Program-made: the position numbers and the translations under genes | Notes under the pieces: model-generated | Seen by the model: the letters and a program-made list of their open reading frames with translations, nothing else | Told to the model about the DNA's origin: nothing | Database searches by the model: none | DNA from: Deltaproteobacteria bacterium | Lineage (GTDB): Bacteria; Desulfobacterota; Syntrophobacteria; BM002 | Length of the DNA stretch: 64,000 nucleotides | Direction of reading: 5' to 3' | NCBI GenBank assembly: GCA_020353155.1 | Contig: CP070689.1 | Span: 2,476,315 to 2,540,314, forward strand | Shown: one piece after another, positions 1 through 64,000 of the stretch | How the letters are laid out: each line of letters begins with the position of its first letter | Position numbering within the stretch: the first letter of the stretch is position 1

Positions 1-425
1 TCCTCTAGCTCGTAAAAGGGTTTGTCCGGATAGAGAAACAACAAGTCATAACCGCTCAGGTCGGCCTGAAGAAAATCTGCTTGTAAAAATGAGGCCTTGG
101 ACAAGTTGAGTGAATTCCACAACTCGATTGACTTCTCATAGAGCCATTCGTCAACTTCGTAGCCTGTTGCCTGAGTGAATAATGAAGCAATGGCCACCAC
201 GATACCGTCGCCACTACCTAAATCAGCCATGTGGCTATATTGATCCAGCTGGAAGTGGGAAAAACCGCGATAGATCTCTTCCGCGCTCGAAGTGGCCCAC
301 ATTCCCGACTTCGTACTCCGGTATGGCAGACTGTTTTCTGTGTGTTTGAGTTTTTGATAAAAGTCTTGGTAAGCGGTTTGAATATTCCTGAAGGCTAAAT
401 CTCTCCCCCGTGACGGATCAGACAT
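1..425 (-). CDS. class I SAM-dependent methyltransferase, partial (C-terminus runs off left edge)
   Basis: Absent from the ORF track because there is no stop in the window. My translation of the minus strand from the ATG at 425-423 stays open to position 1: MSDPSRGRDLAF...YSHMADLGSGDGIVVAIASLFTQATGYEVDEW...DLLFLYPDKPFYELE. DLGSGDG is AdoMet motif I and the acidic GYEVD about 18 aa later is motif II. Confidence 0.6.
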   Translation of the reverse strand, partial: MSDPSRGRDLAFRNIQTAYQDFYQKLKHTENSLPYRSTKSGMWATSSAEEIYRGFSHFQLDQYSHMADLGSGDGIVVAIASLFTQATGYEVDEWLYEKSIELWNSLNLSKASFLQADFLQADLSGYDLLFLYPDKPFYELE

Positions 426-631
426 TTTGGTAGGCAAATTAAGCGGGCTTTTTATTGTGATGGCGATTACTTACCTTGCCAACAGAGGCCCAGAGCGAGT
501 CAATAGAAAATCTACCCTCCCCGGCAGGTTTCTCTGGATTTCGATGGATTTATCTTCTTCCGCAAATGCGGCTATCCCAGAGGATTATAAAATAGATAGA
601 CGAAGGATCTGCGAATTAGAACGTTAAATTT

Positions 632-910
632 CTATTTGCGGTCAACCCGCTCCTTCATTTCTTTTCCAACCTTGAAATAAGGAAGCTTCTTTTGCTTTAC
701 CTGAATTATCTCTCCTGTCTTTGGATTACGTCCTTGATAACTATCGTAACTTTTGACTTTAAAGCTGCCGAATCCGCGGATTTCTACCCTGTCCCCCTTG
801 GAAAGAGAGTCGGCCATGGAGTCAAAAACCACATTCACCACACTGGCAGCATTCTTGATCGTAATACCCTCCTCTTTGGCAATGCGCTCGATGAGCTGGC
901 TTTTGTTCAT
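632..910 (-). CDS. ihfB: HU/IHF-family DNA-bending protein, IHF-beta-like
   Basis: 92-aa ORF. MNKSQLIERIA..., RVEIRGFGSFKVK and GRNPKTGE...PYFKVGKEMKERV match the HU/IHF fold signature. A strong RBS (minus-strand GGAGGAAGGAGG, 911-922) abuts the ATG. Confidence 0.85.
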   Translation of the reverse strand: MNKSQLIERIAKEEGITIKNAASVVNVVFDSMADSLSKGDRVEIRGFGSFKVKSYDSYQGRNPKTGEIIQVKQKKLPYFKVGKEMKERVDRK

Positions 911-1067
911 CCTCCTTCCTCCCCGCTAGATGTTCAACCTGCAATCCCCCTTTAAGAATAAAGGAGGGTACTGTGGTAATCCCAATCTTTAGTGAAAAGC
1001 TCCTAACAAACTAGCCGAAGCTTTTCTCTTTGTCAACGATATTTTTTGATAATTAACTAAAATAATT

Positions 1068-1115
1068 ATAAAAAAAATAGAAAACAGAAACCATTAAGCT
1101 GAATGGGGGGTTTCT
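1068..1115 (-). terminator. weak candidate intrinsic terminator after the hexapeptide-repeat gene
   Basis: On the minus strand, AGAAACC (1115-1109) pairs with GGTTTCT (1092-1086) and is followed by a T-rich run GTTTTCTATTTTTTTT. The stem is only 7 bp and the loop is 16 nt. Confidence 0.3.
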
Positions 1116-1126
1116 CTTAGATGAAT

Positions 1127-1921
1127 TTAACGAATAATCGAGCCATCTACATAATATCCACTCTTGACCGAGAGGGCCGGTAATACCAAACACCGGCGGC
1201 CTAGTAAGGTCCCGGGATTAGTAACTGAATTGCAGCCCGTTTCGGTATCGTCGCCTAGAATGGCACCGAACTTTCGCAGGCCGGTGTCGTATATCTTGTC
1301 GTTTATTTTTATACCAACAGGGGTGCCGGTTATTTTGAGATTAGCCAATTTTGTTCCCGCGCCCAAGTTGGTACGATTTCCAAGAATACTGTCTCCAATG
1401 TAGGCAAAGTGGCCTGCTTTGGCACCATCCAACATAGCGGAGTGCTTCATTTCGGTAGTGTGTCCCAGCACACAACGGTCCCCCACAAGGCAATGACCAC
1501 GCAGGTAGGCACCTTGTCGAATCTCGCAGTTGGAACCAATGATCGTTGGGCCCTTGATCAAGGCTCCAGGCTCCACCACACTCCCTGGTCCCACGAAAAT
1601 ATCCTCGTCCATCAGGCAGGCCCCTGGATAGAATACAATGGCTCCTTCAAGCAGCTTGCCATCATGGATCACCTGAAACTTACCTTTGGTAACGTCACCT
1701 GGGCGCAAATCTAACTCAGAGGTCAGGACATTCCCCTGGTGTAAAACCATTGTTTGCTGTAACACCGGGCCGGAGCGGACAATTCCCTGTAAGTTGGGCT
1801 TCAGTGCCTGGGCAATATAAGATTTAAGCCGAGTAAAAGCCTGCCAGACGGGCTCAGCCTCTGTGAAGAGCTCTGTGTGAGCCCAATCTTTAAGATCGAA
1901 AAAACTTGCTGCGGAGAGCAT
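1127..1921 (-). CDS. left-handed beta-helix (hexapeptide-repeat) transferase-like protein
   Basis: 264-aa ORF. The C-terminal half is a run of hexapeptide turns: IGSNCEIRQGAYLRGHCLVGDRCVLGHTTEMKHSAMLDGAKAGHFAYIGDSILGNRTNLGAGTKLANL. Substrate unknown. Confidence 0.6.
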   Translation of the reverse strand: MLSAASFFDLKDWAHTELFTEAEPVWQAFTRLKSYIAQALKPNLQGIVRSGPVLQQTMVLHQGNVLTSELDLRPGDVTKGKFQVIHDGKLLEGAIVFYPGACLMDEDIFVGPGSVVEPGALIKGPTIIGSNCEIRQGAYLRGHCLVGDRCVLGHTTEMKHSAMLDGAKAGHFAYIGDSILGNRTNLGAGTKLANLKITGTPVGIKINDKIYDTGLRKFGAILGDDTETGCNSVTNPGTLLGRRCLVLPALSVKSGYYVDGSIIR

Positions 1922-1944
1922 TGTACCTCCAGGCTACTTAATAA

Positions 1945-2196
1945 TTATGGTGATCTTTTGTTGAAAAGCCGCCTCGCTTCTTCTTTTAGGATGTCCAACA
2001 GGTTCATTCCTCTTTGCTTTGCGATCTCTCGGGCCTCATCAAGGAGGCGGGAGGCGGCGGCATCGAGATCGCTGTTATTCGGCTGAGGGGAGCCTTCTTT
2101 CTGCAGTTTCCAGCGCAGAATGGATTTGGCCAGTCTGAGTTCACTTTGCCGGATATAATTAAGTAGGGAGTCGGGTAAAATCTTCATATTATTCAT
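1945..2196 (-). CDS. hypothetical small helical protein
   Basis: 83-aa ORF, 23 nt upstream of and co-oriented with the hexapeptide-repeat gene. No recognisable motif. Charged and helical in character. Confidence 0.4.
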   Translation of the reverse strand: MNNMKILPDSLLNYIRQSELRLAKSILRWKLQKEGSPQPNNSDLDAAASRLLDEAREIAKQRGMNLLDILKEEARRLFNKRSP

Positions 2197-2296
2197 TAAT
2201 TTAGGCTAATGGTGGCCAGTGTAGCCAAAAAGCCATGGACCGTCAAGGTAAATGAGTTAGCTGTAAATTCATTAGTTCTAATCACACCTTCAATTT

Positions 2297-2331
2297 GAAA
2301 TCCGCATTCCGCAGTCCGAAATCCCAATTCG
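2297..2331. repeat. tandem heptamer array (GAAATCC family)
   Basis: Five in-phase 7-mers: gaaatcc gcattcc gcagtcc gaaatcc caattcg. They are the reverse complement of the GGATTTC words seen at 61628-61662. Confidence 0.8.
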
Positions 2332-2345
2332 CCCCATGTTCTATG

Positions 2346-3881
2346 CTATGTCTCCTGACTCCTGTTTGTCCAATCTTTTAACAATCGAGCGGCATGATCA
2401 AGGGCTTCCTGGCGAGTGCTGATACGCCCCTCCCACTGCAGTTCAGCCAGAGTGGCTAGAAGTTTTCCAACCATAGGACCAGGTGAAAGATCCAAATAAT
2501 TAATGAGATCATAGCCGCTTACTATAGAAGGTTCCATTTCCCTAGGCTTTAGTTGGTTGTAGTAGAAATCTAGCCAGTTCCGTATTTGCTGGCCCAGTGG
2601 TTGAAGATCAACTTCAACTGAGGCAGATCTTTGCGATGCCCTGTAGTCTGAGGCAAAAAGCAGGAGGAGCGGCCAAAAAAGGTCAGGTCCCAGTCTAAAA
2701 AAACGGGACAGGGCTCGGGTTGAAGTGTGAGCGAGGCTGAAGAGATGGATCGGGCGCATATGCTGGCGAACAAGCTGACTGACAAAGTTTATTTCTTTGT
2801 TGCTCAAGCGAAGACGGAAGCACAGGGAAGCAGCCAACTTTGATCCTACAACTTCGTGACCGTAGAAGTGATTTACACCGTTTTTGCCCACGGATCTGCA
2901 AAGGGGCTTGCCTATGTCATGGAGCAAAACACCTAGTTTAAGTGAAGTCTGTCGCGATCTTTGCCCTGCAAGCTCTTGTGCGAGAATGGCCGCCGCCTGG
3001 TCAGCGTAGTTTCCCAGCAAATATTTGATATTCTTTAGAAAGAACTCCAATGATTCCAACGCTGAGAGGCTATGCTGCCAAACACTGTGATGATGAGAAT
3101 CATGTTGCTGTAAATTACGCATGTCCTCGCACTCTGGCAGCAGCAGTCTCAATATGCCGTCTTCATCCAACATTCTGAGGATTGAAACACAACTTGTGGC
3201 TTTCAGAATCAGCATCAGTTCATCCCTGATACGCTCCACCGCTACCTGACTTAAACCGTGACGGGCTTTGAGTATGCTTTTACGGGTCTGAGCATCGAGG
3301 ATAAGACCGTAAGCTGAAGCTAAACGGTACGCTCTCAAAATGCGGAGAGGATCATCTGAGAGTGAGTTTTCCGAACAAGTACGCAATCTACCTGCCTCAA
3401 GATCCTTAATCCCACCCAAAGGATCGAGGAGATGGACTTCTCTATGGGCCAACCAGGTCGACATATCTAAGGCGAGAGAATTTATGGTGAAGTCACGCTG
3501 ACAAAGGTCATCGAAGATTGATGGGCCTCTCAGTGGTGAAAGGTCAATCACGAAGGACTCTTCTATTTTATCTGTGTGAACAGAAGATATGAGCCGAATC
3601 GTTCCGAACTTCCGATCTATAAGTACCGGGCTGCTACCGGTAAGTCTAGCTACTTCCCTGGCAAGTTCGGGAGATTGATTACTTACGAAGTCTGCATCCT
3701 TACAGCTGTTGCCCAGCAACGTGTCCCGGAGGAATCCGCCCACCAAATAGAGCTGATACTCCTCCCTTTGCGCAACCTCCAGTAAGGCTGAAACTATTCT
3801 GGAGCTCCCAATGAGGTTCTCAATGGAGCTCTCGAGTTTGCTGAGCTGAGTATGAAGGAAATTGGTCATAGGGAGATCCAA
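2346..3881 (-). CDS. cca: tRNA nucleotidyltransferase/poly(A) polymerase-family enzyme with HD domain (CCA-adding-enzyme-like)
   Basis: 511-aa ORF. Head-domain motifs are LYLVGGFLRDTLLG and RDFTINSLA. HD-domain motifs are LLHDIGKP and YGHEVVG. The track start is a TTG at 3881 and the first ATG is at 3869. Confidence 0.75.
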   Translation of the reverse strand: MDLPMTNFLHTQLSKLESSIENLIGSSRIVSALLEVAQREEYQLYLVGGFLRDTLLGNSCKDADFVSNQSPELAREVARLTGSSPVLIDRKFGTIRLISSVHTDKIEESFVIDLSPLRGPSIFDDLCQRDFTINSLALDMSTWLAHREVHLLDPLGGIKDLEAGRLRTCSENSLSDDPLRILRAYRLASAYGLILDAQTRKSILKARHGLSQVAVERIRDELMLILKATSCVSILRMLDEDGILRLLLPECEDMRNLQQHDSHHHSVWQHSLSALESLEFFLKNIKYLLGNYADQAAAILAQELAGQRSRQTSLKLGVLLHDIGKPLCRSVGKNGVNHFYGHEVVGSKLAASLCFRLRLSNKEINFVSQLVRQHMRPIHLFSLAHTSTRALSRFFRLGPDLFWPLLLLFASDYRASQRSASVEVDLQPLGQQIRNWLDFYYNQLKPREMEPSIVSGYDLINYLDLSPGPMVGKLLATLAELQWEGRISTRQEALDHAARLLKDWTNRSQET

Positions 3882-3976
3882 GCAAGAGCAAGTAGATACA
3901 TAGTAGTGAGGTGAGAGTCTGTGTCAAGATAATAGAGGAGATTGGATGCATAACAGGATGGGAAAAAGTAGGAAAA

Positions 3977-4248
3977 CATTACTGTCTAACAAAGTATTTA
4001 TACAGTTGGACAGTATAACTGATTATAAATGCCCATAAAGGGTTATATACATAATATTAATAGTAATTAAACAGTCTAAAAGCCATAATGCCAATAGTGG
4101 ATCAAGCTTATCTATGCAGGTTATTTTGAAGGAATGGGTTAGCTGTTTTAGACAGTATAAGTTATTAATATGATAGGTAGTTTGCGTTTTTAGTAATTTT
4201 TTTTAATTTTTTTCTTGACATTTATACAATATATTTGTACTGTCTAAA
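3977..4248. promoter_or_regulatory. AT-rich divergent control region with five copies of a TTATACTGTCTAAA-like motif
   Basis: Copies: 4147-4160 tttagacagtataa; 4235-4248 ttgtactgtctaaa (13/14 match to the reverse complement of the former, so inverted); 3977-3990 cattactgtctaac; 4006-4019 ttggacagtataac; and a weaker one at 4069-4081. A TTGACA lies at 4215-4220 just before the last copy. Confidence 0.5.
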
Positions 4249-4291
4249 TCATCCATCGCACATGATAACCATAATCAATCAAGGATAACTT

Positions 4292-5803
4292 TTGAGCAGT
4301 CATTTAAACAGTAAAACACTTTCCAGCAAGGAGCTAATTGCTAAGACAGGAATATCTAGGGCCACGCTCAACAATTACATCGCTCTGAATTTAATTCCTT
4401 CTCCTTCGGTACGGCGACCAGAAGAACCTGGTGGCCCGACCAAAATTGGATATTTCCCCTTGTGGGCGGTGGAGAGGATTGAAAAAATTCAAGAGATGAA
4501 AGCTTCCGGAATGAGAATGGCAGAAATTGCCATGTTTTTTACGGATGAGGAGAGCCCTGAGGAGAAGGTGAGGCCACGAGAAGGTTCTGTCGATTTCACC
4601 TATCAATCAATAGAGCGCATAGTTTTTCCTGCTATTCTGGTTAACTCAAGTTGGGAGATCATTTGGATTAACCAAACTGCCGAGAAGGTATTTTTTCAAG
4701 AGTCTGTTCGCGAAATTCCTACTGCAGCCAACCGTAATATATTGCGACTTTTCCTCGAGAAAGGGCTGCCGGGACGTTTTAAAAACTGGAAAGAAATACT
4801 GACCCTGCATTTGCGTCTGGCTAAGCGAGATTTGTCTGAGGACCGGGTCGAACAGATCTGTCGGCAAGTAGAAAGTTGTCCACTGGAAGAACTAAGGGAA
4901 TTGTGGCGTGAGGCTAAACCCTTACAGGAACGCCCCATTACCCAGCAAGACTTAGTTTTAAGGCCCTATAAAGGCAAGAATACCAGGCATACCCTTTTTT
5001 CCAGTGATTTTCGTGAGGGTACGCTACTGCTTTATACTCCAGTTAATATGCAGTTGGACCAGATCTTGAACCTTCTTATGGGTAGAGAGAAACTGGTCAA
5101 AGCTTTACTTTCAAGGAGAATTCCCTCTCTCACATCATTGTGTATTTTAGCCGGTCGATTAGAGTCGAGCCTTCATCTTCGCACTGCCCTACCCCCGCAC
5201 GAGTATTTTGACTTACTAAACCAAGTCATTCTAGCTTCTCATCAATGCTTCAAAGATCACGGTGGTACGCCAGGCCGTTCAATTCAAGAAGGCGTGGTGT
5301 GTTTCTTTCTTTCAGCACCTGACTCACCGAGGGAATACCTTCACTCAGCTATACAATGCGCTCAGGCTCTCAAACAGATTATCACAACTCTGGACAAGCG
5401 CTGGAAATACAAAAAGGTATGGAAAAACACTTTGCAGATGAATATGTCCATTCACTGTGGTGAAGAGTGGCTGGGAACCATACCGTCATCACTGGCCTTC
5501 GATTTTACCGTTATGGGCGAAAGCCTGATAGAAACGGTTAAGCTCAGTGAGTTTGCTGAGGCTGGCTCTATCTGGGCTAGCAAGAGAGTAATTGAAAACA
5601 TGTCGCCAGCAGACCGCCAGCGAGTTGAGTTCGGTGTTCGGCTGGGTACCGGCCGAGAGCGGTTTGTTAGCCCAGGTATTTACTCTCAAGTCAGGGAACT
5701 GCTCAGCACTGACGAATTGCAGCAGAGAGGACTGAAGGAGATAAGTAACCTTGCAGTCACCGAGATAATCAACGTCCACCCACCGGAAGAGCAAGATTTC
5801 TAA
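4292..5803 (+). CDS. MerR-type HTH regulator fused to a PAS-like region and a degenerate class III nucleotidyl-cyclase-homology domain
   Basis: 503 aa, TTG start with AAGGA 7 nt upstream. N-terminal HTH: LSSKELIAKTGISRATLNNYIALNLIPSP. C-terminal cyclase-like block: SLCILAGRLESS...HGGTPGRSIQEGVVCFFLS...MSIHCGEEWLGTIP...FTVMGESLIETVKLSEF. Gly and Glu sit where the two metal-binding Asp are expected. Confidence 0.55.
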   Translation: MSSHLNSKTLSSKELIAKTGISRATLNNYIALNLIPSPSVRRPEEPGGPTKIGYFPLWAVERIEKIQEMKASGMRMAEIAMFFTDEESPEEKVRPREGSVDFTYQSIERIVFPAILVNSSWEIIWINQTAEKVFFQESVREIPTAANRNILRLFLEKGLPGRFKNWKEILTLHLRLAKRDLSEDRVEQICRQVESCPLEELRELWREAKPLQERPITQQDLVLRPYKGKNTRHTLFSSDFREGTLLLYTPVNMQLDQILNLLMGREKLVKALLSRRIPSLTSLCILAGRLESSLHLRTALPPHEYFDLLNQVILASHQCFKDHGGTPGRSIQEGVVCFFLSAPDSPREYLHSAIQCAQALKQIITTLDKRWKYKKVWKNTLQMNMSIHCGEEWLGTIPSSLAFDFTVMGESLIETVKLSEFAEAGSIWASKRVIENMSPADRQRVEFGVRLGTGRERFVSPGIYSQVRELLSTDELQQRGLKEISNLAVTEIINVHPPEEQDF

Positions 5804-5835
5804 TAGTTTTGTTTTGAGCTCAGAAAGTTTATCGA

Positions 5836-7815
5836 GTGATAACAAACAACTATACAGATAATGTGGGTAAAGCATTGAGGTCCAGAGCCAGCTTTTTTTT
5901 CAAGCTCATTGCCAGGACCATGGGGTTCGGTGAACAGAGGGTATACTACGGTCTAGTAATGGCCTTTGGCCTCCTCTTCGTCCTTCCCAGCCTCGGGTTT
6001 ATCAATTTTGCCTTCAAGTATGACTTTTTTGCTGACCGCCAGATAACATACTACTTTCTCTCCATTCTTGTTTTTTCCTATCTGGGGTTTTTCATACTTC
6101 GCTCCCATTCAGATAGAGTCCGTAGTATTTCGGAAGACTTGGAACAGTCCCTTCCCGACATCCCGCGGGAATCTGCAGGAAAGCAAACCAGTGAGCTAAA
6201 TCGCATTGTCTTTTCCTTTCATCAGTTGATCGAAAGGTTGGAGAAAAACAATCAAGCACTTGAATCACGTGCCGGACAGCTTCGATCTCTTGGGGAGGTG
6301 ATGGAGTTTACTCCTGCCAGGCCCAATTCCACCCGTCTGTTGAAATTGGGTTTGCAGAAGGCTTGCGAAGGAATCGGTGCCGAACGTGGGTGGGTATTAT
6401 TGCTGGATGAAAGCCGTCGACACCACTTCAGGGTCGCTTGTGAGGTCGATACAAATGGCAGCTTCCAAAGGCGAGAAGGATGTAAGATTGCTTTTGCCCA
6501 CACCATGGCAAGGGAAGCGGTCACCCAACGCAGTCCAGTATTCCTCGCCTCGCCTTTCTGGCAGGAAGAGCAGAATGAGCCAGATGGGCAGATGATGGAA
6601 GGCGAGGGAACCGCGCTTGCTGTGCCTCTCATAACGGGTAGAGATGTCTTTGGCGTCATGTGTCTCGAAAATAAGAAAGGAAGCTTAACTTTTTCAGCCG
6701 CAGATCTCGATTATGTCCTACCCTTGGCCGCTTTTCTCTCCTACCGCTATGAAAATATAAGGCTTAAGAAGCTAGTTGCCGCCCAAACCAGTCAATACCA
6801 ATGTCTCTCAGCCTTCAACAATATTTGCAACAAGGGACTGGTGCAAGGAAAAGTTTTTCAACTGTTAACCAAAGAATTGCGGAATTTTATACCGGCGACT
6901 CTCTCCTTTCTAGCTCTTTTTGAAAACGATCGAGAACAATTAAAGCTACTAGAAATTGCCTCCATAGAGCCAATTTCTCTTCGTCGAGGTATGACTTTGC
7001 CTCTCAGGCAGAGTCTCTTCAAATTGGTGTTGGAGGAAAACAGGGAGATATATCGAAAGGACGTTGCCGCGACAGTTCACCCCCTGGAAGCGCGCTGGTT
7101 CCGAGAGTTGGGTATCAACTCGTGTTACCTGTCTCCCTTTCGTATTCAAGGAGTCAACGCTGGAATTTTGTTTGTCGGAACCGACTCAAAAAGAGGTTTT
7201 ACCGATCCACAGCGAGTCATCCTGCAGCAAGCACGTGATTACCTCGGATTGGCTATGCACAACCAGATGCTTCTCGAGCAGTTGGATGAGCAAAGTCGGG
7301 AACTGGAAGCTTTCAACAGAATAGGAAGTGTGGTGACTTCTTCTCTATTTGATTTAGACGACGTTTTGGATAAGGTCGGAACCCTCATCGGCCAAATGAT
7401 AACAGTTGAGGCCGGGGCCATTTATCTTCAGGAAAAGGATGGTCTAGCTGTCAAAAAAAGCTTTGGAACTAGAGGTGACAGAATTGAGCCATTCCGGATG
7501 AAAAGAATCGAAGGAATATGTGGCTATGTCATGTCTCGGGGAGAATCGGTAATCGTGAGAGATGCCTCACAAAACCCCCACCTGTCTTCAATGGTCAGAG
7601 CTTTCGGCGGAACAAAAGCACGCTCAGTCCTTTGTGTGCCCATGGTGGTTGGCGGAGAAGTGATAGGTGCAATTCATATGTGGAACAAAGAACATGGCCC
7701 CTTTACGGCCCATGACAATAAATTGATGAAGTCAGTGGCTGCCAGCCTGGCAACAGCAGTTGCAAGTGCCAGGCTCAGTCGGATGTGTCAGGATTTTTCC
7801 ATAAGTGAGGTTTAA
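5836..7815 (+). CDS. membrane-anchored multi-GAF sensor protein without recognisable output domain
   Basis: Two N-terminal hydrophobic helices (YYGLVMAFGLLFVLPSLGFINFAF; ITYYFLSILVFSYLGFFIL) and a coiled linker. These are followed by three GAF-like repeats (GWVLLLDESRRHHFRVA; ALAVPLITGRDVFGVMCLENK; SVLCVPMVVGGEVIGAIHMWNK). Start uncertain: GTG at 5836 or ATG at 5920. Confidence 0.6.
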   Translation: MITNNYTDNVGKALRSRASFFFKLIARTMGFGEQRVYYGLVMAFGLLFVLPSLGFINFAFKYDFFADRQITYYFLSILVFSYLGFFILRSHSDRVRSISEDLEQSLPDIPRESAGKQTSELNRIVFSFHQLIERLEKNNQALESRAGQLRSLGEVMEFTPARPNSTRLLKLGLQKACEGIGAERGWVLLLDESRRHHFRVACEVDTNGSFQRREGCKIAFAHTMAREAVTQRSPVFLASPFWQEEQNEPDGQMMEGEGTALAVPLITGRDVFGVMCLENKKGSLTFSAADLDYVLPLAAFLSYRYENIRLKKLVAAQTSQYQCLSAFNNICNKGLVQGKVFQLLTKELRNFIPATLSFLALFENDREQLKLLEIASIEPISLRRGMTLPLRQSLFKLVLEENREIYRKDVAATVHPLEARWFRELGINSCYLSPFRIQGVNAGILFVGTDSKRGFTDPQRVILQQARDYLGLAMHNQMLLEQLDEQSRELEAFNRIGSVVTSSLFDLDDVLDKVGTLIGQMITVEAGAIYLQEKDGLAVKKSFGTRGDRIEPFRMKRIEGICGYVMSRGESVIVRDASQNPHLSSMVRAFGGTKARSVLCVPMVVGGEVIGAIHMWNKEHGPFTAHDNKLMKSVAASLATAVASARLSRMCQDFSISEV

Positions 7816-7902
7816 ACTTTCACATAAAACTGTGGGTCCGTTTAATTGGTGAGATGATTAGCGTCTTTTGAGTAATAGCAACCTGATGATTGGGAGGAAA
7901 CC

Positions 7903-8343
7903 ATGCAGAACTCCACCCTTGAATCACCTAGAGCTCATATTTTGCTTGTCGAACGAAATCGAGGTGCTCTGGCGCTCCTTGAAACAATGCTCTGTTGGAA
8001 AGGTTATCGGGTAACCACGGTGGTAGATGGGCTAGACGGTTTGGAGAAATTTCGTCACGGACAGTTCAATCTCATTCTCACCAATCTTTCTACTCCTAGA
8101 ATATCAGGATGGGAGTTGGGCCGTATAGTTAAAAACAGCCCTGCTTCGGTGCCTGTGGCCCTCATTACCGGTCTGGATTTCGGCGCTAGACCAGACCACT
8201 CCCCCTTCGATGCGATTATTGCGGAACCCTTCCCCTTTGATGAATTAGAGTGCATGGTGAATTCGCTGATTGAATGTCGGAACGGAGGGACTCTAGAGCC
8301 AAACGCTGTAGGGAGCTTGCCACTGGAGGAAGGCAGGTTATGA
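7903..8343 (+). CDS. stand-alone pseudo-receiver (REC-fold protein lacking phospho-acceptor residues)
   Basis: 146 aa, RBS GGGAGG 5 nt before the ATG. It has the REC topology, but beta1 is ILLVERN (no DD pair), beta3 is LILTNLSTP (Asn at the phospho-Asp position) and beta5 is AIIAEPF (Glu at the conserved Lys position). Confidence 0.65.
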   Translation: MQNSTLESPRAHILLVERNRGALALLETMLCWKGYRVTTVVDGLDGLEKFRHGQFNLILTNLSTPRISGWELGRIVKNSPASVPVALITGLDFGARPDHSPFDAIIAEPFPFDELECMVNSLIECRNGGTLEPNAVGSLPLEEGRL

Positions 8344-9183
8344 TCGCTCCTTGGCACGGCTTTTCAGATATGAGATCAGCGATTCCTCAACTTCCTGTAT
8401 TTCCCTTCGAGCAGGCAGATTACTGCAAAGCCTCTCAACATAATGTCTTTCTAATACCTGGCGGCATGACATTGGCAAATTGAGGTCAAATACCCACCCG
8501 AGTCGTAACAATATCATGTCGTTTCGATTACGCACCGAGCTAAAGTCCGGGACCTTTCTCTCCATAAGTTCAGTCACTATTCCATGGTTGAAAGAATTGC
8601 CAGTAGGTATTAAACCCTCTAAGGTTTCTACTAAATTGCCATGTCCTTCCAGTTCGGCGATGACCAAGCGCCATATGTCCAACTTATCTGCATCCCGGAG
8701 AAGTCGGGAAAAAAAGTCTTGCCGCGGCGAGAGACTCAGAGGTAATTTTCGCAGATTGTGATGGCGAATTGCTACTTGGATAAGCTCCCGTTCATCTGCC
8801 GTTAGGTCCATTAAGATCTCGTGCTGGGATATTACTTCAAGACCTAGCAGGGCGTGATCCTGGGAAGCACTATCAATGAAAGTGGAATAATTCTTCCATT
8901 GAGGAAAGCGGCCTATATCGTGAAACAGAGCAGCTGTCTCAGCTAGTAATAGATCCTCATCGTTCAGACCGGATTCTCGACCCAGAAGGACTATTTCTTT
9001 GCAGGTCCGTTTCGTATGTTGCTCTTTCAGGAGGATAGGCCTCACCCCATCTCCGGGCAGATCGTAGTATAGGGCAACGTAATTCTTGAACCAATTTTTG
9101 AAGTAATCCAGCTTGGCTTGTTGCATGATAATGGAATCCAACCAGCCCCTAAATCTCCCTTTTATCCCCTCCTGCCCGCGCAA
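8338..9183 (-). CDS. HD-domain metal-dependent phosphohydrolase
   Basis: 281 aa with ALFHDIGRFPQ, AIRHHNL and LRDADKLDIW (H...HD...D pattern). The 3' end overlaps the convergent pseudo-receiver gene by 6 nt. Start uncertain: 9183 or ATG at 9126. Confidence 0.65.
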   Translation of the reverse strand: MRGQEGIKGRFRGWLDSIIMQQAKLDYFKNWFKNYVALYYDLPGDGVRPILLKEQHTKRTCKEIVLLGRESGLNDEDLLLAETAALFHDIGRFPQWKNYSTFIDSASQDHALLGLEVISQHEILMDLTADERELIQVAIRHHNLRKLPLSLSPRQDFFSRLLRDADKLDIWRLVIAELEGHGNLVETLEGLIPTGNSFNHGIVTELMERKVPDFSSVRNRNDMILLRLGWVFDLNLPMSCRQVLERHYVERLCSNLPARREIQEVEESLISYLKSRAKERS

Positions 9184-9276
9184 GGGGGATCTGCCATAGG
9201 ATAAAAAACAAGTTGTTTGGCAGGCTCTAAAAGGGGCTTGCTGCTAAGGTCATAGCCTGGAACCATCCGATTATAT

Positions 9277-9304
9277 TTACACTTGGACAATAACTCAATA
9301 ATAT
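9277..9304 (+). promoter_or_regulatory. candidate sigma70-type promoter for the ADP-ribosylglycohydrolase gene
   Basis: TTACAC (9277-9282), 16-nt spacer, TAATAT (9299-9304). Confidence 0.3.
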
Positions 9305-9342
9305 AAGTATAAAGTAGTTATTAGTGAGTAGCCAAGTAAAGG

Positions 9343-9361
9343 GATTTCGAATTTCGAAATC
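9343..9361. promoter_or_regulatory. perfect 19-bp dyad GATTTCGAA-T-TTCGAAATC (candidate operator)
   Basis: Read directly from the sequence. Both 9-bp arms are exact reverse complements around a single central base. The dyad lies 37 bp upstream of the ATG at 9398 and is made of GATTTCG-family heptamer words. Confidence 0.5.
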
Positions 9362-9397
9362 TTTGGGCTCCATATCCATTTCCCTGGAGAGATAATT

Positions 9398-10336
9398 ATG
9401 ACCGAGCCCAACCTTGAGGCCAAGTATTTAGGTGGCATGGTGGGCAGTGCTATTGGCGATGCCATGGGCCAGCTTGCTTTTCACTATCCAGACAGAGACA
9501 AGTTAACCGCCGCAGTAGAGCGAGTGGCGGAATTGAGCTACACCGATGATACTGCCATGGCAATCGGGTTGGCCACTTCCCTCGTCAACAAAGGGCACCT
9601 AGAGGGGCGGGATCTCGGAGATACCTTTCGCCTTAATTTTGAAAAGGAACCATGGAGAGGCTATGCAGCAGGACCTCCCACAATATTTTCTTTGGTCCGT
9701 TCCAAGGGAATCACCTACGCGGAGGCAGCTCAGAAGCTCTTCGGTGGCAGCGGATCTTTTGGTAACGGAGCTGCCATGCGCATTGCTCCCCTAGGTCTTC
9801 TCTTTCATGATTCCGAGAAGATTTATGAATTGGCTTGTGCTTCGGCTGAAGTCACCCATGCGCACCCAATTGGAAAGGATGGGGCGGCGGTCCAGGCTTT
9901 GGCTGTAGCACAAGCTGTGAAGCTCGACTCGACAGAGGAATTCCTTCCGTCAGGGGTTGTTCGTAGCCTAATAGACTTTGCTCGTACTGGTGAAATCAGG
10001 GCAAAGCTCGAGCTCCTTAAGGAACTGCTCCATGAAGATGTCCCTCCAACAATTGCGGCTAAGCAACTAGGCCAGAGTGTTGCCGTACAGGAGTCACTGC
10101 CTTTCGCCATTTATTCCTTCCTTAGATATCCAAGTTCCTACGAGGACTGTCTCTATTGTGCTATTATGCATGGCGGCGATCGAGACACCCTGGGTGCTAT
10201 GGCTGGAGCTATGTCAGGGGCTTATCTAGGGTTTGAGGCAATTCCGCTCTTGTGGCGTGAGAAGCTGGAAAATCGGGAGAAAATAGAGAAGTTGGCATTA
10301 GAGTTGGCGCGGAAAACACTCAGCGAGACAGTCTAA
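9398..10336 (+). CDS. ADP-ribosylglycohydrolase family protein (DraG/ARH-like)
   Basis: 312 aa with GSAIGDAMG, YTDDTAMA, GNGAAMRIAPLG and HGGDRDTLGAMAGAMSGAYLG, the typical ARH-family metal-site motifs. Confidence 0.8.
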   Translation: MTEPNLEAKYLGGMVGSAIGDAMGQLAFHYPDRDKLTAAVERVAELSYTDDTAMAIGLATSLVNKGHLEGRDLGDTFRLNFEKEPWRGYAAGPPTIFSLVRSKGITYAEAAQKLFGGSGSFGNGAAMRIAPLGLLFHDSEKIYELACASAEVTHAHPIGKDGAAVQALAVAQAVKLDSTEEFLPSGVVRSLIDFARTGEIRAKLELLKELLHEDVPPTIAAKQLGQSVAVQESLPFAIYSFLRYPSSYEDCLYCAIMHGGDRDTLGAMAGAMSGAYLGFEAIPLLWREKLENREKIEKLALELARKTLSETV

Positions 10337-10438
10337 ATAGACGAGAAGAGCGATAATGGATATCAAACTAGGAACCCCCGTGCCTTTTCCGCATTCTGAG
10401 CTGTAGATGCTATGTAACGATGACCTTGGGAGCTAGCT

Positions 10439-11503
10439 ATGACTGAATTGAAAAGCCAGGGAGAACCGACCGTCCTCGTTCACCGACATGACCGCATGAT
10501 GACCATCGTTCTTAACCGTCCAAAAGTCCTGAACAGTCTTAATTTAGAGATGATTAGGCTGATCGACAAGGTCTTGGACGAGGCTGAGGCAGAGAAGGGT
10601 TGCCAGTTTATTTTGTTCTATGGGGCCGGAGAAAGGGGGTTTTGCGCCGGGGGAGATATCAAGGCACTTGCACAGGCTGTGCAGGAGAAAACCGCTCCGT
10701 CGGCAGAAAAGATCCTGGAAGAGGAATACGACTTATGCCTGAGGCTCCATCGTTTTGCAAAACCCATAATTGTCTTGGCAGATGGCATCACTATGGGCGC
10801 AGGACTGGGGTTGGCTGCTGCGGCTGACCTAGTGGTGGCCACAGAGAGGACCCGTATGGCCATGCCAGAGACCAGAATCGGTTTTTTCCCTGACGTGGGA
10901 GCAACTGGGTGGATGTTCAGCAAATGCCCCGAAGGTTATCCGGAGTATCTGGGTCTTACCGGATATGAAATGGTTGGCGCGGAGGCAGTGCGCGTGGGCT
11001 TTGCCAGCCACTTGCTTAGTTCGGAAAGATTGCCGGAGCTGGCAGCTGCACTTGAAGGATATTCCGGGAGCCTCTCCCCTACCAGATCACAGGGGGCGCA
11101 AACTCTATTTGCAGGATTAGATCATTTTTTCGACAAAAATATTCCCATGAATCAAGACATGGACGAGTGGGTGGCTCTCTATTTTGCCGGTAAGAGTTCA
11201 ATTGCAGAAATTATGAAATCACTGCGCCAGTGTACTATACAGACCCACTTGTGCGACGGGGTTTTCACAAGGCTGGCCGAGCGTTCGCCAACGGCAGTGG
11301 TGCTTACCCTAAAGCTTCTGCGCCACAATGAGGCCCAACCTATAGAGGCGGTTTTTCGAGCCGATCTTAAGGCCGCCCGTTTCATTGTGGCACATCCCGA
11401 CTACGTGGAGGGTGTGCGGGCTCGTCTAGTAGACAAAGACGATAAACCCCAGTGGCAGCCCGCTACTATTGAAGAGGTGGGCGACCTGGACATTAAACTT
11501 TAG
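10439..11503 (+). CDS. enoyl-CoA hydratase/isomerase superfamily, 3-hydroxyisobutyryl-CoA hydrolase-like
   Basis: 354 aa with GERGFCAGGDIKAL, ADGITMGAGLGLA and MPETRIGFFPDVG. The long C-terminal extension is typical of the ECH_2-type hydrolases. Confidence 0.75.
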   Translation: MTELKSQGEPTVLVHRHDRMMTIVLNRPKVLNSLNLEMIRLIDKVLDEAEAEKGCQFILFYGAGERGFCAGGDIKALAQAVQEKTAPSAEKILEEEYDLCLRLHRFAKPIIVLADGITMGAGLGLAAAADLVVATERTRMAMPETRIGFFPDVGATGWMFSKCPEGYPEYLGLTGYEMVGAEAVRVGFASHLLSSERLPELAAALEGYSGSLSPTRSQGAQTLFAGLDHFFDKNIPMNQDMDEWVALYFAGKSSIAEIMKSLRQCTIQTHLCDGVFTRLAERSPTAVVLTLKLLRHNEAQPIEAVFRADLKAARFIVAHPDYVEGVRARLVDKDDKPQWQPATIEEVGDLDIKL

Positions 11504-11666
11504 ACTCGAAGCCAATTGCTCGAGTCAGACAGTGCCGAGATATGTGATATGGGATGAATAATCTCCTAGACTGATGCAATATCCTTCTTTGATTGTAAAT
11601 CGCAGATCTCTCATCTCATATACCACATCTATTTCAATAAGCCTTGTTAGGGTGGCAGGAGTTTGA

Positions 11667-12881
11667 ATGACAGATCAACCGTTCATCCTTGGCGTAAACT
11701 ACTGGCCGCAGAGAACGGCCATGTTTATGTGGCGGGAGTTCGACAGAGCAACCATAGACGAAGATATGGCAATAATTAACGGTCTGGGTCTCTCTTGTAT
11801 AAGGATTCCCCTCCTCTGGGAGGATTTCCAACCAACTCCCAAAAACGTTCCTGCCGCGATGTTGGATCGGCTGGTGCAATTGCTAGAGGTGGCAGATGCG
11901 AAAAATCTCAAAGTGGTAGTGACCCTCTTTGCTGGACACATTTGCGGCTTGACCTGGCTTCCTCCTTGGATGCTTTTGGCTTCTGTTGATAGGAATCAAT
12001 CTCCAGTATTTTCCTCGGGCAAAATTCGCTTCAATAAAATTAGGAATTTTTACGCTGAAACTGAGATCATGGAAAGGCAAATCTATTTCCTCGGTGAGTT
12101 GGGAAGCGCTGTATCTGGGCACCCTGCCCTTTTCAGCTGGGATTTGGGCAATGAACCCTCTATGTGGTCCAATTCTCCCGACAACTTCGCTGCTGAGCTT
12201 TGGCTGAAGGCAATGACTGAGACCTTAAAAGAACAGGACGATCGATTGCCTCTCACCTTGAGTTTTCATGTGAGCGATCTCGGACGAAGAGAAGGTCTGG
12301 CGCCAAGAATGGCATCTAAATACCTGGATTATTTATCTATTAATGGTATGCCGCAGCGTGTTCCCTGGGCTGAGGATCCTTTTTCTCCGGTTTTTCCCTC
12401 CTTTCTGGGTTCTGTGACCGGCTGGCTTGGGAAAGGTCCTGTGATGATCCAAGAATTCGGATTAGCCACCGAGACCACTTTGTCCGTACCTCGAGGTTAT
12501 GAGTCGGTAAGCAAGGGTGAGCAACTCTTGGTCAGTGAGGAAGATGCAGCCTTGTTCGCTGAAGATGCGCTATTGCACCTGCGGAGATCACACGTGATGG
12601 GTGCGTTCTGGAAGTCCTACGGAGACTACCATCCCTCTATCTGGGAATGGCCGCCCTTAGACAAGCGCACAATCGAGCGCTTCTCTGGATTAGTTCGCCA
12701 TGACGGTACCCCCAAGGTTGCAGCTTCAGTGTTTAAGTCTATGCCTATTAGTTTAGAATCAGATGGGATCTCCTCGGAATGGCTTGATCTGACCCATGAG
12801 GAATACTATCAATATCCGGATCAGCATTTGAAAAGGCTCTATGGCCGTTTTCGGGAGTATTGTTCCTTGCATAGAGCATAG
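11667..12881 (+). CDS. TIM-barrel glycoside hydrolase (GH5-like), apparently cytoplasmic
   Basis: 404 aa. Candidate acid/base is WDLGNEPS and candidate nucleophile is MIQEFGLA. No signal peptide. The stop codon (12879-12881) lies inside a heptamer array. Confidence 0.6.
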   Translation: MTDQPFILGVNYWPQRTAMFMWREFDRATIDEDMAIINGLGLSCIRIPLLWEDFQPTPKNVPAAMLDRLVQLLEVADAKNLKVVVTLFAGHICGLTWLPPWMLLASVDRNQSPVFSSGKIRFNKIRNFYAETEIMERQIYFLGELGSAVSGHPALFSWDLGNEPSMWSNSPDNFAAELWLKAMTETLKEQDDRLPLTLSFHVSDLGRREGLAPRMASKYLDYLSINGMPQRVPWAEDPFSPVFPSFLGSVTGWLGKGPVMIQEFGLATETTLSVPRGYESVSKGEQLLVSEEDAALFAEDALLHLRRSHVMGAFWKSYGDYHPSIWEWPPLDKRTIERFSGLVRHDGTPKVAASVFKSMPISLESDGISSEWLDLTHEEYYQYPDQHLKRLYGRFREYCSLHRA

Positions 12882-12974
12882 GGCATGGAGCAAAGAGTAT
12901 GCGGCGAGATAGGCGAGACGTGAGGTCGAGCGAGACGAGGATTTAAAGGCAGAGGTTACAGTTAAATACGAAAC

Positions 12975-13200
12975 GTGGGAAAGTGAAGGATGTGAGATCT
13001 GAGATGTGGGGATCAAATTCAGGAATTTAGGGATTGAGGAAACCGGGGCCCCGCCCTGGAAGGGTGGGGACTAAGCGGAGCGCAGCGAGCGCGAAGAATT
13101 CAGGGATTTTTCGACACCGCGCTCAATTCCTTAATCCCTTAATTCGCAAATCCTGAATGTCTAGATCACATATCCCACATCAGCAAATGTAAATGTAATG
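12975..13200. repeat. long mirror-symmetric composite of heptamer arrays (GAGATGT + ATTTAGG words, then their complements)
   Basis: Left arm: gtgggaa agtgaag gatgtga gatctga gatgtgg ... ttcagga atttagg gattgag. Central GC hairpin: ccccgccc-tggaa-gggtgggg. Right arm: ctcaatt ccttaat cccttaa ... gatcaca tatccca catcagc. The arms are imperfect complements. Confidence 0.75.
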
Positions 13201-13263
13201 TAGGGTGGTGATTGCCAGTGAGAGTGTTTTTTGTTCAATTCAATCGACTGCGAGAATAGGTGA

Positions 13264-14205
13264 ATGATGAAAAAATGTCTAGTTACTGGTGGTGCGGGAT
13301 TCATCGGCTCAAATCTGGTCGAGCGATTGGTTGACGCATCCGTTCAGGTTAAGGTTCTGGACAACCTGAGTTCGGGGTTTTTGCAGAACTTAGAACCATT
13401 TCGGGGATATATTGACTTCAAAGAGGGAGACGTGAGGGATATAGCCACTTTGCAGGAAATTATGTCTGACGTGGAGGTGGTTTTTCACCAGGCTGCGCTG
13501 GTTTCAGTTCCCCAATCCATCGAAGATCCCATTGAGACAGCTATGGTAAATGATCTGGGCACGCTCAATGTGCTGGAAGCTGCCCGTCATAGTGGTGTTA
13601 GAAGGGTGGTATTTGCCAGTTCGTGTGCAGTTTACGGCGATCTCCCCCAACTTCCCAAAAAGGAAGAGATGGACACCAAGCCATTGAGCCCATACGCGGC
13701 TAGCAAATTACACGGAGAGACCTATGCCAGACTGTATGGAGATTTGTATGGGCTCGAGACTGTCTGCCTAAGGTATTTCAACGTTTACGGCCCCAGGCAA
13801 GATCCCAGCTCCCCTTATTCTGGGGTAATATCCATTTTTATGGACAAGGCTGCTCGGGGCGCGCCACCCATTATCTATGGGGATGGGGAACAGTACCGGG
13901 ATTTTGTTTACGTGGTCGATGTAGTCCAGGCCAATCTGCTGGCTGCCCAACGGGAGAACGTCTCCGGCGTGGTTATTAACTTGGGCACCGGCAAATCAGT
14001 ATCGGTGAACAGTCTCTGGAAACATATCTCCGAGCTTGCAGGTGTGCAAGATGAGCCAAAGAGAGCTAATTCTCGTCCTGGAGACATTAGGCAGTCGGTT
14101 GCAGAGATCTCCAGGGCCCAGGAGCTGTTAGACTTCGAGCCTCGTTACAGTCTCGAGGAGGGATTGCGGCTCACTTGGGAGTGGTATCGCAGTAGAAGCT
14201 ACTAG
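13264..14205 (+). CDS. NAD-dependent epimerase/dehydratase (extended SDR, UDP-sugar 4-epimerase-like)
   Basis: 313 aa with the Rossmann motif VTGGAGFIGSNLV and the catalytic YAASK (YxxxK). Confidence 0.8.
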   Translation: MMKKCLVTGGAGFIGSNLVERLVDASVQVKVLDNLSSGFLQNLEPFRGYIDFKEGDVRDIATLQEIMSDVEVVFHQAALVSVPQSIEDPIETAMVNDLGTLNVLEAARHSGVRRVVFASSCAVYGDLPQLPKKEEMDTKPLSPYAASKLHGETYARLYGDLYGLETVCLRYFNVYGPRQDPSSPYSGVISIFMDKAARGAPPIIYGDGEQYRDFVYVVDVVQANLLAAQRENVSGVVINLGTGKSVSVNSLWKHISELAGVQDEPKRANSRPGDIRQSVAEISRAQELLDFEPRYSLEEGLRLTWEWYRSRSY

Positions 14206-14298
14206 GCACTAAACACTAAGCACTAAGCACGAGGAACAGTGCAGAAACAGGTAATCATTTTGTTTTTCGGTGCATAGTGCCTAGATCCTAGTGCCTAG
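14206..14298. repeat. inverted heptamer-array element (CACTAAG family) between convergent genes
   Basis: Left arm is cactaaa cactaag cactaag cac. Right arm is gtgcatagtgcctagatcctagtgcctag, i.e. the complement words. The 16-nt string actaagcactaagcac (14215-14230) recurs at 41832-41847. Confidence 0.8.
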
Positions 14299-14302
14299 TT
14301 TG

Positions 14303-16234
14303 TCAGAGGTTGTGGATTTCTATGGGTACTACCGGGTCAGGGAGCTCGAAATTGAAAACTCTGGAATAAAAATACAATTCACTGTCCAGGGCGCGTTGAA
14401 TCGTTTCAGCCCGGCGGAAACCGTGCTGTTCACCCTCAAAGGGAATATAAGCCACTGGTAACCCCTTGGATTTTAAAGCCTCTAGCATCATCTCTGCCTG
14501 ATTAGGTGGGACCACCTCGTCCTCGAGTCCCTGGAACAGTATCAAGGGGCAAGAGAGTAAATGAGTGTGATGTATGGGTGAGCGCTGGCGATAAATGTCC
14601 AGGCTAGCAGGATATGGCCCCACGAGTCGGTCGAGGTATCTGGCTTCGAATTTGTGAGTTTCCTTTGCCAGGGCTTCCAGGTCGCTGATTCCATAGTAAC
14701 TGGCCCCAGCTTTAAAGATATGGCGGAAGGTTAAAGCACAAAGGGTGGTATATCCTCCGGCGCTGCTACCACGAATGGCGAGCCGTTCCCTGTCAACCCA
14801 GCCCTGCTCCACCAAAAAACGTGCACCATTAACACAATCGTCAACATCGACAATTCCCCATTGCCCCTCCAGTCGCTGCCGATAAGAACGGCCATACCCG
14901 CTGCTGCCGCCGTAGTTTACATCCAACACCGCAAAACCCCTGCTGGTCCAGTACTGAATGTCCCAGGCGAGAGATGCTGAGGTGGCAGAAGTGGGGCCTC
15001 CATGAATCTTAACTAGCATTGGTGGCAACTCATCCGATGGTGCTTGATAGTTACAGTTTTGTGGTGGATAGAAGAAAGCGTGTGAAGTTTTTTCATTTTC
15101 TGTCGGAAATTCGATTGGTTGTGGAATAGATATATAATCTTTGTCTACCTTGATATCGCTAGAGGATCGCAGGGGGTGAAATTTCCTGCTCTCGAGATCA
15201 AATCGAATGACAGAGGCCGATTGGGTTGGGGAGCCGGCGCAGAATACCGCGTGTTTTGAGGAGACCCGCAGGTTCCAAATTTCGGTGAAGGGAGTTTCAA
15301 TGTCCTCTAGATCGCCGGAAGCACAGTTAAGCTTGGCCAGATGCCAGATCCCCTTACTGGTATAAGTGCAGATGATACGGTTCCTCGACTCAAATCCATA
15401 GGTAGACATGTCAAGGAGCCACTGAGGTCTGCCGAAATCGCAATCCCTCTTATAGACAATCTCTAACTGATCGTCGCGATAGCGGTAGAAATTCCACCAC
15501 TCGTCTCTATCGGAGACGAAATAAAGGACACCATCTGAGGACCATTCTGGCTGGAAGATGGATTCATTGAGGTCCCCTGCTACCTTCAGTGTCTCACCAA
15601 TTGCACCGTCGGATCTAAAGGTTCCCAGCCAAAGCTCGGTTCCATCCCATGGGAGATTGGGGTGGTTCCAGGTAAGCCAGGCTAAAAATGAGCCGTCCGG
15701 ACTAATCCGAGGAGAACTGTAAAAATCGTTGCCAGTAACCAGAACTTGCTCTTCTTGATTTTTGCTCAGGTTAAAAGCAACTATAGTGTTAACTGGCTCG
15801 CTTGCTCCACTGCCGTGGTCTTCCCTTACACAAATCAGCCGGTTTCGCGATTTGTCCACTGTAAAGTTTCCATACCGTCTGGCTCCTGGAGAGCTTAAGG
15901 ATCGTGGTTCAAGGTTTGATTTTTGCTCATACAATCGCTGATCGGAGAAATTGGAGAAATAAATAGTCCCCCCAGAGACAACAAATGCCCCACCCCCGTA
16001 TTCATGGACCCGGGTACGTGCATCAAAGGGTTTTGCAGTGAGGTCCTCCATTTTGCCATCGTGGCTCCACCTCACGATAACATTGCGTCCACCTTCTGCC
16101 GGCCTAGACTCGCTCCAATAAACTTCACTGCCATCAAGAACAATCTGTCCCAGCTTTATGGTTTCGGAGACAATTAATTCTGAGGTAATAGGGGATCTCC
16201 ATGATCCATAGGGGGTCACCTGTACACTGCTCAT
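14303..16234 (-). CDS. S9-family serine peptidase (prolyl oligopeptidase/acylaminoacyl-peptidase-like) with N-terminal beta-propeller
   Basis: 643 aa. Nucleophile elbow IRGSSAGGYTT, Asp in FQGLEDEVVPP, His in EGEQHGFRR. Confidence 0.8.
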   Translation of the reverse strand: MSSVQVTPYGSWRSPITSELIVSETIKLGQIVLDGSEVYWSESRPAEGGRNVIVRWSHDGKMEDLTAKPFDARTRVHEYGGGAFVVSGGTIYFSNFSDQRLYEQKSNLEPRSLSSPGARRYGNFTVDKSRNRLICVREDHGSGASEPVNTIVAFNLSKNQEEQVLVTGNDFYSSPRISPDGSFLAWLTWNHPNLPWDGTELWLGTFRSDGAIGETLKVAGDLNESIFQPEWSSDGVLYFVSDRDEWWNFYRYRDDQLEIVYKRDCDFGRPQWLLDMSTYGFESRNRIICTYTSKGIWHLAKLNCASGDLEDIETPFTEIWNLRVSSKHAVFCAGSPTQSASVIRFDLESRKFHPLRSSSDIKVDKDYISIPQPIEFPTENEKTSHAFFYPPQNCNYQAPSDELPPMLVKIHGGPTSATSASLAWDIQYWTSRGFAVLDVNYGGSSGYGRSYRQRLEGQWGIVDVDDCVNGARFLVEQGWVDRERLAIRGSSAGGYTTLCALTFRHIFKAGASYYGISDLEALAKETHKFEARYLDRLVGPYPASLDIYRQRSPIHHTHLLSCPLILFQGLEDEVVPPNQAEMMLEALKSKGLPVAYIPFEGEQHGFRRAETIQRALDSELYFYSRVFNFELPDPVVPIEIHNL

Positions 16235-16313
16235 CTCAGGATTCCTCTCAACTAAAAAAATAACATATTGATTTAAAAATAAATATTAATCTAATTTTAA
16301 TAAATTACATTAA

Positions 16314-16757
16314 CTATTGCTCAATTCCCAAATTCTTCTTGGCCTGCTGGATGTCACCTGCATTAAAGAACTCCGGATAGTAATCCAAGGCAATTCTCTC
16401 CAAGGTCAGTCCACCCTCGTTGTCCAGTTTTGTGGCGATTTCTTCATTTCCAACTCGGATCCGCCATTGAACAAAGGGTATGATTCTTAAGTAATTACCT
16501 TCAAATTCCCTCCATTTCCCAATCCTCTTCGCTTCAGCTGAACCGATTATCCTCTCGGTGTCCTCCTCGACCTTGTAGAGAAGTTCCTCCAGCGTCGGCT
16601 TGCTCCCCGTAAGTTGATTTTCTTGCTTCTCCACGTATTCGGCCAGGGCTCTCAAAATAAGTTCTCTCAAGGTGATGCCCTCAAGTGCCGCGGTGGCTTT
16701 CGCCTTGCGGTGGAGTTCCCTCGGAAAGGGTCTGATAGTGTAGGCTGAGTCGGCCAT
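16314..16757 (-). CDS. ribbon-helix-helix (CopG/Arc-like) domain protein with unknown C-terminal domain
   Basis: 147 aa. The N-terminus YTIRPFPRELHRKAKATAALEGITLRELILRALAEYV fits a beta-strand plus two helices RHH pattern. AT-rich DNA flanks the gene on both sides. Confidence 0.5.
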   Translation of the reverse strand: MADSAYTIRPFPRELHRKAKATAALEGITLRELILRALAEYVEKQENQLTGSKPTLEELLYKVEEDTERIIGSAEAKRIGKWREFEGNYLRIIPFVQWRIRVGNEEIATKLDNEGGLTLERIALDYYPEFFNAGDIQQAKKNLGIEQ

Positions 16758-16786
16758 TTATCACCTCCAATGATACATTTGCGGCA

Positions 16787-16815
16787 TTAATAGTATATGT
16801 AGTATCAATAGTCAA
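16787..16815 (-). promoter_or_regulatory. candidate promoter/operator of the RHH gene
   Basis: On the minus strand: TTGACT (16815-16810), 17-nt spacer, TATTAA (16792-16787). The spacer carries AATAGT/TAGTAT direct repeats (aatagtatatgtagtatcaatagt). Confidence 0.3.
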
Positions 16816-16978
16816 CACCAAAAAATATACTTTAAACAATATGATACCTCGAAGATTTAAGAAGTCCAAGAAAGGGATGACATTGGAGAAAAGATCACTT
16901 AACCTTAAAAGTTACCCAGTCAACAGGCAACACTTTCTTGAAAGATATTCGTAAGGGATAATTTTTAAGGAGACCATT

Positions 16979-18505
16979 TTGATCAAGGGATTTGCCACCG
17001 GCGCGGGCACAAGGTCATATGCGAAAAAGCACAGCTCACTTCATTATGGCGAGCTGAATGGAACCGAACTGCTAGTCAGCCAGGTGGGCTTCGGTTGCTA
17101 TCGGCTGGACCCAACTATGGCCGAACATGAGAACTCTCTCCGAAAGGCTTTACTCTCTGGGGTTAACCTCATAGACACGAGTTCCAATTATGGAGACGGT
17201 GGCTCGGAAGAGCTCGTAGGAACAGTTTTAAAAGAGCTCATAGGATCGGAAGAGATTTCCAGAGATTCCGTGTTAGTAGTGTCTAAAGTGGGATATCTTC
17301 AGGGGCGGAATTATGGACTAAGCCAAGAGCGCAAAGGGCAAGGGAGACCCTTTGTGGACTTGGTTCTCTATGCAGATGGTCTTGAACACTGCATTCATCC
17401 GGAGTTCATAAAAGATCAACTCACACGAAGCTTGGACCGCCTCAAACTTGAAACTCTAGATTTCTACCTTCTCCACAACCCCGAGTATTATCTCAGCTGG
17501 GCGAATAAAACCGGAGTTCCTATAGAGGAGGCCAGGCAAGAATACTACAACCGCATAGAACAGGCCTTTCAGCACCTTGAAACCGAGGTGGGGCGAGGGA
17601 GAGTAAGGTTTTACGGCATAAGTTCCAACACCTTCCCCTCCCCTGCTTCAGACCCGGAATTTACTTCCCTGGAAAAGGTGTGGGAAATCGCAGAGTCAAT
17701 TTCTGCTGAAAACCATTTCCGTCTAATCCAACTGCCAATGAATCTCCTGGAAACGGGGGGAATTACCGAGAAGAATCAGGAGGAGGGGCAGAGTGTTCTT
17801 GAGTTTGCTAGCCAGAAAAAGCTGGGTGTGCTAATCAACCGGCCGCTAAATGCAATCGCCGATAACAGACTCTTTCGCCTGGCTGAAGTCAAGGCAGCAC
17901 AAGGGGCGAGCGACAAGGAAATTATAGAGCTTATTGACAGACTTATTTATTCTGAAGAAATGCTGAAGAATAAGATTCTTCCCAAATTTGATCTAGCGAC
18001 ATCAATGCAACTTCAAGTGATAGAGCAAATTGCCACTGGTGCAGTCCTGAAACAACACTGGCAAAGTTTTGGCACCTACGAACGCTGGCAGGAGTTACAA
18101 GAATACTATTTCTTGCCTCGGGTTAAAGGAGTGTTTCAGTTTTTGAAACAACAGGGAAAGTTCAGCGAAGAAATTTCTTTGTGGGTGAACTCACACCTGG
18201 AAAAACTTGAAGTATTACTTGAAGCTGTGGGCTCAAGTTATCGGGAAGAAGCAGCCAAAAGATGCGGTCAGATCAAAGACCAACTATCCTCAGTGGACAC
18301 GGACTGGTCTGAAGCTGTAACCCTGAGTCAGATGGCAATCCGCGCACTGCGCTCCACGGCAGGAATAAGCACAGTTCTCGTGGGGATGCGCAGGGAAGCC
18401 TATGTGGAGGATGTGATCGAGGAACTAGCCAAACCAGTTGAGAACAGAGAAAGAGCAGATTCCTGGGACAAACTAGCGAAAATGATAGGTCTCAACACCC
18501 TTTAG
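16979..18505 (+). CDS. aldo/keto reductase family oxidoreductase with long C-terminal extension
   Basis: 508 aa, TTG start 6 nt after AAGGAG. Motifs GFGCYRLD, NLIDTSSNYGDGGSEELVG and LDFYLLHNPEY. Confidence 0.7.
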   Translation: MIKGFATGAGTRSYAKKHSSLHYGELNGTELLVSQVGFGCYRLDPTMAEHENSLRKALLSGVNLIDTSSNYGDGGSEELVGTVLKELIGSEEISRDSVLVVSKVGYLQGRNYGLSQERKGQGRPFVDLVLYADGLEHCIHPEFIKDQLTRSLDRLKLETLDFYLLHNPEYYLSWANKTGVPIEEARQEYYNRIEQAFQHLETEVGRGRVRFYGISSNTFPSPASDPEFTSLEKVWEIAESISAENHFRLIQLPMNLLETGGITEKNQEEGQSVLEFASQKKLGVLINRPLNAIADNRLFRLAEVKAAQGASDKEIIELIDRLIYSEEMLKNKILPKFDLATSMQLQVIEQIATGAVLKQHWQSFGTYERWQELQEYYFLPRVKGVFQFLKQQGKFSEEISLWVNSHLEKLEVLLEAVGSSYREEAAKRCGQIKDQLSSVDTDWSEAVTLSQMAIRALRSTAGISTVLVGMRREAYVEDVIEELAKPVENRERADSWDKLAKMIGLNTL

Positions 18506-18600
18506 CTAAATGTTCTGCCTTAGCCATTTTGTCTAGCGGTCTCAATTTGTATAGTCGTCACCATAAAGTCCATACTTCGGGGCTCGACCTAAAGACATAG

Positions 18601-19728
18601 TTATTGAAGTTTTCCAAGTTGTATCGCACAGGGAGTCCACGATTTGAGGGGCCGCTTGCAGCCTTTGCAGCTATTTAGGCCCTGTCTTATTTTGCAGTAG
18701 CTATCAACCACAAAATCGAACAGTCTTGCATTCTTGATTGCTAATGCTACTTCGTCTGCAATGGCCGTGAGCAGTCGCTTGTCTTCTTCATCAAAACCCT
18801 CTTTGCCGATCTTATTTATGGCATTAAGAACTCCGACGGTTTCGTCTCCCGATATTAGAGGAGCAGCAAGGATAGACTTGGTTTGAAAACCATGATCTTC
18901 ATCTATGGAGCCGTAAAAATCTGGGGAGCTTTGAACGTCATTTACTACGATGGTCATGCGCTCTCTCAGAGCACGACCTGCAATACCTTTGTCGGCTGGA
19001 AAACGCAATTTTACCAGCTCTGCTCCAGTCTCACCTACAGCAGTGAAAAATTCGAGCTCATTAGTCTCTTCATCGTGCAGGAGGACCGAGCCTTCTTCTG
19101 AGGGAAGTTCTGCTGTAACAATACTTACTATGGTGGTCAGAAGTTCCTGCAAATCTCCCACATAGCCCAGGGCAGAACTCACTGTTTGATATAATCTCAA
19201 AAAACGTATTTTCTCGGCGTTCTGTTTTTGAGAAATGGCATTGTACAACAGACTGGATATCATGGTAGTGAGCCATGGAAGTGGAGATTTTTCTCCTGTC
19301 AAATGTTGAACCGCTTCCAGGTCAGTAACCAGGGCCAGGCTTCCGAGCAGGGTCTCCTTGGCGTTTAATTGGCTAGTAAGTACTATCGGTTTTGACGATG
19401 GGGGATGTTCCTTCGGATCAAAAATGGTAGGTTTTCCCTCATCCCAAGAAAAGACCATGAATTCGTCAGCTGCCGTTTTGCTGAAGTCGAGCTCTGTAAG
19501 AATTCCCTGAAAAATCTCAATAGTATCTGTTGGAATCTCTTCCATATGAAGGTAAGGTTGGCTGGAGCCAGGCTCCTTGAGCGAAAACCCAATGCCCTGC
19601 ACAGGCAAATGCTTTTTGAGCCACCTGGCGATGTTGCCGCATTGCCTTCCCACATCTACTTCCGTCACCATCTGAGCCATATTTATCATCAGCTCTTTTT
19701 GGTCTACAGTCGATAGTTCCTGCTTCAT
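18601..19728 (-). CDS. tandem GAF-domain protein with C-terminal four-Cys tail
   Basis: 375 aa. GAF-like block DKGIAGRALRERMTIVVNDV...SILAAPLISGDETVGVLNAINK. The C-terminus is SYCKIRQGLNSCKGCKRPLKSWTPCAIQ (C-x9-C-x2-C-x10-C). Confidence 0.6.
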   Translation of the reverse strand: MKQELSTVDQKELMINMAQMVTEVDVGRQCGNIARWLKKHLPVQGIGFSLKEPGSSQPYLHMEEIPTDTIEIFQGILTELDFSKTAADEFMVFSWDEGKPTIFDPKEHPPSSKPIVLTSQLNAKETLLGSLALVTDLEAVQHLTGEKSPLPWLTTMISSLLYNAISQKQNAEKIRFLRLYQTVSSALGYVGDLQELLTTIVSIVTAELPSEEGSVLLHDEETNELEFFTAVGETGAELVKLRFPADKGIAGRALRERMTIVVNDVQSSPDFYGSIDEDHGFQTKSILAAPLISGDETVGVLNAINKIGKEGFDEEDKRLLTAIADEVALAIKNARLFDFVVDSYCKIRQGLNSCKGCKRPLKSWTPCAIQLGKLQ

Positions 19729-19963
19729 TTTAGCTCCTCAGCCCCCAGCTTTGATATTCTGACAATCCCTCCACGTCGGCCTCTAAAACTAGTAAAGAAA
19801 TTGCATCGAAAGGTAGATCTAGGGAAAATGGGCTTTCTCTGATCACTCAGAGCTACCCTCTGCTTGCGGGGTCATACGGCATACTAGCGGGCAATGTAGA
19901 AAAAAACAAGATCGAATAAGCAAAGACAAATAAGTGAGGTAAAATCACTCATTGTTACTTCAT

Positions 19964-20221
19964 TTATTCGACTTTGACCTTGGTGACCTTTTTCTTGTGT
20001 TCTTCCAGCGATGAGATTCTCTCATCTATGAGAGTTCTAAAAGCTCGAAGGACCTCAATTCTAGCCTTGCGCATATGGGTGAAGAAGCCGCTGTACTGTT
20101 CCTTCGCCTCCTCAATCATCCTGCTGGAAAGGCAGAAGGGACAACAACAGGTCTCGTGCTCCCTTGCGGCTTTACTCTTCTCCTCTTTCTTGGGCTTGCT
20201 CACTGCTTCCTCCGAATTCAA
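19964..20221 (-). CDS. small Cys-rich coiled-coil protein (CCCPFC motif), hypothetical
   Basis: 85-aa track ORF starting at a TTG (20221). A GTG at 20203 sits 4 nt after GGAGGA and is the more likely start. Either start overlaps the 3' end of the ArsA-like gene (stop at 20172). Sequence: HETCCCPFCLSS followed by a heptad-like helix. Confidence 0.45.
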   Translation of the reverse strand: MNSEEAVSKPKKEEKSKAAREHETCCCPFCLSSRMIEEAKEQYSGFFTHMRKARIEVLRAFRTLIDERISSLEEHKKKVTKVKVE

Positions 20222-21386
20222 TCAGCAGATGATCTTCCTCGAGTCGAGCCCGGCTTGGCTCCAGAACGGCATAGGCCCGAGGAAGGACGATGTTCTTTTT
20301 AAAGTTCCCGATCTTGATTATGAGTTCGTCGCCAATTTTGCTCAAATCGATCTCTCTCTTGGTGACAAATGGTAGATGGAGTTTTACCACGCTTTGGCCG
20401 TCCACTTTGGCAAACTGGTACGGCTTCTGTTTGAAGAAAATTTGAGCTGGATCTTCGCCTCCGTACAACTGTTCTCCAAATTTCAGCAGTTTCTCATGAC
20501 CGAGGATTTCACTATCATATAGAGGTGCCTTGAAGATGGGAAGGGGATAGAAATAGGTCTCAGCTAACTCCATGTATTTCTGCTGATTTCTACCCCAGAC
20601 TTTCAAGTAATTATCATCTACTTGGGAAGGAAAGACTCTGTTGATAACAATAGCATCAATGGAAGTCTGATGCAGGCTGAAAAACATAAAGGCCCGCTGA
20701 GTTTCGCGGAGCACCATTTTCTCGGGATTTGTAACAAGTCTCACCGAAGTAACCTCGGGATCGGTGAGCAACTGGTCCACTCCCTTGAGGCTAGTATAGA
20801 GACTCTCAATATTGGCGAAGTACTCGTCTTCCGGTAAAGGAATATCTACCACTCTGCGAGCCACCGGACGGACAACACCAAAGATCTTCCGCTCCAAGCG
20901 AAAGATCTTTTTCATGTACCATTCCAGGGCCGTGGGCATGCTGATGAAGCGGATGGATTCTGCCGTTGGTGCACAATCGAGAATTATAAGATCGTAACTA
21001 TCCTCATTAACATACTTGTTTATATAAAGGAGGGCACTTAACTCCTCCATGCCTGGAAAGACCGCTAATTCCTCAGCTAACACGTCATCAATACCAGAGG
21101 TATTCAGTAAGAGGGAAATATAGCTGTGTACCTCTCCCCAGTAATTACCTATTTCCTCATGGACGTCGAGTTCCTGAATCCAGAGGTTTTCTCCGACATC
21201 AATGGGTTGACCACGGTTTTTGTCCATGAGGGAAAGGTCTAGGTCGAAGGCGTCGCTCAGACTGTGGGCCGGATCCAAAGACATGACCAGGGTTTTAAGG
21301 CCCCTCTTGGCACTGATAATTCCGGTAGCGCCGGCCACGCAGGTCTTGCCCACACCCCCTTTGCCGGCGTAAAGAAGGACTCTCAA
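20172..21386 (-). CDS. ArsA/GET3-family P-loop ATPase (single ATPase domain) with C-terminal HSP20-like domain
   Basis: 404 aa with YAGKGGVGKTCVA (deviant Walker A), SLDPAHSLSDAF and ILDCAPTAESIRF (aligns to the DTAPTGHT signature but lacks the His). The C-terminal beta-sandwich-like region is VKLHLPFVTKREIDLSKIGDELIIKIGNFKKNIVLP. TTG start. Confidence 0.75.
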   Translation of the reverse strand: MRVLLYAGKGGVGKTCVAGATGIISAKRGLKTLVMSLDPAHSLSDAFDLDLSLMDKNRGQPIDVGENLWIQELDVHEEIGNYWGEVHSYISLLLNTSGIDDVLAEELAVFPGMEELSALLYINKYVNEDSYDLIILDCAPTAESIRFISMPTALEWYMKKIFRLERKIFGVVRPVARRVVDIPLPEDEYFANIESLYTSLKGVDQLLTDPEVTSVRLVTNPEKMVLRETQRAFMFFSLHQTSIDAIVINRVFPSQVDDNYLKVWGRNQQKYMELAETYFYPLPIFKAPLYDSEILGHEKLLKFGEQLYGGEDPAQIFFKQKPYQFAKVDGQSVVKLHLPFVTKREIDLSKIGDELIIKIGNFKKNIVLPRAYAVLEPSRARLEEDHLLIEFGGSSEQAQERGEE

Positions 21387-21422
21387 TAGAATTCTCCTCC
21401 TCGATTTCTTTCGTTTGTTCTC

Positions 21423-21517
21423 GGAAGGTGGAATAGTGGGTCATTCCCACACATTTCATCCATAGTTTAGTACTTTTGGACCCAATATTCCACCCTTCCA
21501 ATATTCCCTTATTCCAC
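21423..21517. repeat. inverted repeat of GGAATA(T/G)TGGG words (8-nt periodic right arm)
   Basis: ggaaggtggaatagtggg (21423-21440) against cccaatattccacccttcc (21481-21499), about 17/19 complementary. This is followed by further attcc-containing words. Confidence 0.7.
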
Positions 21518-21540
21518 TAGGAGGAGCCTCTAGGTCAAGT

Positions 21541-22266
21541 TTAAATGTCAAAAAACAGCTTGGCATTTTGGAAAGTGATGGACCGAACATCCTCGAAATG
21601 CATCCCTTTGAGGCGAGAGAGTTCTTCTAGGGTGATCATTAGGTCGGCAGGCTCGGAGATTCTTCCTTGGTATTCGACTGGAGAGTCGGTCTCAACTAAT
21701 ATACGCTCCATGGGTGCAGTCTTTATAGCAGCCTGGTGCGGTGGGCTGTAAGCTAAAGCGGGTGTGGCGGAGACGTAGTAGCCGTCGTCAATGATCTTTT
21801 CAAGGATCTCCAGTGGGCCGCTATACCAGTGGAATACACCCTTTTCAATTCCCGCATCCTTTACCATCTGATGAGACCTTTGGTGGGAGAAGCGTGAATG
21901 GACAATGACTGGTCGATTGTTCCTCGCTGCTATGGAGAGAACCCTTGAAAATACTTCCCATTGGATGGGCTTCTTTATCTTGGTTTTGTAATCGATTCCT
22001 ACCTCACCCAGGGCTAGGCAGCTGGCCAGGTTTTTCTCGATGAAATCTATATTTTCCTCTATGGTTTCCTGACTTATTGACCAGGGATGATAGCCAATTG
22101 CGGGATGCACCATTCCAGGGAACTGTCTGGCCAGATCAAGAGTGGTTCGGTTTGAAAATAGATCCATTCCCACTGCCACAATCCCCTGAATGCCCACATC
22201 TTTTGCCCTTAGGATTGCCCGGTGGATATCTTCAATCTCGTTCAGATGTGCGTGAGTGTCAATCAT
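21541..22266 (-). CDS. tatD: TatD-family metal-dependent hydrolase
   Basis: The track ORF was trimmed to the ATG at 22266 (MIDTHAHLNE), because the upstream 53 codons run through a repeat array. Motifs IDTHAHL, EVGIDY, VIVHSR and LVETDSP. Confidence 0.8.
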   Translation of the reverse strand: MIDTHAHLNEIEDIHRAILRAKDVGIQGIVAVGMDLFSNRTTLDLARQFPGMVHPAIGYHPWSISQETIEENIDFIEKNLASCLALGEVGIDYKTKIKKPIQWEVFSRVLSIAARNNRPVIVHSRFSHQRSHQMVKDAGIEKGVFHWYSGPLEILEKIIDDGYYVSATPALAYSPPHQAAIKTAPMERILVETDSPVEYQGRISEPADLMITLEELSRLKGMHFEDVRSITFQNAKLFFDI

Positions 22267-22342
22267 GATTAGTTTAGGATGTGGGTACTTACCCAAGAGG
22301 GTCTTGAGTGTGCCAGCAGGACCGCGAGCGAGCTCAGTTAGG

Positions 22343-22427
22343 CTGGAGTACTGGAGTGATGGAGTGATGGAGGGTTGTGATATATGCGGTTCCGATCCCT
22401 TTCCATTGCTCCACTGCTCCAACACTC
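22343..22427. repeat. inverted octamer-word element (TGGAGTGA family)
   Basis: Left arm is tggagtac tggagtga tggagtga tggaggg. Right arm is ccctttcca ttgctcca ctgctcca acactc, i.e. the complement words. Confidence 0.7.
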
Positions 22428-22438
22428 TAATAGTCGAA

Positions 22439-22732
22439 CTACTCTGTGAAGAAATCTACCGCCAGGACGGACTCACAGATATCATTTACCTTTCTCAACA
22501 CGACTTGGTGATCGAGGTGCTTTTGGTAGCGTTGCAGTGCTTCAAGATTTCTGAATGTTGAAATCAGGGCCAAATCGTACGATCTTTCCGAATGAACAGT
22601 GTCTCGGCCAAATTCATAGGATAGGATTTCTGGAATTACAGGTGGCAGTTCTGCAAGGCTGGTCTCCAGATCTGCAATTTCTTCCTCTCCTACTCCATCT
22701 TTGAACTTGAAGAAAACTACATGTCTGAGCAT
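22439..22732 (-). CDS. Dabb-family stress-responsive alpha/beta-barrel protein
   Basis: 97 aa with N-terminus MLRHVVFFKFKDGV and a ferredoxin-like pattern typical of Dabb domains. Confidence 0.7.
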   Translation of the reverse strand: MLRHVVFFKFKDGVGEEEIADLETSLAELPPVIPEILSYEFGRDTVHSERSYDLALISTFRNLEALQRYQKHLDHQVVLRKVNDICESVLAVDFFTE

Positions 22733-22796
22733 AAATCATTCCTCAATTCTAGACCTGTAGAAGTATTTAAATTCTGGATTAGAATGTTTTGTTACG

Positions 22797-23099
22797 CTAT
22801 GCGCTTTGCTTCACCTTCCCTCTACCCTCCACCGACTCCTTGCGAAAGCTTAAAGAAACGAAGGTGTTGAAAGATAACTCGGGCGGAAAAAGGGCCACCC
22901 GATTACCTTCACTAATAGGTGTATCCAGGGTGGCGCCCCGGCCATTCACCATGATCATTTTGACCCTGTCAGTAGGAAGCCTCAACTGACGCATTAAGTC
23001 TTTGACCTGGGATGCAGGAGGGAGTTCTATATCAAATTGTTGCTGCCCAGTGCCACCCTCGTGCCTAAGGGAACCTCCAAGAAGTACAGTTATGCGCAT
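22797..23099 (-). CDS. MoaD/ThiS-like beta-grasp protein without C-terminal Gly-Gly
   Basis: 100 aa. The core ends in EGNRVALFPPELS and then continues for 27 more residues. The window's own ThiS (29206-29430) ends AIFPPIAGG. Confidence 0.55.
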   Translation of the reverse strand: MRITVLLGGSLRHEGGTGQQQFDIELPPASQVKDLMRQLRLPTDRVKMIMVNGRGATLDTPISEGNRVALFPPELSFNTFVSLSFRKESVEGRGKVKQSA

Positions 23100-23126
23100 A
23101 CAACTATCCCGATCTATTTAATCACC

Positions 23127-23224
23127 ATGTGAGATATGCCATGTGGGATGCGGGATTCAAAATCAACGGCTGAGATCTTTTCAGGTCAAATATATCTCGT
23201 CTCGGATCCCAGATCTCACATCAG
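23127..23224. repeat. inverted heptamer-array element (GAGATGT/ATGTGGG family)
   Basis: Left arm is atgtgag atatgcc atgtggg atgcggg. Right arm is atctcgt ctcggat cccagat ctcacat. It lies between the AOR stop and the MoaD-like start. Confidence 0.75.
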
Positions 23225-23333
23225 TGGCTGCTGAATGATCCCGCTGCCTGGAACACCATCCGATCTAGAGTTTGAAGGAGGCAAAAGAACGGGGGGCTTT
23301 GCCCCCCGATTCATTGCCTTGCTGCGATCTTTA

Positions 23334-25070
23334 CTAGAAGTCGAGCACCTTGTCCAGTTCCTCATCCTTCACATCAAAGACCACATTATGAGGGGTCAGC
23401 GGCTCTTTTTTGAAAAATTCAGGCAGTCGGTCGTCAGAGGGGGTGAAACCAGCAGCCTTATTGAATTCTATTTCTGTTTTAAGTATTTGCTTGCCATATT
23501 CCATTACGTCGTCCAGGGTCAGATTCAAGCCGTATTGAGCGTTTAGCATCTTTGGGATGGCTTCCAGGCCACTGGCAATATCCAAAACCGCAAAGGCAAC
23601 GAATACGCAGAGCCCTGCGGCGTCAACACCTGCAGTGGCGATCTGGAGATTTCTGGAAAGATCAGCCTGCCCTTCAGGTTTGAGAGGATCCACGAAACCA
23701 CCAACTTTCAATATATTGGTGGCTACTGCGTATCCGGCTGTATGGTCCGCCCCCATGGTGGTGGTGGCATAGGTAACTCCTATACCTTTGACAGCCCGTG
23801 GGTCGTAAGCTGGCAGGGACTGGCGTTTCACTACCGGAACGTGTGACACTCCAAAGGCCTGCCCGGTGACCGCAGTTCCGTTACCCAATATCCTCCCCAG
23901 AGGGCTGCCTTTACCGATCTCGTTTATGAGCTCGATGGCACCAGCAGCGTCGCCAAAAGCTTTTACCCCGGCATGCATTGCCACAGCAACTGCGCAACCT
24001 GTCTCTATGGTGTCCAGGCCATAGTCATCACACAGTCGGTCAATCTGGGCTATTGCATCCAGATCGTCGATGCCGCAGTTGGCTCCGTTGGCCCAAATGG
24101 TTTCGTACTCCAAGGCAGAGGTTACATAGTTTTTGTCTTTGTCAACGAATTCGTTGGAGCACTGGATGATGCAAGTGGAGCATCCCGAATGGGTTGGGTT
24201 GCCACCTCGCTCCTTGATGACATCGTGCATGGTCTCACCACTAATTTTCTGTGCTCCTTCGAACTGCCCCTCAGTGAAATTGCGGGTGGGAAAACCCCCT
24301 GCCTCGTTAATTATGTTGGTGAGCACGTTGGTTCCATAGACGGCCAACCCTCCTCCTGGTTTGGTTACCGGGTGTTCCCGTAGGGCATCTCTGAAAACGG
24401 CAGCGGCTTCTTTAAAGGCCTCCTTGTCCTCATAGGTGACACCGGGAGCCTCTTTGTCGTCCACAACAATGGCCTTCATACCCTTGGATCCCATGACCGC
24501 GCCCATTCCTCCCCTGCCAGCATGGCGGGAGGGCGTGCCATTGGTGCTGGTCACTGCCACAGAGGCTGCTGAGAACTTCATTTCTCCTGCAGGACCTATG
24601 GAAACGATCCCCACCTTCTTGCCGTACTTGTCCTGAAGTTTGGAGGCGAGATCATAATTCTTCAACCCCTTGTATTCCTCTGCGGGCAAGAGTTGAGCAC
24701 CATCCTTGTTAACCAGCAGATAGAATAGCTTGCCCGCTGCAGCCTGCCCCTCGAGCACCACACCGGCGATCTGCAGTTTGCCCAGCTTTATTGCCACATT
24801 ACCCCCCACATTGCTTTCTTTGATGCCGCCGGTAAGGGGGCTCTTGCCGCCAATAGAGAGGCGTCCAGAGTTGGCGCAGGTGGTGCCGGCCAAAAGGCCC
24901 GCAGCCACGACTAATTTATTAGCCGGGTCCAGAGGATGACAAAGGGGTGGCACCTCGCGAGCCACTATGGTCGAGGTAAGACCTCTTCCTCCAAGTAGGG
25001 AGTATTCCTGGGAAAGATCGTCAATCTGGACTTTCCCCTTGGTCATGTCAACACGGATTAATTTTCTCAT
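23334..25070 (-). CDS. aor: aldehyde:ferredoxin oxidoreductase family (tungsten/molybdopterin enzyme)
   Basis: 578 aa. The N-terminal domain has LLGGRGLTS and the C-terminal domain carries the family motif DAAGLCVFVAF (DxxGLCxF). Overall layout is AOR-like. Confidence 0.85.
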   Translation of the reverse strand: MRKLIRVDMTKGKVQIDDLSQEYSLLGGRGLTSTIVAREVPPLCHPLDPANKLVVAAGLLAGTTCANSGRLSIGGKSPLTGGIKESNVGGNVAIKLGKLQIAGVVLEGQAAAGKLFYLLVNKDGAQLLPAEEYKGLKNYDLASKLQDKYGKKVGIVSIGPAGEMKFSAASVAVTSTNGTPSRHAGRGGMGAVMGSKGMKAIVVDDKEAPGVTYEDKEAFKEAAAVFRDALREHPVTKPGGGLAVYGTNVLTNIINEAGGFPTRNFTEGQFEGAQKISGETMHDVIKERGGNPTHSGCSTCIIQCSNEFVDKDKNYVTSALEYETIWANGANCGIDDLDAIAQIDRLCDDYGLDTIETGCAVAVAMHAGVKAFGDAAGAIELINEIGKGSPLGRILGNGTAVTGQAFGVSHVPVVKRQSLPAYDPRAVKGIGVTYATTTMGADHTAGYAVATNILKVGGFVDPLKPEGQADLSRNLQIATAGVDAAGLCVFVAFAVLDIASGLEAIPKMLNAQYGLNLTLDDVMEYGKQILKTEIEFNKAAGFTPSDDRLPEFFKKEPLTPHNVVFDVKDEELDKVLDF

Positions 25071-25160
25071 AGCTATATCCCCCTTAATGCTTTTCTGGGT
25101 TGACTATTACTAGCGGATACCTAGTTGCTTGAATAGAGATTGCGAGAAGCTGCTTCCTAT

Positions 25161-25190
25161 TTTATGGACGAATGGAGTGGAAACTGTCAA
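25161..25190 (-). promoter_or_regulatory. candidate sigma70-type promoter for aor
   Basis: On the minus strand: TTGACA (25190-25185), 18-nt spacer, CATAAA (25166-25161). This would leave a 5' UTR of about 85 nt. Confidence 0.3.
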
Positions 25191-25294
25191 GGAAAACCTG
25201 CGCGGTTCGTCCATCGTCCTTTGTCCTTGGATAGCTGTTGTAGGGACGGGGCGTTTGAATTTATCTCCTGGATTCTGACTACTGTCTACTTCGG

Positions 25295-25936
25295 TTAAAA
25301 TGGCCAGAGGCAGCAAGGTCGTGGTTTTTCAAATTCGTTTTCACAGGAAGCCAGTTGGCTCGAATAAATTCCGGCGCGGTTTTGGACTTTCCCTGCCACT
25401 CTTTTCAACCAGGATTTCTTATAATAGGTTCCTCGGTTGAAACCGTTGTGTCCTTCATGATAGGCAAGATAGAGATTATAGGCGTCATTTTGAGCAATTC
25501 CAGAGATAGAATAGCTGAGATCGCAATACCAGCCGATAAAATCAATGGCATCAGCGAAGTTATCCCTATCAGCTCCCCAGTTACCGGTAGCGCTCTTATA
25601 CTTCTCCCAGGTTTCGTCTACCGCCTGCGAATAGCCATAAGCGGAGGAAGGTCTGGGACCAGGAAGAAAACAAAAACAGGTGGTCCGGGGTGGCTTTGCC
25701 TCGGCTTTGAATTTTGACTCCTGATGCACAATGGCCATAAGCACGGGAATGGAAACTGACCATTTTCTAGATGACCGGTAAGCACTCTTGTACCAATCAC
25801 GGTTTTGCCGAAATATCTGGCAAATATTGTCTATTTCCTCTGGTGGGTTTTGTAGGTGAGCACACCCTAGAACCAGAGCAGGGAGGATGCAGATCACCGA
25901 AAGGATGATCATAGCTTGCGGGTTTCTTCGACTCAT
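25295..25936 (-). CDS. SLT-domain lytic transglycosylase-like lipoprotein
   Basis: 213 aa with lipobox LVLGC. The catalytic-Glu context is IVHQESKFK, followed later by YGYSQAVDETWEKY. Confidence 0.6.
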   Translation of the reverse strand: MSRRNPQAMIILSVICILPALVLGCAHLQNPPEEIDNICQIFRQNRDWYKSAYRSSRKWSVSIPVLMAIVHQESKFKAEAKPPRTTCFCFLPGPRPSSAYGYSQAVDETWEKYKSATGNWGADRDNFADAIDFIGWYCDLSYSISGIAQNDAYNLYLAYHEGHNGFNRGTYYKKSWLKRVAGKVQNRAGIYSSQLASCENEFEKPRPCCLWPF

Positions 25937-25975
25937 CTCATTTAGAATCTAGAGGGTGGAAGTTGAATTTCACGG

Positions 25976-28201
25976 TTAAACAAGTTTGCCTGGAAGAAAT
26001 TTCTGAAATTTCTTCAAAAGATCATGAAGTTTCGCCTGATAGTATGCTACGTTTTCATCGGGATTATTTGGATCATAGTCTGAGGTGAGTTTGGAATTTT
26101 CATAGACGCGAACCCTTTTGGCCCTGCCCGTTACATAATAGGAAACTTGATCTCCAGCTCGGTACGGCCGACCTGACGCGAGGGCCAGCTCGTAGGTTGC
26201 TGCAGGGTTGCGCTTCTTTGCTGTCACTTTTTCGCGGTAGGTTTCCAAGGATTCGGTGAGAGTTTCAGTTTTAGCGAACCAGGAGATTCCCATCTGGTGC
26301 TGCTCGAGCCGGTCCAAGTAGTCTGTGAATAAAGATTGAATTTTTTCTTCCTTTCCTTGCAACAACAGCCTAATCATGCTGGAGAGAAATTCCCGCAGGT
26401 ACTTCTCCATCCCTCGGGAGCGTAGCCCGCTTCCTTTTATGGTTACCTGGCCCTCGTCATCCAATAGAGCATAGTTTTTCTTCTTGTAAGAGAACATAGC
26501 CTGGTATTTTCCAGCCATTTCCACCTCGATACCGGATGGCAAGCTTTCTGACAAACGCTCAACCAGAGCCTGTGCCTCCTCATCCGTTCTTACCCTTGGA
26601 GGTGGAACAAAATATATGCCATCAGTATCTATCTCGATAGGTTCGCAGTTCTCTTTCCTTAGCCAATTTACCATCTGCCCAATTATTTCCCTACCGCGAC
26701 GAGTCACCTCGCCTGCCAGGTGGGGATCGGCAAAGTTATGGAGTCTGGTGCCAAGGTAGCCGTAAAATGAGTTGATCAGAATCTTGAAGGTTTGCTGCAA
26801 GGCTTCGTAGTAGTCTTTTTGGTGAGAATCGTCAGCTTTTAGTGCTCTCTTTTTCGCCTCCATTCGGAAGTTTCGCAAGTCGCGGAGCAGGGGCAAGAAA
26901 ACCTCCAGAGTGTCAGCTTGGGGCTTGAGATTGTTGGAGATCAGAATGGAAGGATAAAGAGAAGCTACGTCGCACGAGATCACGGGCCTGACGACACCGT
27001 GGCGGAATACATCTGTGTAGCCGCCGGCAAAAGCTTCCGCTGCGCCCGGCTTGGGCACTGAAGTCCGCTGTCTGAGGTATTCTCGGATGAATAGCGCATT
27101 GATTTTTGTAGCATTTCCCCGTACGAAAATGTTCTGGTACGAGAAAGGGAAGATGCGTGTTTGCAGGAAAAAGGGATAGGATAGAAGCTCTGACAGGGCA
27201 AGAGTTTCTCTGACGTCGTCGAGATTGTATTGCTTTAGATCCTCGGGTTTGTTCTCATAGTACCACTGGATTTCTTCAGGATCTATGTAGGTCCTATCTG
27301 GCGCTGCCAGCCCAAAGTGTCGGGCTGCAGCCTTTAGTGCGTAGCTTTCCAATTCCCTTGCCACAATGTCATAGTATTGCAGAAGAAAGAGGGTATCCAC
27401 CACGTGCCGGCCAAAAATCTCCATACGGGTGTAGTCGATTACCCGCTCAGCTACGCTGAAGCGAGAGCGTCTGATACGAGGCTCGCTACCATCCCTCCCC
27501 CACTGGAGCTTGACCCCCTGCATTCGGGCCCGGGTGACTATATATTCCAGGTCGAAATTGAACAGGTTATGCCCTTCCAGAACATCTGGATCAAGGCTTT
27601 TTATTCTAGCCCCCAGGGCCTCAAGCATTTCCCTTTCTCCATATTCCGTGGCGAAGAGAACTTCCTCGTTGCCTCTATTATCCATTAGAGCTACGGAAAG
27701 AATGCGGTCCTCTTGGCGTGAGGGATTAGAAAATGCATAGCCGGGTGCGGTCGCAGTTTCTATGTCAAGTGCTAACCTGTGAAGATCTCTGAAATTAAGT
27801 CCTTTAAACAGGGTCTTACCCGTCAACAGCAGAAACTGATGCACAGGATCTGAAAGGAAAAGGTAAGGCGCTTCTGAGGAGGATGGGGGTATCCGAGTTG
27901 TCTTGCTGAGGTGAGCTCTGGCCTTGGTACAGTCTAGCCAACTTTCAAATAGGGCCAGAATCTTGTATTCGTTTATGGATGAAAGGGGTTTAAAATCACA
28001 GGGCTTTTTGAAATCTTGGAGCAGCTTTTCGTCTTCCAATAAGATAAAGGGAGTGAAGGGCTCATCACGGAATTCAAGGCGGTCTTCGGAGCGAAAAAAA
28101 AGACGCACTGCATCTTCCCCAATGGGCTCAACTGCAACAATACCCTCGGTGGGGTCAGATCCGAAGAGGACCTCATTCTCTTCAAAAGAAAGAGCCTTCA
28201 T
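25976..28201 (-). CDS. polB: family-B DNA polymerase (Pol II-like)
   Basis: Trimmed to the ATG at 28201 (MKALSFEE), which has GAGGGT 8 nt upstream and removes the overlap with the HAD gene. ExoI LALDIETA, motif A DVASLYPSILI, motif B ILINSFYGYLG, motif C IEIDTDGIYF. Confidence 0.85.
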   Translation of the reverse strand: MKALSFEENEVLFGSDPTEGIVAVEPIGEDAVRLFFRSEDRLEFRDEPFTPFILLEDEKLLQDFKKPCDFKPLSSINEYKILALFESWLDCTKARAHLSKTTRIPPSSSEAPYLFLSDPVHQFLLLTGKTLFKGLNFRDLHRLALDIETATAPGYAFSNPSRQEDRILSVALMDNRGNEEVLFATEYGEREMLEALGARIKSLDPDVLEGHNLFNFDLEYIVTRARMQGVKLQWGRDGSEPRIRRSRFSVAERVIDYTRMEIFGRHVVDTLFLLQYYDIVARELESYALKAAARHFGLAAPDRTYIDPEEIQWYYENKPEDLKQYNLDDVRETLALSELLSYPFFLQTRIFPFSYQNIFVRGNATKINALFIREYLRQRTSVPKPGAAEAFAGGYTDVFRHGVVRPVISCDVASLYPSILISNNLKPQADTLEVFLPLLRDLRNFRMEAKKRALKADDSHQKDYYEALQQTFKILINSFYGYLGTRLHNFADPHLAGEVTRRGREIIGQMVNWLRKENCEPIEIDTDGIYFVPPPRVRTDEEAQALVERLSESLPSGIEVEMAGKYQAMFSYKKKNYALLDDEGQVTIKGSGLRSRGMEKYLREFLSSMIRLLLQGKEEKIQSLFTDYLDRLEQHQMGISWFAKTETLTESLETYREKVTAKKRNPAATYELALASGRPYRAGDQVSYYVTGRAKRVRVYENSKLTSDYDPNNPDENVAYYQAKLHDLLKKFQKFLPGKLV

Positions 28202-28212
28202 TTTATAACCCT

Positions 28213-28863
28213 CTAGAGTAACTTCAGAACCTCTCTCGGGTGTTCTACTAAAAGTTGAGCGCCGCAAGCTTTGAGCTCCTCGGCGGTGCGGAAACCCCAT
28301 AGGGCTCCTACAGCAAACATGTTTGCTGCTTGAGCTGTTAACATATCAGTGCCGGTGTCGCCTAGATAAAGGAATTTCTCTGGAGGGACCCGAAGTTGCT
28401 GCGATATCTGTATTGCTAGAGTAGGATCAGGCTTTTTGGGCACGGAGGGTTGAGCGCCGGCAACTGGATTGAATCGCCATTTGGAGAGGAGTGCGGCCAC
28501 CATCTCTTTGGTAGAGTCATGGGGTTTATTGGACAGGATGGCCATTTCGAGGTTGCGTGATGTCAGTCCGTCCAGCAGTTGAGGGATGCCGCTGTAGGGA
28601 CGCGTCTTATTCGCCCAACGCTTGGTGTACTCTTGCCGCATGAGAGCAACGCATTCTGCAACTGTGGCTTGATCGCGGTTGTTTTCGGGCAGAGCTCGAA
28701 AAGCGAACATCTCCACGCCATCGCCAACAAACTTCTTGCAAGTCTCAGCATCGTGGCCGGGGAAGCCAAGATGGTTTAGTGCTATGTTCATAGAGTCGGT
28801 GAGATCTGCTATGGTGTCAAGAAGGGTTCCGTCAAGGTCAAATATTACCGCCTCAAAGTTCAT
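28213..28863 (-). CDS. HAD-superfamily hydrolase, phosphoglycolate-phosphatase-like
   Basis: 216 aa with VIFDLDGTLLDT (motif I), ILSNKPH (motif II) and LGDTGTDMLTA (motif IV). Confidence 0.75.
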   Translation of the reverse strand: MNFEAVIFDLDGTLLDTIADLTDSMNIALNHLGFPGHDAETCKKFVGDGVEMFAFRALPENNRDQATVAECVALMRQEYTKRWANKTRPYSGIPQLLDGLTSRNLEMAILSNKPHDSTKEMVAALLSKWRFNPVAGAQPSVPKKPDPTLAIQISQQLRVPPEKFLYLGDTGTDMLTAQAANMFAVGALWGFRTAEELKACGAQLLVEHPREVLKLL

Positions 28864-28933
28864 CTGATTAACCTCAAAAAGTAATCGTGGCTATTGGGAG
28901 CAATTTATCAATATCTTGGGTAATGGTGCAAGG

Positions 28934-29015
28934 CCTAGGGCCTGGAGCATAGAGCATGGGGCATAGGGCACAGGGCATAAAGGATTCCAGCTGGCAGCAG
29001 ACATTTGGCAAGCAC
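28934..29015. repeat. tandem heptamer array (CATAGGG family) followed by CAGCNNG-like words
   Basis: Seven in-phase 7-mers: cctaggg cctggag catagag catgggg cataggg cacaggg cataaag (28934-28982). These are followed by cagctgg cagcaga catttgg caagcac (28988-29015). Confidence 0.8.
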
Positions 29016-29205
29016 CTATAATTGTGAAATTCGAAATCACCAATAACATAACCTTGCGCCTTGATCCATCCCCTATGGGCCAGTATTATTTACTGCATGG
29101 ATATATTTTTATTCTATTCATAAGCTGCTATACTGTTCAAACAGCAAGTTGGCTTGTATGTTTCAATAGAAGGTTAAATTAGTTTTTTGACCGAGGGGAC
29201 GGACA

Positions 29206-29430
29206 ATGAAGTTGGAAATAAAGCTCTTTGCGAGTTTGCAGAAATTCATGCCCAAGGCGGAGAAAGTCGAACTGGATGACCACTGTACGGTGAAAGAATT
29301 ACTAGAAAAAATCGGTATCAACTCCTCTGAAGTAGCCATTACCCTCGTCAATGGCCGGCATGTAAAGCTTGATAAAACATTGCATGACGGCGAAACGATT
29401 GCAATTTTTCCACCCATCGCAGGAGGATAA
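29206..29430 (+). CDS. ThiS/MoaD-family sulfur-carrier protein (C-terminal Gly-Gly)
   Basis: 74 aa, ending DGETIAIFPPIAGG. RBS GAGGGGACGGACA is upstream of the ATG. Confidence 0.8.
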   Translation: MKLEIKLFASLQKFMPKAEKVELDDHCTVKELLEKIGINSSEVAITLVNGRHVKLDKTLHDGETIAIFPPIAGG

Positions 29431-29431
29431 C

Positions 29432-30259
29432 TTGGCCAAGATCAGCGAAAATGAAGATTACCTTTGCCAACTGCTAGAGCAACAACTAGAAATCACAGGA
29501 GAAATGGAGAAAGCCATCGAGGTGCTGGTGGCCGAACAGGGTATTCCAAAGCGGATTGCAGAGTCGCTGGCTTGCGGTCTCCAAATCTTCCCAAAGCGCT
29601 ACGAACTTAATGCCGGTACCTTTGGTAGCGCGGGCCAGAAAAAACTTTTGCGCTCCAAGGTCATGGTTGCTGGCCTAGGCGGTCTTGGTGGCCATGTTGT
29701 AGAGCAACTGACTAGGTGTGGTTTGGGTATTTTGGTGGGCGTGGATGCGGATCTATTCGATGAAACCAACCTCAACCGGCAACTCTACTCTGATCTCAAC
29801 ACAATCGGGTTGAGGAAGACAGAGATAACTAAAAGAAGAGTTGAAGAGATAAATGACGCGGTGGAGTTTCATTCCTTCGTCCTTCGGGTTGAAGACCTTG
29901 AAGACGAAGCCTACGACGGGGTGGACCTTATTTTCGACTGCCTCGATACCATTCCCTCCAGGCTTCATCTGCAGGAAGTGGGAGGACGTCTTAGTATTCC
30001 CCTTATTCATGGGGCCATAGGGGGCTGGTACGGGCAAGTGGCAATCGTCTGGCCTGGAAGCAAACTGCTGAGTAATATTTATGGTAGAAGGCAAGAGGGC
30101 ATCGAAAAGGTGCTGGGCAACCCGCCTTTTACTCCCGCCTTTATTGCTACTCTCATGGTGAGCGAGGGAATAAAACTGCTCCTAGGTAAAAAGGAACGGG
30201 AAAACACAGTTCTTTTCGCAGACCTTCTGAACAACCAGTGGCATTGCGTAAGTCTTTAG
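29432..30259 (+). CDS. ThiF/MoeB/HesA-family E1-like adenylyltransferase
   Basis: VMVAGLGGLGGHVVEQL (nucleotide-binding loop) and DADLFDETNLNRQ. The track start at 29369 overlaps ThiS by 62 nt. I prefer the TTG at 29432, 5 nt after an AGGAGG embedded in the ThiS stop region. An ATG at 29504 is an alternative. No CxxC zinc motifs. Confidence 0.7.
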   Translation: MAKISENEDYLCQLLEQQLEITGEMEKAIEVLVAEQGIPKRIAESLACGLQIFPKRYELNAGTFGSAGQKKLLRSKVMVAGLGGLGGHVVEQLTRCGLGILVGVDADLFDETNLNRQLYSDLNTIGLRKTEITKRRVEEINDAVEFHSFVLRVEDLEDEAYDGVDLIFDCLDTIPSRLHLQEVGGRLSIPLIHGAIGGWYGQVAIVWPGSKLLSNIYGRRQEGIEKVLGNPPFTPAFIATLMVSEGIKLLLGKKERENTVLFADLLNNQWHCVSL

Positions 30260-30559
30260 CCCCCCCTCTTTTCTGCGATTCACTGATCTTCCTTAGTCAC
30301 TAAAAGGTAATGGATGAAGGGTCATAGGTTATAGGTGAGGGACACGCAATAGACTGTGACCAATAACCCGCAAATCGAAGGTTCAGCTTTTGGATTTACA
30401 TTAGCGATGTTGAAATGTAGTATTAGTAATCTAAAAATTCCATCTAACAGACTCATTCTTAACGTTGTTTTCGAGAACAACTAAATTGTTAAGAGGTAAT
30501 AGGCAGATCAATTGGGCATGGTGAGAGCCAAAGAGCAAGACTTGTGAGAAGGTAAAGCT

Positions 30560-31063
30560 ATGGAAGAGGGGCGAGCCAAAAGGAAGTGCCCGCGAATCCC
30601 AGTTTACCTGGACGTAAGGGTTGATCTGAAAGACGGAACCGTGGTGAAGGGGAAGGTCATAAACCTCAGCACCGAAGGTATTTGCATTAAGACGGAAGAT
30701 CCCATTTTCGCCGCCGAAGAGATAACAGCTGAGTTTTTACTTCCGGACACCCTCAATTCTGTCCGCTTGGGCGGGGAAGTGGTGTGGTACCGCTTTGATA
30801 AAAAAGCTGTAGCAACACAGGAGCGGGTTCATTTTTCTGGTGTCAGATTCCTTGACTTAGGAGAGAGCTATAGAAGCTTAATTCGTTACTATACCTTAAA
30901 GATGCTCCACGATGTGGAAATGGTGCGAGAGCAGGGAATTGAGCGAGTGTTAAGCGATGTTCTTAACTTGCCGTCCAAGGAAAGAAATGATGCCCTTAAT
31001 ATCCTTCTGCAGAAAGGATTGATTACTGAGGAGCATAAGGCCAATCTTGTTCGATCCCAGTAA
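30560..31063 (+). CDS. PilZ-domain protein with helical C-terminal extension
   Basis: 167 aa. RKCPR (RxxxR) and NLSTEGICI ((D/N)xSxxG) are the two c-di-GMP-binding PilZ motifs. Confidence 0.7.
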   Translation: MEEGRAKRKCPRIPVYLDVRVDLKDGTVVKGKVINLSTEGICIKTEDPIFAAEEITAEFLLPDTLNSVRLGGEVVWYRFDKKAVATQERVHFSGVRFLDLGESYRSLIRYYTLKMLHDVEMVREQGIERVLSDVLNLPSKERNDALNILLQKGLITEEHKANLVRSQ

Positions 31064-31110
31064 TCCAATATAACTGCGGCAAACTATACTCACAAGGTTT
31101 TGTAAAGAGC

Positions 31111-31884
31111 CTAAAGATTTTCATAATTTTCTGCAATTATGATTTCAACTTCCTTGACCAACTCGGTCACCATCTCACTTGCCTTACCCTGAAGGAAGAT
31201 GTCTGTCAAATAATTGGTGAGTACGGTTGGTTCCAGATTAACTTCAATGATAGTTGCTCCAGCCCTCTTGGCCGTCTCAGGAATGGTATTTGCGGGAGCC
31301 ACCTCTCCCGAGGTGCCCAATACCAGTAGGGCTTTGCAGGTTGAGGCCAGTTCGAAAGACTCCTGCAGGGCCCTTAGTGGAATTGGCTCTCCAAAGAACA
31401 CCACATCTGGTTTGAGGACTTTGCCGCAGCTACACTTAGGAGGTAATTGCCCGCCCAGTTCATCTGAGTTGTATCTCTGGTCACACCAAAGACAGGAGAG
31501 TGTTTTGGCGTTACCGTGATATTCGATGACTCGGGTGGCGCCACCTTCCTGGTGCAAGTAGTCTACATTTTGGGTGATGATGGTATGGAGCAATCCCAGC
31601 TCCTGGAGTCTGCCCAGTCCCCGGTGTGCTGGATTGGGACGGGCACTGTCGAGAAGATGAGAAACCTCTCTAAGCATCTGCCACACCTTTTCCGGATTCG
31701 CCTTAAACGCTCCTATGCTGCCGTACTCTATGGGATTGAACCGCTCCCAAAGTCCACCGGAGCTGCGAAAATCGGGAATCCCAGATTCGACGGAAATACC
31801 TGCTCCGGTGAGGGCTATGGTAATGCTGGATTGGCAAATTGTTCGGGCAGCCTTCTTGATTCTTTCTTCCATTGCCTCCTCCAA
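31111..31884 (-). CDS. cobB: Sir2-family NAD-dependent protein deacylase
   Basis: 257 aa with GAGISVESGIPDFRS and QNVDYLHQEGG. The zinc ribbon is CLWCDQRY...CSCGKVLKPDVVFFGE. Confidence 0.85.
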   Translation of the reverse strand: MEEAMEERIKKAARTICQSSITIALTGAGISVESGIPDFRSSGGLWERFNPIEYGSIGAFKANPEKVWQMLREVSHLLDSARPNPAHRGLGRLQELGLLHTIITQNVDYLHQEGGATRVIEYHGNAKTLSCLWCDQRYNSDELGGQLPPKCSCGKVLKPDVVFFGEPIPLRALQESFELASTCKALLVLGTSGEVAPANTIPETAKRAGATIIEVNLEPTVLTNYLTDIFLQGKASEMVTELVKEVEIIIAENYENL

Positions 31885-32053
31885 AACCTGGAACCCACTG
31901 ATCCAAGCGAACTAGGAAACTTCGAAGGGCAAGCTGGGTGCATGTAATTAATGCTCCGTAGCTAGTTTAGACTGGAGGTGCTCTAGTTAGTCAAGCCTAA
32001 AATCTTTTGCTTGCGAAATGTTCCAGGCTCCGGTAGGTTACCATGGATTGCAG

Positions 32054-32166
32054 CATAGAGCATCGGGCATAGGGCATGGAGTTTAAAGGTTTCAGTGTTC
32101 AGGTTTCAGGTTTCGGCTTTTGTGCTTTTCCTCCCTGAAACCTGAAACCCGACACCTGACACCTGG
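32054..32166. repeat. composite element: CATAGGG heptamers plus an inverted GGTTTCA-heptamer hairpin
   Basis: catagag catcggg cataggg catggag (32054-32081). Then ggtttca gtgttca ggtttca ggtttcg (32088-32116) faces cctgaaacctgaaacccgacacctgacacctgg (32134-32166). Both arms recur at 60404-60465. Confidence 0.85.
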
Positions 32167-32229
32167 TGCGTGAATACTGAGATTTGCTGCTTGGAGTTTG
32201 GGATTTAATATTAGAAAGGGAGTGGAAAT

Positions 32230-33123
32230 TTGCGCCCATTTTTAGAAAACTGTTTGACTTCTGCTCTTGTAGCCGCCAAAAAGGCTGGGGATGAAATACT
32301 CGAGGTCTATCACGGTAAGATTGACGTCACCTACAAAGAAGATAATTCACCCCTGACGCTCGCTGATGAAAGAGCTCACCGAACTATTGTAAAAAATTTA
32401 CCTTCAGTTTCCACCAAAGATATTCCAATCCTGAGTGAGGAAGGAAAAGACATTCCCTACGAAAGAAGGGCGGAGTGGGAGTATCTCTGGCTGGTCGATC
32501 CGTTGGATGGGACCAAAGAATTTGTGAAACGTAGGGATGAGTTTACCGTAAATATAGCGCTTATTGAGAAAAGCAGACCGGTAGCAGGAGTTGTTTTCCT
32601 CCCGGCGGCTGGCTCCTTGTACTTCGCTGCTGAGGGATTTGGCGCGTACAAAGTCGATAACGTAAAGACGGTTGGCCAGCTATTGGATGATGCTGGAAAT
32701 TCTGCCGGAAATTCCATGCACCTAAGGGCTCTGGTGGATAGGGCTGTGAAATTACCCCTCCCTCAGGCAGCAGGGAGAAGCTCAAGCCAGATTAATTTAG
32801 TTGGCAGTCGATCCCATGGCATAGAAGCCTTGTCTGATTTTGTGGAGAAGATGAAAGAGAATTACGACACTGTGGGTTTCGTTCCAGCTGGCAGCGCCCT
32901 CAAATTTTGCCTTGTGGCAGAGGGCAAGGCAGACCTGTACCCGAGATTTGGACCAACTATGGAGTGGGATACTGCGGCGGGCCATTGTGTGGTGGAACAG
33001 AGTGGCGGAGCAGTTGTACGAATGAGCGAGAAAACCCCCCTTGACTACAACAAGAGGGACCTGCTTAATCCTCATTTCATCTGTGTTGGAAAAGACTTTA
33101 GAGAAGTTAGCTTACCTCTCTAG
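32230..33123 (+). CDS. cysQ: 3'(2'),5'-bisphosphate nucleotidase / inositol-monophosphatase family
   Basis: 297 aa, TTG start. Motifs WLVDPLDGTKEF and EWDTAAGH. Confidence 0.75.
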   Translation: MRPFLENCLTSALVAAKKAGDEILEVYHGKIDVTYKEDNSPLTLADERAHRTIVKNLPSVSTKDIPILSEEGKDIPYERRAEWEYLWLVDPLDGTKEFVKRRDEFTVNIALIEKSRPVAGVVFLPAAGSLYFAAEGFGAYKVDNVKTVGQLLDDAGNSAGNSMHLRALVDRAVKLPLPQAAGRSSSQINLVGSRSHGIEALSDFVEKMKENYDTVGFVPAGSALKFCLVAEGKADLYPRFGPTMEWDTAAGHCVVEQSGGAVVRMSEKTPLDYNKRDLLNPHFICVGKDFREVSLPL

Positions 33124-33168
33124 CCCCTGATTATTGCCCGGCAATGGTTTTTGGGAGTAGATGAATCT

Positions 33169-33753
33169 ATGCGGCTGAAAATAAGATCATCTTTGGCGTT
33201 GTTAATGGTAGCTCTCATGGCCCTCAGCTGTGGAGGAGGTAGGCAAGGAAAGAGTTGGGGAGATAGACCAAAAAGTGGACCTGTCGTGCTACCAGACAGC
33301 ATCTCTGCCAGCTTGCTTCCTACCCTTGCGGTGGGTTTGGAATCCTGCTACGTCTTTTTGCAGCCTGATGGGGACTCGCCTTTTTTTGGGCCTTTGAATG
33401 GGGGAGAACTGGTAAAGAGAGTTGATGGCACAAGACTCTGGACCTTGATCTGGATTCCCAGGCTAAGGATTTCTGGTTGGGTACGAAAGAATCAGGTCTA
33501 TCGTGTCAGCAGCAAGACCCCAGAAGAGGATGCTGTGCCCACGGAATATCTCACCGTTCTCAATATCTTAAAGACAAGGGTAAACATTAGAAAAGGACCC
33601 TCCACCAGGACCAAAATTATCTTCAAGGCCAAACAGCGTCAGGCGTTCGTAATGCTGGATGAAAAGAGGGGATGGTACCAGGTATGGGTACCCCCCCTAA
33701 AGCAGAAGGGGTGGGTGGCCGGAAACATAGCGGTTAAGCAGCGCAAGAAATAG
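33169..33753 (+). CDS. SH3b-domain lipoprotein
   Basis: Trimmed to the ATG at 33169 (MRLKIRSSLALLMVALMALSCGGG, lipobox ALSC). The C-terminal SH3b-like block is VNIRKGPSTRTKIIF...RGWYQVWV. Confidence 0.6.
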   Translation: MRLKIRSSLALLMVALMALSCGGGRQGKSWGDRPKSGPVVLPDSISASLLPTLAVGLESCYVFLQPDGDSPFFGPLNGGELVKRVDGTRLWTLIWIPRLRISGWVRKNQVYRVSSKTPEEDAVPTEYLTVLNILKTRVNIRKGPSTRTKIIFKAKQRQAFVMLDEKRGWYQVWVPPLKQKGWVAGNIAVKQRKK

Positions 33754-33754
33754 A

Positions 33755-34189
33755 TTAGGTCACCAGTGTTTCAGCTGTCTCGGCAGTTCTTTGGACAATT
33801 TCGGTAGCTGTGGCCTTATCCCGCTTGACGATGCCCTCTCCCGCCTTGATCTTGATGCGGGTTACGATGGGGGTGATTTTTTTCAATTCTATTACAACTT
33901 CTAAATCCTCTGCCTTGGCATAGATTTTTTCACCGTCCTCTACTTCTCGCACCTTCTCAACATCGATTACCATTTTGCATAAAGTAACTAGTAGGGCTTT
34001 TTTAACCCGATCATAGTCGTAACAAACAGTCTTGGAGACAGGTTCTGAGGCAAGGTAATCTGCCCCACCCACAACCCCAGATCCCAAGGTGCTTAAAGCT
34101 CCTACTGCCGCGGCACATCCACTTAGGGTCAAAATAAGAAAGAGGCCCATAATTATGGGCCTGACTGGCCTGTTCTTGTTATTTTTCAT
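33755..34189 (-). CDS. small lipoprotein, unknown function
   Basis: 144 aa. Signal peptide with lipobox LILTLSGCAAA. No catalytic motif seen. Confidence 0.5.
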   Translation of the reverse strand: MKNNKNRPVRPIIMGLFLILTLSGCAAAVGALSTLGSGVVGGADYLASEPVSKTVCYDYDRVKKALLVTLCKMVIDVEKVREVEDGEKIYAKAEDLEVVIELKKITPIVTRIKIKAGEGIVKRDKATATEIVQRTAETAETLVT

Positions 34190-34267
34190 AGACAGCTTTT
34201 GCTTCTAAAGGGCAAGTTTATCTTTTCCAGTTTCAAGCTCCCAGAAAGATTCTGAGTGCAAGACAGC

Positions 34268-34915
34268 TTACCCTTCAAATATATTTTCTAACCGTTCGAG
34301 GTCATTGACCACCCGCCAAGTACCACCGCCAGACTCAACCCGGCTTCTCCAGTCTTCGACCCTTTTGTAGTATTCCCGGGGGTCAACATTATCGCTGCGC
34401 AGTTTTGTCACGTTGAGGGCAATGACATTGCAACCATCTACCTGTATGGGGAAGTCGCGGACATGGCCTTTGACCAGGTCTTCTTTGAGATCCGAGAAGA
34501 TAAGTATGTATTTTCGACCAGCTCCTGCTTCGTTGAGGAATTCCACTGATTGCAGTACCCCGCCAGTGATATCCGTGTAAGCACTGCCTCTGGCAGTTTG
34601 GACGAAATCATCTATTTTCTGTTTAAACAGACGTTTCTGTTGGTTGGCCACCGATGGGCGTTTGTCAAAGGTCATCTTTGCTACAATGTCCTTTTCACTG
34701 AAGCTGCCACTGTCGATACGTGCCACCGCCAAGCTGTCTCCAGGCTGCAATGTCCCTAAGAGGTAGTTGATAATTGCCTCAGCACGCTTGAGTTCCTTCT
34801 TGTAAGTGCCAGAGGTGTCCAGGAGCATGTAAACTCCCCTGGAGTAACTTGTCGTATCAGGACAGCCCCACAGCAATGCTGAAAGAATTAGGACTAAGGT
34901 CAGATATTTCTTCAT
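34268..34915 (-). CDS. von Willebrand factor A-like lipoprotein
   Basis: 215 aa with lipobox LLWGC. MIDAS-like residues are MLLDTSGTY (DxSxT), AYTDITGG and ILIFSDLKED. The ATG overlaps the upstream stop (ATGA at 34915-34912). Confidence 0.6.
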   Translation of the reverse strand: MKKYLTLVLILSALLWGCPDTTSYSRGVYMLLDTSGTYKKELKRAEAIINYLLGTLQPGDSLAVARIDSGSFSEKDIVAKMTFDKRPSVANQQKRLFKQKIDDFVQTARGSAYTDITGGVLQSVEFLNEAGAGRKYILIFSDLKEDLVKGHVRDFPIQVDGCNVIALNVTKLRSDNVDPREYYKRVEDWRSRVESGGGTWRVVNDLERLENIFEG

Positions 34916-36345
34916 CTCGATGCCTCCTCCTCTACGATAATCTCCGGTTGATGCTGTCTTTTATCCCTGATGAGATTTTCCACCCACAACGGCGGAAAGA
35001 TGAACAGATCGTAGATATTCACCAGCAATTCACCCATGTAACGGCTGATATTTCCGAGCAGACGGAAGAAAAAGGAAAGCCACCGCAAGACAGCTGTGCC
35101 AGCAACGCCTAATACTGTGCGTGAAGAATGAACAAAGGACTCGAGGGGTATGGCAACGAATGTGAGGGCAAAAGGCAAAACAAAGCCCATTACCATCTGT
35201 CCAACTGTGGGAATCCAACTGTTCACTGCAACGCCGGTTGCCTCAACCGCGGCAAGTGATTGCCTCAGGGCCTGCATATCAGCGGCGATCTGATCCCGCA
35301 TGAACGCCAAAGCCGCTTCAACGCTGGCCAGGACAAGGAGAATGCTAAAAGTGATCCAAATCATGCGGGTACGCATCTTGTCATCCATTTGCCCTATGAT
35401 GGGAAACAATCTAGTGATGCGGAGTGATTCCATCAAATAGAGGCCCATGGCGACCTCGACCAGAATAATGACCATAGCTGCGACATTGGCGGTCTTGAAG
35501 TGGCCGATGTAACTACCGCCTCCCACCATCTCCGACATGGGAAGGGCAATGAGGTTGAAATTAATTACCGCGCCCCCTATGGCGATAAGGAGAACAAAAC
35601 CGGAGATAAAGAACTGAGTGAGCGATGAAGCAGTTAGCATCCGTGCCGACTTGTCAGTCTGCTCCCGAATCTCCTCATACTCAGTCATGCGGTTGTCAAT
35701 CACATTGGCTCGTTCATGAAGTCCGGTTATGGTCTTCCCGACTTGCTCAAGGGTCTGGGCCATCCGGCGCCAATAGGGCATCATTTTCTTCAAGAGATTG
35801 TGGCGCTCAGCCACAGACTTGCGGTACTCTGCCATGGTGTTCTTGTACTGGCTAACTGAGGTCTTGTGTATTTCGTTTAGAATATTGGCAACCGTTCCAT
35901 CACCCTGAGAAGGAAGATTGGCAACTGCCTCCATAGCATTTATCCATGCCGGGGGAGGTGGTGGTGTTTCGGAACTATCTTTGTAGTCCTCGTCTATTTT
36001 GGTGGTTTGGTCCGACAAAGCTCGGTGCAGGGTGGGATAACCACTGAGGTCTCTCTTTACCACGGAATTGACCCGGTGAAACTCCCGCTCAATCAAACGC
36101 TCTACTGATTCGACCCCGGCATTGAGCAATACTTCCTTGTTGCGCTGCACCAGCTTTTCTTCCGCCAACATAACGGATCGAGCCATCAAGCGGAAGGCAT
36201 TGTGAAAAACCCGAGCCAGTGAGTGTATTGCCCTGTGCGCTGGCGTTCGCGCCAGATAGAGCAAAACCACCATGACCACAATCCATATGAGCATGGACAT
36301 GACTGGGGATCCCGGCCAAATTATGAGTAATTTCGTCAAGGACAT
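34912..36345 (-). CDS. polytopic membrane protein with long coiled-coil/PPPPP linker, unknown function
   Basis: 477 aa, GGAGG RBS. N-terminal TM helix (MLIWIVVMVVLLYL), a roughly 200-aa charged helical region containing ETPPPPPAW, then about 4-5 C-terminal TM helices. Translationally coupled to the vWA gene. Confidence 0.55.
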   Translation of the reverse strand: MSLTKLLIIWPGSPVMSMLIWIVVMVVLLYLARTPAHRAIHSLARVFHNAFRLMARSVMLAEEKLVQRNKEVLLNAGVESVERLIEREFHRVNSVVKRDLSGYPTLHRALSDQTTKIDEDYKDSSETPPPPPAWINAMEAVANLPSQGDGTVANILNEIHKTSVSQYKNTMAEYRKSVAERHNLLKKMMPYWRRMAQTLEQVGKTITGLHERANVIDNRMTEYEEIREQTDKSARMLTASSLTQFFISGFVLLIAIGGAVINFNLIALPMSEMVGGGSYIGHFKTANVAAMVIILVEVAMGLYLMESLRITRLFPIIGQMDDKMRTRMIWITFSILLVLASVEAALAFMRDQIAADMQALRQSLAAVEATGVAVNSWIPTVGQMVMGFVLPFALTFVAIPLESFVHSSRTVLGVAGTAVLRWLSFFFRLLGNISRYMGELLVNIYDLFIFPPLWVENLIRDKRQHQPEIIVEEEASR

Positions 36346-36683
36346 TGGAACCTCCTCCTTTTCTATTGGTCCTTTTGCCTTATCAGCAGACCGATGGTTC
36401 CACCTCTAGTGGGGTAAAAGTCACTAAAATTACACCAGGGGCCCGATAATGTGCTGTGTCTTTTTTTGTACTTAGCCATACACAATTAGACTAGACTTCA
36501 TCCGGTTTCAGACAGGCCCCAGCAAAGGCTTTATTCGCTTGTTTTTGGCGCCTTTAGATCAACTTTGTTGTTCGCATCCTGGCAGGGGAAACTGTTTCTA
36601 ATTCTTCAAGTTACTCTCCCTCGCCAAAAAAAGATTGTCAGATGAATATTGCAGCAAGATCTGTACCAAAGATATTGCTGTAA

Positions 36684-36761
36684 TTCGGATTTGTCCTTCG
36701 GACTCCCACCCTTCGGGCGGGTTCCCGGTTTCGGATTGGGGATTGCGGATATTAGATTTTG
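36684..36761. repeat. TTCGGAT/GATTGCG heptamer words with two C(UUCG)G-type mini-hairpins
   Basis: ttcggat ttgtccttcggac tcccacccttcgggcggg ... gattggg gattgcg gatatta gattttg (in phase over 36734-36761). Confidence 0.65.
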
Positions 36762-36848
36762 GTTAGCAGTTATAATAGGTCGTTGAAATTCACACTGGAT
36801 TTGTCCTATAAAGGGCCAATCTTTGCAGAACATGTGGAGGAGTTAGGC

Positions 36849-38555
36849 ATGCCTAAGAACATTGTTGTCATCGGTGCTGTTGCCCTCGGACCAAAAGCGG
36901 CTTGTCGGTTCAAGAGACTGGAGCCAGATTCCAAGGTGGTCATGGTGGACAAGGATGAAATTATATCTTATGGGGGTTGCGGTATTCCCTATTTTATTTC
37001 CGGTGACGTGAGTGATCCTAGTCAACTCCAGGAAACGAGCTTCCATATGCTCCGGGATAAGGCATTCTTTCAGGAAGCAAAAGACATAGAGGTTCTGACC
37101 AAAACAGAGGCCTTGAAAATTGATCGACAAGAGAAGCATGTCTTGGTCAAGAATCTAATCACTCAAGAAGAGAGCACCCTGCCCTACGATAAACTGGTGC
37201 TTGCCACCGGAAGCCGTCCCAGACTATTGGATACACCGGGGATCGATTTAGACGGGGTCTTCGCTGTGAGCAATATGAATTCAGCCGTGGTGATAAAGGA
37301 AAGAATTTCCTCCGGTCAGGTGGATAAAGCACTCATCATTGGTGGAGGGTTCATTGGTCTGGAGATGGCAGAGGCCTTGACCGATATGTGGGGGATTGAA
37401 ACTACGGTAGTGGAAATAACCGACCAACTTCTCCCCGGTTTAATCAGTCGCAACCTGGCTCAGATTGTCAAACATCACATGGAGGAAAAGGAGGTCTCCT
37501 TTCTTCTCGAGCACAGGGTCGAGCGCTTGGAGGGCAATGGCAAAGTTGAGCGAGTCATAACCGCCGACAAATCTATTGAAACGGATCTGGTAATTGTGGC
37601 TGTGGGGGCTGAAGCAAATTCTGATTTGGCTAGGGCGGCGGGCTTGGACATTTCACCCAGGGGGGCCATAGTGGTAAACAGTAAGATGCAAACCTCCGAT
37701 CCGGACATATATGCTGGCGGTGACTGTGTGGAAGTGACCAACGTGATAAGCGGCAAGCCGGGTTACTATCCCTTGGGCTCCATGGCTAATCGGCAAGGAC
37801 GCATAATAGGTACCAATTTGGCAGGGGGCAAAGCAGAATTTCCGGGTGCTGTGGGAAGTTTTGTTGTCAAAATATTCGACCTTTCCGTTGCGGCGGCGGG
37901 CTTGAGTATTGACGTGGCACGACGAGAAGGTTTCGACGCCATAAGCTGTCTGGTGATTCAGTTCGATCGAGCCCATTTTTATCCGGAGAAAGATTTGTTG
38001 ACCTTGGAGCTGGTAGTAGAGAAATCTACCGGAAGGGTTTTGGGAATTCAGGGCGTAGGTCCAATGGGTGAGGGTACGGTTGGCCGGATAAACGCGGTGG
38101 CGTCAATTCTCAAGTACAAACCCACAGCAGAAGATATCGGTAATTTGGAGTTGGCTTATTCTCCTCCATTTTCTGCGGCAATGGATATTGTTAATGCCCT
38201 TGGAAACACGGCGGAGAACATTCTGGCCGGAAAGAACAGGGTTGTTGATGTAGACGAATTCGATGAACTCTGGAAGCAGAGAGAAAGTGGCGATGTGGTC
38301 TTTCTGGATTGCAGGGGTTGGGGTAATGCCGAGCCTTTTGTAAATAAATATCCCCAACACTGGAAGAGCCTTCCTCAGGACGAGCTTAGGGCGAGGATGG
38401 GGGAAGTGCCCCGTGATAAAAAGCTGGTACTGATATGCAACACCGGCGTGCGTTCATATGAGGCTCAGGTGACCCTTGACGAGATGGGCATAAAGGACAC
38501 CTGTAACCTCCAAGGGGGAGTGGCTTGCCTGAAGAAATGGGGACTTGATATTTAG
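36849..38555 (+). CDS. CoA-disulfide reductase/NADH-oxidase-family flavoprotein fused to a C-terminal rhodanese domain (persulfide-reductase-like)
   Basis: Trimmed to the ATG at 36849 (MPKNIVVIGAVALGPKAA), with GGAGGAG upstream. Redox Cys in SYGGCGIPYF, second Rossmann motif IIGGGFIGLEMAEA, rhodanese active-site loop LICNTGVRSYEA. Confidence 0.8.
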   Translation: MPKNIVVIGAVALGPKAACRFKRLEPDSKVVMVDKDEIISYGGCGIPYFISGDVSDPSQLQETSFHMLRDKAFFQEAKDIEVLTKTEALKIDRQEKHVLVKNLITQEESTLPYDKLVLATGSRPRLLDTPGIDLDGVFAVSNMNSAVVIKERISSGQVDKALIIGGGFIGLEMAEALTDMWGIETTVVEITDQLLPGLISRNLAQIVKHHMEEKEVSFLLEHRVERLEGNGKVERVITADKSIETDLVIVAVGAEANSDLARAAGLDISPRGAIVVNSKMQTSDPDIYAGGDCVEVTNVISGKPGYYPLGSMANRQGRIIGTNLAGGKAEFPGAVGSFVVKIFDLSVAAAGLSIDVARREGFDAISCLVIQFDRAHFYPEKDLLTLELVVEKSTGRVLGIQGVGPMGEGTVGRINAVASILKYKPTAEDIGNLELAYSPPFSAAMDIVNALGNTAENILAGKNRVVDVDEFDELWKQRESGDVVFLDCRGWGNAEPFVNKYPQHWKSLPQDELRARMGEVPRDKKLVLICNTGVRSYEAQVTLDEMGIKDTCNLQGGVACLKKWGLDI

Positions 38556-38557
38556 TC

Positions 38558-38756
38558 AGCGGGCAGCTAGCAGCAAGCAGCCGGCAGGGTAGACTAGGCA
38601 CTAGGGACTAAGAACTAGGCACCAAGTAAAACAAGGCGGAGCTTGCTAGACAAGGCCGAAACCGCTCCAAGTTGGATATGAGATGTGCGATGTGAGATCT
38701 GAGATGTGGGATACTAAAATCAAATCTCACATCCCATATCGCACATCTCACATCTG
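38558..38756. repeat. three different heptamer arrays in series (CAGCNNG, NACTAGG, GAGATGT plus its inverted copy)
   Basis: Ten in-phase 7-mers over 38558-38627: cagcggg cagctag cagcaag cagccgg cagggta gactagg cactagg gactaag aactagg caccaag. Then gagatgt gcgatgt gagatct gagatgt gggat (38680-38712) faces atctcacatcccatatcgcacatctcacatctg (38724-38756). Confidence 0.85.
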
Positions 38757-38792
38757 ATTCTCAGAATTAGCGACTTGTGAAAGGAAAAATAG

Positions 38793-39791
38793 TTGTTTCG
38801 TCGGCAGAAGGACTTCGTTATTAAGCGCCTCCAATCGGGAGGAATAATAACAAACTACTACTGCACCTCAGCCTGTGGCCACTGTCTCTATTATTGTAGT
38901 CCTCGCTGGAAAAAGGAATACATGAGCAGGGACATCCTGCGGTTGATCCTGAAAAAAATCAAAAACTTTGGCTGTCATTCTGTTCACATTGGTGGAGGTG
39001 AACCATTTCTCAACTTGGATGGCCTAGCAATGGTTGTGGAGGTGGTTCGCTCCATGTCAGTCAATATTGAATATGTAGAAACCAACTCATCCTGGTATAA
39101 AGGAAGAGAATCTGCGCTAGAGGTTCTGTCCACCCTCAGAGAGAAAGGCCTTTCCACCCTGCTCATATCCATGAGTCCTTTTCACAACGAGCACGTGCCT
39201 TTTTACAAAGTAAAAGGCGTTATTGAAGCCTGCAAAGAGGCCAATATAGACGTTTTCCCTTGGATCTCTCAATTCTACCCGGAGATAGATGCTTTTGACG
39301 ACCGAACTACTCACGCCTTATCTGTCTATGAAAGCAAGTATGGTGAAAACTACCTTGCAAAGATTCCCTCGAGGTACTGGATCCATTTCGGCGGAAGGGC
39401 CCTTAAGACCTTTGCCACATTCTATAGCACTAAAGACTATAGAGACATTGTCTCAGTGAATAAGGGGGGATGCAGCGAACTGCTGGATGTGAGTCACTTT
39501 CACATCGATTTGTTCGGCAATTATATTCCTGGGCTTTGCTCTGGCCTGGCTATTCGGTACGAAGATCTGGGAGAAAAGCTGGACCGAAAACAATATCCTT
39601 TCCTGGCCACCCTTTACCATCTTGGTATCGAGGGTTTTTTGGATCTGGCAAAGAGCGATTACGGCTTCAAGCCCTCACGAGAATACCTGTCCAAATGTGA
39701 TCTCTGCTTTGACATCAGATACTATATCACCATGGAAATGGGTGTGAATTCTAAAGAACTGCAACCCAGGGGTTATTACGAAAACAGTTAG
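38793..39791 (+). CDS. radical SAM protein, unknown substrate
   Basis: 332 aa, TTG start. The CX3CX2C cluster motif is in YYCTSACGHCLYYCS and a GGGEP glycine-rich motif follows. No SPASM-type second cluster motif recognised. Confidence 0.7.
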   Translation: MFRRQKDFVIKRLQSGGIITNYYCTSACGHCLYYCSPRWKKEYMSRDILRLILKKIKNFGCHSVHIGGGEPFLNLDGLAMVVEVVRSMSVNIEYVETNSSWYKGRESALEVLSTLREKGLSTLLISMSPFHNEHVPFYKVKGVIEACKEANIDVFPWISQFYPEIDAFDDRTTHALSVYESKYGENYLAKIPSRYWIHFGGRALKTFATFYSTKDYRDIVSVNKGGCSELLDVSHFHIDLFGNYIPGLCSGLAIRYEDLGEKLDRKQYPFLATLYHLGIEGFLDLAKSDYGFKPSREYLSKCDLCFDIRYYITMEMGVNSKELQPRGYYENS

Positions 39792-39891
39792 ATTTTTCCC
39801 CTTGCCCACTTACCTCCTCTTCAGAGCCTCTATCTTTGAAAAGATAGTCTCATGGGTAAATAGCAGGGTTTTTTCCTAAGTCACAGGAGAC

Positions 39892-40200
39892 TCACTCATC
39901 TTTCTCCTTTTTCTCGGGGCTGACTATGGAGAACTTCTCATCTCCAGGGAAAGGTTGTCCCTGAACGAAAGGATTAATGTGCCAATTGCCCCGGTGGTAG
40001 AGCCAAGTTCTCCCCGTTTTTGTGTCTACCAAAAGAACGCCCCCCTCTGTATTAAATGCTTGAAATCTTCCAATTTCGTCAAGTTTTACCACAGGATTTA
40101 CGAGTTTTACTTGATCTTCTTTGGCTTGGGCTACGTGGGCAAACACCAGAACCATTGCGGCAATCAATCCCAGTAAAATCCAGTAGTTTTTTTTCTTCAT
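39892..40200 (-). CDS. small secreted protein, unknown function
   Basis: 102 aa with GGAGGAAGAG RBS. Signal peptide MKKKNYWILLGLIAAMVLVFAHVAQA followed by KE. Confidence 0.55.
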   Translation of the reverse strand: MKKKNYWILLGLIAAMVLVFAHVAQAKEDQVKLVNPVVKLDEIGRFQAFNTEGGVLLVDTKTGRTWLYHRGNWHINPFVQGQPFPGDEKFSIVSPEKKEKDE

Positions 40201-40531
40201 CTCTTCCTCCTTTGTAACTGATTACCTTGAGGTTTATGAGGGCGTCTCTAGCGGCAGAGCCTGGTTATCTTTTACCAGAATTTATTACTTTCTTCCTAAT
40301 CATTTTCTTTTTTATGTTTTTCATTTCAAGGAATTTAAGCCATCTTGAGTATTTTTTCTGCGATATCTGAAGCTCTAGGAAAAAATGGCCTTCTTGGGAG
40401 TCCATTTTTGGCCCTTTGACCAACTCGATCTCCGGATTTGGCCAGATTTAGCTATTTGGCAAGGTTAACCGAGAGTTAGTTTTACAATTAAACAATTGAT
40501 TTTATTAGTTTAAACGTGTTTTTAGAGCTAT

Positions 40532-40555
40532 TGGCATCTTTCCTGCCTATATAAT
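40532..40555 (+). promoter_or_regulatory. orphan promoter (sigma54-like TGGCAT-N7-CTGC overlapping a perfect TATAAT)
   Basis: The GG at 40533-40534 and GC at 40545-40546 have the canonical 10-nt separation of -24/-12 promoters. A perfect TATAAT lies at 40550-40555, with only a weak -35. No CDS starts within 440 nt downstream. Confidence 0.4.
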
Positions 40556-40556
40556 A

Positions 40557-40650
40557 AGCCAGTCTCCAAAACTCCTTTTCTTGCTCAACTCTTTATGGCC
40601 CTTGCCCCCATCAGAATCGGGCGCGATAACTGGTGGGGGCTTCCTTTTTT
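40557..40650 (+). ncRNA. candidate small RNA or transcribed leader (promoter to intrinsic terminator)
   Basis: Defined only by the promoter-like sequence at 40532-40555 and the strong terminator at 40604-40650. It contains no RBS-preceded ORF. Both ends are inferred. Confidence 0.3.
40604..40650 (+). terminator. strong Rho-independent terminator with no upstream plus-strand CDS
   Basis: gcccccatcag (40604-40614) pairs with ctggtgggggc (40630-40640): 11 bp with one G-U. An inner atcg/cgat stem closes a ggcg tetraloop. The hairpin is followed by ttcctttttt (40641-40650). Confidence 0.65.
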
Positions 40651-40796
40651 ACTACCCTTCTCCCCATGCCTTGCGACTGCGCTCTATCTTTTTCCGCATC
40701 TTAAAATCCCTCCAGTCGGGGGAGAGAAAAGGGCTTATAGGACAGGCTCTTGGCGAAAAGTGTAGGAGATGTCATTTAATAGCCCTGGCAGCATCG

Positions 40797-40805
40797 TGCT
40801 ATACT
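40797..40805 (+). promoter_or_regulatory. candidate extended -10 promoter (TGCTATACT) for the SDR-ALDH-molybdoenzyme genes
   Basis: TGnTATACT at 40797-40805, about 190 nt upstream of the SDR ATG. No good -35. Confidence 0.3.
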
Positions 40806-40904
40806 CCCATCTGAGATGAACAGTCCAGTGCATTTTTGTTTCCTCAATTTGCCATTTTCGAGACCAGATCAAAAGGTAACATTCCGTTGAATGGGAGAAT
40901 AAAA

Positions 40905-40982
40905 GCATTAGAGCATAAGAGAATCAGATTACCATTTACTCTTTTTTCCCCTATGCTCTATGCTCCATGCTCTATGCTCTCT
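40905..40982. repeat. inverted CATAGAG-family element ending 8 nt before the SDR RBS
   Basis: gcattagagcataagag (40905-40921) faces ccctatg ctctatg ctccatg ctctatg ctctcta (40948-40982). The RBS AAGGAG begins at 40988. Confidence 0.75.
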
Positions 40983-40998
40983 AAGCAAAGGAGAAACC

Positions 40999-41811
40999 AT
41001 GACCTACTTCACCAACAAAGTGACCTTGATCACTGGTGGCGCCTGTGGTTTGGGGCGGCTGGTTGCTCACAAGGTAGCTGCAAGGGGAAGTCACGTTGTC
41101 ATCTGGGATATCGCCGCTGAAAGCTTGGCCAACACTGCCAGAGAACTCTATGGAGTTGGCTATAAGGTGACGACTTATCACTGTGATGTGTCTGACCGTG
41201 ATATGGTCTATGGTCTTGCAGAAAAAGTAAAAAAAGATGTTGGCAAAGTGGATATTTTAATTAATAACGCCGGGGTTGTCTGTGGAAGACCTTTCCTGGA
41301 GTGCAGTGACGAAGAATTAGAAAGAACTTTGGGGGTCAATTTGCTGGCCCACTTCTGGACAGTCAAGGCGTTCCTACCTGATATGGTCAGGACAAATAGC
41401 GGACACATTGTCACTGTTGCTTCCGCCGGAGGTATTGTGGGCAGTTCAGGGTTGGTTGCTTATGCTGCCAGCAAGTTTGCCGATTTCGGCTTCGATGAGG
41501 CCTTGAGAGCTGAGTTGAAAAAGCAAAGACTAAAAATTTACACTACCGTGGTCTGTCCATATTTTATTAGGGGCGAAATGTTTGCAGGTGCAAAGACACG
41601 ATTTTCTTTTTTATTGCCTATTTTGGATGCTGAGAAGGTGAGCGAGCGTATAGTTAAAGCCATTGCTCTAAGAAAACAACGGGTGATAATGCCGCCTCTG
41701 GTCTATGCTACCTGGCCCCTTAGACTGCTCCCTGTGTCCATATTTGATAAGGTGGCTACTTTTTTGGGGATCAACGACGCCATGGACGAATTCCAGGGCC
41801 GTCGGCCCTGA
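40999..41811 (+). CDS. short-chain dehydrogenase/reductase (classical SDR)
   Basis: Trimmed to the ATG at 40999 (MTYFTNKVTLITGGACGLG), 5 nt after AAGGAG. The track start at 40960 reads through the heptamer array. Catalytic YAASK. Confidence 0.8.
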   Translation: MTYFTNKVTLITGGACGLGRLVAHKVAARGSHVVIWDIAAESLANTARELYGVGYKVTTYHCDVSDRDMVYGLAEKVKKDVGKVDILINNAGVVCGRPFLECSDEELERTLGVNLLAHFWTVKAFLPDMVRTNSGHIVTVASAGGIVGSSGLVAYAASKFADFGFDEALRAELKKQRLKIYTTVVCPYFIRGEMFAGAKTRFSFLLPILDAEKVSERIVKAIALRKQRVIMPPLVYATWPLRLLPVSIFDKVATFLGINDAMDEFQGRRP

Positions 41812-41816
41812 AGAAG

Positions 41817-41910
41817 CACTAGGCATTAGGGACTAAGCACTAAGCACCCGAGGACTTTAAATTAATCCTGTTTCCTTTGATGCCCAGTGCATACTGCTTA
41901 GTGCCTAGTA
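41817..41910. repeat. inverted heptamer-array element (CACTAAG family) between the SDR and ALDH genes
   Basis: Left arm is cactagg cattagg gactaag cactaag cacccga. Right arm is cccagtg catactg cttagtg cctagta. Confidence 0.8.
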
Positions 41911-41968
41911 ATCGGTGGGAGCGGCTTTTGGCCGCGATTTATCGTGATTCGACAAAAGGATTTAATCT

Positions 41969-43561
41969 ATGACTGACCAACTATCGAAGCAAAAGGTTGA
42001 GCACACCGTTTGTCGCAATCCTGCCACAGGTGAGATCTTGGGATATTCTTCCTTGACCGACCTTAAAGAGCTTGAACAAATCATTTCCAGGGCCAAAATT
42101 GCGCAGAAATCATGGTCAAGACTGAAAGTCAGAGAGCGAGCTAGACATATGCTCCGGGTTCGGGATTATCTGGCGCAGCATGCCGAAAAAATCTCAGAGG
42201 TTATCTCCAATGACAACGGCAAAACCCGCTTGGATGCTTTGGCAACAGAGGTTCTACCTGCCGCAATGGCAGTTGACTATTACGCCAAGCAGGCTAGGAA
42301 GTTTTTGAAGACTAGATACATCTGCCCGGGAAATGTCCTGCTTTTATACAAGGTCTCAAAAATAGTACGAATGCCCTACGGGGTTATCGGGGTGATTTCG
42401 CCTTGGAACTATCCCTTTTCCATACCTTTTTCGGAGATAGTAAAGGCACTTCTTGCCGGAAATGCTGTGGTTGTTAAAACTGCTTCAGAAACTCAATGGG
42501 TTGGTCGGATTTTGGAAGAATGTTTCTTGGCAGCGGAACTACCCAAGGGAATTTTTAACTTTGTCAACATCCCCGGCCGATTTGCCGGAAGTGCTTTTCT
42601 CAAAAACGGAATTGATAAGCTCTTTTTCACAGGCTCTTTGGCAGTGGGTAAGCAACTCATGACTGAAGCTGGCGAGACCTTAACTCCACTTGTCCTCGAG
42701 CTCGGTGGCAACGATGCCATGCTCGTCTGTGAGGATGCTGATTTGTTCCGGGCATCCTCAGGAGCTGCATGGGCGGGGTTCCAAAACAGCGGTCAATCCT
42801 GTGGCGGGGTTGAGCGTGTGTATGTCCATGAACAAGTCTACGATTCATTTCTTCAACTACTCAAGAGGAAAACAGAGTCTTTACGGGTGGGCTTTGGCGA
42901 CAATTTCGAGATGGACATTGGAGCCATGACCACTGAACGCCAGGTTTCCAAAGTCAAGAGCCATCTTCGAGATGCATTGGCCAAAGGAGCTCTGGTTTAC
43001 GCCCGTTCCGCTGAACCGGCGGGTAAAGAGTCAGGCAACATTGTTCCAGCCATGGTTTTAACTGGAGTCAACCACGACATGTTAATCATGAAGGAGGAGA
43101 CCTTTGGCCCCCTTTTGGGAGTAATGAAGGTCAAAGATATGGATGAAGCCGTTGCCCTCGCCAATGACTCTCACCTTGGTCTTACCGGTTCAGTATGGTC
43201 GAGAAATAGAAGACGGGCTGAGAAACTGGGCAGGCAAATTCAGGCAGGAGTGGTTACGATTAACGATCATTTAGTCAGCCATGGTCTGGCCGAAACTCCC
43301 TGGGGTGGGGTAAAACAATCAGGAATCGGCCGCAGCCACGGCGCCATTGGATTTGATGAGATGACCCAACCCCAGGTGATAGTCCATGATTTGCTTCCTT
43401 TGGCAAGACAAAATATCTGGTGGCATCCCCACGGAAAGAAGATATATGAAGGGCTTGTGGGCGCTATCAGATTTCTTTACAGCAGGTCCATTGGGCAAAG
43501 GGTTAGAGGTTTCTACCATTTGCTCAAAATCCTACCAAGATACTTTTCGACACGAAGTTAG
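41969..43561 (+). CDS. aldehyde dehydrogenase family protein with C-terminal amphipathic extension
   Basis: 530 aa. General base in LVLELGGNDAM and catalytic Cys in FQNSGQSCGGVERVYV. Confidence 0.8.
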   Translation: MTDQLSKQKVEHTVCRNPATGEILGYSSLTDLKELEQIISRAKIAQKSWSRLKVRERARHMLRVRDYLAQHAEKISEVISNDNGKTRLDALATEVLPAAMAVDYYAKQARKFLKTRYICPGNVLLLYKVSKIVRMPYGVIGVISPWNYPFSIPFSEIVKALLAGNAVVVKTASETQWVGRILEECFLAAELPKGIFNFVNIPGRFAGSAFLKNGIDKLFFTGSLAVGKQLMTEAGETLTPLVLELGGNDAMLVCEDADLFRASSGAAWAGFQNSGQSCGGVERVYVHEQVYDSFLQLLKRKTESLRVGFGDNFEMDIGAMTTERQVSKVKSHLRDALAKGALVYARSAEPAGKESGNIVPAMVLTGVNHDMLIMKEETFGPLLGVMKVKDMDEAVALANDSHLGLTGSVWSRNRRRAEKLGRQIQAGVVTINDHLVSHGLAETPWGGVKQSGIGRSHGAIGFDEMTQPQVIVHDLLPLARQNIWWHPHGKKIYEGLVGAIRFLYSRSIGQRVRGFYHLLKILPRYFSTRS

Positions 43562-43579
43562 AGACAGGAGGAGAGTTGC

Positions 43580-45670
43580 ATGGCGGGTAAAGTGGTGAGG
43601 AGTTCCTGTCGTGCTTGCCACGGCGGTTGCGGAGTACTTGTCAGAGTTGAACAAAACAAGGTAACCAGTATAAAGGGCGACCCGGATTGCCCGGTGAACA
43701 GAGGGTGGTTGTGCATTAAAGGAAAAAGGTACCACACAATCACCCATCATCCCGAGCGCTTAACTGATCCTTTACTAAAAGGAAACGGTTCCTGGAAAAA
43801 GATATCCTGGGCAGAGGCTTATGAAAAAATAACTGATCGGTTTCTGCAAATAAAGGAACAACTCGGCCCCGAATCTCTTGTAGTAGGTTACGGTACCGGT
43901 CGGGACAATGAATCCTTTATCTACCGTTTTGCTAACACCTTTGGCACTCCAAACGTGCTCACCGCTGGCCACATGTGTTATGGGCCGCGGATTGCCACTG
44001 GAATAACCCTCTGTGGGAACCTGCCAGTGGTAGATTACGAGAGCGGACCAGCCTGTGTTATCGTCTGGGGAGCCAACCCCCTCGTTTCCCATCCTGACGA
44101 ATACAAGGGACTTTACCTCGCTCAAGCAATGAAAGGTGGTGCAAAGATTATCTGTGTTGACCCGCGACGCTCCACGGTGGCCAAACAGGCTCACCACTGG
44201 CTTCGAATCAGGCCCGGAACAGATGGGGCTCTGGCCTGGGGAATGGTAAATATTATAATTGACCAGGGGTTATTCGACCAAGAGTTCGTGGAGAACTTTG
44301 TCCATGGCTGGGAGGAGTTTTGTCAGAGGGCCAAACAATATCCCCTCTCCTGGGCGGCAGGCAAGACCGGGCTGAGGGAGGAGGAGATCCAGTCGGCTGC
44401 TGAGACCTTCGCTGCCACCAAGCCGGCAGGCATACACTGGGGTGTGGCTTTAGAGCAGTCCAAGAACTGTGTGAACACAATAAGCTTGTTGATTTACTTA
44501 ATGGCCATGACCGGGAACCTTGATCGACCAGGGGGCAGCGTTTTCTATCCAAATCCACCAGTGATAAACGCCTCTCAGCTAGGGGCTCACCGAATCTTGC
44601 CGCAGGAGGCCCGTAAGAAGCGGTTGGGTGGGAACATGTTTCGCCTGGCGGATCGCATCGGCGTGATCAACCCGAAGGGTGTTTGGGATGCCATACTGGA
44701 TGAAAAACCTTACCCAGTTAAAGGTTTGTATCTTATTAGTACCAATCCAGTTATCTCCCGGGCCAACTCCAGAGAGGTCAAGGCAGCCCTGGAAAAGGTG
44801 GACTTTCTGGTGGTGCAGGACTTTTTCCTCACACCTACTGCCCGAGAGGCGGATATAGTGCTCCCTGCCTCTACCTGGCTGGAACACGACTATGTAGCTG
44901 AGCTGTGGAAGCGCCACGGCTGGGTTGTAGCCCGTCAAAAGGCAGTGCAAGTGGGCCAGGCCCGTTCAGATTACGATATTCTCAACGAACTTGGTAAGCG
45001 GTGCTCAGCTGCCGAACACTGGTGGTCCACAGTAAAGGATGCTCTCAATTACATACTATCCCCTTCCGGCTTGAACTGGGAGGAGTTCTGCCAGCGGGGC
45101 TATTTACAGGGCGAGCGGATTTTTTTTAAGTATTTGAAAGAGGGCTTTAGCACGCCAACGGGCAAGGTGGAATTCTACTCCACCACCATGAAGAAATTGG
45201 GCTATGATCCCCTGCCGGGCTTTTTCGATCCGCCGGAAAGTCCCTGGAGTCCTCCGGAGCTCTTGGCAGAGTACCCCTTTCAGCTCATAACTGGTGCGCG
45301 CATACCATTTTTTTTCCACACGGAGAACAGGGTACCCGGACCGCTGCGTAATAAACGTCCCGATCCTTTGGTGGAAATTCATCCAAAGGTAGCTAGGAAA
45401 AAGGGAATCGCTGAGGGAGACTGGATCGAGATCAGCTCACCCCGTGGCACTGTGGTGCAAAAGGCAGTTCTCACGAACCGGGTTCCAGAAAACGTAATTG
45501 CGGCGGATCATGGGTGGTGGTTTCCCGAAAAATATGATGATCTGGGCTGGGACCGCTCCAACGTGAACCTTCTAACGGACAACGGTTATGGGGGCTGTGA
45601 TCCAGCCATGGGTGCTACAAATCTTCGTGTTCTCCTGTGCAATGTGAGAAAGGCAAGCGACCACAGTTGA
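43580..45670 (+). CDS. cytoplasmic molybdopterin (bis-MGD) oxidoreductase, DMSO-reductase superfamily, unknown substrate
   Basis: 696 aa, no Tat signal. N-terminal 4Fe-4S motif is SSCRACHGGCGVLV...GWLCIKG. The candidate Mo/W ligand context AGHMCYGPR has Cys rather than an in-frame TGA. The gene starts 18 nt after the ALDH stop. Confidence 0.8.
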   Translation: MAGKVVRSSCRACHGGCGVLVRVEQNKVTSIKGDPDCPVNRGWLCIKGKRYHTITHHPERLTDPLLKGNGSWKKISWAEAYEKITDRFLQIKEQLGPESLVVGYGTGRDNESFIYRFANTFGTPNVLTAGHMCYGPRIATGITLCGNLPVVDYESGPACVIVWGANPLVSHPDEYKGLYLAQAMKGGAKIICVDPRRSTVAKQAHHWLRIRPGTDGALAWGMVNIIIDQGLFDQEFVENFVHGWEEFCQRAKQYPLSWAAGKTGLREEEIQSAAETFAATKPAGIHWGVALEQSKNCVNTISLLIYLMAMTGNLDRPGGSVFYPNPPVINASQLGAHRILPQEARKKRLGGNMFRLADRIGVINPKGVWDAILDEKPYPVKGLYLISTNPVISRANSREVKAALEKVDFLVVQDFFLTPTAREADIVLPASTWLEHDYVAELWKRHGWVVARQKAVQVGQARSDYDILNELGKRCSAAEHWWSTVKDALNYILSPSGLNWEEFCQRGYLQGERIFFKYLKEGFSTPTGKVEFYSTTMKKLGYDPLPGFFDPPESPWSPPELLAEYPFQLITGARIPFFFHTENRVPGPLRNKRPDPLVEIHPKVARKKGIAEGDWIEISSPRGTVVQKAVLTNRVPENVIAADHGWWFPEKYDDLGWDRSNVNLLTDNGYGGCDPAMGATNLRVLLCNVRKASDHS

Positions 45671-45690
45671 AGAAGCTTGGCAAGGGCACA

Positions 45691-46155
45691 CTAAAAATAA
45701 AATCGGGCTCCGACAACCCCTTCCATATCGAATTCTGTGTCTGGAGACACGTTGAATATGGGGACTATTTCTGCAAATACGTCGAAAGGAACGCTCTTAA
45801 ATAGATGTTCCACTCCCAGAGGAAAGCGAAAACCAGCCTTGTTGTCTTTGTTATCTCGAAAAACAGCCCTGGAGCCGACGCCTAGATATATTGGCGTTTC
45901 TCCAGAGCCAGCATCGATCAAAGAATAAATGTGATAGAGGTAATCGGCATAGATGTGGAAGTCGTGATCACTGTCTGGCGACCACCCAAAGCCCACGTCG
46001 AGAGCATTATACTTATCGATAAAATATTTGCCATTTACACCCGTTGGCACACCCACGGTAACTCCCAGGCCGAATTGTTCCTCTGCCATTGCAGTTCCGG
46101 AAAGTAAAAGAACCGTTATAATCACGAGCGCGAAACCTTTTAGAGTCTTGATCAT
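45691..46155 (-). CDS. small outer-membrane beta-barrel protein
   Basis: Trimmed to the ATG at 46155 (MIKTLKGFALVIITVLLLSGTAMA), 7 nt after AAGGAG. It has an alternating beta-strand pattern and a C-terminal GARFYF with terminal Phe. Confidence 0.6.
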   Translation of the reverse strand: MIKTLKGFALVIITVLLLSGTAMAEEQFGLGVTVGVPTGVNGKYFIDKYNALDVGFGWSPDSDHDFHIYADYLYHIYSLIDAGSGETPIYLGVGSRAVFRDNKDNKAGFRFPLGVEHLFKSVPFDVFAEIVPIFNVSPDTEFDMEGVVGARFYF

Positions 46156-46236
46156 CTTACCGCTCCTTTTCTTGGATTCGGATTTGATGCTCAAAGAGAG
46201 AAATGGACCAGAATTGGTACAAACATTTCTCCACTA

Positions 46237-47412
46237 TTAAAAGATATCAGGCTGGATATCTTTGCCATAGTCTACTCCGGGCATGCCAAAGCCGTGATGT
46301 CTGAGAAATTCTTCCCGAAATCCATCAATGTCTGAAAGCATGCTAACGTTTTCCGTTGTCACTATTTCCCACAGCCTGGCTACTTCCTCCTGGACATCCT
46401 CACGCATTTCCCAATCGTCTAGACGTATTCTGCCCTTGTGGTCGGTCCTAACCGCTCCACCGGTAAAGAGGTAATCGTGATAAAGTCTGTACATTTGGTG
46501 TATACATCCCTCATGCAGTTTCTTCGCCTTCATTACCTTATACAGGAGAGATATGTAGAGGGGAACCGCCGGTATCACTGCGCTTGCTCTTGTTACCAGG
46601 GCCTTGTTTACACTGATAATGGACCTACCTCCTAGGGGTGTGAGAAGCTTGTTGATCTCGGCTGCACTCTCCTCCAAATGGGTCTTCGCCCTGCCGATTG
46701 TGCCGTGGCGATAAATGGCATTGGTAAAAGTAGGCCCGATATAGGAAAAGGCTACTGTTATAAAATTTTCCGCCAGCAGAGCGTCCTTTTGAAGGGTTTT
46801 TACCCATAACCCCCAATCCTCACCCCCCATGACCTTAACTGTGTGGGCAATTTCTTCTTCCGTTGCTGCCTCGGCCGTAGTCTCCCTAACTTCTCCGGAA
46901 AGAAAATCAACCGTCTTGGAGGTGTACTTTTCGCCAATGGGCTTGATGACTGAGGAATAGATCTCCCCGGTTTCGGCATCTATTCTTCTAGGTGCAGCTA
47001 TACTATAGATCATTAAATCAACCGCTCCTAGATGTTCTTTAATAATGTCTGATACCTCAGACTTGACTTGCTTTGAAAAAGCATCTCCATTAATGTTCCA
47101 AGCTTTGCGGCCTTCCTGTTCTGCTTCTTTCTTGAAAGATTCAATGTTATACCATCCAGCGGTGCCGGTTCTGGATTCTGTTCCAGGCCTTTCGTAGCCA
47201 ACGCCAATGGTGGAAGCCCCTGAACTGATAGTTGAAACTATGCGAGCAGCAAGGCCATAGCCGTTTGAAGCGCCAATCACAAGGACCCTTTTGGGGCCTT
47301 TGATTCTATCCTGAGCCTTGATGTAATTTATCTGAGCCTTCACCTGGGCAGCACAACCCAAAGGGTGTGCATTGAGGCAAATGTTGTTTCTTATTTTCGG
47401 CACTATGATCAT
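46237..47412 (-). CDS. fabV: trans-2-enoyl-CoA/ACP reductase (FabV/TER family)
   Basis: Trimmed to the ATG at 47412 (MIIVPKIRNNICLNAHPLGCAAQVKAQI), because the track ORF's extra 106 codons overlap the upstream gene. RVLVIGASNGYGLAARI is the family's nucleotide-binding loop. Confidence 0.85.
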   Translation of the reverse strand: MIIVPKIRNNICLNAHPLGCAAQVKAQINYIKAQDRIKGPKRVLVIGASNGYGLAARIVSTISSGASTIGVGYERPGTESRTGTAGWYNIESFKKEAEQEGRKAWNINGDAFSKQVKSEVSDIIKEHLGAVDLMIYSIAAPRRIDAETGEIYSSVIKPIGEKYTSKTVDFLSGEVRETTAEAATEEEIAHTVKVMGGEDWGLWVKTLQKDALLAENFITVAFSYIGPTFTNAIYRHGTIGRAKTHLEESAAEINKLLTPLGGRSIISVNKALVTRASAVIPAVPLYISLLYKVMKAKKLHEGCIHQMYRLYHDYLFTGGAVRTDHKGRIRLDDWEMREDVQEEVARLWEIVTTENVSMLSDIDGFREEFLRHHGFGMPGVDYGKDIQPDIF

Positions 47413-47435
47413 GGCTCTGGTCTTTTTTGGCTCGT

Positions 47436-48647
47436 CTATACTAATAACTGCTCTGCCCTTTTCATCAGTCTTCCAATAGCCATCCCTTGGGGACATCTCC
47501 TTTCGGCCAGGGAATAGTCGAAGCTCCCAATCCGAGCACGAACTTGAGATGAGAGCTGTCCATAAAGGGACCGGGCGCGATGGCGATCTCCATAGCTGTC
47601 GTAGTACATCAGATATCTCATCACCTTGGCCACCGGGATTGCACCACCCAGGGCAGTCTCGCAAATGTTGCTGCAGCCCGCACAGTAATTGGAAGCAGTC
47701 TCCCTGGCGTACTGGTCCAGGAGGCGCCAATCACCGGCCGAGAGCTTTGTTTTGTCCATGGCGGCGGCAACGTTGGACATAAGAATGGTAATGTTGGGCA
47801 TTTGGGAACAGATGGAGGCTATGTTCGGATTTGTCCAAACTGCCTTGAGCTTTGCCTGGGCATCGGTAAATCCCTTTGCAATGAAAGTGTCCACTAGTTT
47901 GGCGGCACTGGAAGAGCCAAAGGACCAACCTCCCTGGGTTTTCCTTGCCGTTAAGCCGATGCCGGCCTCTTTGCAGGCGGCAACAGCCTCCTTCATCTCC
48001 GTCTTTTGCATGATTCTATAGTTATAAGTCATCATTATGCCCTCTATCCAGCCCAGTTTGGCTGCTTCGAGCATGCATTCTTCCATGTTGCTGTGGCTGC
48101 TGAATCCGAAAAATTTGATTTTCCCTTCTGCCTTGGCTTTTTGCGCCCAGGCTTTGATACTTTTGTTGAGCTCATCGATGCCGCTTATGCCATGGACGAA
48201 GTAAAGATCGATGTAATCGGTCTTCATTCTCTCCAGTGAACGATCCAGTAGGCGAGTCATACCACTCGGATCCCTTGAATCCGACTTGCTTACCAAAAAA
48301 ACCTTGTTCCGGGCTTCAGGGTACTTGGCGAGAAAACTGCCTATTCCCCTCTCGCTTCTGCCTCCCTCGTAACAGTCAGCCGTATCCCAATAGGTAACGC
48401 CCCATTTCAGGGCCTGTCTTAGAACGAGCTGATTTGAGGGAATATCGAACATACCACCCAGTCCAAGTATCGATACTTGGGCCCCTGTTTTGCCAAAAGG
48501 CCGAGTTGGGACCAAAGCGAGTTCCGAACCAGAGGTTCCACTTATCTTGCCAATAGTCTCTTTCACGCTGAGCATGGAGCCTGCAGTGGCTGCGCCAGCC
48601 GTTCTAAGAAAGTCTCTACGCGAGAACCCACTTTGTTTCTTAGACAT
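47436..48647 (-). CDS. Tat-signal aldo/keto reductase with C-terminal Fe-S cluster motif
   Basis: Trimmed to the ATG at 48647 (MSKKQSGFSRRDFLRTAGAATAGS, twin-arginine motif SRRDFL), with AGGAGA 8 nt upstream. AKR motifs YWDTADCYEGGRSERGIG and YIDLYFVHG. The C-terminus is NYCAGCSNICE...RRCPQGM. Confidence 0.75.
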   Translation of the reverse strand: MSKKQSGFSRRDFLRTAGAATAGSMLSVKETIGKISGTSGSELALVPTRPFGKTGAQVSILGLGGMFDIPSNQLVLRQALKWGVTYWDTADCYEGGRSERGIGSFLAKYPEARNKVFLVSKSDSRDPSGMTRLLDRSLERMKTDYIDLYFVHGISGIDELNKSIKAWAQKAKAEGKIKFFGFSSHSNMEECMLEAAKLGWIEGIMMTYNYRIMQKTEMKEAVAACKEAGIGLTARKTQGGWSFGSSSAAKLVDTFIAKGFTDAQAKLKAVWTNPNIASICSQMPNITILMSNVAAAMDKTKLSAGDWRLLDQYARETASNYCAGCSNICETALGGAIPVAKVMRYLMYYDSYGDRHRARSLYGQLSSQVRARIGSFDYSLAERRCPQGMAIGRLMKRAEQLLV

Positions 48648-48668
48648 CTGTTTTTTCTCCTGTCGATT

Positions 48669-48765
48669 CACTAGGGACTAGGCACTAAGCACTATGCACT
48701 GCAATGAGTTGGTGGTGCCTAGTGCCTACTGACCAGTGCCCAGTGCTTAGTTTTATCCCTTAGTG
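48669..48765. repeat. inverted heptamer-array element (CACTAAG family)
   Basis: Left arm is cactagg gactagg cactaag cactatg cactgca. Right arm is cctagtg cctactg accagtg cccagtg cttagtt ttatccc cttagtg. Confidence 0.8.
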
Positions 48766-48816
48766 GCAGCTGACTTATGTCTTCTGCCCTCTGAGGTCTG
48801 ACCCCTGACCTCCGTC

Positions 48817-50763
48817 CTAAGTACTTCGCGGCAAGAGCATTGACCTGCCTGGGCTCCTAGATTCATTCTCCGCCGTGACCCTTATGGCCCGCCTGCCGCT
48901 CACCGGGCATTCGTGTTCGCAAATACCGCAACCAATACAGAGCTTTGGATCCACGTAAGGTTGCTGCAGTCTCACCTGAATTGAGATGGGACTATCAAGA
49001 TCTGGTGCAGAATTGGGCGCAATATTACCAGTAAGGGTTATACTATTTTTGCTGTTCTCCAATATTCGCCAACGATGTTCTCTGCCGTTGCGGGTGGTCA
49101 TGACATAGTAATCCCCTGTAGCCACTTCTCCCGACTCCAGGCTGCTGTCCATAAGCTCGAGCCGCTGTCCGGCAATTTTAGCCAGACGAAACTTACCCCC
49201 TCTCACAGTGCTGAAATACTCTCGGGTGAAGATGGCTTTTGGGCTCACAGGGCAATTTTCCTGGCAGACAATACACGGCCTGTCCATGGCCCAGGGCAGA
49301 CAGCGGCCTCTGTCTACAAACGCTGTGCCCAATCTAATTGGACCGGCCTGGATAAATTTACCTCTTCCGAGTTTCTCCTCCAGACTTATAGGGCGGATTG
49401 CGGCGGTGGGGCAGATGTGGGAGCAGGCGACACAATTAAGCTGGCAGCCACTGGTGCCGATGCGAAAATTGAGGACGGGGCTCCACAATCCTTCCAGTCC
49501 GCTTTCCAGGCTGGCGGGATGAATTATGTTGGTTGGACAAATTCGCATGCACTGGCCGCATTTAAGACAGCGACTGAGAAAATCAGGCTCTGCTAAGGCG
49601 CCAGGAGGACGAATTACAGAAGGTTGCCAGTTGGGCCCTACCAAGCCTGTCAGACGAACTATAGGTATGGCCACTGCGCCTGAGAGAAAAGAGGCGAGAA
49701 ATCCCCGCCGGGAGAGATCAGGCAATGCAACTTCGCCGGTTTCAGAGATGGTTGTGCGGTAACCCACGAGGTTGTGTGGACAGTCGTCAAGGCAGTTCAT
49801 GCATAGGACGCACTCACTTATTCGTATTTTTTCGGCTGGCTGGCAGGCTCCTTCACAATCAGTGTCACAGAGATGGCAGTGGCTGCATTCGCTGCTCGTT
49901 TCAACTACACCTATTCTCCAGATCGAAAACGCAGACAAGACGCCCAAAAAGGCTCCCAAGGGGCAGACGAACCTGCAGTAAAAGCGGGGCACCTTGAGGT
50001 TCAATAAAACCGCGGTGAGGAAGACAGCACCGATAAACCATGAGTCTGAGTAGTAGCGCTGGATGGGTGAGATCCTCTCTGTAAGAGGCAGCAAGGTCAG
50101 ATTGATGGATCGATGGATCAATGGGATCGGATCGAGCAAACCTGTCTGCAACGAAGCCACGACCAAAGTGGATGTTGGAAATAGTAAACCTAGCCCCATC
50201 CACAGGGCTAGGAGAATGAGCAGAGTTGCCAAGGCTTTTTTGCTATCGGTTACAACTCTGAGCAGGGAAAGCATGGCGAGTCCTGCCAGACAAATTACTG
50301 CCGCTATGGAGAACAGCACCGGCTTTTCGGGTACTACTCTGAGAAGATTCGATAGCAGGGAACCTGCAGCCGCTGTAAGTAAAAAGATGAGCAAGTAGTA
50401 TTTGATCGATTGGCCGGGATGGTATTTGTTGAGGGCTATTTTGGCTGAGATGGCCCTCCTTCGCCTGGCAAGATAACCAATGAAATGATGAATGGTGCCA
50501 AAGGGGCATACCCAACTACAGAAGAACCTCCCCAATAATACAGTTAGAATTACAGTGACTAAAGCCCAGAGCAGACCTTTGTAGAGGGAATTGGTGCTGA
50601 GCATTGTGGCCACCGCCACCAGAGGATCAAGCTGCAGTAGCCAGTTGACTGGCCAGCCCCTCAGTTGCCACCACTCCACTCCCAAAGTGCTGACTATACA
50701 TAGCCAGATTAGGAGAAGGAGGAAGAAGGTCTGGCTGATGCGTCTAACGGTTACTATTCGCAT
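48817..50763 (-). CDS. NapH/NosR-like polytopic membrane polyferredoxin
   Basis: 648 aa. The membrane half carries FFCSWVCPFGT and FYCRFVCPLGA. The soluble half has at least four CxxCxxCxxxC(P) motifs: CHLCDTDCEGAC, CVLCMNCLDDCP, CLKCGQCMRICP and CIGCGICEHECP. Confidence 0.8.
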   Translation of the reverse strand: MRIVTVRRISQTFFLLLLIWLCIVSTLGVEWWQLRGWPVNWLLQLDPLVAVATMLSTNSLYKGLLWALVTVILTVLLGRFFCSWVCPFGTIHHFIGYLARRRRAISAKIALNKYHPGQSIKYYLLIFLLTAAAGSLLSNLLRVVPEKPVLFSIAAVICLAGLAMLSLLRVVTDSKKALATLLILLALWMGLGLLFPTSTLVVASLQTGLLDPIPLIHRSINLTLLPLTERISPIQRYYSDSWFIGAVFLTAVLLNLKVPRFYCRFVCPLGAFLGVLSAFSIWRIGVVETSSECSHCHLCDTDCEGACQPAEKIRISECVLCMNCLDDCPHNLVGYRTTISETGEVALPDLSRRGFLASFLSGAVAIPIVRLTGLVGPNWQPSVIRPPGALAEPDFLSRCLKCGQCMRICPTNIIHPASLESGLEGLWSPVLNFRIGTSGCQLNCVACSHICPTAAIRPISLEEKLGRGKFIQAGPIRLGTAFVDRGRCLPWAMDRPCIVCQENCPVSPKAIFTREYFSTVRGGKFRLAKIAGQRLELMDSSLESGEVATGDYYVMTTRNGREHRWRILENSKNSITLTGNIAPNSAPDLDSPISIQVRLQQPYVDPKLCIGCGICEHECPVSGRRAIRVTAENESRSPGRSMLLPRST

Positions 50764-50788
50764 TGTTCAGTCGTTGAAGTCGTCCTTA

Positions 50789-50847
50789 CCAGAGGTCGGA
50801 AGTCGGATGTCAGAGATCAGCTATTTATTCTGTCCACTGACCTCTGG
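50789..50847. repeat. intergenic inverted repeat with heptamer words (GGTCGGA family)
   Basis: ccagaggtc (50789-50797) is complementary to gacctctgg (50839-50847). In between lies ggtcgga agtcgga tgtcaga gatcagc. Confidence 0.6.
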
Positions 50848-50879
50848 CATCTGTCCGCAAGCCGTAGCTCAAGGTCGGG

Positions 50880-51872
50880 CTAGGTGCTATCTATACGAAT
50901 TGGCCTGAGTGACTCATAGTCTGCAGTCCCAACCCCAGCAGTTTCCGCCTTGGCTATATAGGGTAGTTCGGCGGGTTTTTTCCCCAACAAGGAGGCGCCG
51001 AAGGCATCGGCCGCTACCTGATCAGTGCTGACAATCATGGTACCGGTTTCTTTCAAATCACCCAAGGAGCCGCCAGTGGGGCCATTTGTCATCATGGTTG
51101 TGGTGCCGTCCAACACCACCAGAGTGGGTTTGACCATGATTGCCAATTCTTTGATGATGTTATGGATGTCCTGATGAAAGATGTTTCGGCTGCCCCCCAA
51201 AAGCCCATACCAGTTTTTCATGGTCATGGAAGCGCCACTCCGATGGTGATCCTTCACCGGAGCGATACCTATTACTTTGTTTACCTTTGTGAATGGCTCC
51301 CAGAGGATCGGCCAGTTTCTGATCAATAAGGCATCAGAAACCGTTGTGGGCTGAAAAAACCCTGCTTTGGGGAGAAGGACTTTGGCTCCTGCTGATTGAG
51401 CTGCCTCTTCAATGCCGGTCAGGGAAAAACAACTTGCGGGATCGTTTATAGGGTTGTCAGTGACTACTACCGCGGAGGCCCCGGCTTTGTAACACAGTCG
51501 AGCAATTTCGGCCACCAGTTGCGGGTTTGTTGTGGCAGAAAGGATCGGGGGCGATGCGAAAGCAGCGTTGACTTTTAGTAGCACCCTATCACCTTGTTTG
51601 ACAAAGGTTTCGATTCCCCCTAAAGCTTCAAGTCCGCGGCTGATTGTCTTTACCCGGTCTAGGCCTGAAACAATACTCATCTTGCCCGTGGGGCTGGACA
51701 TGGAGAAGTCGGGAAGTGTTACCGTCTCCTCTTGTTCTTGACCTGGGTAAGGACCGGTTCCGTCGTAAAGCCAGTAACTCAAGGTGCAGGCAGCGGTAAT
51801 GGATAAACCTCCCTTGAGGAGCCGAAGAAGGAAATCCCTTCGACTGGCGGTGCGCTCCATCATGTGATTCAC
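50880..51872 (-). CDS. Tat-signal DUF362-like protein
   Basis: 330 aa. Twin-arginine signal MERTASRRDFLLRLLKGG. DUF362-like blocks are GDRVLLKVNAAF, VVLDGTTTMMTNGPTGG and IVSTDQVAADA (family assignment from memory). The GTG start overlaps the upstream stop (GTGA), and ATGs lie at 51863 and 51860. Confidence 0.6.
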   Translation of the reverse strand: MNHMMERTASRRDFLLRLLKGGLSITAACTLSYWLYDGTGPYPGQEQEETVTLPDFSMSSPTGKMSIVSGLDRVKTISRGLEALGGIETFVKQGDRVLLKVNAAFASPPILSATTNPQLVAEIARLCYKAGASAVVVTDNPINDPASCFSLTGIEEAAQSAGAKVLLPKAGFFQPTTVSDALLIRNWPILWEPFTKVNKVIGIAPVKDHHRSGASMTMKNWYGLLGGSRNIFHQDIHNIIKELAIMVKPTLVVLDGTTTMMTNGPTGGSLGDLKETGTMIVSTDQVAADAFGASLLGKKPAELPYIAKAETAGVGTADYESLRPIRIDST

Positions 51873-52879
51873 TGTCCGGTCTCCGCCAATTTTTGGTTTA
51901 ACATTTTGGCGAGCTCTTCCGCCGCCTGCCTGTTTTCCGCCCCGTGGACGCCTGCAAGGATGCTGCCTCTGCTGAAGAACAGTTCAAAGGTGTCCATTAT
52001 TTCAACAAGCTTTGCTCCAGGGATGTTGAGGTTCGGTTTCAGTTCAGTGCCACCGACTGCCGTTAAGAATGAAGTATAAGATTCCACTAGTCTGGTGGCT
52101 TCAGCTTGGCTTTTTCGGCGTGACAGGAATGCTGTCAGTTCTGTATCTCCCACCACATATTGGGCAGTGAAGATTGAATCGAACTGCTCAAAGCCGAAAC
52201 CATTGGAGGGTATGAGGGAGATGCTTTCTTTATTGAGGTTCTTCTCTGGAAATAGAGCTAGTTCATTTATATCATTGCTTTCTACTGGGGTTTTGCTGAT
52301 GAAATTTCTGCCGAAGGAGAGCATCAATTCAGCCATTCTCTCCTGGGCAACTGAGGAAACTATCTCTAAGTAATAAGGACCGTGAACGAAATAGAGTCCG
52401 TTCTCTGTCCCATAACCATAGTCGCCCAACTCAAGTTCCTTGGCCTCAAAGCGTTTTTGCAGGCTGTAAACAGCGTAAGAACCCCGCGGGGACCCCATAT
52501 CGTAAATGAATGCTTCCATCCATGCATCAGGCTCATCTTCAATGGCAAAACGCTGACTGACAAGACGAACAAATCCGCCAGAAAGATAAAGTTCGGCCTT
52601 GCCGTTGATTTTGTCAGAGAGATTTTCGGGCCCGAAGGATTCCACTGGAGAAAGAAGAATCAGATTCTGGGGGGCATACCTTAGGAGATCTTGAGGAGGG
52701 GTAAGGGTTGAAAGTGGTTGAGTCGATAGTTCTTGTTGGGAGAAAGCGGGTTTGAGGACAGAGGGGTCAAAGTGGGCCTGTTTGAAAAAGATTCCACCCG
52801 TTATGATAACTAGTAAGAGGATAACAGCGTACCCAACGAAGGATTCGGTCTTACTTACAGTTCTTGCCATTCCTTTCAC
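51869..52879 (-). CDS. N-terminally anchored extracytoplasmic protein, unknown function
   Basis: 336 aa with a single N-terminal TM helix (FVGYAVILLLVIITGGIFF). No cofactor motif. Contains DKINGKAELYLSGGF. Translationally coupled to the DUF362 gene. Confidence 0.5.
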   Translation of the reverse strand: MKGMARTVSKTESFVGYAVILLLVIITGGIFFKQAHFDPSVLKPAFSQQELSTQPLSTLTPPQDLLRYAPQNLILLSPVESFGPENLSDKINGKAELYLSGGFVRLVSQRFAIEDEPDAWMEAFIYDMGSPRGSYAVYSLQKRFEAKELELGDYGYGTENGLYFVHGPYYLEIVSSVAQERMAELMLSFGRNFISKTPVESNDINELALFPEKNLNKESISLIPSNGFGFEQFDSIFTAQYVVGDTELTAFLSRRKSQAEATRLVESYTSFLTAVGGTELKPNLNIPGAKLVEIMDTFELFFSRGSILAGVHGAENRQAAEELAKMLNQKLAETGQ

Positions 52880-52910
52880 GACCTACCGCCAATTTACCGC
52901 AGCATCTCGC

Positions 52911-53537
52911 CTAAAAAGCCTTTACTACCGGCAAGATCTGGTTGCTTTCGGTTTCAGGTCTCCTCTTGCGGACATAAGTGATGAAATCTTCAAGATTGTT
53001 GAGCTGGATGTCCAATTCGTTTCCATACCTACCTACAATGAAGGCATCGTGGGCATCGCTGTTGCTGAAGGTCAAGATGCCTCTCTGAGCGGCAAATTTT
53101 CTTGCCTTGGCTTCAGCTTGGCGGTGCATGTTGCTGCTTGCCACTTCCATACCGTCGGGCTGGACATGGTTCAGCCAGTTAGGTCGCTTTGGGCTAAAGC
53201 GGAAGGGATGGGCCCAGATGACAATTCCACCATAATTGTGGACCAAAGGAATTAGATCAATCACTGAGCACCAGCCAGGAATGTCGCCGTTTTCAGGGTT
53301 GGGGAGAAATACCAGGAAATGCCCTTCGGGGCAAGAATGTTCCATGCCCCGCATGATTGTTAGTTCTTGAAATCTTTGTTGCAGTTCCCGGATTTCAGAT
53401 GGAGGCCTCCAAAAGTCATGCTCTGTGAGGGCTATTCCCGCCAGCCCTGAGTCAACAGCTCTCTGGCACATTTCCTCCGCCGAGCTTATGGAGCAATCCG
53501 AGTACTCGCGGGTATGAATATGGAAGTCATATAGCAT
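52911..53537 (-). CDS. PHP-domain phosphoesterase
   Basis: Trimmed to the ATG at 53537 (MLYDFHIHTREYSDCS, the PHP motif-I His cluster). Later motifs are ALTEHD and NSDAHD. Confidence 0.7.
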   Translation of the reverse strand: MLYDFHIHTREYSDCSISSAEEMCQRAVDSGLAGIALTEHDFWRPPSEIRELQQRFQELTIMRGMEHSCPEGHFLVFLPNPENGDIPGWCSVIDLIPLVHNYGGIVIWAHPFRFSPKRPNWLNHVQPDGMEVASSNMHRQAEAKARKFAAQRGILTFSNSDAHDAFIVGRYGNELDIQLNNLEDFITYVRKRRPETESNQILPVVKAF

Positions 53538-53757
53538 TTGGCAGTTAATATCCCATGTGGAGTGTAGAGATGTTGAAATCACAAGATTCCGAAGAATCCT
53601 GAACAAACCTCCCTAAATCTTAAAAAGCATATAATAGTATTTGTCGCGGGGAAGTTTAACACTTCACAGCACCAATGACTAGGGGGGGCGTTGAATCTAG
53701 TGAATCTGGTACTCTCCCTCAGGTGGAGATCTCGGAAGGGCTTGAGTTCTTCACTTT

Positions 53758-55329
53758 CTAGTGTACCTCCGTGGGAAGACTTGCAGCGTCACGTCTGCGG
53801 AAAAAGAGGGTCAGGGGGATAAGACAAGCTGTGGCACAGGCGAGAAGCCAAAAGGTGTCATTGAACGCCAGTATGCTAGCTTGTCTCTGTAGCTCTCGGT
53901 AGATGATTGCCAGGGTGGTGGTTGGGTTTGCCAGATCTGGACGGTGCATCTGGAGCCACTGAAGGAGTTGCTCATATCGAATCTGGAAAGCTGCACTGTA
54001 AGGTGTTACCCCTTCGACCAGGAAAGTCTGATGAAACTGGGCTCTTTGGGCGAGGATGGTTGTGCTGATTGCCACCCCGAAACTTCCTCCCAGGTTACGA
54101 AGAAGATTGAAGATAGCAGAGGCATTACCCGTCTGTTCTTTCGGGATGTTCATAAAGGTAGCGGTGGCAAGGGGTACGAAGAATAAACCCAGGCCAAAAC
54201 CTTGGAGAATGCGGGGTCCGGTAATATCAAGAAAACTCGCCTGCAAATTGAAGCCTGACATCAACCAGAGGGCATAGGACATGATGGTAAGGCCGATTGC
54301 AAGTAAATATCTGGGATTTACCCCCCTTCGCAGGAGGATGCCGGCTATGGGCATTACTATAAAGCTGGTTACGCCTCCCGGTCCGAGTACTAGACCCGCC
54401 CAGAAAGCGTTATAGTTCATCAGTTTCTGAGCATATAAGGGTAGCAGGACGAAGCTGCCGAACATGCAGCCGAAACCGGTAAACATGATCAAATTGCCGC
54501 TGGCAAAACTTCGTTCCTTGAAAGCGCGGAGATTCACTACAGGATGTTCGGTGCGGAGCTCAACCACAACGAAGGCCACGAGAGCGACAACAGCAATGAT
54601 GCTGAGATAGACGATGAAAGGTGAATTGAACCAGTCCTCACGCTCGCCCTTGTCAAGGACTATCTGGAGGCAGCCAAGACCAAGGGTGAGGAGGAGTAAG
54701 CCCCAGGTGTCTATACGCATTACTCTGCGGCGGATGTAAGCAGGATCGTAGATAAAGAAAATTGCTAGAACCAGTGCCACAAGTCCCACCGGTAGATTTA
54801 TGTAAAACACCCAGCGCCAGCTCAAGTTGTCTGTTATCCAGCCGCCAACGACCGGCCCCATAATTGGGGCCATGACCACTCCCATACCAAAGACCGCCAT
54901 GGCCAGGCCATGTTCTGCAACCGGAAAAGTCTCAAACAAAATAGCTTGCGAGAGGGGTTGCAGCCCCCCGCCGCCTAATCCCTGGAGAATTCTGGCTATA
55001 ATAAGAAACTCCAGAGAGGGAGCGGCACCACAGGCCAGGGAGCTAGCGGTAAAAAGTGTCACAGAGAAGAGCAAATAGCGCTTTCGACCAAAGACACTGG
55101 CGAGCCAACCGGTAATGGGAATGACGATGGCGTTGGAGACCAGATAAGATGTCAGCACCCAAGTAACCTCATCCAAGCCAGCGTTAAGACTACCCTGAAT
55201 GTGTGGCAAGGAGACGTTGACCACGCTGATGTCCATCACCTCGATGAAGGTGGGAACCATTACGGTCATGGCCACCACCCATTTGTTAACCTGAGGTATT
55301 TTTGCCGATGACGTCATGGCAATAGCCAT
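53758..55329 (-). CDS. MFS transporter, DHA2 (EmrB/QacA) 14-TM drug-efflux family
   Basis: 523 aa and highly hydrophobic throughout. MFS motif A is GWLASVFGRKRY. It lies 6 nt downstream of the HlyD-family gene. Confidence 0.8.
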   Translation of the reverse strand: MAIAMTSSAKIPQVNKWVVAMTVMVPTFIEVMDISVVNVSLPHIQGSLNAGLDEVTWVLTSYLVSNAIVIPITGWLASVFGRKRYLLFSVTLFTASSLACGAAPSLEFLIIARILQGLGGGGLQPLSQAILFETFPVAEHGLAMAVFGMGVVMAPIMGPVVGGWITDNLSWRWVFYINLPVGLVALVLAIFFIYDPAYIRRRVMRIDTWGLLLLTLGLGCLQIVLDKGEREDWFNSPFIVYLSIIAVVALVAFVVVELRTEHPVVNLRAFKERSFASGNLIMFTGFGCMFGSFVLLPLYAQKLMNYNAFWAGLVLGPGGVTSFIVMPIAGILLRRGVNPRYLLAIGLTIMSYALWLMSGFNLQASFLDITGPRILQGFGLGLFFVPLATATFMNIPKEQTGNASAIFNLLRNLGGSFGVAISTTILAQRAQFHQTFLVEGVTPYSAAFQIRYEQLLQWLQMHRPDLANPTTTLAIIYRELQRQASILAFNDTFWLLACATACLIPLTLFFRRRDAASLPTEVH

Positions 55330-55335
55330 ATGTAA

Positions 55336-56595
55336 TTATGGTTTAGAGGCGAAAGGTACCAGTACTCCACCACTCCGATTCCTGGTGGAGATGGTCACGT
55401 GGAGGGAAAATCCGATCCGCAATGGATATTCTGCCGGTGGCGGCTCATCGAGAGAGATTTTTACTGGCACCCTTTGAACCACTTTGATCCAGTTGCCGGT
55501 GGCATTCTCTGGGGGCAAGAGGGAGAAGGATGCCCCGGTGCCGGCCCGGATGCCATCCACTTTGCCATAATAGGTATAATCTGGGTACACATCTGCCTTG
55601 ATGGTGACAGGTTGTCCCAAACGCACATTTTGCAGTTGGGTTTCTTTAAAGTTAGCTTCAACATATACTTCCCGCAGCGGCACCACTGCCATGAGAGGTT
55701 GAGCTATCTGAACGCGATCACCTAACTGAACATTTTTTTGAGCAATGTAGCCTGATAAGGGGGCAGGAATTGTGCAGTAGGAAAGATTCAGCTGTGCGGC
55801 TCGCAACTTGCCTTCAGCCTCCTGTTGCTCGCCCTGCAATGCAGCCAGTTTGTGAGCAAGAACCTCCACCTGCCTGCGTTGACTCGAAGTAGCTTGCAGT
55901 TGAGCTTGTACCTGTTCCACCTCCTGCTCGACAGCTTGCAGCGAGGCCCGTACAGCGGCAATTTCCGCATTTGTTGCCTCCACAAGGGCCTTGGCTTTCA
56001 CAAAGTTTGTATCGGCTGTGTCGCGCTGCTCTTCGGCAATTACACCGGTCTTGAAGAGGTTGTCAAAGCGCTTGAAGTCACGCCGTGCCTTTTCCAGATC
56101 GGCGTTAGCCGCCACCCACCTCTCTTGGAGCTCCTTCAACCGGTGCAGTCGTTCATCCTTGTTATCCCGTGCTTCCTGGAGTTTGGCTTTGGCTTCTTGG
56201 AGGTGAGCCTCGGTTTGGATGTCGGTTAAAGATGTGGAAGTCTTGATGGCTTGTATTTCCCCTTCAATTTTTGCCAGCGCTCCCTTTGTTTGATCCACAA
56301 TTGCTTGGTAATCCCGGGAATCAAGTACCAGAAGTATCTGACCCCGTTCAACCGGAACGTCGTTTTCCACCATAACCTGAAGCACGGTGCCGGGCACTCG
56401 GCTGCTTATCCGGGCGGAGTCTGCGACAACGTAGGCATTGTCAGTGGATTCCCTGAACCGGAGTATGAATAACCAATAGGCTCCCAGCAAGACAGCGACC
56501 GAGAAAAGTGCTACGACTACCCACAATAGCCTTTTCATCCGTTCACGGTTGTTGACTCTCTTGGCTGTAGTCTCTGTTTTTTCTTCTGCAGACAT
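55336..56595 (-). CDS. HlyD/EmrA-family membrane fusion protein
   Basis: 419 aa. N-terminal TM anchor, lipoyl-like halves (ISSRVPGTVLQVMVENDVPVERGQILLVLD; IPAPLSGYIAQKNVQLGDRV) and a long Ala/Gln/Glu coiled coil. Confidence 0.8.
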   Translation of the reverse strand: MSAEEKTETTAKRVNNRERMKRLLWVVVALFSVAVLLGAYWLFILRFRESTDNAYVVADSARISSRVPGTVLQVMVENDVPVERGQILLVLDSRDYQAIVDQTKGALAKIEGEIQAIKTSTSLTDIQTEAHLQEAKAKLQEARDNKDERLHRLKELQERWVAANADLEKARRDFKRFDNLFKTGVIAEEQRDTADTNFVKAKALVEATNAEIAAVRASLQAVEQEVEQVQAQLQATSSQRRQVEVLAHKLAALQGEQQEAEGKLRAAQLNLSYCTIPAPLSGYIAQKNVQLGDRVQIAQPLMAVVPLREVYVEANFKETQLQNVRLGQPVTIKADVYPDYTYYGKVDGIRAGTGASFSLLPPENATGNWIKVVQRVPVKISLDEPPPAEYPLRIGFSLHVTISTRNRSGGVLVPFASKP

Positions 56596-56682
56596 CTACA
56601 TCATCACCCTACCGACTTAAATATCTAGAGAGCTCCGGGACAGTGAAATCAATGGATTGCCCTGCGGTTTGTGCCCTATGTC

Positions 56683-57252
56683 TTAGCCTACGATGATATC
56701 GTCCAGACCTCGCTTGGGTACATGGTGCACCCCATCAATGTCCCTCCAGTACTTTATGTCGCCTTCCGGCCCCACTTCCTCGAGGACCACTGTTTCTTTA
56801 GGCTTGCCTAAGGCAAGAACCAAGAGTATTTCAAAGTGGTCAGGAATATCAAGGTCCTTGCGAAGTCTTTCCCGATTTATTGCGCCGATCATGCAACCAC
56901 CCAAGCCCTTCTCAACCGCAGCCAACATTATGTTCTGACAGGCAATGCCATGGTCGCAGCCAAATGATTTGGTGATGCGCCGATCGCCCAAGACAATAAT
57001 GTAAGCTGAGGGTCGCTCCCCTTCGCTGGGGCCGGGCCAGTTTTTAAGGTAGCCTGCCCAGGCAAGATGTTGAAAAATTTTGCCGTTTTTTTCCGCTTCA
57101 TTGGAGAGCATGTATTTAAGCGGTTGCAGATTACCTGCAGCAGCAGAGAGCCTTGCCACATCTACCAGCTCCCTCAAGTTATCGATTTCTATTCTGTGGT
57201 TTTGGTAGAAGCGTCGATAACTTCTTGTTCTCCTGATCAAATCCCTAATCAT
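56683..57252 (-). CDS. nitroreductase-family flavoprotein
   Basis: 189 aa with RRTRSYRRF near the N-terminus and GIACQNIMLAA. Confidence 0.7.
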   Translation of the reverse strand: MIRDLIRRTRSYRRFYQNHRIEIDNLRELVDVARLSAAAGNLQPLKYMLSNEAEKNGKIFQHLAWAGYLKNWPGPSEGERPSAYIIVLGDRRITKSFGCDHGIACQNIMLAAVEKGLGGCMIGAINRERLRKDLDIPDHFEILLVLALGKPKETVVLEEVGPEGDIKYWRDIDGVHHVPKRGLDDIIVG

Positions 57253-57303
57253 TTAAACCTCCTTGCCTAATTCAGGGGGATTGGAAGGTCAAAGCACAAA
57301 GGA

Positions 57304-57981
57304 TCATCCCATAATCAAGGCTCCAACTATAGCATAAGCTAATGCCGGCAGAAGATTGCCGGTACGGATGGTCCTGAGCTCCAAGAGGTTAATACCTATA
57401 GCCAAGATGAGCAATCCTCCTGTGGCGGTGATGGCGTTTAAGACGCTGGGGCTTTGGAGAAATAATAGTTTTGACGCTAGGAGGGTTATGGAGCCCTGTA
57501 CAACAAAGACTGAAAGGGCGGAAAAGGCAACCCCGACGCCAAAGGTTGATGCAAGAGCTATAGAAGCAACCCCGTCCAACAGTGATTTGACGTAGAGAGT
57601 GCTTGGATCCCCTGCTGTTCCATCCTGTATAGAGCCGACAATCATCATGGCTCCGACGAGATAGAGAAGAGAGGCGGAAACAAAACCTTGAACGAAGGTT
57701 GAGGAGTCTGAACCGGCGCGGGTTTTCAACCACTCCCCTACTCTCCCTATGCGTTCCTCGATGCGCAGGATCTCCCCTGTTACCCCACCTAACAATAGAT
57801 AAGCGATAGCGGCGATCATTTTCTCGCCTGATAGAGCCATTTTCAAACCAATCAGCACTACCGATAAACCGAGAGCTTGCATGAGAATGCTTCGGATTCT
57901 TTCGGGCAGACGCTTGCCGGCAGATATCCCCACTGTGCTGCCCACTAATACTGCTCCGGTATTGACTATGGTCCCTATCAA
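57304..57981 (-). CDS. DUF554-family membrane protein
   Basis: 225 aa. MIGTIVNTGAVLVGSTVG...LPERIRSILMQALGLSVVLIGLKMAL resembles YdfK/YqgA-type DUF554 proteins (assignment from memory). Confidence 0.6.
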   Translation of the reverse strand: MIGTIVNTGAVLVGSTVGISAGKRLPERIRSILMQALGLSVVLIGLKMALSGEKMIAAIAYLLLGGVTGEILRIEERIGRVGEWLKTRAGSDSSTFVQGFVSASLLYLVGAMMIVGSIQDGTAGDPSTLYVKSLLDGVASIALASTFGVGVAFSALSVFVVQGSITLLASKLLFLQSPSVLNAITATGGLLILAIGINLLELRTIRTGNLLPALAYAIVGALIMG

Positions 57982-58166
57982 AGAACCCTCCGCTTTTTTC
58001 TTTTTTAATTATCAGGTAAAAATTGTAGAAAACAGGCGACAACTTATAATAATTCGGTCCTTGTGACCAGAACAAAGTGCTTGTCTACCCCTGCTGTCTG
58101 TGTGTCAGGCGAAAAAATGATTATAATACTAGAGTTGTGATTACCAGAGGAGCGAAAAAAATTGCA

Positions 58167-59150
58167 ATGAGGAACCTTGTAAGAATTTTTATCGTAGTTT
58201 TGGCTGTCATAGCTTCTGGCTGTGCCCATCACTGGAGCTTACCCCCTGAGGAAGTCCACACCGTCTATACTGCTAATCACGAGGAAGGTTCCCTGCACAA
58301 CAGGTATGCTCCAGTCTTTCTCACCTACGACTACAGAAATTACTACAATCGTGTCGGCAGTCCTGCGGCCAGGATCAATAATGAAGGGAAAGAGCAGATC
58401 TATGTGGACCCCGAAAAGCCGGCAATTTATTATATGGAGAAAGAATTCTCAACGGAAAAAGGCAAATACACTAATTTAGTCTACCGAGTCCACTTCCCTA
58501 AGGTCCCTTTCAGCATCATTCCCTTTAACCTCACCAGCGGCAGTAATGTCGGAATTATTGTGGTAATAACCCTAGACGAAAAAAACCGCCCCCTGCTTGT
58601 TACGAGTGCTAACACCTGCGGCTGCTATATGGCGATTGTGCCTACCACATATCTGCCTCCTGATGCTTTGCCGGAGGATTGGAAAGACGAGCCTCTGGAT
58701 GTTTATGGTGAGGAGCTGCCGTGGATTCTGGATTACGGTGAGTTGAGAAATCCCACCCTAATCGTCCATGTGCGTCCCTCCGTTCACAGAGTAATGGACC
58801 TTGAGATTGTTAATGGTGAGTCCCTGTCGCACAGCCAAGGCTTCAGGTCGATTCAAACACCACTGATGCCAGCCGATGATTTGGAGAGCATTCAATTGAA
58901 CGGAAAAACTACCAGCTTCTACTACGACTATGGTCCGCAGAAAGGGCATGTGAAAGGTTCTATGAAGTTTTGGGAAACATTGCTGCTAAGCGTTATTTCC
59001 TGGGATTTTTTTGTAGGTGCCGACAAAGTATATGGGGATAATGAAAAATACGACAATCCTTTCTATACGAGTCTAAAACCGTGGAACAGAACAGCCTCGG
59101 ACATGTGGAATTTTGCCGGGTTTTTGGAGTTCTGGGGTTGGAAATTGTAA
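58167..59150 (+). CDS. lipoprotein, unknown function
   Basis: Trimmed to the ATG at 58167 (MRNLVRIFIVVLAVIASGCAHH, lipobox ASGC). No recognisable catalytic motif. Confidence 0.55.
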   Translation: MRNLVRIFIVVLAVIASGCAHHWSLPPEEVHTVYTANHEEGSLHNRYAPVFLTYDYRNYYNRVGSPAARINNEGKEQIYVDPEKPAIYYMEKEFSTEKGKYTNLVYRVHFPKVPFSIIPFNLTSGSNVGIIVVITLDEKNRPLLVTSANTCGCYMAIVPTTYLPPDALPEDWKDEPLDVYGEELPWILDYGELRNPTLIVHVRPSVHRVMDLEIVNGESLSHSQGFRSIQTPLMPADDLESIQLNGKTTSFYYDYGPQKGHVKGSMKFWETLLLSVISWDFFVGADKVYGDNEKYDNPFYTSLKPWNRTASDMWNFAGFLEFWGWKL

Positions 59151-59160
59151 AGATTATAAA

Positions 59161-59523
59161 TTAGACAGAAAGCCATTCTTTTATCTTTGCCAGAAATGTC
59201 GAAGGGTCAATACCTTCAATTTCCTGATATGTCGCAAGGAAATCCTCTCCTTTCATCAAATAGCATTTATCAGCATGAAAAACGGCCACTACAACTCCGC
59301 TGGCCGTGGTGGGATCTATAAGCTTGGCTTTAATATAGCGGATAAATAGAGGATAGATACGCTCGCGGAGAATTCGCCACGGTTTTTCCTCCAACAAGGA
59401 GAATTCATAAAATAAGCACGAATCACCGAGTCGCTCTGTAACCTCTGCCCGGTACTGGTTGTAAACCTCTCCTGGGATGATTTCGAAGGATTTTGCCAGT
59501 AGTATTTCAAGATACGGCGGCAT
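59161..59523 (-). CDS. hypothetical protein
   Basis: 120-aa ORF convergent with the lipoprotein gene. No motif recognised. Confidence 0.4.
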   Translation of the reverse strand: MPPYLEILLAKSFEIIPGEVYNQYRAEVTERLGDSCLFYEFSLLEEKPWRILRERIYPLFIRYIKAKLIDPTTASGVVVAVFHADKCYLMKGEDFLATYQEIEGIDPSTFLAKIKEWLSV

Positions 59524-59735
59524 AGGGTCTACCTAATTTTTTTCTCTTACTGATTCTCCCAACACTTCACTCTAAAAGTCTAGCCCATACCATCTCTACA
59601 GTCACGAAGTAAAGAAATTGAGGAATTATGTAATCTGAGGAGATTAAGCAGAAATGTCGTTTTCATTCCTTAATCCCAGAATTCCTAAATTTCTTTCGGA
59701 TTTACCTGTAAGTTCCTCGTTTTTTGCCTTTGGTG

Positions 59736-59763
59736 CTTAGTGCCTACTCCCTAGTGCCTAGTC
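59736..59763. repeat. tandem heptamer array (CTTAGTG family, single orientation)
   Basis: cttagtg cctactc cctagtg cctagtc. Confidence 0.7.
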
Positions 59764-59905
59764 TAAAAAGGCGGGCATGGAGATTGCTAAAGTTATCGGG
59801 TGAAAAGGATCTTTGTTTGGTTAAACCCCCATTTTAAGCTGGTTTAGACTGACTCTCATTTCCCGGAGAACTGAGTAAAGTCTATAACCCTGAACAGTTG
59901 GAGGT

Positions 59906-60280
59906 ATGTTTTTGGATACTCCAATTGTTACCGAAAAGCGTTTAACTTCCAGAGCCGAAGTAAAATGGCCGGTCGTCCTATTAACTTCCCACGGGGCCAC
60001 TGTGGCCGAGACAAAGAATATCGGCGCCAGCGGGGCGTTTATCCTCTGCCGGGCCCAACTTCGTCCAAAAGAGAAGGTCAAAGTATTTGTGATGGCACCC
60101 AATCGTAACTCCTTGAATATCTCTGGCGAAGTGGCTTGGTCCAATCCTCTTTGCACAGAAGAGGACAGCCCTCCCTGCGGAGTCGGTATTAGGTTCACCA
60201 GTATATCTCAAACTGACCGCCAGTATCTCCGTGACCTGATTGCTGAGTATTATGGAAGGAAGAAAAAAAGACTGGCCTAA
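59906..60280 (+). CDS. single-domain PilZ protein
   Basis: 124 aa with RLTSR (RxxxR) and NIGASGAFI ((D/N)xSxxG). Confidence 0.65.
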   Translation: MFLDTPIVTEKRLTSRAEVKWPVVLLTSHGATVAETKNIGASGAFILCRAQLRPKEKVKVFVMAPNRNSLNISGEVAWSNPLCTEEDSPPCGVGIRFTSISQTDRQYLRDLIAEYYGRKKKRLA

Positions 60281-60404
60281 CCTACCACCATACCTCTTGC
60301 GGCTGAACAGCTCCTTTGTTAAAATTCTGACAGTACATCGGAGATCCTTCGATTAGAAGCTGATAATATTCACCTTCCACAAATCACTTTCCACCATGAT
60401 TGAG

Positions 60405-60465
60405 GTTTCAGTGTTCCAATTTTAGCCTTCGTGTTTCTTCTCCGGACATCTGAAACCTGAAACCT
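60405..60465. repeat. GGTTTCA hairpin element, second copy of the 32087-32166 element
   Basis: aggtttcagtgttc (60404-60417) is identical to 32087-32100. ctgaaacctgaaacc (60451-60465) is identical to 32135-32149. The loops are also similar (13/18). The element ends 12 nt before the DUF169 RBS. Confidence 0.85.
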
Positions 60466-60488
60466 TTTATCACCAGAAGGGAGGCCCT

Positions 60489-61280
60489 ATGGCTGAAAAA
60501 AACTTCAAAGAAATAAGTGATTTCATCAGGGATGAACTGCGGCTAAAGACCCTGCCTGTAGCGGTTAAGTTTCTGAAAAAAAAGTCTGATTTTCCCGAAA
60601 AAACACGTCAGCCTTCGGTGGTTCTGCAGAAGAGAGTAACTATTTGTCAGGGAGTTACTTATGCAAGAGTATACGGTTGGACCGTAGGTCTTACCCGGGA
60701 GGACCTGATCTGTGTACCGGCAATGATTGCTTTCGGCTTCAGTGGGGCTGATGATCCTCCGGCTACCTTGGCCAGGTTATTTTGTGAGGTGAATTTCCAC
60801 GATGAGGAGAAGGAAGCCCGCAAAGGGATTGATTCGATGACTCTTTTGGACAATGGCAGAATTGAGGCCCTAGTTCTCGCTCCCTTAGCCAAGGGCTTGT
60901 TTGAGCCAGATACGGTTGCCATTTATGGCAATCCAGCCCAGATTATGCGTTTGGTTCAGGCCCTAGTTTACCAAAATGGTGAGCGGTTAAATGGAACTTT
61001 TGGGGGCAAGGTGGAATGCAGTGAGTACTTGATTGGGCCCTTCACTTCACAGGCTCCTAAGATTGCCATTCCAGGCATGGGCGATCGCATCTTTTCCATG
61101 ACCCAGGACGACGAGATGGTTTTAGCCCTGCCGGGCAAAGATCTTGCTGGGCTTAAAAAGGGCTTGCAGGAGGCAGGAAACAAGATTGGTGCTAGATATC
61201 CTGTTACCTTCTACCAAAACTTCCAACCCGATTTTCCCAAGCCTTATAAAATACTAGGAGATGAGCTGGGTATCCTGTAA
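60489..61280 (+). CDS. DUF169-like protein
   Basis: 263 aa with RBS GGGAGG. LKTLPVAVKFLKK and the overall size resemble DUF169/COG2043 proteins (assignment from memory). Confidence 0.5.
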   Translation: MAEKNFKEISDFIRDELRLKTLPVAVKFLKKKSDFPEKTRQPSVVLQKRVTICQGVTYARVYGWTVGLTREDLICVPAMIAFGFSGADDPPATLARLFCEVNFHDEEKEARKGIDSMTLLDNGRIEALVLAPLAKGLFEPDTVAIYGNPAQIMRLVQALVYQNGERLNGTFGGKVECSEYLIGPFTSQAPKIAIPGMGDRIFSMTQDDEMVLALPGKDLAGLKKGLQEAGNKIGARYPVTFYQNFQPDFPKPYKILGDELGIL

Positions 61281-61348
61281 GGACAGAGCTCAAGAGGGCG
61301 GCCCTGTTGCTGGTGGCGGGAGCTGAGAGTAACCAGAGAAGGTCTTTT

Positions 61349-61543
61349 TTAATGCTCGGATTTTTTTCCCGAGGAGATCATTTGCTCTGGGTTGGCAAGA
61401 AAGGCACCGAGGATAAACCCGAGTAGACCGAGATATCCGAAGACAACCTGCCAATTTCCTGAAAGCTGCCAAACCAGACCTGCGCCAACGATGGCTGGAA
61501 TTCCAAAGACTATAGTGATTCCCGCTTTTCTTTCTGGTTGCAT
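61349..61543 (-). CDS. small two-TM membrane protein
   Basis: 64 aa with two hydrophobic helices (ITIVFGIPAIVGAGLVW; VVFGYLGLLGFILGAFL). Confidence 0.4.
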   Translation of the reverse strand: MQPERKAGITIVFGIPAIVGAGLVWQLSGNWQVVFGYLGLLGFILGAFLANPEQMISSGKKSEH

Positions 61544-61627
61544 TTGATCACTCCCTTGAGGATACTTTATTCTAATGTGCAGATTTTCACTTTATAGCGA
61601 AAAGGGGGCAGGATGTAAAGAGCAAAG

Positions 61628-61662
61628 GGATTTCGGATCTCGGATTGCGGATTTCGGATTTT
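61628..61662. repeat. tandem heptamer array (GGATTTC family)
   Basis: Five in-phase 7-mers: ggatttc ggatctc ggattgc ggatttc ggatttt. Confidence 0.85.
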
Positions 61663-61678
61663 AAGACATGATGCTTTG

Positions 61679-62368
61679 CTAATAGCCGAGAAAACCTTCG
61701 GTGTAGAGTTGAAAGATATACCAATCCAGACCCTTGCTCACAACTATGTGGTCTGATTCCACTTCACAGTCCAGATCAAAAAAGTTGTCCACGTAAATGC
61801 TAAAATCTCCCCGGGACTTGTCGTAGAAAAAATGCTTTATGCAAGTCCACTTTCTTGCTAGAACGCAAAAACAGAACAAGATTGAAATTGGCTCCTCTCC
61901 CAGACTGTCCGAGTAGCTATTTAAAGAACTGGTGAGTTTGGAGAAAATAGACTGGAGGGTATCGGAGTCTATATCTTCGAGGATATGGAACCAATTTCCG
62001 GTTATGTTGTCCCGGACCAATTTGCGGATGTCTTGCCAAATTATGTCCTTGCCTGGATTATGGGCCTTGAATTCAATCCCGGCAACTTTTTTAAAATTGT
62101 CGTTTCTCACTTCATATAGATTCAAATCGGAAGTGGCACTGGTCTCGCTGGGATTTTCAATCAAGTAATAATAATTTAAACCATTGAGCAAGCCACAATA
62201 GAGAATCATCGGTTCATACTCGCCGATGCGGACGTCCCCGCTAACCTGAGTAGGCAGAAGCATCCTGGGCGATAAGCCGCTGACTCTCTCATTAATCGGT
62301 GTGATGTGCCATAGTTCAAAGGAAAGCCTGCGATTAATTTCCAGGAGGTCGTGGATAAGTCTATTCAT
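61679..62368 (-). CDS. orphan hypothetical protein, possible PD-(D/E)xK nuclease fold (speculative)
   Basis: Trimmed to the ATG at 62368 (MNRLIHDLLEINRR), 7 nt after GGAGG. SDLNLYEV is followed 18 aa later by GIEFKAH, which fits D...ExK spacing. In the 60-nt lines I counted, GC was about 40-43%, against about 53-63% in the neighbouring-gene lines I sampled. Confidence 0.4.
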   Translation of the reverse strand: MNRLIHDLLEINRRLSFELWHITPINERVSGLSPRMLLPTQVSGDVRIGEYEPMILYCGLLNGLNYYYLIENPSETSATSDLNLYEVRNDNFKKVAGIEFKAHNPGKDIIWQDIRKLVRDNITGNWFHILEDIDSDTLQSIFSKLTSSLNSYSDSLGEEPISILFCFCVLARKWTCIKHFFYDKSRGDFSIYVDNFFDLDCEVESDHIVVSKGLDWYIFQLYTEGFLGY

Positions 62369-62544
62369 GTTTATCCTCCGGCTTATTTCGCCGACAATGG
62401 GAAGGAGATCTGATGCCAAATAGTCTACAAGCAAAAATCATGCTTGTTAAAGCGGTAGCATATCCAAAAACATATGCTGGCATGATATTCTATTGAAAAA
62501 GAATTGCCTGAGAGGTCCTGGCAACCATTAATGAGGTGCGGTGC

Positions 62545-62573
62545 TTGACAAAAGATCAGGGCGAAACGATATT
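62545..62573 (+). promoter_or_regulatory. candidate sigma70-type promoter for the Mrp/NBP35 gene
   Basis: TTGACA (62545-62550), 17-nt spacer, GATATT (62568-62573). Confidence 0.3.
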
Positions 62574-62622
62574 TTATTCTATAAATCATTAGAGAGAATA
62601 ATATCAGGATAAGGAAGCGTGA

Positions 62623-63531
62623 ATGGTAGATAACAAGTGTGAAGATAAAAAACCCTGCGTCAACTGCGAAATTTCATCCAACTGTTCTGCCAGCGAGAAG
62701 AAGGATCATGAGCGTAAAAGATTGCAGGAGAGCCTTTTCCACATCCGGCGGAAGGTGATGGTGATGAGCGGCAAAGGTGGAGTGGGTAAAAGTACCGTAG
62801 CCACTAACCTCGCTGTTTCTCTCGCTCTTCGCGGCTATCAGGTGGGAATCCTCGACGCCGACTTACACGGTCCGGATGTGCCAAGAATGTTAGGCATAGA
62901 AGGCCGGCACCTGATTAGCAAGGGCGAAGGGGTTGAGCCGGTAGAGGTATTCCCAGGTTTCAAGGCAGTATCGATGGCGCTGCTAGCCCAGGAACCTGAC
63001 AAAGCCATTATCTGGAGGGGTCCTCTCAAGCACACTGCCATCAAACAGTTCCTCGGAGGTGTTAATTGGGGTGATTTGGACTTTCTCTTTATCGACCTAC
63101 CCCCGGGAACTGGAGATGAGCCACTAAGTGTCTCCAAGTTAATAAAGGAGGTTGATGGGGCGGTAATTGTGACCACCCCTCAGGATGTGGCTCTTTTGGA
63201 TTCACGCAAAGCAGTTAGCTTCAGCAAAGTGATAAACGTTCCGGTCCTTGGAATCGTGGAGAATATGAGTGGTATGGCCTGCCCCCATTGCGGCGAAAGC
63301 ATCGATCTCTTCAAAATTGGTGGAGGTGAAAAAGCAGCCACGGAGCTGGGGGTTCCATTTCTTGGCCGCATACCCATAGATCCGCGAGTGGTCCTCAGTT
63401 GTGACTCAGGTAAGCCCTTTATGGCTGAGCCCGATGAGTCGCTGGCGAAAACTGCCTTTGCCCAGATTGTTCAAAACCTTCTCGAGGGATTGGAATGGTC
63501 AGAAAAAGAAGTGGCTCGGCCAGCTCTATGA
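62623..63531 (+). CDS. Mrp/NBP35/ApbC-family Fe-S cluster carrier ATPase
   Basis: 302 aa with deviant Walker [28 protein letters not shown] and the cluster-ligand pair in CPHCGESI. The N-terminal Cys-rich tail is [17 protein letters not shown]. Confidence 0.85.
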
Positions 63532-63583
63532 TTGCTTTGTGATGATGTCGTTGTCAGCAAGGTGAAATAGTGAAAAATCGTAC

Positions 63584-63612
63584 TTGAATCCTTTGCCATG
63601 ATCACGTAATAT
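63584..63612 (+). promoter_or_regulatory. candidate sigma70-type promoter for the ferritin-like gene
   Basis: TTGAAT (63584-63589), 17-nt spacer, TAATAT (63607-63612). Confidence 0.4.
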
Positions 63613-63675
63613 ACCCAGAACTTCTTTCAAGCCGAAAATATCCACTATATAAATTGAATGTTATGGAGGAAAACG

Positions 63676-64000
63676 ATGAGTGAATTCGAAGAGGTATGTT
63701 ACACCAGAGAAGGAGCAATTGAAAAGGCAATCGAAATGGAGAAAGAAAGCTTCGATGTTTACCGGAAAGCTTATGAGATGGTGGAAGATAAAAGGGCCAG
63801 AGATTTGGTCAAAGAGCTGGCCCTTGAAGAACTAGAGCACAAATACACTCTGGAAAAAGCCTTTCTCGCAGAAGAGATCGCCTTGCACGAGGCAGGTTTG
63901 GAAGAAGGCCCCAGCATGGAGTTGACCGTGCTGCTTCAACTCAAACCTCTTGACCATGATTCCTCTTCACAGGATGTGATGATTTATGCCATCCATGAAG
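63676..64000 (+). CDS. ferritin-like/rubrerythrin-like domain protein, partial (runs off right edge)
   Basis: Absent from the ORF track because there is no stop. ATG at 63676, 7 nt after GGAGGA. My translation: MSEFEEVCYTREGAIEKAIEMEKESFDVYRKAYEMVEDKRARDLVKELALEELEHKYTLEKAF. The EMEKES...ALEELEH pattern resembles the ExxH di-iron helices. Confidence 0.5.
   Translation, partial: MSEFEEVCYTREGAIEKAIEMEKESFDVYRKAYEMVEDKRARDLVKELALEELEHKYTLEKAFLAEEIALHEAGLEEGPSMELTVLLQLKPLDHDSSSQDVMIYAIHE

Follow-up and report, generated by a model that had tools for sequence, protein, structure and literature searches.

What are the short, strongly periodic sequences that occupy so many of the spacers in this stretch of DNA? 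Across the window (the whole 64-kb stretch that was analysed), intergenic DNA repeatedly resolves into seven-nucleotide words, and these could be chance low complexity, the outcome of local slippage, elements selected in RNA, platforms for binding proteins, or DNA modules copied from place to place.

Heptamer arrays between genes

With a lag test at a strict threshold (at least 16 of 21 matches), the window contains 19 period-7 segments, rising to 27 at a looser threshold, and four period-8 segments; the same test found no segments in the window for periods 3-6 and 9-12. Tandem Repeats Finder likewise assigned 23 of its 38 rows to period 7 and 7 to period 8. Qualifying period-7 positions were absent from 19 of 20 mononucleotide shuffles of the window, the remaining one having two. 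Only 12.6% of the window is intergenic, yet this share holds 18 of the 19 strict segments and 24 of the 27 looser ones. Autocorrelation of intergenic DNA peaks at lags 7, 14, and 21 (0.323, 0.306, and 0.297, versus a baseline of ~0.262); coding DNA shows period 3 only, with 0.245 at lag 7. All of these results bear out the claim of the first-pass annotation that intergenic DNA contains in-phase heptamers. Its count of 18 or more loci is too high at the strict threshold, which gives ~14-17 spacers.

An origin in chance low-complexity sequence or misassembly might be suspected because the source genome is a MAG and the spacers of its relatives contain N-runs. However, the shuffles yield practically nothing, the enrichment is confined to periods 7 and 8, the same arrays recur nucleotide by nucleotide in a 99.67%-identical contig that was assembled independently from a different sample, and such arrays are also present in six related assemblies. 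On the strength of the shuffles, the period specificity, and the independent contig, we rejected this explanation, whose probability is next to nil. The heptamer-built dispersed intergenic repeats are a real, lineage-wide family. The individual elements, with word families designated by letters, are as follows.

2297-2330: unpaired D array (GAAATCC/GGATTKC words); lies 15 nt past the stop codon of minus-strand gene 2346-3881
11545-11637: weak E hairpin (GAGATGT-type words) between two plus-strand genes
12869-12897: unpaired B array (GCATRGR, four units) overlapping the end of ORF 11667-12881
12988-13178: nested composite hairpin (RNA dG -82.5 kcal/mol) with outer E arms (12988-13010 and 13158-13178), inner period-8 H arms (13013-13040 and 13124-13152), and a central GC-rich stem-loop (13044-13067)
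14197-14299: A hairpin filling a convergent spacer (arms 14201-14230 and 14270-14299; DNA z-score -4.5); its first heptad provides the TAG stop of gene 13264-14205
21427-21516: octamer array (CCAATATT, 4.4 units) with inverted partner (21427-21442 and 21479-21494); the orthologous L001 spacer has a related AATATTCC octamer array
22340-22430: octamer hairpin in the Dabb-TatD spacer (TGGAGTGA arm 22344-22372, complementary arm 22402-22427); the L001 counterpart is a heptamer AGATTGS hairpin
23126-23223: E hairpin in the AOR-ThiS spacer, adjoining a separate canonical terminator (23281-23307)
28930-28982: unpaired B array (~7 units) in the divergent spacer between ThiS and HAD; L001 has ~5 units in its orthologous array
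32049-32081: unpaired B array
32087-32164: C hairpin (GGTTTCA arm 32087-32114, TGAAACC arm 32134-32164; z-score -4.35), missing from the orthologous L001 spacer
36690-36758: D words around a small GC-rich stem-loop in a divergent spacer; D also occurs in the orthologous L001 spacer
38557-38587: F module (CAGCGGG CAGCTAG CAGCAAG CAGCCGG CAG), 30 nt of it identical to L004 5404-5433, flanks unrelated
38592-38622: unpaired A module (four heptads plus AC)
38675-38755: E hairpin (34-nt arms, 85% complementary, 12 nt apart; z-score -5.4), including the 22-nt string common to 12989-13010
40896-40984: period-8 GAGCATAA array (40896-40928), then a B' array (CTATGCT, 4.3 units; 40944-40984), directly 5' of an adh_short gene
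41816-41909: A hairpin between two plus-strand genes, beginning 5 nt past a stop codon
48666-48751: A hairpin between two minus-strand genes
48790-48818: unpaired G' array (CTGACCY words) that abuts on the stop codon of gene 48817-50763
50790-50850: G hairpin (GGTCGGA and TGACCTC words) inside a minus-strand gene cluster (z-score -3.2)
59611-59696: hairpin of H-like words (20-nt arms, 90% complementary)
59733-59763: unpaired A' module with an 18-nt inverted exact match to 38590-38607
60402-60466: C hairpin immediately ahead of the RBS that serves gene 60489-61280; 14-15-nt strings are common to both its arms and hairpin 32087-32164
61626-61663: unpaired D array (GGATTTC, 4.9 units)

Of the spacers measuring 40 nt or more, about one in three carries arrays, and every class of spacer is occupied, as had been noted at the outset (tandem 10/27, divergent 4/9, convergent 1/5). 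Both orientations occur in the window, with no positional rule relative to starts or stops. In annotation, assembly breaks, ORF calls that run too far, and gene ends or stop codons located within arrays are accounted for by these elements.

Modules, copies, and turnover

The basic module is ~28 to 37 nt long and comprises 4-5 degenerate heptads, each with a conserved core of 4-5 nt and 2-3 variable positions; at least seven word families occur in this clade. Among the words originally listed as heptamers, ATTTAGG/CCTTAAT proved to have period 8 instead. Array length is bounded: the 55 arrays of three genomes measure 21-41 nt (3-6 units), the sole longer one being an 89-nt composite, and the modal size in family A is four units. 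A complementary array accompanies about half of the window's arrays, producing 12 hairpins with 12-150 nt between arms; the B (GCATRGR) and F (GCAGCNR) arrays and most of the D (GGATTKC) arrays stand alone. The inverted-arm architecture described initially thus holds at 12 loci, but "usually followed" by a complementary array was too strong a description.

Several observations uphold the view, already put forward in the first-pass annotation, that kinship among dispersed copies, not chance, explains the arrays: shared strings, position-specific variants, and an F module common to different genomes. The exact strings reported there were recovered at 12989 and 38689 (22 nt, the longest distant exact repeat in the window), 14215 and 41832 (16 nt), and 12876 and 32067 (15 nt). 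In family A, position 7 of unit 2 is C in 12/25 arrays versus 22-24/25 in the other units and position 5 of unit 3 is G in 9/25 arrays (chi-square p = 6.5e-5 and 2.8e-4), statistics that rest partly on metagenome contigs chosen by a pattern biasing some positions; the unbiased window copies of this family follow the same positional trend (n = 8). The arrays are therefore best read as copies of a structured master element. The C hairpins at 32087 and 60402 have both arms in common but differ in their loops, and the loops of A hairpins are mutually unrelated and variable in length. Partner arms differ at 6-8 of 28 positions, and arms from different hairpins at as few as 4 of 28.

Arrays were found in all six sampled relatives, at 1.3 to 5 per 10 kb, and in 80 outgroup genomes their number is ~0. 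The window has ~4 per 10 kb, which by extrapolation would correspond to roughly 1,000 or more arrays per genome. Compared with the 99.67%-identical strain, no array has changed its unit number, and a single substitution separates ~9 arrays in 15.6 kb. At ~88% identity, by contrast, orthologous spacers carry another family, another unit number, or nothing. In relatives, spacers such as Dabb-TatD, AOR-ThiS, and Epimerase-PepS9 tend to be re-occupied by a hairpin of a different family. MITEs would be expected to have terminal inverted repeats and target-site duplications and to be cleanly present or absent between relatives; filled and empty orthologous spacers here differ by replacement of the whole spacer, with no target duplication visible. 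Some orthologous arrays do persist across ~12% divergence, namely B' upstream of HAD and D upstream of a 475-aa gene. Between the window and L004, whose PolB genes share 72% nucleotide identity, the 30-nt F module is identical at 30/30 positions and the flanks cannot be aligned. The arrays, then, are stable at 99.7% identity and turned over at 88%. Membership among hypermutable simple sequence repeats (contingency loci/LSSRs) was considered and rejected, as no array indel occurs over 15.6 kb at 99.67% identity and unit number changes only at ~88%.

A bona fide phage carries 22 such arrays in 14 kb, filling its intergenic gaps and lying between structural genes, and the same architecture is seen in metagenome contigs of 32-74% GC. 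The phage arrays together with this wide GC range suggest that the phenomenon is broader than the literature implies.

It is possible that each array arose in situ by replication slippage in a 7-nt register, with template switching making the complementary arm and no copying between loci. Mrazek et al. 2007, as cited in PMC4679880, put slippage forward as the origin of heptanucleotide LSSRs. Heptanucleotides are the commonest class of long simple sequence repeat in many bacteria, other metagenome contigs contain perfect arrays as long as 16 units, one orthologous array differs in unit number (B', 7 versus 5), and the trait is lineage specific, as expected from a change in replication or repair. 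Against such an origin, the same multi-unit order of variants appears at unrelated loci and in different genomes, the variants are position specific, length is bounded at 3-6 units, unit number is unchanged between the 99.67%-identical strains, and partner arms are not each other's closest relatives. We consider purely local slippage very unlikely.

DNA modules, transcripts, and binding proteins

The reading we prefer, with a probability of about one-half, is that these are REP/BIME-like and STRR-like dispersed repeats acting at the DNA level, the hairpins in transcripts being a side effect. Modules would be copied to new intergenic sites, either singly or as inverted pairs with unrelated 12-150-nt spacers, and candidate agents of copying are a RAYT-like single-strand transposase or recombination between copies. 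The 7-nt register is most likely a relic of slippage-type amplification at the founding of each family, internal expansion of arrays being no longer active. Modules would survive only where reading frames stay unbroken because a period of 7 cannot stay in frame, and this would account for their intergenic restriction. The comparative data constrain models of these elements: the fixed length, the positional variants, the contrast between stability at 99.7% and turnover at 88% identity, and the absence of an RNA-strand signature argue for copied DNA modules and against both free slippage and selected terminators.

Certain observations count against the copying of DNA modules. No transposase or RAYT (Y1) was found among the 40 of ~58 window proteins scanned (the window being 2% of the 3.21-Mb genome), nor was a clean insertion with target duplication. 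The arrays kept at orthologous spacers across ~12% divergence could mean a local function, the phage with its dense arrays is hard to square with pure junk, and single arms are not palindromic, unlike classical REPs.

When transcribed, inverted pairs would give rise to long stem-loops without a U-tract, which would act as 3' exonuclease barriers, processing sites, or partial road-blocks, as is known from REP elements in E. coli. We regard such RNA effects as by-products and not as a selected function. The converse, selection of the hairpins in RNA as attenuators or terminators that need no U-tract, as 3' stem-loops that stabilise mRNA, or as RNase III sites tuning operon expression, would fit with their very stable predicted RNA folds (-18 to -105 kcal/mol) and with the many that begin 0-15 nt from a stop codon. 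The convergent spacer 14206-14302 has such a hairpin as its sole structure, relatives re-occupy spacers with hairpins of other families, and the phage hairpins lie between structural genes. Yet there is no sense-strand advantage in folding or G:U pairing in either window or phage: of 16 co-directional hairpins, 5 fold better on the sense and 9 on the antisense strand, with 65 and 69 G:U pairs, respectively. Moreover, about half of the arrays are unpaired, elements also sit in divergent spacers and 5' of RBSs, and separate canonical terminators adjoin elements, coexisting with arrays in the same spacers. Intrinsic (Rho-independent) terminators were rejected, as at most 5 T occur in the 9 nt downstream of any of the 12 hairpins on either strand; the first impression that these are not plain intrinsic terminators was correct, no T-run following any of them. 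Selection for a role in RNA seems to us quite unlikely.

Alternatively, the arrays may be platforms on which oligomeric proteins bind nucleic acid by recognising a short core once per 7 nt, inverted pairs joining two oligomers. If the target were DNA, the proteins would be nucleoid-associated or global regulators; if it were RNA, they would resemble TRAP or HutP. HutP recognises UAG triplets with 4 nt between them, hence with a period of 7, and A and B words present TAG every 7 nt. A tetrameric or pentameric reader would be expected to give a core of 4-5 nt, 2-3 variable positions, and a constant number of 4-5 units, the F module is fully conserved across genomes whose neutral divergence is saturated, and some arrays are kept at orthologous spacers. 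Binding by nucleoid-associated or global regulators has also been proposed for the elements of Geobacter metallireducens (PMC2700814). However, at least seven unrelated cores per genome would require as many readers, and no candidate protein was identified. Orthologous spacers swap families or lose their array, and there is neither a strand bias nor any rule of orientation, spacer class, or position relative to starts and stops. We regard a binding platform as unlikely.

Relation to known repeat systems

STRR and REP/BIME repeats, to which the arrays were compared from the start, are the right analogies. Tandem-heptamer intergenic repeats of the STRR type have been known since 1990. The STRR1-3 words described by Mazel and colleagues in that year in (heterocystous) cyanobacteria are reportedly CCCCAGT, TTGGTCA, and CAACAGT, and none of them is ever tandem in the window. 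Like the present arrays, STRRs are tandem heptanucleotides, dispersed and mostly intergenic, with several word families per genome. Complementary arrays within one spacer also have a precedent in the Nostoc hupS spacer, where TTGTCAG arrays accompany CTGAC-containing arrays (PMC2408588). STRRs differ in their cyanobacterial host and in length, as STRR and TAACTGA arrays can reach dozens of units and the present arrays are short, imperfect, and of fixed length. The cyanobacterial flavour implied by the first-pass annotation is misplaced, since the host is a "Deltaproteobacteria bacterium" MAG, with a PolB gene 100% identical to the one in that assembly, and HIP1, which occurs once in the window, is not enriched.

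The likeness to the REPs, BIMEs, and REPINs of enterobacteria and pseudomonads lies in extragenic modules of ~20 to 40 nt with many copies, in inverted doublets with variable linkers that form hairpins, in rapid turnover between relatives, and in proximity to stop codons. Each classical REP is by itself an imperfect palindrome, carries a conserved GTAG head, and is associated with a RAYT gene; single arms here are internally periodic and not palindromic, folding at 0 to -7 kcal/mol, with the F arm alone reaching -12.

The suggestion that this architecture is not a described family was overstated, given the paired sites of G. metallireducens (PMC2700814) and the cyanobacterial STRRs (PMC2408588): intergenic enrichment holds and no catalogued family exists for this lineage, but the kind is known elsewhere. 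An Rfam covariance-model search of the window gave no matches at the gathering score and none at E <= 1. In G. metallireducens, Aklujkar et al. 2009 (PMC2700814) described multicopy elements of four tandem heptanucleotides and "paired sites on opposite strands at variable distance," each with 3-5 tandem 7-9-nt units. These Gmet_H4/Gmet_I elements resemble the present arrays in that unit structure, in being multicopy (tens) and mostly intergenic, in their frequent opposite-strand pairing at variable distance, and in having several word classes per genome, and they are missing from a sister species (PMC2700814). A Geobacter locus in our sample (L026) has GGGACCA arrays and a GCGTGCT/AGCACGC pair. 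The Gmet words (GGACCGG, GTTGCTYN, TCTCCGTS, and MTYCTGA) differ from ours, with GGACCGG, MTYCTGA, and GTTGCT nowhere tandem in the window; the two hosts belong to different phylum-level lineages, and density is apparently higher here.

TAACTGA direct repeats of marine Beggiatoaceae, cyanobacteria, and Bacteroidetes (MacGregor 2015, PMC4679880) likewise form heptamer arrays between genes, with 2-6 copies each and a distribution that is patchy across phyla. They are built from one word, nearly always in direct orientation, and cluster immediately upstream of start codons, in contrast to the many words, frequent inverted pairs, and lack of positional preference seen here.

A far-reaching but improbable extension of these comparisons is that STRR, Geobacter, Beggiatoa, and present elements form one cross-phylum class, made or used by a shared machine and colonising both cells (32-74% GC) and phages. 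That machine may be an oligomeric protein reading a core every 7 nt, or else a single-strand transposase or nuclease whose register is 7 nt. If true, all of these repeats would belong to one system and would not have arisen as separate accidents. In sum, the present repeats are of the same kind as the cyanobacterial STRRs and the paired heptamer sites of Geobacter, and what is new is their occurrence in this uncultured, Thermodesulfobacteriota-type, sulfate-reducer-like clade.

Seven-nucleotide periodicity of the spacers

The heptamer pattern is genuine and statistically robust, and it extends across the lineage. Tandem Repeats Finder returned 38 rows for the window, 23 of period 7, 7 of period 8, and the rest of other periods. 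A lag test that required 16 or more matches over 21 positions gave 19 period-7 and 4 period-8 segments, none at periods 4 to 6 or 9 to 11, and essentially zero period-7 segments in 20 shuffles of the window. That the arrays are an artefact is thus a reading to which we give practically no weight. The first-pass annotation had claimed that the pattern is intergenic, and it is: 18 of the 19 period-7 segments lie outside long open reading frames (ORFs), in DNA that makes up 12.6% of the window. Autocorrelation peaks at lags 7, 14, and 21 (0.323, 0.306, and 0.297, against a baseline of ~0.262) are confined to intergenic sequence, coding DNA having a period-3 signal only. The sole "coding" period-7 segment (12869-12897) crosses the 3' end of ORF 11667-12881, and an octamer hairpin at 22340-22430 counts as coding only by virtue of an overlong TatD ORF call, in which the Pfam match begins at residue 55. 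All kinds of spacer are used, as had been noticed earlier; among those of at least 40 nt, arrays occur in 10 of 27 tandem, 4 of 9 divergent, and 1 of 5 convergent spacers.

The words fall into families A (ACTAGGC type), B (GCATRGR), C (GGTTTCA), D (GGATTKC), E (GAGATGT type), F (GCAGCNR), G (GGTCGGA), and H (period 8), a prime denoting the complementary words. ATTTAGG/CCTTAAT, initially listed as heptamers, actually have period 8. The three exact strings reported as shared by distant loci were all recovered at their positions, and no distant exact repeat in the window is longer than the 22-mer.

Modules, hairpins, and their copying

In 55 arrays from three genomes, array length is 21 to 41 nt, with the exception of one 89-nt composite. 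The family A module consists of four heptads, the modal size, plus AC (ACTAGGC ACTAGGr ACTAwGC ACTAGGC AC). Its variation is position specific, at unit 2 position 7 (P = 6.5e-5) and unit 3 position 5 (P = 2.8e-4), in a sample partly chosen with a pattern that biases those positions; the 8 unbiased A copies in the window have the same trend. An F module is common to the window and CP070735.1, a relative, at 30 of 30 nt, with unrelated flanks and different neighbor genes. Both arms of a C hairpin are found at two loci with different loops, and the loops of the A hairpins are unrelated to one another. Partner arms differ at 6 to 8 of 28 positions and arms of separate hairpins at as few as 4 of 28; in situ inverted duplication was ruled out, since an arm is not most closely related to its own partner. 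Bounded length, position-specific variants, identical modules, and the arm comparisons together point to structured modules that, judging from identical copies and from variants shared in the same order, were probably copied between loci and not made independently in place. Slippage in situ is improbable, given the position-specific variants and the identical copies at separate loci.

We give a probability of about one-half to the reading that these are DNA modules akin both to REP/BIME elements and to STRR repeats. Such short modules would retain a fossil 7-nt register and would be copied, often in inverted pairs, to intergenic sites that tolerate them; they would be neutral or mildly selfish, and the stable RNA stem-loops would arise as a side effect.

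The annotation had an array usually followed by its complement. This holds at 12 loci, but only about half of the arrays are so paired, B, F, and most D arrays standing alone. Folded as RNA, the 12 paired loci give −18 to −82 kcal/mol; folded as single-stranded DNA, 8 of the 12 have z-scores of −1.7 to −5.4. A T-run follows none of the 12 on either strand, in agreement with the earlier remark that these are not plain intrinsic terminators. Another reading is that the arrays are RNA hairpins maintained by selection. Among 16 hairpins between co-directional genes, however, folding favors the sense strand in 5 and the antisense strand in 9 and is equal in 2, with 65 G:U pairs in sense and 69 in antisense, a comparison of modest statistical power, and no asymmetry in fold energy or G:U count was found in L323, a phage contig, either. 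Selection on a single transcript strand is therefore not evident; these observations favor a strand-symmetric, DNA-level origin of the hairpins, and selected RNA hairpins appear quite improbable. A role as protein-binding platforms is conceivable, if unlikely.

Canonical intrinsic terminators adjoin heptad hairpins. The one at 23281-23307 (minus strand), after the aldehyde:ferredoxin oxidoreductase (AOR) gene, is a GGGGGG-loop-CCCCCC stem and a T-run; it is kept with a changed loop in the ~88% identical relative L001 (~15060-15085), with nonhomologous heptad hairpins directly beside it, so this organism does use ordinary terminators. A terminator-like hairpin, GCCCCCA...TGGGGGC with TTCCTTTTTT after it, is found midway through a 759-nt "divergent" spacer (window 40600-40650). 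No gene is called upstream of it, and it may mark where an unannotated small gene or an sRNA ends.

Some hairpins are nested composites.

Window 12988-13178: E words outside, H words inside
L001 12920-13180: B words outside, F words inside

At the center of the window composite (13044-13067) is a GC-rich stem-loop, CCCGCCC(T)GGAAGGGTGGGG, that recurs reverse-complemented (CCCACCCTTCGGGCGGG) at 36705-36722 between D-family words; it amounts to another dispersed mini-element, unrelated to the heptad modules in which it is nested. The first heptad of an A module contains the TAG stop of the epimerase gene (14203-14205), and a B array holds the end of ORF 11667-12881 (12869-12881 part), so modules can reshape gene 3' ends.

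Two sequence-level ideas were rejected. A "three-frame stop barrier," in which stop-bearing heptads stop all frames, is compatible with A, B, C', E, and G' but fails for D (GGATTTC/GAAATCC), which lacks a stop codon on either strand; the idea is therefore not general. A HutP-like UAG-N4 reading matches A and B only.

Clade distribution and turnover

The family-B DNA polymerase (PolB; 25976-28201) is 100% identical to UCG20412.1, from a metagenome-assembled genome (MAG) labeled Deltaproteobacteria bacterium, followed by MAGs labeled Syntrophobacterales and Desulfobacteraceae. HIP1 occurs once in the window; a cyanobacterial origin was ruled out by this single occurrence and the PolB relatives. 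Scanning 40 window proteins revealed ordinary housekeeping genes and no transposase or RAYT. Syntenic loci were taken from six relatives.

Relatives compared with the window
L344: 99.67% nucleotide identity
L001-L003: about 88% nucleotide identity
L205, L207: 84% PolB protein identity
L206: 80% PolB protein identity
L004 (CP070735.1): 79% PolB protein identity, 72% at the nucleotide level

Period-7 arrays number 3.0 per 10 kb in the window and 1.3 to 5 per 10 kb in all relatives. Most of 80 other genomes, sampled around PolB, have no arrays, and the nearest outgroup (CP070692.1, 76% PolB identity) has 1 in 22 kb; high density is therefore a narrow-clade trait. Isolated pairs of array and complement occur elsewhere, in Desulfobacteraceae (L014), Geobacteraceae (L021 and L026), Methylomirabilota (L067), and Acidimicrobiia (L018).

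CP070735.1, although a "chromosome"-level MAG, has N-runs of exactly 100 nt between called genes (26-125, 2905-3004, 9584-9683, 15633-15732, and 22029-22128), and the JGI contig L002 has longer ones (9371-9610 and 10527-10703). They may reflect gaps in the assembly where spacers are rich in repeats, or masking applied by the data provider.

The strain L344 (JGI 3300010412), from a different sample, was compared with window 22600-38201. Over 15.6 kb there are 43 substitutions and one coding indel, 9 nt and in frame, in a ThiS-like gene at 22968; 11 of the differences cluster in the AOR gene (24486-24600). One substitution falls within an array. In the proposed comparison of orthologous spacers for 7-mer copy number, heptad number is unchanged in every array at 99.67% identity, so the arrays are not hypermutable microsatellites; a B' array differs against L001. 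In the comparison with L001, coding regions are collinear and the alignment is interrupted at the spacers; several arrays occur in one genome only, and two are kept with altered unit number or sequence.

Orthologous spacers
Dabb-TatD: octamer TGGAGTGA hairpin in the window; AGATTGS heptamer hairpin in L001
AOR-ThiS: E-word hairpin in the window; GAATATC-type hairpin in L001
Upstream of HAD: B' array kept in the window and L001, 7 versus 5 units
Upstream of the 475-aa gene: D array kept in the window and L001
Epimerase-PepS9 (convergent): A hairpin in the window; B' array in L205

No clean insertion footprint or target duplication was visible between filled and empty orthologous spacers. Unlike most heptamer arrays, the octamer array between TatD and ArsA (CCAATATT / AATATTCC; window 21482-21516, L001 17061-17099) is retained in the orthologous spacers of the two genomes across ~12% divergence. 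Comparative constraints of this kind on the window's modules are useful; the organism is uncultured.

Wider occurrence and known systems

A two-unit A pattern, run against metagenomes, matched at least 120 contigs, with no over-representation claimed; among the matches listed, GC content is 32 to 74%, with TAGGC-core heptads across that range, and many contigs have pairs of array and complement. Five contigs of ~50% GC (L131, L146, L151, L158, and L187) have families A, B, D, F, and G in common with the window and probably belong to the clade. The module GTTAGGC GCTAGGC TTTAGGC, with a TAGGC core and variable first two positions, recurs in four unrelated contigs of 50 to 53% GC (L147, L156, L183, and L195). 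L103 and L168 have dense arrays of CCCTAAA/TTTAGGG, the plant-type telomere repeat, and are probably eukaryotic subtelomeric contigs caught by chance.

In IMG/VR, the D-family pattern gave 70 loci, with medians of 3.5 arrays per 10 kb and 63% GC. One of these, L323 (IMGVR_UViG_3300037843_000663, 1-14211; 65% GC), encodes capsid, portal, S49 protease, and large terminase and is a genuine phage contig. It has 22 heptamer arrays in 14 kb, mostly GGAGTTA/GGAGGTA paired with TAACTCC between structural genes. The architecture is therefore wider than the clade and reaches phages. The G-rich words of L323 resemble Shine-Dalgarno sequences, and near 5880, 6675, and 7333 a CAT (a would-be minus-strand ATG) adjoins an array, with no ORF called.

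No Rfam match was found in the window at the gathering score or at E ≤ 1, so the check for a catalogued family came back empty there; published words of known systems are nowhere tandem in the window, and a literature search with the A word as a string yielded no relevant paper. The REP- and STRR-like character had been sensed correctly, but the architecture, first thought undescribed, has been reported in Geobacter metallireducens, the closest description of what we see. That genome has 49 elements with four tandem heptanucleotides and three classes of opposite-strand paired sites at variable distance (units 4 × 8, 3 × 8-9, and 5 × 7), absent from Geobacter sulfurreducens, with IHF/HU binding as a guess (PMC2700814). 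A Geobacter sp. MAG (L026; 16324-16366 and 17962-18044) has heptad arrays of GGGACCA that are similar to the published Gmet_H4 consensus, together with an inverted pair of GCGTGCT/AGCACGC; an independent Geobacter genome thus also displays the Geobacter class. Cyanobacterial STRR (PMC2408588) and the TAACTGA repeats of Beggiatoaceae (PMC4679880) are kin of the same kind, and the latter paper cites Mrazek et al. for a general excess of heptanucleotide repeats. In sum, the window's family is itself new, and it belongs to a known, poorly understood kind of element rather than to a new one.

Follow-up and report, generated by a model that had tools for sequence, protein, structure and literature searches.

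A predicted MerR-type DNA-binding protein with a PAS domain and a degenerate class III cyclase-homology domain in Desulfobacterota, and its candidate operator

Introduction

Why should a nucleotidyl cyclase be tethered to DNA, and what does the cyclase fold add after catalysis has been lost? These questions are raised by a gene encoding a 503-aa protein in the window, that is, the whole stretch of 64,000 nt of deltaproteobacterial DNA analysed here. The source organism of the protein is an uncultured MAG. The first-pass annotation, made from the sequence alone, had described an N-terminal MerR-like helix-turn-helix (HTH) and a C-terminal cyclase-like domain with substituted catalytic residues, and had proposed that the cyclase fold was recruited by a transcription factor for sensing, dimerisation or nucleotide binding.

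Pseudo-enzyme GGDEF/EAL domains are central to c-di-GMP signalling. To our knowledge, there are very few bacterial pseudo-enzyme examples of the class III cyclase fold. Our literature search for bacterial class III cyclases that are dead or joined to a MerR domain found none except the preprint on AdvA, which is considered in the last section.

Gene and domain organization

4292..5803, + strand: gene for the 503-aa protein (MerR-type HTH, PAS and degenerate cyclase-homology domain), TTG start, stop included
4281..4285, + strand: ribosome-binding site AAGGA, 6 nt 5' of the TTG start

The open reading frame at 4292–5803 is genuine, with its TTG start and ribosome-binding site, and the 503-aa product is composed of three domains: a MerR-type winged HTH (residues 9–86), an MmyB-like PAS fold (residues 109–252) and, at the C-terminus, a cyclase-homology domain of class III (CHD; residues 280–495). 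Orthologues are 75–94% identical and cover 100% of the protein length. The AF2 model of the whole protein is of moderate confidence (pLDDT 74, pTM 0.48). No model matched in an NCBIfam search with the 503-aa protein, for which the databases hold automatic names only, and an Rfam scan of the locus gave no match.

MerR-type HTH

4316..4549, + strand: MerR-type winged HTH, residues 9–86 (Pfam MerR_1, PDB profile matches, AF2 helices)
4550..4609, + strand: variable acidic linker, residues 87–106 (pLDDT <50; lowest orthologue identity)

The Pfam MerR_1 model matched residues 11–83 with an E-value of 4e-4 and a score of 20.9 bits, just below the cut-off of 21.6 bits, and the same model detected 35 of 36 family members at E ≤ 0.01 (best E 2.4e-6). 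An HTH profile searched against the PDB found MtaN (1jbg, E 1.5e-3) and MerR (4ua1, E 1.7e-3). These matches support the N-terminal MerR-like HTH of the first-pass annotation. In the AF2 model, the HTH helices lie at residues 12–19, 23–31, 58–71 and 76–86, and the wing carries an insertion of approximately eight residues. The recognition helix ISRATLNNYI (residues 21–30) is nearly invariant: SRATLNNYI was found without a change in 89 of the 113 HTH-bearing representatives, which had been clustered at 50% identity and collected without any word index.

The long dimerisation helix of canonical MerR proteins has its place taken here by the linker at residues 87–106. No long coiled-coil helix follows the HTH in the AF2 model, in which this disordered linker leads to the PAS domain. 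As modelled, the 503-aa protein is not a canonical MerR regulator, lacking the long coiled-coil helix and having a promoter spacer of 17–18 bp (see below).

PAS domain and linker helices

4616..5047, + strand: PAS fold carrying a helical insert, resembling MmyB-like ligand-binding domains, residues 109–252 (Pfam, domain model, Foldseek)
5054..5113, + strand: two linker helices before the CHD, residues 255–274 (AF2, orthologue comparison)

The middle domain had been overlooked in the first-pass annotation. It was recognized by Pfam MLTR_LBD (PF17765) at residues 112–211 with an E-value of 6e-6 and 26.8 bits, against a cut-off of 26.3 bits, and this model matched 30 of 36 family members. The domain modelled alone reached a pLDDT of 91.7, and Foldseek with this model returned PAS domains only, of which 3pxp had the best coverage (query TM 0.65), at weak E-values (2.5e-3 to 8e-3). 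A PAS profile searched against PDB sequences gave nothing significant.

Between the PAS domain and the CHD, the two helices at residues 255–274 form the best-conserved segment of the protein, with 96–100% orthologue identity and a dN/dS of 0.01–0.04. We infer that they are a signal-transducing linker like those that precede cyclase domains.

The C-terminal domain is a class III cyclase homologue

5129..5776, + strand: class III CHD, catalytically degenerate, residues 280–495 (sequence and structure comparison)

The Pfam Guanylate_cyc model (PF00211) did not match the 503-aa protein even at E ≤ 1, nor did a whole-genome PF00211 scan pick it up. A profile search without a significant cyclase match is formally the ground for refutation that the first-pass annotation had named, and taken by itself, the silence of Pfam and NCBIfam on this single protein would have refuted the cyclase homology, but that reading was rejected on the basis of a PDB search, a family-wide scan and a structure prediction. 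A phmmer search of PDB sequences aligned residues 285–438 to CyaB (3r5g, E 2.6e-5), Cya2 (2w01, E 4e-5) and CyaC (1wc0, E 3e-4), and PF00211 matched 14 of 36 family members at E ≤ 0.01. Moreover, the AF2 model resembled CyaC and CyaB in Foldseek with E-values of 9e-11 to 2e-10 and target TM scores of 0.79–0.81 (CyaC 1wc1, E 9e-11 and TM 0.79; CyaB 3r5g, TM 0.81). The CHD is homologous to class III cyclases though it lies outside the threshold of the Pfam model, and the alignment by eye in the first-pass annotation had identified the C-terminal domain correctly.

Replacement of catalytic residues

5156..5158, + strand: Arg289 codon, position of metal-binding Asp 1 (alignments; Arg in 102 of 108 family members)
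5276..5278, + strand: Arg329 codon, position of the substrate-binding Lys (alignments; Arg in 102 of 108)
5288..5290, + strand: Glu333 codon, position of metal-binding Asp 2 (alignments; Glu in 104 of 108)
5507..5509, + strand: Thr406 codon, position of the substrate-pocket Thr/Asp, kept (alignment; Thr in 104 of 108)
5528..5542, + strand: Ile413–Lys417 (IETVK), Ile413 standing for the transition-state Asn and Lys417 for the transition-state Arg (alignments)

Five of the six catalytic residues are replaced in the CHD, and only Thr406 is kept. The register was taken from three independent alignments that agree with each other: HMMER to 2w01, MAFFT with the genome's own true cyclases, and the alignment with canonical relatives. 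The first-pass annotation had read Gly and Glu at the two metal-binding Asp positions. The second reading is upheld as Glu333; the first was one residue off, and Gly288 was rejected in favour of Arg289, where all three alignments place Asp 1. With this shift, alignment to active cyclases confirmed the replacements, including the transition-state region, which reads LIETVKL as had been noted. The Asp 1 position is Lys, Gln, Ser or Cys in those of the 108 members without Arg, and the transition-state Arg position is Lys in 99 of 108. The set of replacements is fixed in 99–104 of 108 family members and present in all 26 Desulfobacterota genome loci, in both of the paralogue clades described below. 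Two further features were dropped as signs of degeneracy: the phosphate-contacting Arg (Ala in the clade of the window protein), at which canonical relatives vary too, and the GFT loop after Asp 1, the divergence of which is family-wide and includes canonical members.

Judged from the sequence, canonical cyclase chemistry by the CHD is very unlikely, because both metal-binding Asp residues and the transition-state Asn/Arg pair are missing. Could the domain nonetheless be an enzyme of non-canonical chemistry, with Glu333 and other residues binding metal, or with a different nucleotidyl-transfer reaction? Glu is able to bind metals, the exchanges of Arg for Lys (Arg329) and of Lys for Arg (Lys417) are conservative, and the CHD is under strong purifying selection. 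These points are set against a cationic Arg at the Asp 1 position in nearly all members, a transition-state Asn position that is hydrophobic and freely variable, and a Pfam cyclase model that misses the 503-aa protein while scoring its canonical relatives well. In the class III cyclases that have been studied, loss of either metal-binding Asp abolishes activity. We therefore regard a non-canonical enzyme as highly improbable.

After redundancy filtering, Arg289, Arg329, Glu333, Thr406 and Lys417 are 88–96% conserved, compared with a CHD median of 80%, which hints at a role beyond that of a scaffold. One such role would be that of a receptor: what was once the active site, at the interface of the CHD dimer, may have been remodelled into a pocket for a small and probably anionic ligand, for instance a nucleotide, a cyclic nucleotide from the five true cyclases of the genome, or bicarbonate or a similar anion. 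The CHD would then be both a scaffold and a second sensor. CyaC and CyaB, which respond to bicarbonate, are class IIIb enzymes; they are also the best structural matches and share the pocket Thr. The fixation of the replacements in both paralogue clades, the five canonical cyclases encoded in the genome, and the triple-GAF protein from the same operon (see below) are likewise in line with such a pocket. However, approximately one-third of CHD columns are equally conserved, so that the pocket positions do not stand out, and the column of the lost Asn is one of the most variable in the CHD (28% conserved). Furthermore, the former catalytic positions are occupied by unrelated residues in other degenerate lineages of the family, which argues for a general retained role rather than a specific pocket, and an Arg289–Glu333 salt bridge could simply fill the lost metal site. 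On balance, a remodelled receptor pocket appears unlikely.

Distribution, selection and descent

The replacements are fixed in one order of Desulfobacterota (Syntrophobacteria-type). The gene was found in 18 of the 22 genomes of this order, including all eight of high quality, usually in two copies. The two paralogues, referred to as clade A and clade B, are 53% identical and have the same recognition helix; the paralogue of the window gene lies at genome positions 1459820–1461286. A decaying gene or pseudogene was rejected at a dN/dS of about 0.05: the CHD and the helices before it are the best-conserved parts of the protein, and the dN/dS of the CHD against orthologues is 0.05–0.07, indicating that the domain is not decaying.

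The same three-domain layout occurs in other Proteobacteria with the full D-K-D-x-N-R set of catalytic residues. Sulfurisoma sediminicola BSN1, Polaromonas and Gallionella are among the hosts of such canonical members. The first-pass annotation had not recognised the architecture as characterised. Our searches, which found no NCBIfam model and no paper, agree with this, but the layout itself is widespread with intact catalytic residues, and by sequence comparison the 503-aa protein is a member of a degenerate sub-clade. In the tree, the clade of the window protein is monophyletic (support 100) and sister to canonical D-K-D-T-N-R proteins (support 98). The tree requires 8–10 changes of catalytic state, and the family has lost catalysis on at least eight occasions, which fits a role of the CHD that outlasts catalysis. 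The 503-aa protein appears to have descended from MerR-PAS-adenylyl cyclases, predicted to be active, with the same operator.

A conserved 10-bp motif overlapping the candidate promoter

2346..3881, − strand: gene of the CCA-adding enzyme/poly(A) polymerase family (cca), divergent, sharing the operator-bearing spacer
3980..3989, − strand: exact operator copy TTAGACAGTA, in the part of the spacer nearer to cca (motif search)
4006..4015, + strand: operator copy TTGGACAGTA, forming an inverted pair with the copy at 3980–3989
4148..4157, + strand: operator copy TTAGACAGTA (exact; motif search)
4215..4243, + strand: candidate promoter TTGACA (4215–4220), 17 nt, TACTGT (4238–4243), recurring in relatives
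4238..4247, − strand: operator copy TTAGACAGTA (exact), overlapping the −10 element; all 13 clade A loci have a conserved copy at −50 to −55

The 10-mer TT(A/G)GACAGTA is clustered upstream of the gene and of its canonical relatives, where it overlaps the promoter. Four exact or near-exact copies are present in the 410-bp spacer between the gene and the divergent cca gene, and a weak partner, TTATACAATA, starts 16 nt upstream of the copy at 4238–4247. In the window, nine matches were counted against 2.5 expected, five of them within or at the edge of the spacer. Across the 3.2-Mb genome, at least three matches per 400 bp cluster nowhere but in the spacer, which holds 4 of the 12 exact copies. 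Among clade A loci, the motif was found in 13 of 13 (68 matches against 0.24 expected), and among canonical relatives in other classes in 46 of 54 (89 matches against 2.06 expected). A regulon search of the genome outside the gene's own spacer gave one weak dyad only (genome positions 2429970–2430007).

The −10-like hexamer of the candidate promoter, TACTGT, is identical to the first 6 nt of the operator copy at 4238–4247. The assignment of this hexamer is weak, as it matches the consensus at 3 of 6 positions, and for this reason a consensus scanner made no call at 4215–4243. Upstream of relatives, the arrangement TTGAC[AT]-17/18 nt-TAYHRT recurs with a spacer of 17 nt (20 times), 18 nt (seven times) or 16 nt (once), and the motif overlaps both the −10 and the −35 elements. 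The motif could be bound by another factor, or its TACTGT core could merely be part of the promoter, but copies that occur in both orientations and without a −35 element argue against the latter. Strong comparative evidence points to the 10-mer, which recurs in different bacterial phyla, as the likely cognate motif of the MerR-PAS-cyclase family.

The motif was absent upstream of the clade B paralogue's own gene, despite the same recognition helix; autoregulation would accordingly not be universal. Since the operator is present in the promoter of clade A alone, both paralogues may converge on it. This distribution bears on a further possibility, namely that the dead CHD pairs with another CHD, either that of the 53%-identical paralogue or that of one of the active cyclases of the genome, as a regulatory and possibly inhibitory subunit linking cAMP synthesis to DNA binding. 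Class III cyclases are dimeric, and heterodimers with one dead site are known from mammalian adenylyl cyclase (C1/C2) and soluble guanylyl cyclase; by analogy, the presence of two paralogues with one recognition helix in most genomes of the order would suit such pairing. A heterodimer of the paralogues cannot rebuild an active site, because both miss the same residues, and the gene shows no linkage to any active cyclase. We consider pairing of this kind improbable.

Neighbouring genes

5836..7815, + strand: triple-GAF protein gene, 33 nt past the regulator stop; three GAF domains, predicted N-terminal hydrophobic segments, no output domain
7903..8343, + strand: third gene, a stand-alone receiver domain with its phospho-acceptor replaced (DD to ER, Asp to Asn, Lys to Glu)

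The triple-GAF gene is kept at the same position in most clade A genomes, and no terminator-like site was found between it and the regulator gene. From this arrangement, the two genes are probably co-transcribed. In every clade A locus of sufficient length, the pseudo-receiver gene either adjoins the regulator gene or is separated from it by the triple-GAF gene only. No conserved partner was detected in the gene context of canonical relatives, which varies.

Proposed mechanism

Based on these observations, we propose that the 503-aa protein is probably an autoregulated one-component transcription factor in which the dead CHD acts in dimerisation or allostery. The winged HTH would bind the copies of TT(A/G)GACAGTA. 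An operator copy overlaps the −10 element of the gene's own promoter. Autoregulation, probably as repression, of the operon of the regulator, triple-GAF and pseudo-receiver genes is the simplest reading; cca may be affected as well. The PAS domain is a likely input for a small ligand, from which signals may pass to the CHD through the highly conserved linker helices. By analogy with class III cyclases, the dead CHD would serve as an obligate dimerisation and allosteric module in substitution for the classical MerR coiled-coil helix, and its dimer would set two HTH domains at the spacing for paired sites. The recruitment of the cyclase fold as a transcription-factor module, as first suggested from the sequence, is supported by the lost catalytic residues, the selection on the CHD, the enrichment of the motif upstream and the conserved recognition helix.

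In a more far-reaching reading, which we hold to be doubtful, the operon would be a signalling chain consisting throughout of ex-catalytic and phospho-relay modules, the remodelled Arg/Arg/Glu/Thr/Lys pocket would recognise a novel small ligand or dock the GAF protein or the pseudo-receiver, and the whole family would be a new class of DNA-bound cyclic-nucleotide enzymes. If this were true, the chain would combine the dead CHD with a membrane triple-GAF protein that has no output domain and a receiver that has lost its acceptor Asp. A pure receptor-type transcription factor would have arisen from a DNA-binding adenylyl cyclase, and a MerR-PAS-cyclase family with one cross-phyla operator would have given up catalysis eight times or more.

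The MerR-PAS-cyclase family is large and uncharacterised. With presumably active and dead members side by side and repeated loss of catalysis, it offers a natural experiment. DNA binding can be tested directly on the conserved 10-bp site, and canonical members from cultured bacteria, such as Sulfurisoma sediminicola BSN1 and isolates of Polaromonas, bring the family within experimental reach.

Comparison with known systems

The closest structural counterparts of the CHD are CyaC of Spirulina platensis (1wc0/1wc1), CyaB of Pseudomonas aeruginosa (3r5g) and the guanylyl cyclase Cya2 (2w01), which share with it the fold of the catalytic domain (E-values of 9e-11 to 3e-9 and target TM scores of 0.75–0.81 in Foldseek), sequence homology over residues 285–438 and the pocket Thr. 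Unlike these enzymes, the 503-aa protein has no metal-binding Asp pair, transition-state Asn or Arg, or substrate-binding Lys, carries an additional N-terminal HTH and PAS domain, and is predicted to be non-catalytic.

The canonical MerR-HTH/PAS/cyclase proteins of Beta-, Alpha- and Gammaproteobacteria and Desulfobulbales share its domain order and length at 31–37% identity, together with the helix SRATLNNYI and an upstream TT(A/G)GACAGTA that overlaps a TTGACA-17/18 nt promoter. They differ in keeping D-K-D-x-N-R and passing the Pfam Guanylate_cyc threshold, and are on these grounds presumably active. Their genes stand alone in variable contexts, whereas the clade of the window protein has a conserved operon with the GAF protein and the pseudo-receiver.

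With MerR, CueR, BmrR and MtaN, the 503-aa protein has in common the MerR-type winged HTH and an operator within or overlapping the core promoter. In contrast to these regulators, its model shows no long antiparallel coiled-coil helix, and its effector part consists of the PAS domain and the CHD. The promoter spacer is 17–18 bp rather than the over-long 19–20 bp of MerR-family regulators, so that activation by DNA untwisting is not indicated.

In the CarH/LitR photoregulators, a MerR-type HTH is fused to a B12-binding sensor/oligomerisation domain. The 503-aa protein resembles the CarH/LitR proteins (PMC9758184, PMC9304148) in design logic only: it lacks a classical coiled coil in the model, would rely on a C-terminal module for oligomerisation and input, and has repeated short sites over the promoter. 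In place of a B12-binding domain, which was absent in a Pfam search of the 503-aa protein, its modules are the PAS domain and the dead cyclase domain. Similarly, the middle PAS ligand-binding domain matches that of the MmyB-like regulators (PF17765; 3pxp, Caur_2278), but these have an Xre-type HTH instead of a MerR-type HTH and no cyclase domain.

Class III cyclase domains and HTH domains also meet on one polypeptide in the Rv0386-type cyclases of Mycobacterium tuberculosis, which consist of a CHD, an ATPase and a C-terminal LuxR-type HTH; Rv0386 is catalytically active. These cyclases differ from the 503-aa protein in domain order, type of HTH and the ATPase module. A survey is available (PMC2447327).

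A cyclase fold kept for a structural or regulatory role without catalysis is also described for AdvA of Acinetobacter baumannii, a membrane cell-division protein without detectable cyclase sequence similarity (PMC13060281). The 503-aa protein differs from AdvA in its detectable cyclase homology, its presumably active sister proteins and its fusion to a DNA-binding domain. It would represent a fold that outlives its catalysis, as does the second, degenerate site in mammalian adenylyl cyclase and in soluble guanylyl cyclase; degenerate GGDEF/EAL domains offer an analogy.

Gene and domain architecture

The regulator is encoded by an intact ORF on the single 3.21-Mb contig (C1) of the window genome, with an AAGGA sequence located six bases 5′ of the start codon:

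window 4292–5803, + strand: regulator gene, 503 aa, TTG start

The nearest homologues were found in MAGs labelled Deltaproteobacteria, Syntrophobacterales, Syntrophobacteria or Desulfobacterota. In the GTDB order of the window, a regulator-type gene was detected in 18 of 22 genomes and in 8/8 high-quality genomes. Two copies are usual, and the second copy in the window genome (C1 1459820–1461286) shares 53% identity with the regulator.

The first-pass annotation had described a MerR-like N-terminus followed by a cyclase-like C-terminus. The Pfam search of the single protein detected MerR_1 at residues 11–83 (E 4e-4; 20.9 bits against a cut-off of 21.6) and, slightly over the cut-off, the PAS-type ligand-binding domain MLTR_LBD at residues 112–211 (E 6e-6), but no Guanylate_cyc even at E≤1. 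The NCBIfam search gave no match, and scanning the entire genome with PF00211 identified five other cyclases but missed the regulator gene. Despite this, the cyclase homology of the C-terminal domain (CHD) is real, as first proposed: residues 285–438 aligned by phmmer with the PDB sequences of CyaB (3r5g, E 2.6e-5), Cya2 (2w01, E 4e-5) and CyaC (1wc0, E 3e-4); PF00211 matched 14 of 36 family members at E≤0.01; and the AlphaFold2 model (pLDDT 74; CHD core 80–92) matched CyaC and CyaB in Foldseek (E 9e-11 to 2e-10, target TM 0.79–0.81). The N-terminal domain profile retrieved MtaN and MerR from the PDB. When residues 105–255 were modelled separately (pLDDT 91.7), PAS domains were the sole structural matches, with the best coverage by the MmyB-like founder structure 3pxp (query TM 0.65). 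A long helix following the HTH was absent from the AlphaFold2 model, in which residues 87–106 form a low-confidence linker.

Replacement and conservation of the catalytic residues

The register of the catalytic positions was concordant in three alignments: HMMER to 2w01, MAFFT with PDB segments and two true cyclases from the same genome, and an alignment that included canonical relatives. Residue frequencies were counted over 108 full-length homologues.

Catalytic positions of class III cyclases and their counterparts in the regulator
Metal Asp1: Arg289 (Arg in 102/108)
Metal Asp2: Glu333 (Glu in 104/108)
Substrate Lys: Arg329 (Arg in 102/108)
Substrate Thr/Asp: Thr406, retained (Thr in 104/108)
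Transition-state Asn: Ile413 (Ile, Val or Met; variable)
Transition-state Arg: Lys417 (Lys in 99/108)

The Gly initially assigned to metal Asp1 was thus off by one residue; the other assignments of the first-pass annotation were correct. Residual, non-canonical catalysis by this domain appears very improbable.

In comparisons of the regulator with ten orthologues, no other large domain is as well conserved as the CHD (81–96% identity), and its dN/dS is 0.04–0.07 where only comparisons with unsaturated dS were counted; the domain is thus not in decay. The two helices preceding it show 89–100% identity. The former active site might have been remodelled into a ligand pocket, as the replacement residues are 88–96% conserved against a domain median of 80%. 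However, one third of the CHD columns match this level of conservation, and variation at the former Asn column is almost unconstrained, so that such a pocket is possible but not strongly indicated.

Repeated loss of catalysis in the family

A family profile searched against 1.84 billion cluster representatives retrieved 202 at E≤1e-30. Proteins of the R-R-E-T-x-K type, to which the regulator belongs, form a tight clade; the next-nearest proteins also have the HTH-PAS-CHD layout, many with the full canonical D-K-D-x-T-N-R set, and degeneration took other, unrelated forms in further lineages. The family also includes HTH-CHD, PAS-CHD and HTH-PAS forms. In species genomes, the set was degenerate in all 26 Desulfobacterota-type loci (49–89% identity) and canonical in all 54 loci at 31–37% identity, the latter from Beta-, Alpha- and Gammaproteobacteria and Desulfobulbales, including Sulfurisoma sediminicola BSN1, Polaromonas and Gallionella. 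Canonical members pass the Pfam cyclase model.

Maximum-likelihood analysis of 62 three-domain proteins placed the window clade on a long stem as a monophyletic group (support 100), and its sister (support 98) was a small group including the canonical proteins P0124 and P0128. The tree requires 8–10 switches of catalytic state, canonical or degenerate. As class III cyclases ancestrally carried the canonical set, this architecture has lost catalysis repeatedly.

Operator motif and recognition helix

The sequence TTAGACAGTA occurred nine times in the window at ≤1 mismatch, against 2.5 expected, with five occurrences within 3980–4313. The spacer between the regulator gene and the divergent cca gene is the only region genome-wide with at least three matches per 400 bp, and contains four of the genome's 12 exact copies. 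In clade A (the regulator and its orthologues), the same 10-mer, TT(A/G)GACAGTA, was present upstream in 13/13 orthologues at conserved offsets of approximately −307, −281, −218, −145 and −51, totalling 68 matches against 0.24 expected from the remainder of the loci. It was also detected upstream of 46 of the 54 canonical relatives from other classes (89 matches against 2.06 expected), and of just 1/13 clade B paralogues (the second copy per genome).

The proximal copy overlaps TACTGT, the −10-like hexamer of a conserved promoter with TTGACA at a spacing of 17/18 nt, and in many relatives a second half-site covers the −35, giving TTGACAGT...TACTGTCTAA. In canonical loci L044–L097 (Beta-, Alpha- and Gammaproteobacteria), TT(A/G)GACAGTA sites lie in pairs over the −35 and −10 of the gene's own promoter, often 17–18 bp from start to start. 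Judged from sequence, such pairing seems to represent a family-wide, apparently undescribed autoregulatory design.

Of 113 HTH-bearing representatives collected by HMMER free of word seeding, 89 have the exact recognition helix SRATLNNYI. The absence of seeding is important, since the genome loci were themselves obtained via the helix peptide and are biased for it. DNA binding and self-regulation by the regulator are argued mainly from the fact that helix and site are conserved together across phyla.

Just one other inverted near-consensus pair exists in the genome, at C1:2429970–2430007, approximately 46 kb before the window (TATTGTCTAA, 18 nt, TTAGACATTA). It lies just past a histidine-kinase-like ORF and 34 nt upstream of a gene for a 481-aa response regulator, and may be either a second target or a chance occurrence. 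The terminator scan also gave a perfect 19-bp dyad, GATTTCGAAATTCGAAATC (window 9343–9361), which lies upstream of the gene for ADP-ribosylglycohydrolase and bears no relation to the operator motif.

Gene context

The clade A order is cca (−), regulator, triple-GAF protein, receiver-only protein, HD protein (−), ADP-ribosylglycohydrolase and enoyl-CoA hydratase. It is kept in at least 13 genomes, three of which (L009, L013 and L027) lack the GAF gene. No terminator-like site was detected by the scan between the three + strand genes, the latter two being:

window 5836–7815, + strand: triple-GAF gene, 659 aa, predicted N-terminal hydrophobic segments, three GAF domains, no output domain
window 7903–8343, + strand: pseudo-receiver gene, stand-alone 146-aa receiver domain

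The triple-GAF gene begins 33 nt past the regulator stop codon, a position conserved in most clade A genomes; NK...F...D-like motifs are present in two of its GAF domains. In the pseudo-receiver, the acidic pair is ER, the phospho-acceptor Asp is Asn and the conserved Lys is Glu, and the same changes were observed in all orthologous loci with a regulator at least 75% identical. The two deepest loci, L030 and L013, keep the Asp, indicating that the receiver degenerated after operon formation. The 3′ ends of this gene and the convergent HD-domain gene (8338–9183, −) overlap by 6 nt (8338–8343), and the pair is syntenic across all clade A loci.

The clade B paralogue at C1:1459820–1461286 (L007/L012) has the same degenerate pattern as the regulator, but with Cys for Arg at metal Asp1. 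Its recognition helix is the same, and the operator motif is absent upstream. The clade B setting is conserved but unlike that of clade A, beside a convergent cluster. This comprises three small ORFs (97, 67 and 67 aa), a receiver that retains its Asp, a 139-aa HisKA-like protein, an HTH_17 protein and a 214-aa protein, followed by NUDIX and beta-CASP genes; the cluster is also present in four other genomes (L010, L014, L016 and L017). Heteromeric pairing of the regulator CHD with this paralogue or with active cyclases is improbable.

Proposed function and comparison with known systems

Taken together, the best-supported model, which we consider probable, is that the regulator is an autoregulated one-component transcription factor, in which the dead CHD would serve for dimerization and couple allosterically to the PAS sensor. 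It would be a pseudo-enzyme domain within a one-component regulator, and its recognition brings to light a large, testable family. We found no curated family, source annotation or paper on MerR-fused class III cyclases, whether active or dead, in agreement with the initial impression of an uncharacterized architecture. The closest published precedent that we found for a bacterial cyclase fold lacking catalysis is Acinetobacter baumannii AdvA (PMC13060281). With a promoter spacer of 17–18 bp and no coiled coil in the model, the regulator appears to depart from the MerR family in two defining features, and the CarH/LitR design is a closer analogy than classical MerR.

Follow-up and report, generated by a model that had tools for sequence, protein, structure and literature searches.

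Sigma-54-dependent small RNAs (sRNAs) are known mainly from cultivable Proteobacteria (Qrr, GlmY/Z, CrcZ), with a few predicted in Desulfovibrio. In Vibrio, qrr1 is activated by bEBPs (PMC10162802). The glmY and glmZ genes use three activator sites more than 100 bp upstream, IHF sites in between and a -24/-12 promoter, and this layout is duplicated for the two sRNAs. A sigma-70 -10 beside the -12 element is found only in some lineages or genera (PMC3045617). Desulfovibrio vulgaris Hildenborough is reported to have four sigma-54-dependent ncRNAs, which belong to the regulons of DVU0653, DVU0679, DVU1419 and DVU2359. These ncRNA genes have dedicated enhancer-binding proteins and are said to be typical of free-living species (PMC4641369).

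Here we describe a locus in a 64,000-nucleotide stretch of contig CP070689.1 from a Deltaproteobacteria bacterium, which we call the window. Positions 40408-40650 of the window are likely to be an independent sigma-54-dependent small RNA gene with its own enhancer, from which a short RNA would be transcribed. The RNA is a new family of a known kind, the sigma-54-dependent sRNAs.

The likeness to Qrr1-5 of Vibrio (LuxO and sigma-54) is one of organization. Both have several siblings of about 100 nt per genome, each with a sigma-54 promoter and sites for one activator, and both combine a shared single-stranded seed with a Rho-independent terminator and no tie to a downstream gene. The RNA does not, however, match the Qrr covariance model, with its four stem-loops and a conserved stretch of 32 nt. 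Qrr RNAs have four stem-loops where this RNA has one terminal hairpin, and the phylum differs. The enhancer here is TTGGC-N6-GCCAA, not a LuxO site, and no activator gene is adjacent. Qrr RNAs need Hfq, whereas the order to which this genome belongs lacks it.

GlmY/GlmZ (GlrR, sigma-54 and IHF) have the same promoter layout, likewise duplicated for sister RNAs, and their lineage-limited sigma-70 -10 parallels a non-conserved TATAAT at our locus. There is no match to the GlmY_tke1 or GlmZ_SraJ covariance models, however, and GlrR sites read TGTC-N10-GACA in contrast to TTGGC-N6-GCCAA. GlmZ activates glmS and GlmY is a RapZ decoy, whereas here we find only a weak seed match to the cell-wall gene ddl, without covariation support. 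The D. vulgaris ncRNAs come from the same phylum and also have sigma-54 promoters, but class and genus differ. Most of them adjoin their activator genes, which the present RNA does not, and here, unlike there, several siblings share one enhancer with PilZ genes. They are set apart from our RNA by description and not by sequence, and no Rfam family links them.

Anatomy of the element

An earlier note on this DNA had described a sigma-54 promoter followed by an intrinsic terminator, and all the letters it described are present when 40000-41300 is read. The features now assigned are collected in Table 1. The GG-N10-GC spacing that the note gave for the promoter is correct, but the gap between TGGCAT (40532-40537) and CTGC (40543-40546) is N5 and not N7, a miscount. 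TATAAT, which it had overlapping the promoter, is instead adjacent and starts 3 nt after the -12 GC. A sigma-70 reading of this hexamer was rejected because it is not conserved and has no usable -35 at 16-18 nt; the TATAAT is probably non-functional.

Table 1. Features of the element and of related loci. Positions are those of the window unless preceded by genome C1.
Feature	Position	Strand	Remarks
Predicted activator site 1, palindrome TTGGCCCTTTGACCAA (TTGGC-N6-rCCAA)	40408-40423		Conserved spacing
Predicted activator sites 2/3, ATTTGGCCAGATTTAGCTATTTGGCAAGG	40436-40464		About -108; aligned and conserved in all subtypes
AT-rich block, enhancer-promoter interval	40487-40513		About -58; IHF-like
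Sigma-54 -24/-12 promoter TGGCATCTTTCCTGC	40532-40546	+	GG 40533-34, GC 40545-46; basis: conservation
TATAAT hexamer	40550-40555	+	Non-conserved; relatives read TATGTCAATA, TATGTTAACA etc.
Predicted small RNA, about 94 nt	40557-40650	+	Start predicted 11-12 nt after the -12 GC; end at the U-tract
Seed CUCCUUUUCUUGCUC	40572-40586	+	Anti-Shine-Dalgarno CUCCUU and core CUU(U/G)UCUUGCUC; single-stranded
Conserved UUUAUGGCCC before the terminator	40592-40601	+	Subtypes 1 and 3, not 2
Intrinsic terminator, stem GCCCCCAUCAG/CUGGUGGGGGC, variable inner loop, tail UUCCUUUUUU	40604-40650	+	Fold and conservation
Unit A (this element)	40531-40651	+	Sigma-54 promoter
Sibling B	genome C1 2246624-2246742	-	Sigma-70-like promoter
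Sibling C	genome C1 32376-32490	-	Sigma-54 promoter; same enhancer as A
Sibling D	genome C1 36457-36567	-	Consensus sigma-54 promoter
73-aa membrane-anchored protein	genome C1 ~2992682-2992240	-	Enhancer-sharing promoter
160-aa PilZ-domain protein gene	genome C1 ~2906453-2905780	-	Enhancer-sharing promoter

The promoter pattern TGGCAYN5YTGC occurs once in the window, where 0.67 occurrences are expected, and 52 of 100 shuffled sequences contain it at least once. The match by itself is not significant, and the reality of the promoter rests on its conservation. GGCAT..TTCCTGC is near-invariant in 14 primary and 9 paralog-2 copies, with single substitutions in a few sequences, while the roughly 25 nt 3' of the -12 element, TATAAT included, are variable across the 14-copy alignment. 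The -12 element in this genome, CTGC, differs from the consensus TTGC.

Site 1 of the predicted enhancer begins 125 nt before TGGCAT, at about -142 relative to the predicted start. It stands at an equal distance in the primary copies, in paralog 2 and in about 40 metagenome variants that cover all subtypes. Sites 2/3, with the family consensus tttcGCCAAATyTGGygATTTmACAAA, lie 92 nt upstream of TGGCAT and are found upstream of sibling C too. In this genome the AT-rich block, read as its reverse complement AATCAATTGTTTA, agrees with the IHF consensus WATCAANNNNTTR; relatives agree less well, and the block is partly conserved (taa..attg.atttatt..ttaa) in 14 genomes. It is likely an IHF-like DNA-bending site. 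The AT-rich 40440-40520 region had been singled out earlier as the place to look for an activator site. The predicted sites lie further upstream, at 40408-40464, and the AT-rich stretch itself is the IHF-like one.

We propose that an enhancer-binding protein would bind TTGGC-N6-GCCAA-type sites at about -142 and -108, and that the block at about -58 would probably bend the DNA. Sigma-54 RNA polymerase at TGGCAT-N5-CTGC would then be activated. Transcription from near 40557 to the strong terminator would yield an RNA about 94 nt long.

This genome has one copy of rpoN and 23 Sigma54_activat (activator) genes. A tblastn search with a bEBP AAA+ domain found no activator gene near the RNA in about 150 loci, and within this genome tens of kb separate the RNA gene from the closest bEBP genes. 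A separate unit was noticed at genome C1 3175205-3175305 (+), where, just past a bEBP gene that stops at genome position 3175038, a sigma-54-like promoter, TTGGCACTTTCGCTGCA, precedes a TTGGCGATTTCGCCAA hairpin with a T-run. The TTGGCGATTTCGCCAA palindrome was considered as a pointer to the cognate activator and set aside, since its geometry is different from that of the enhancer and it may be an RNA hairpin. The unit is possibly another tiny sigma-54-driven RNA beside its activator.

The conserved block stops exactly at the U-tract. Its terminator has the parts first attributed to it: an 11-bp stem of GCCCCCATCAG (40604-40614) and CTGGTGGGGGC (40630-40640) with one G-U pair, an inner 4-bp ATCG/CGAT stem with a GGCG tetraloop, and a T-rich tail, TTCCTTTTTT, to 40650. 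The fold of 40557-40652 has an energy of -29.7 kcal/mol (z = -2.66), and 0 of 200 shuffles are as stable. A consensus scanner passed over the hairpin solely because of its 8-nt loop limit. In the consensus fold of 19 sequences the terminator helix is the only structure and the 5' 47 nt or so are unpaired; the seed is unpaired in the MFE, single and consensus folds. Compensatory changes in the hairpin had been suggested as a check. The hairpin is conserved: across 14 sequences 98% of the stem cells are paired, and the differences comprise one compensatory pair and several exchanges between G-C and G-U. There is almost no covariation, because the stem sequence is nearly invariant.

Family extent and genomic context

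A DNA search of 41 related genomes found the region in 15. In nine of these 15, similarity to 40440-40720 is confined to 40531-40651 (query 92-212), a segment that opens with the T preceding GGCAT and closes with the U-tract. The flanks of this block diverge among relatives. A covariance model built from 14 aligned copies scores 99-150 bits in 14 of the 18 genomes of the genus, and conservation outside this strain, which the earlier note had made a test of its reading, is thus found. A second paralog scores 47-77 bits in at least nine genomes. The same search of 104 other genomes (30 genera) of the class gave nothing at E<=1e-4, and sister genera gave weak sibling-like matches only (for example L052). 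Rfam has no match at gathering score in the whole window, nor any at E<=10 in 40200-41000 that overlaps 40531-40651.

A metagenome scan with a pattern that specified the promoter and the terminator's 5' arm alone, leaving the seed unconstrained, yielded 52 contigs with 38 distinct sequences. All comparison sequences are metagenome-assembled genomes (MAGs) of one genus or metagenome contigs, and the carriers are uncultured Desulfobacterota, Syntrophobacterales or 'Desulfobacteraceae' MAGs from mud, cold-seep and similar samples. Pooled, the metagenome and genome copies make 52 unique sequences and fall into three to four subtypes: 1a (the clade of this genome), 1b (the main clade), 2 and 3. The core CUU(G/U)UCUUGCUC is 90-98% conserved in the 52, and it is the best conserved part of the seed; the anti-Shine-Dalgarno CUCCUU varies across subtypes (CUUCUU, UCCCUU, CUCCAU). 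After the variable stretch of about 25 nt, the 14-copy alignment has an invariant AAAACTCCTT(T/G)TCTTGCTC, then a conserved TTTATGGCCC, then the terminator. By these searches the RNA is a family absent from Rfam and restricted to one uncultured sediment Desulfobacterota genus of the sulfate-reducer type.

The nearest upstream gene lies on the opposite strand, as had been noted, at 39892-40200. It encodes a 102-aa exported protein with no Pfam match and occurs only in this genome and one other (G016). By comparison with relatives, the gene reads as a clade-specific insertion that separates the sRNA enhancer from the radical SAM gene. On the other side, the next plus-strand CDS is an SDR gene that starts at 40999, about 350 nt downstream, again as the earlier note had it. 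A heptamer array (CTATGCT units) at 40948-40982 lies just upstream of the SDR ribosome-binding site.

The element is independent of its downstream gene. In this genome the SDR-ALDH-molybdoenzyme genes are co-oriented with it, and the earlier note had offered two readings, an independent sRNA or a terminator-controlled leader of this cluster. A cis-acting leader or attenuator of read-through into the cluster is highly improbable. The U-tract is interrupted (UUCCUUUUUU), which makes some read-through conceivable, but the SDR gene stands 3' of the element only in its own subclade and in G010, and the leader reading fails because the next gene is convergent in most genomes, the main clade among them. 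A candidate promoter of its own, with a TG-extended -10 (40776-40805), precedes the SDR gene as well. No alternative anti-terminator fold is predicted, the consensus fold being the terminator helix only, and there is no Rfam riboswitch, aptamer or leader match. With a convergent gene downstream in the main clade and sister copies at unrelated loci, we reject the leader. Synteny is kept only with an upstream pair, CoADR-rhodanese and radical SAM, on the same strand as the element. The hairpin might on this ground be the terminator, or a 3'UTR-derived RNA, of the CoADR-rhodanese/radical SAM operon, with the sigma-54-like motif inactive; indeed, in the main clade the element lies about 141 nt past the radical SAM stop codon and no other terminator is evident in between. 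We hold this to be very unlikely. G006 has lost the radical SAM gene yet keeps the element, and in this genome and G016 the minus-strand gene at 39892-40200 intervenes. Sister copies at other loci, moreover, retain promoter and enhancer, and the -24/-12 and enhancer sites are better conserved than the 5' end of the RNA. The independent sRNA of the earlier note, by contrast, is strongly supported, with promoter, RNA and terminator forming one conserved block and the enhancer sites at fixed spacing.

Siblings and a shared enhancer

The stem CCCCCAyCAG...yTGrTGGGGG followed by a T-run was found at four loci in this genome, all of them short orphan units (A to D in Table 1). Its sequence is invariant across siblings with different bodies. 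Siblings C and D lie among PilZ-domain genes, and the hairpin loops of B and C carry CUCCU / CCUCCUC. Paralog 2, in the nine or more genomes that have it, repeats the same enhancer, promoter, core and terminator at other loci.

Three more sigma-54 promoters of this genome have the enhancer palindrome 124-126 nt upstream: those of sibling RNA C, the 73-aa protein and the 160-aa PilZ-domain protein. Of about ten palindrome-promoter pairs, four share a single 3-nt distance bin, which a back-of-envelope estimate places far beyond chance. This suggests, from the placement of the sites, that one activator regulon unites sRNAs and c-di-GMP receptors (PilZ).

A wider reading, which we regard as speculative and rather unlikely, would make the siblings, at least four in number, a Qrr-like hub under one enhancer-binding protein that also drives PilZ-type c-di-GMP receptor genes. 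Such a hub would supply the post-transcriptional side of a lifestyle (c-di-GMP) switch. Because Hfq and ProQ are absent, the stem GCCCCCAUCAG/CUGAUGGGGGC, which is confined to these loci, would in that case serve as the docking module for a small-RNA-binding protein.

Mode of action and significance

The unstructured first 47 nt or so of the RNA would expose the pyrimidine-rich seed CUCCUU(U/G)UCUUGCUC. Most likely, the RNA would block translation of mRNAs from other loci by pairing, without Hfq, with their purine-rich ribosome-binding regions. As one of several siblings, it would form the post-transcriptional arm of one activator's regulon, whose enhancer also stands before PilZ-domain genes. 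We put the chance that the RNA acts by base-pairing at ribosome-binding sites at about even.

None of the 22 genomes of the order has a match to the Pfam model for Hfq, and a tblastn search with the E. coli protein was also negative; ProQ was searched for in this genome and is absent. The RNA must therefore act without the usual chaperones. Despite the lack of Hfq in the order and of ProQ in this genome, there are several sRNA-like genes.

A genome scan for targets with RNAduplex was too noisy, with purine-rich windows dominating. An exact-complement scan returned two ribosome-binding sites, that of ddl (GCAAGAAAAGGAG, 13 nt) and that of a 154-aa exported protein (CAAGAAAAGGAG, a 12-nt perfect complement at window positions 46163-46174, minus strand). 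In the main clade their orthologues read GCAAGAACAGGAG and AAGAUAAGGAG. The main-clade seed, CUCCUUGUCUUGC, carries a U-to-G change that neither set of orthologues follows cleanly, and there is no clean compensatory match. A genus-wide search for GAGCAAGAMAAGGAG with <=1 mismatch found nothing but the sRNA genes and chance matches in coding sequence, EEDKE for example.

The 154-aa protein is at best a weak target candidate. Its gene lies at window positions 45694-46155 (-), 5.5 kb from the sRNA gene; it has a signal peptide and no Pfam match, and is possibly a small outer-membrane beta-barrel. The ddl 5'UTR (genome C1 939260-939300 and orthologues L086-L102) has a hairpin, CUGCAGG-N4/6-CCUGCA, conserved genus-wide right before the ribosome-binding site, and this hairpin may be the reason why the letters GCAAGA are conserved at that place. 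Elsewhere, at genome C1 2568367-2568381 (+), a 15-nt perfect complement of the seed, TTGAGCAAGAAAAGG, stands directly before a strong terminator hairpin, GGGTACCCATCGATTAATCGATGGGTACCCTTTT. This could be a 3'UTR target or a sponge site.

The RNA could also be real and sigma-54-dependent without pairing at ribosome-binding sites. It would then work by titration of a protein, as the decoy of a sibling RNA in the manner of GlmY and GlmZ, or by pairing elsewhere in mRNAs through the UCUUGCUC core. We consider this unlikely, although several observations favour it: the best-conserved letters are CUU(G/U)UCUUGCUC and not the variable anti-Shine-Dalgarno, the target searches (ribosome-binding-site complements and the genus-wide seed complement) gave no convincing target, the invariant stem on differing sibling bodies is what a protein-recognition module would look like, and Hfq (order) and ProQ (this genome) are absent. 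A long unstructured pyrimidine seed, however, is the usual signature of a base-pairing RNA, the CUCCU-type loops of siblings B and C point the same way, and the RNA has no repeats of protein-binding motifs of the GGA or CA-rich kind. Barely credible is a small peptide read from the conserved AUG at 40595 (within UUUAUGGCCC). That AUG is conserved in subtypes 1 and 3 and opens a frame of 56 codons in this genome, but it has no Shine-Dalgarno, its frame passes through the terminator, and a 4-nt indel in the hairpin loop shifts the frame between clades, so that the stop position differs and 17 codons are left in the main clade. Subtype 2 lacks the AUG, and there is no Pfam match. Two ORFs in fact start inside the interval, 40581-40814 and 40595-40765, and both run through the terminator. 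Neither has a ribosome-binding site, in line with the earlier note, which had seen no ORF preceded by one, and a coding reading of either was rejected on this ground together with the missing Pfam match and the non-conserved frame.

An sRNA that pairs at ribosome-binding sites remains our preferred reading of how the RNA would work. For annotation, the finding explains part of an 800-bp 'empty' spacer and removes a supposed leader from the SDR-ALDH-molybdoenzyme cluster. It adds a well-delimited RNA family with a testable cis-regulatory anatomy of three predicted activator sites, a putative bending site and a -24/-12 promoter. In a lineage without Hfq, and with ProQ absent in this genome, the RNA is a candidate model for studying how base-pairing RNAs manage when the usual chaperones are missing. 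If true, the hub reading would tie the siblings to a c-di-GMP lifestyle switch in uncultured sediment Desulfobacterota.
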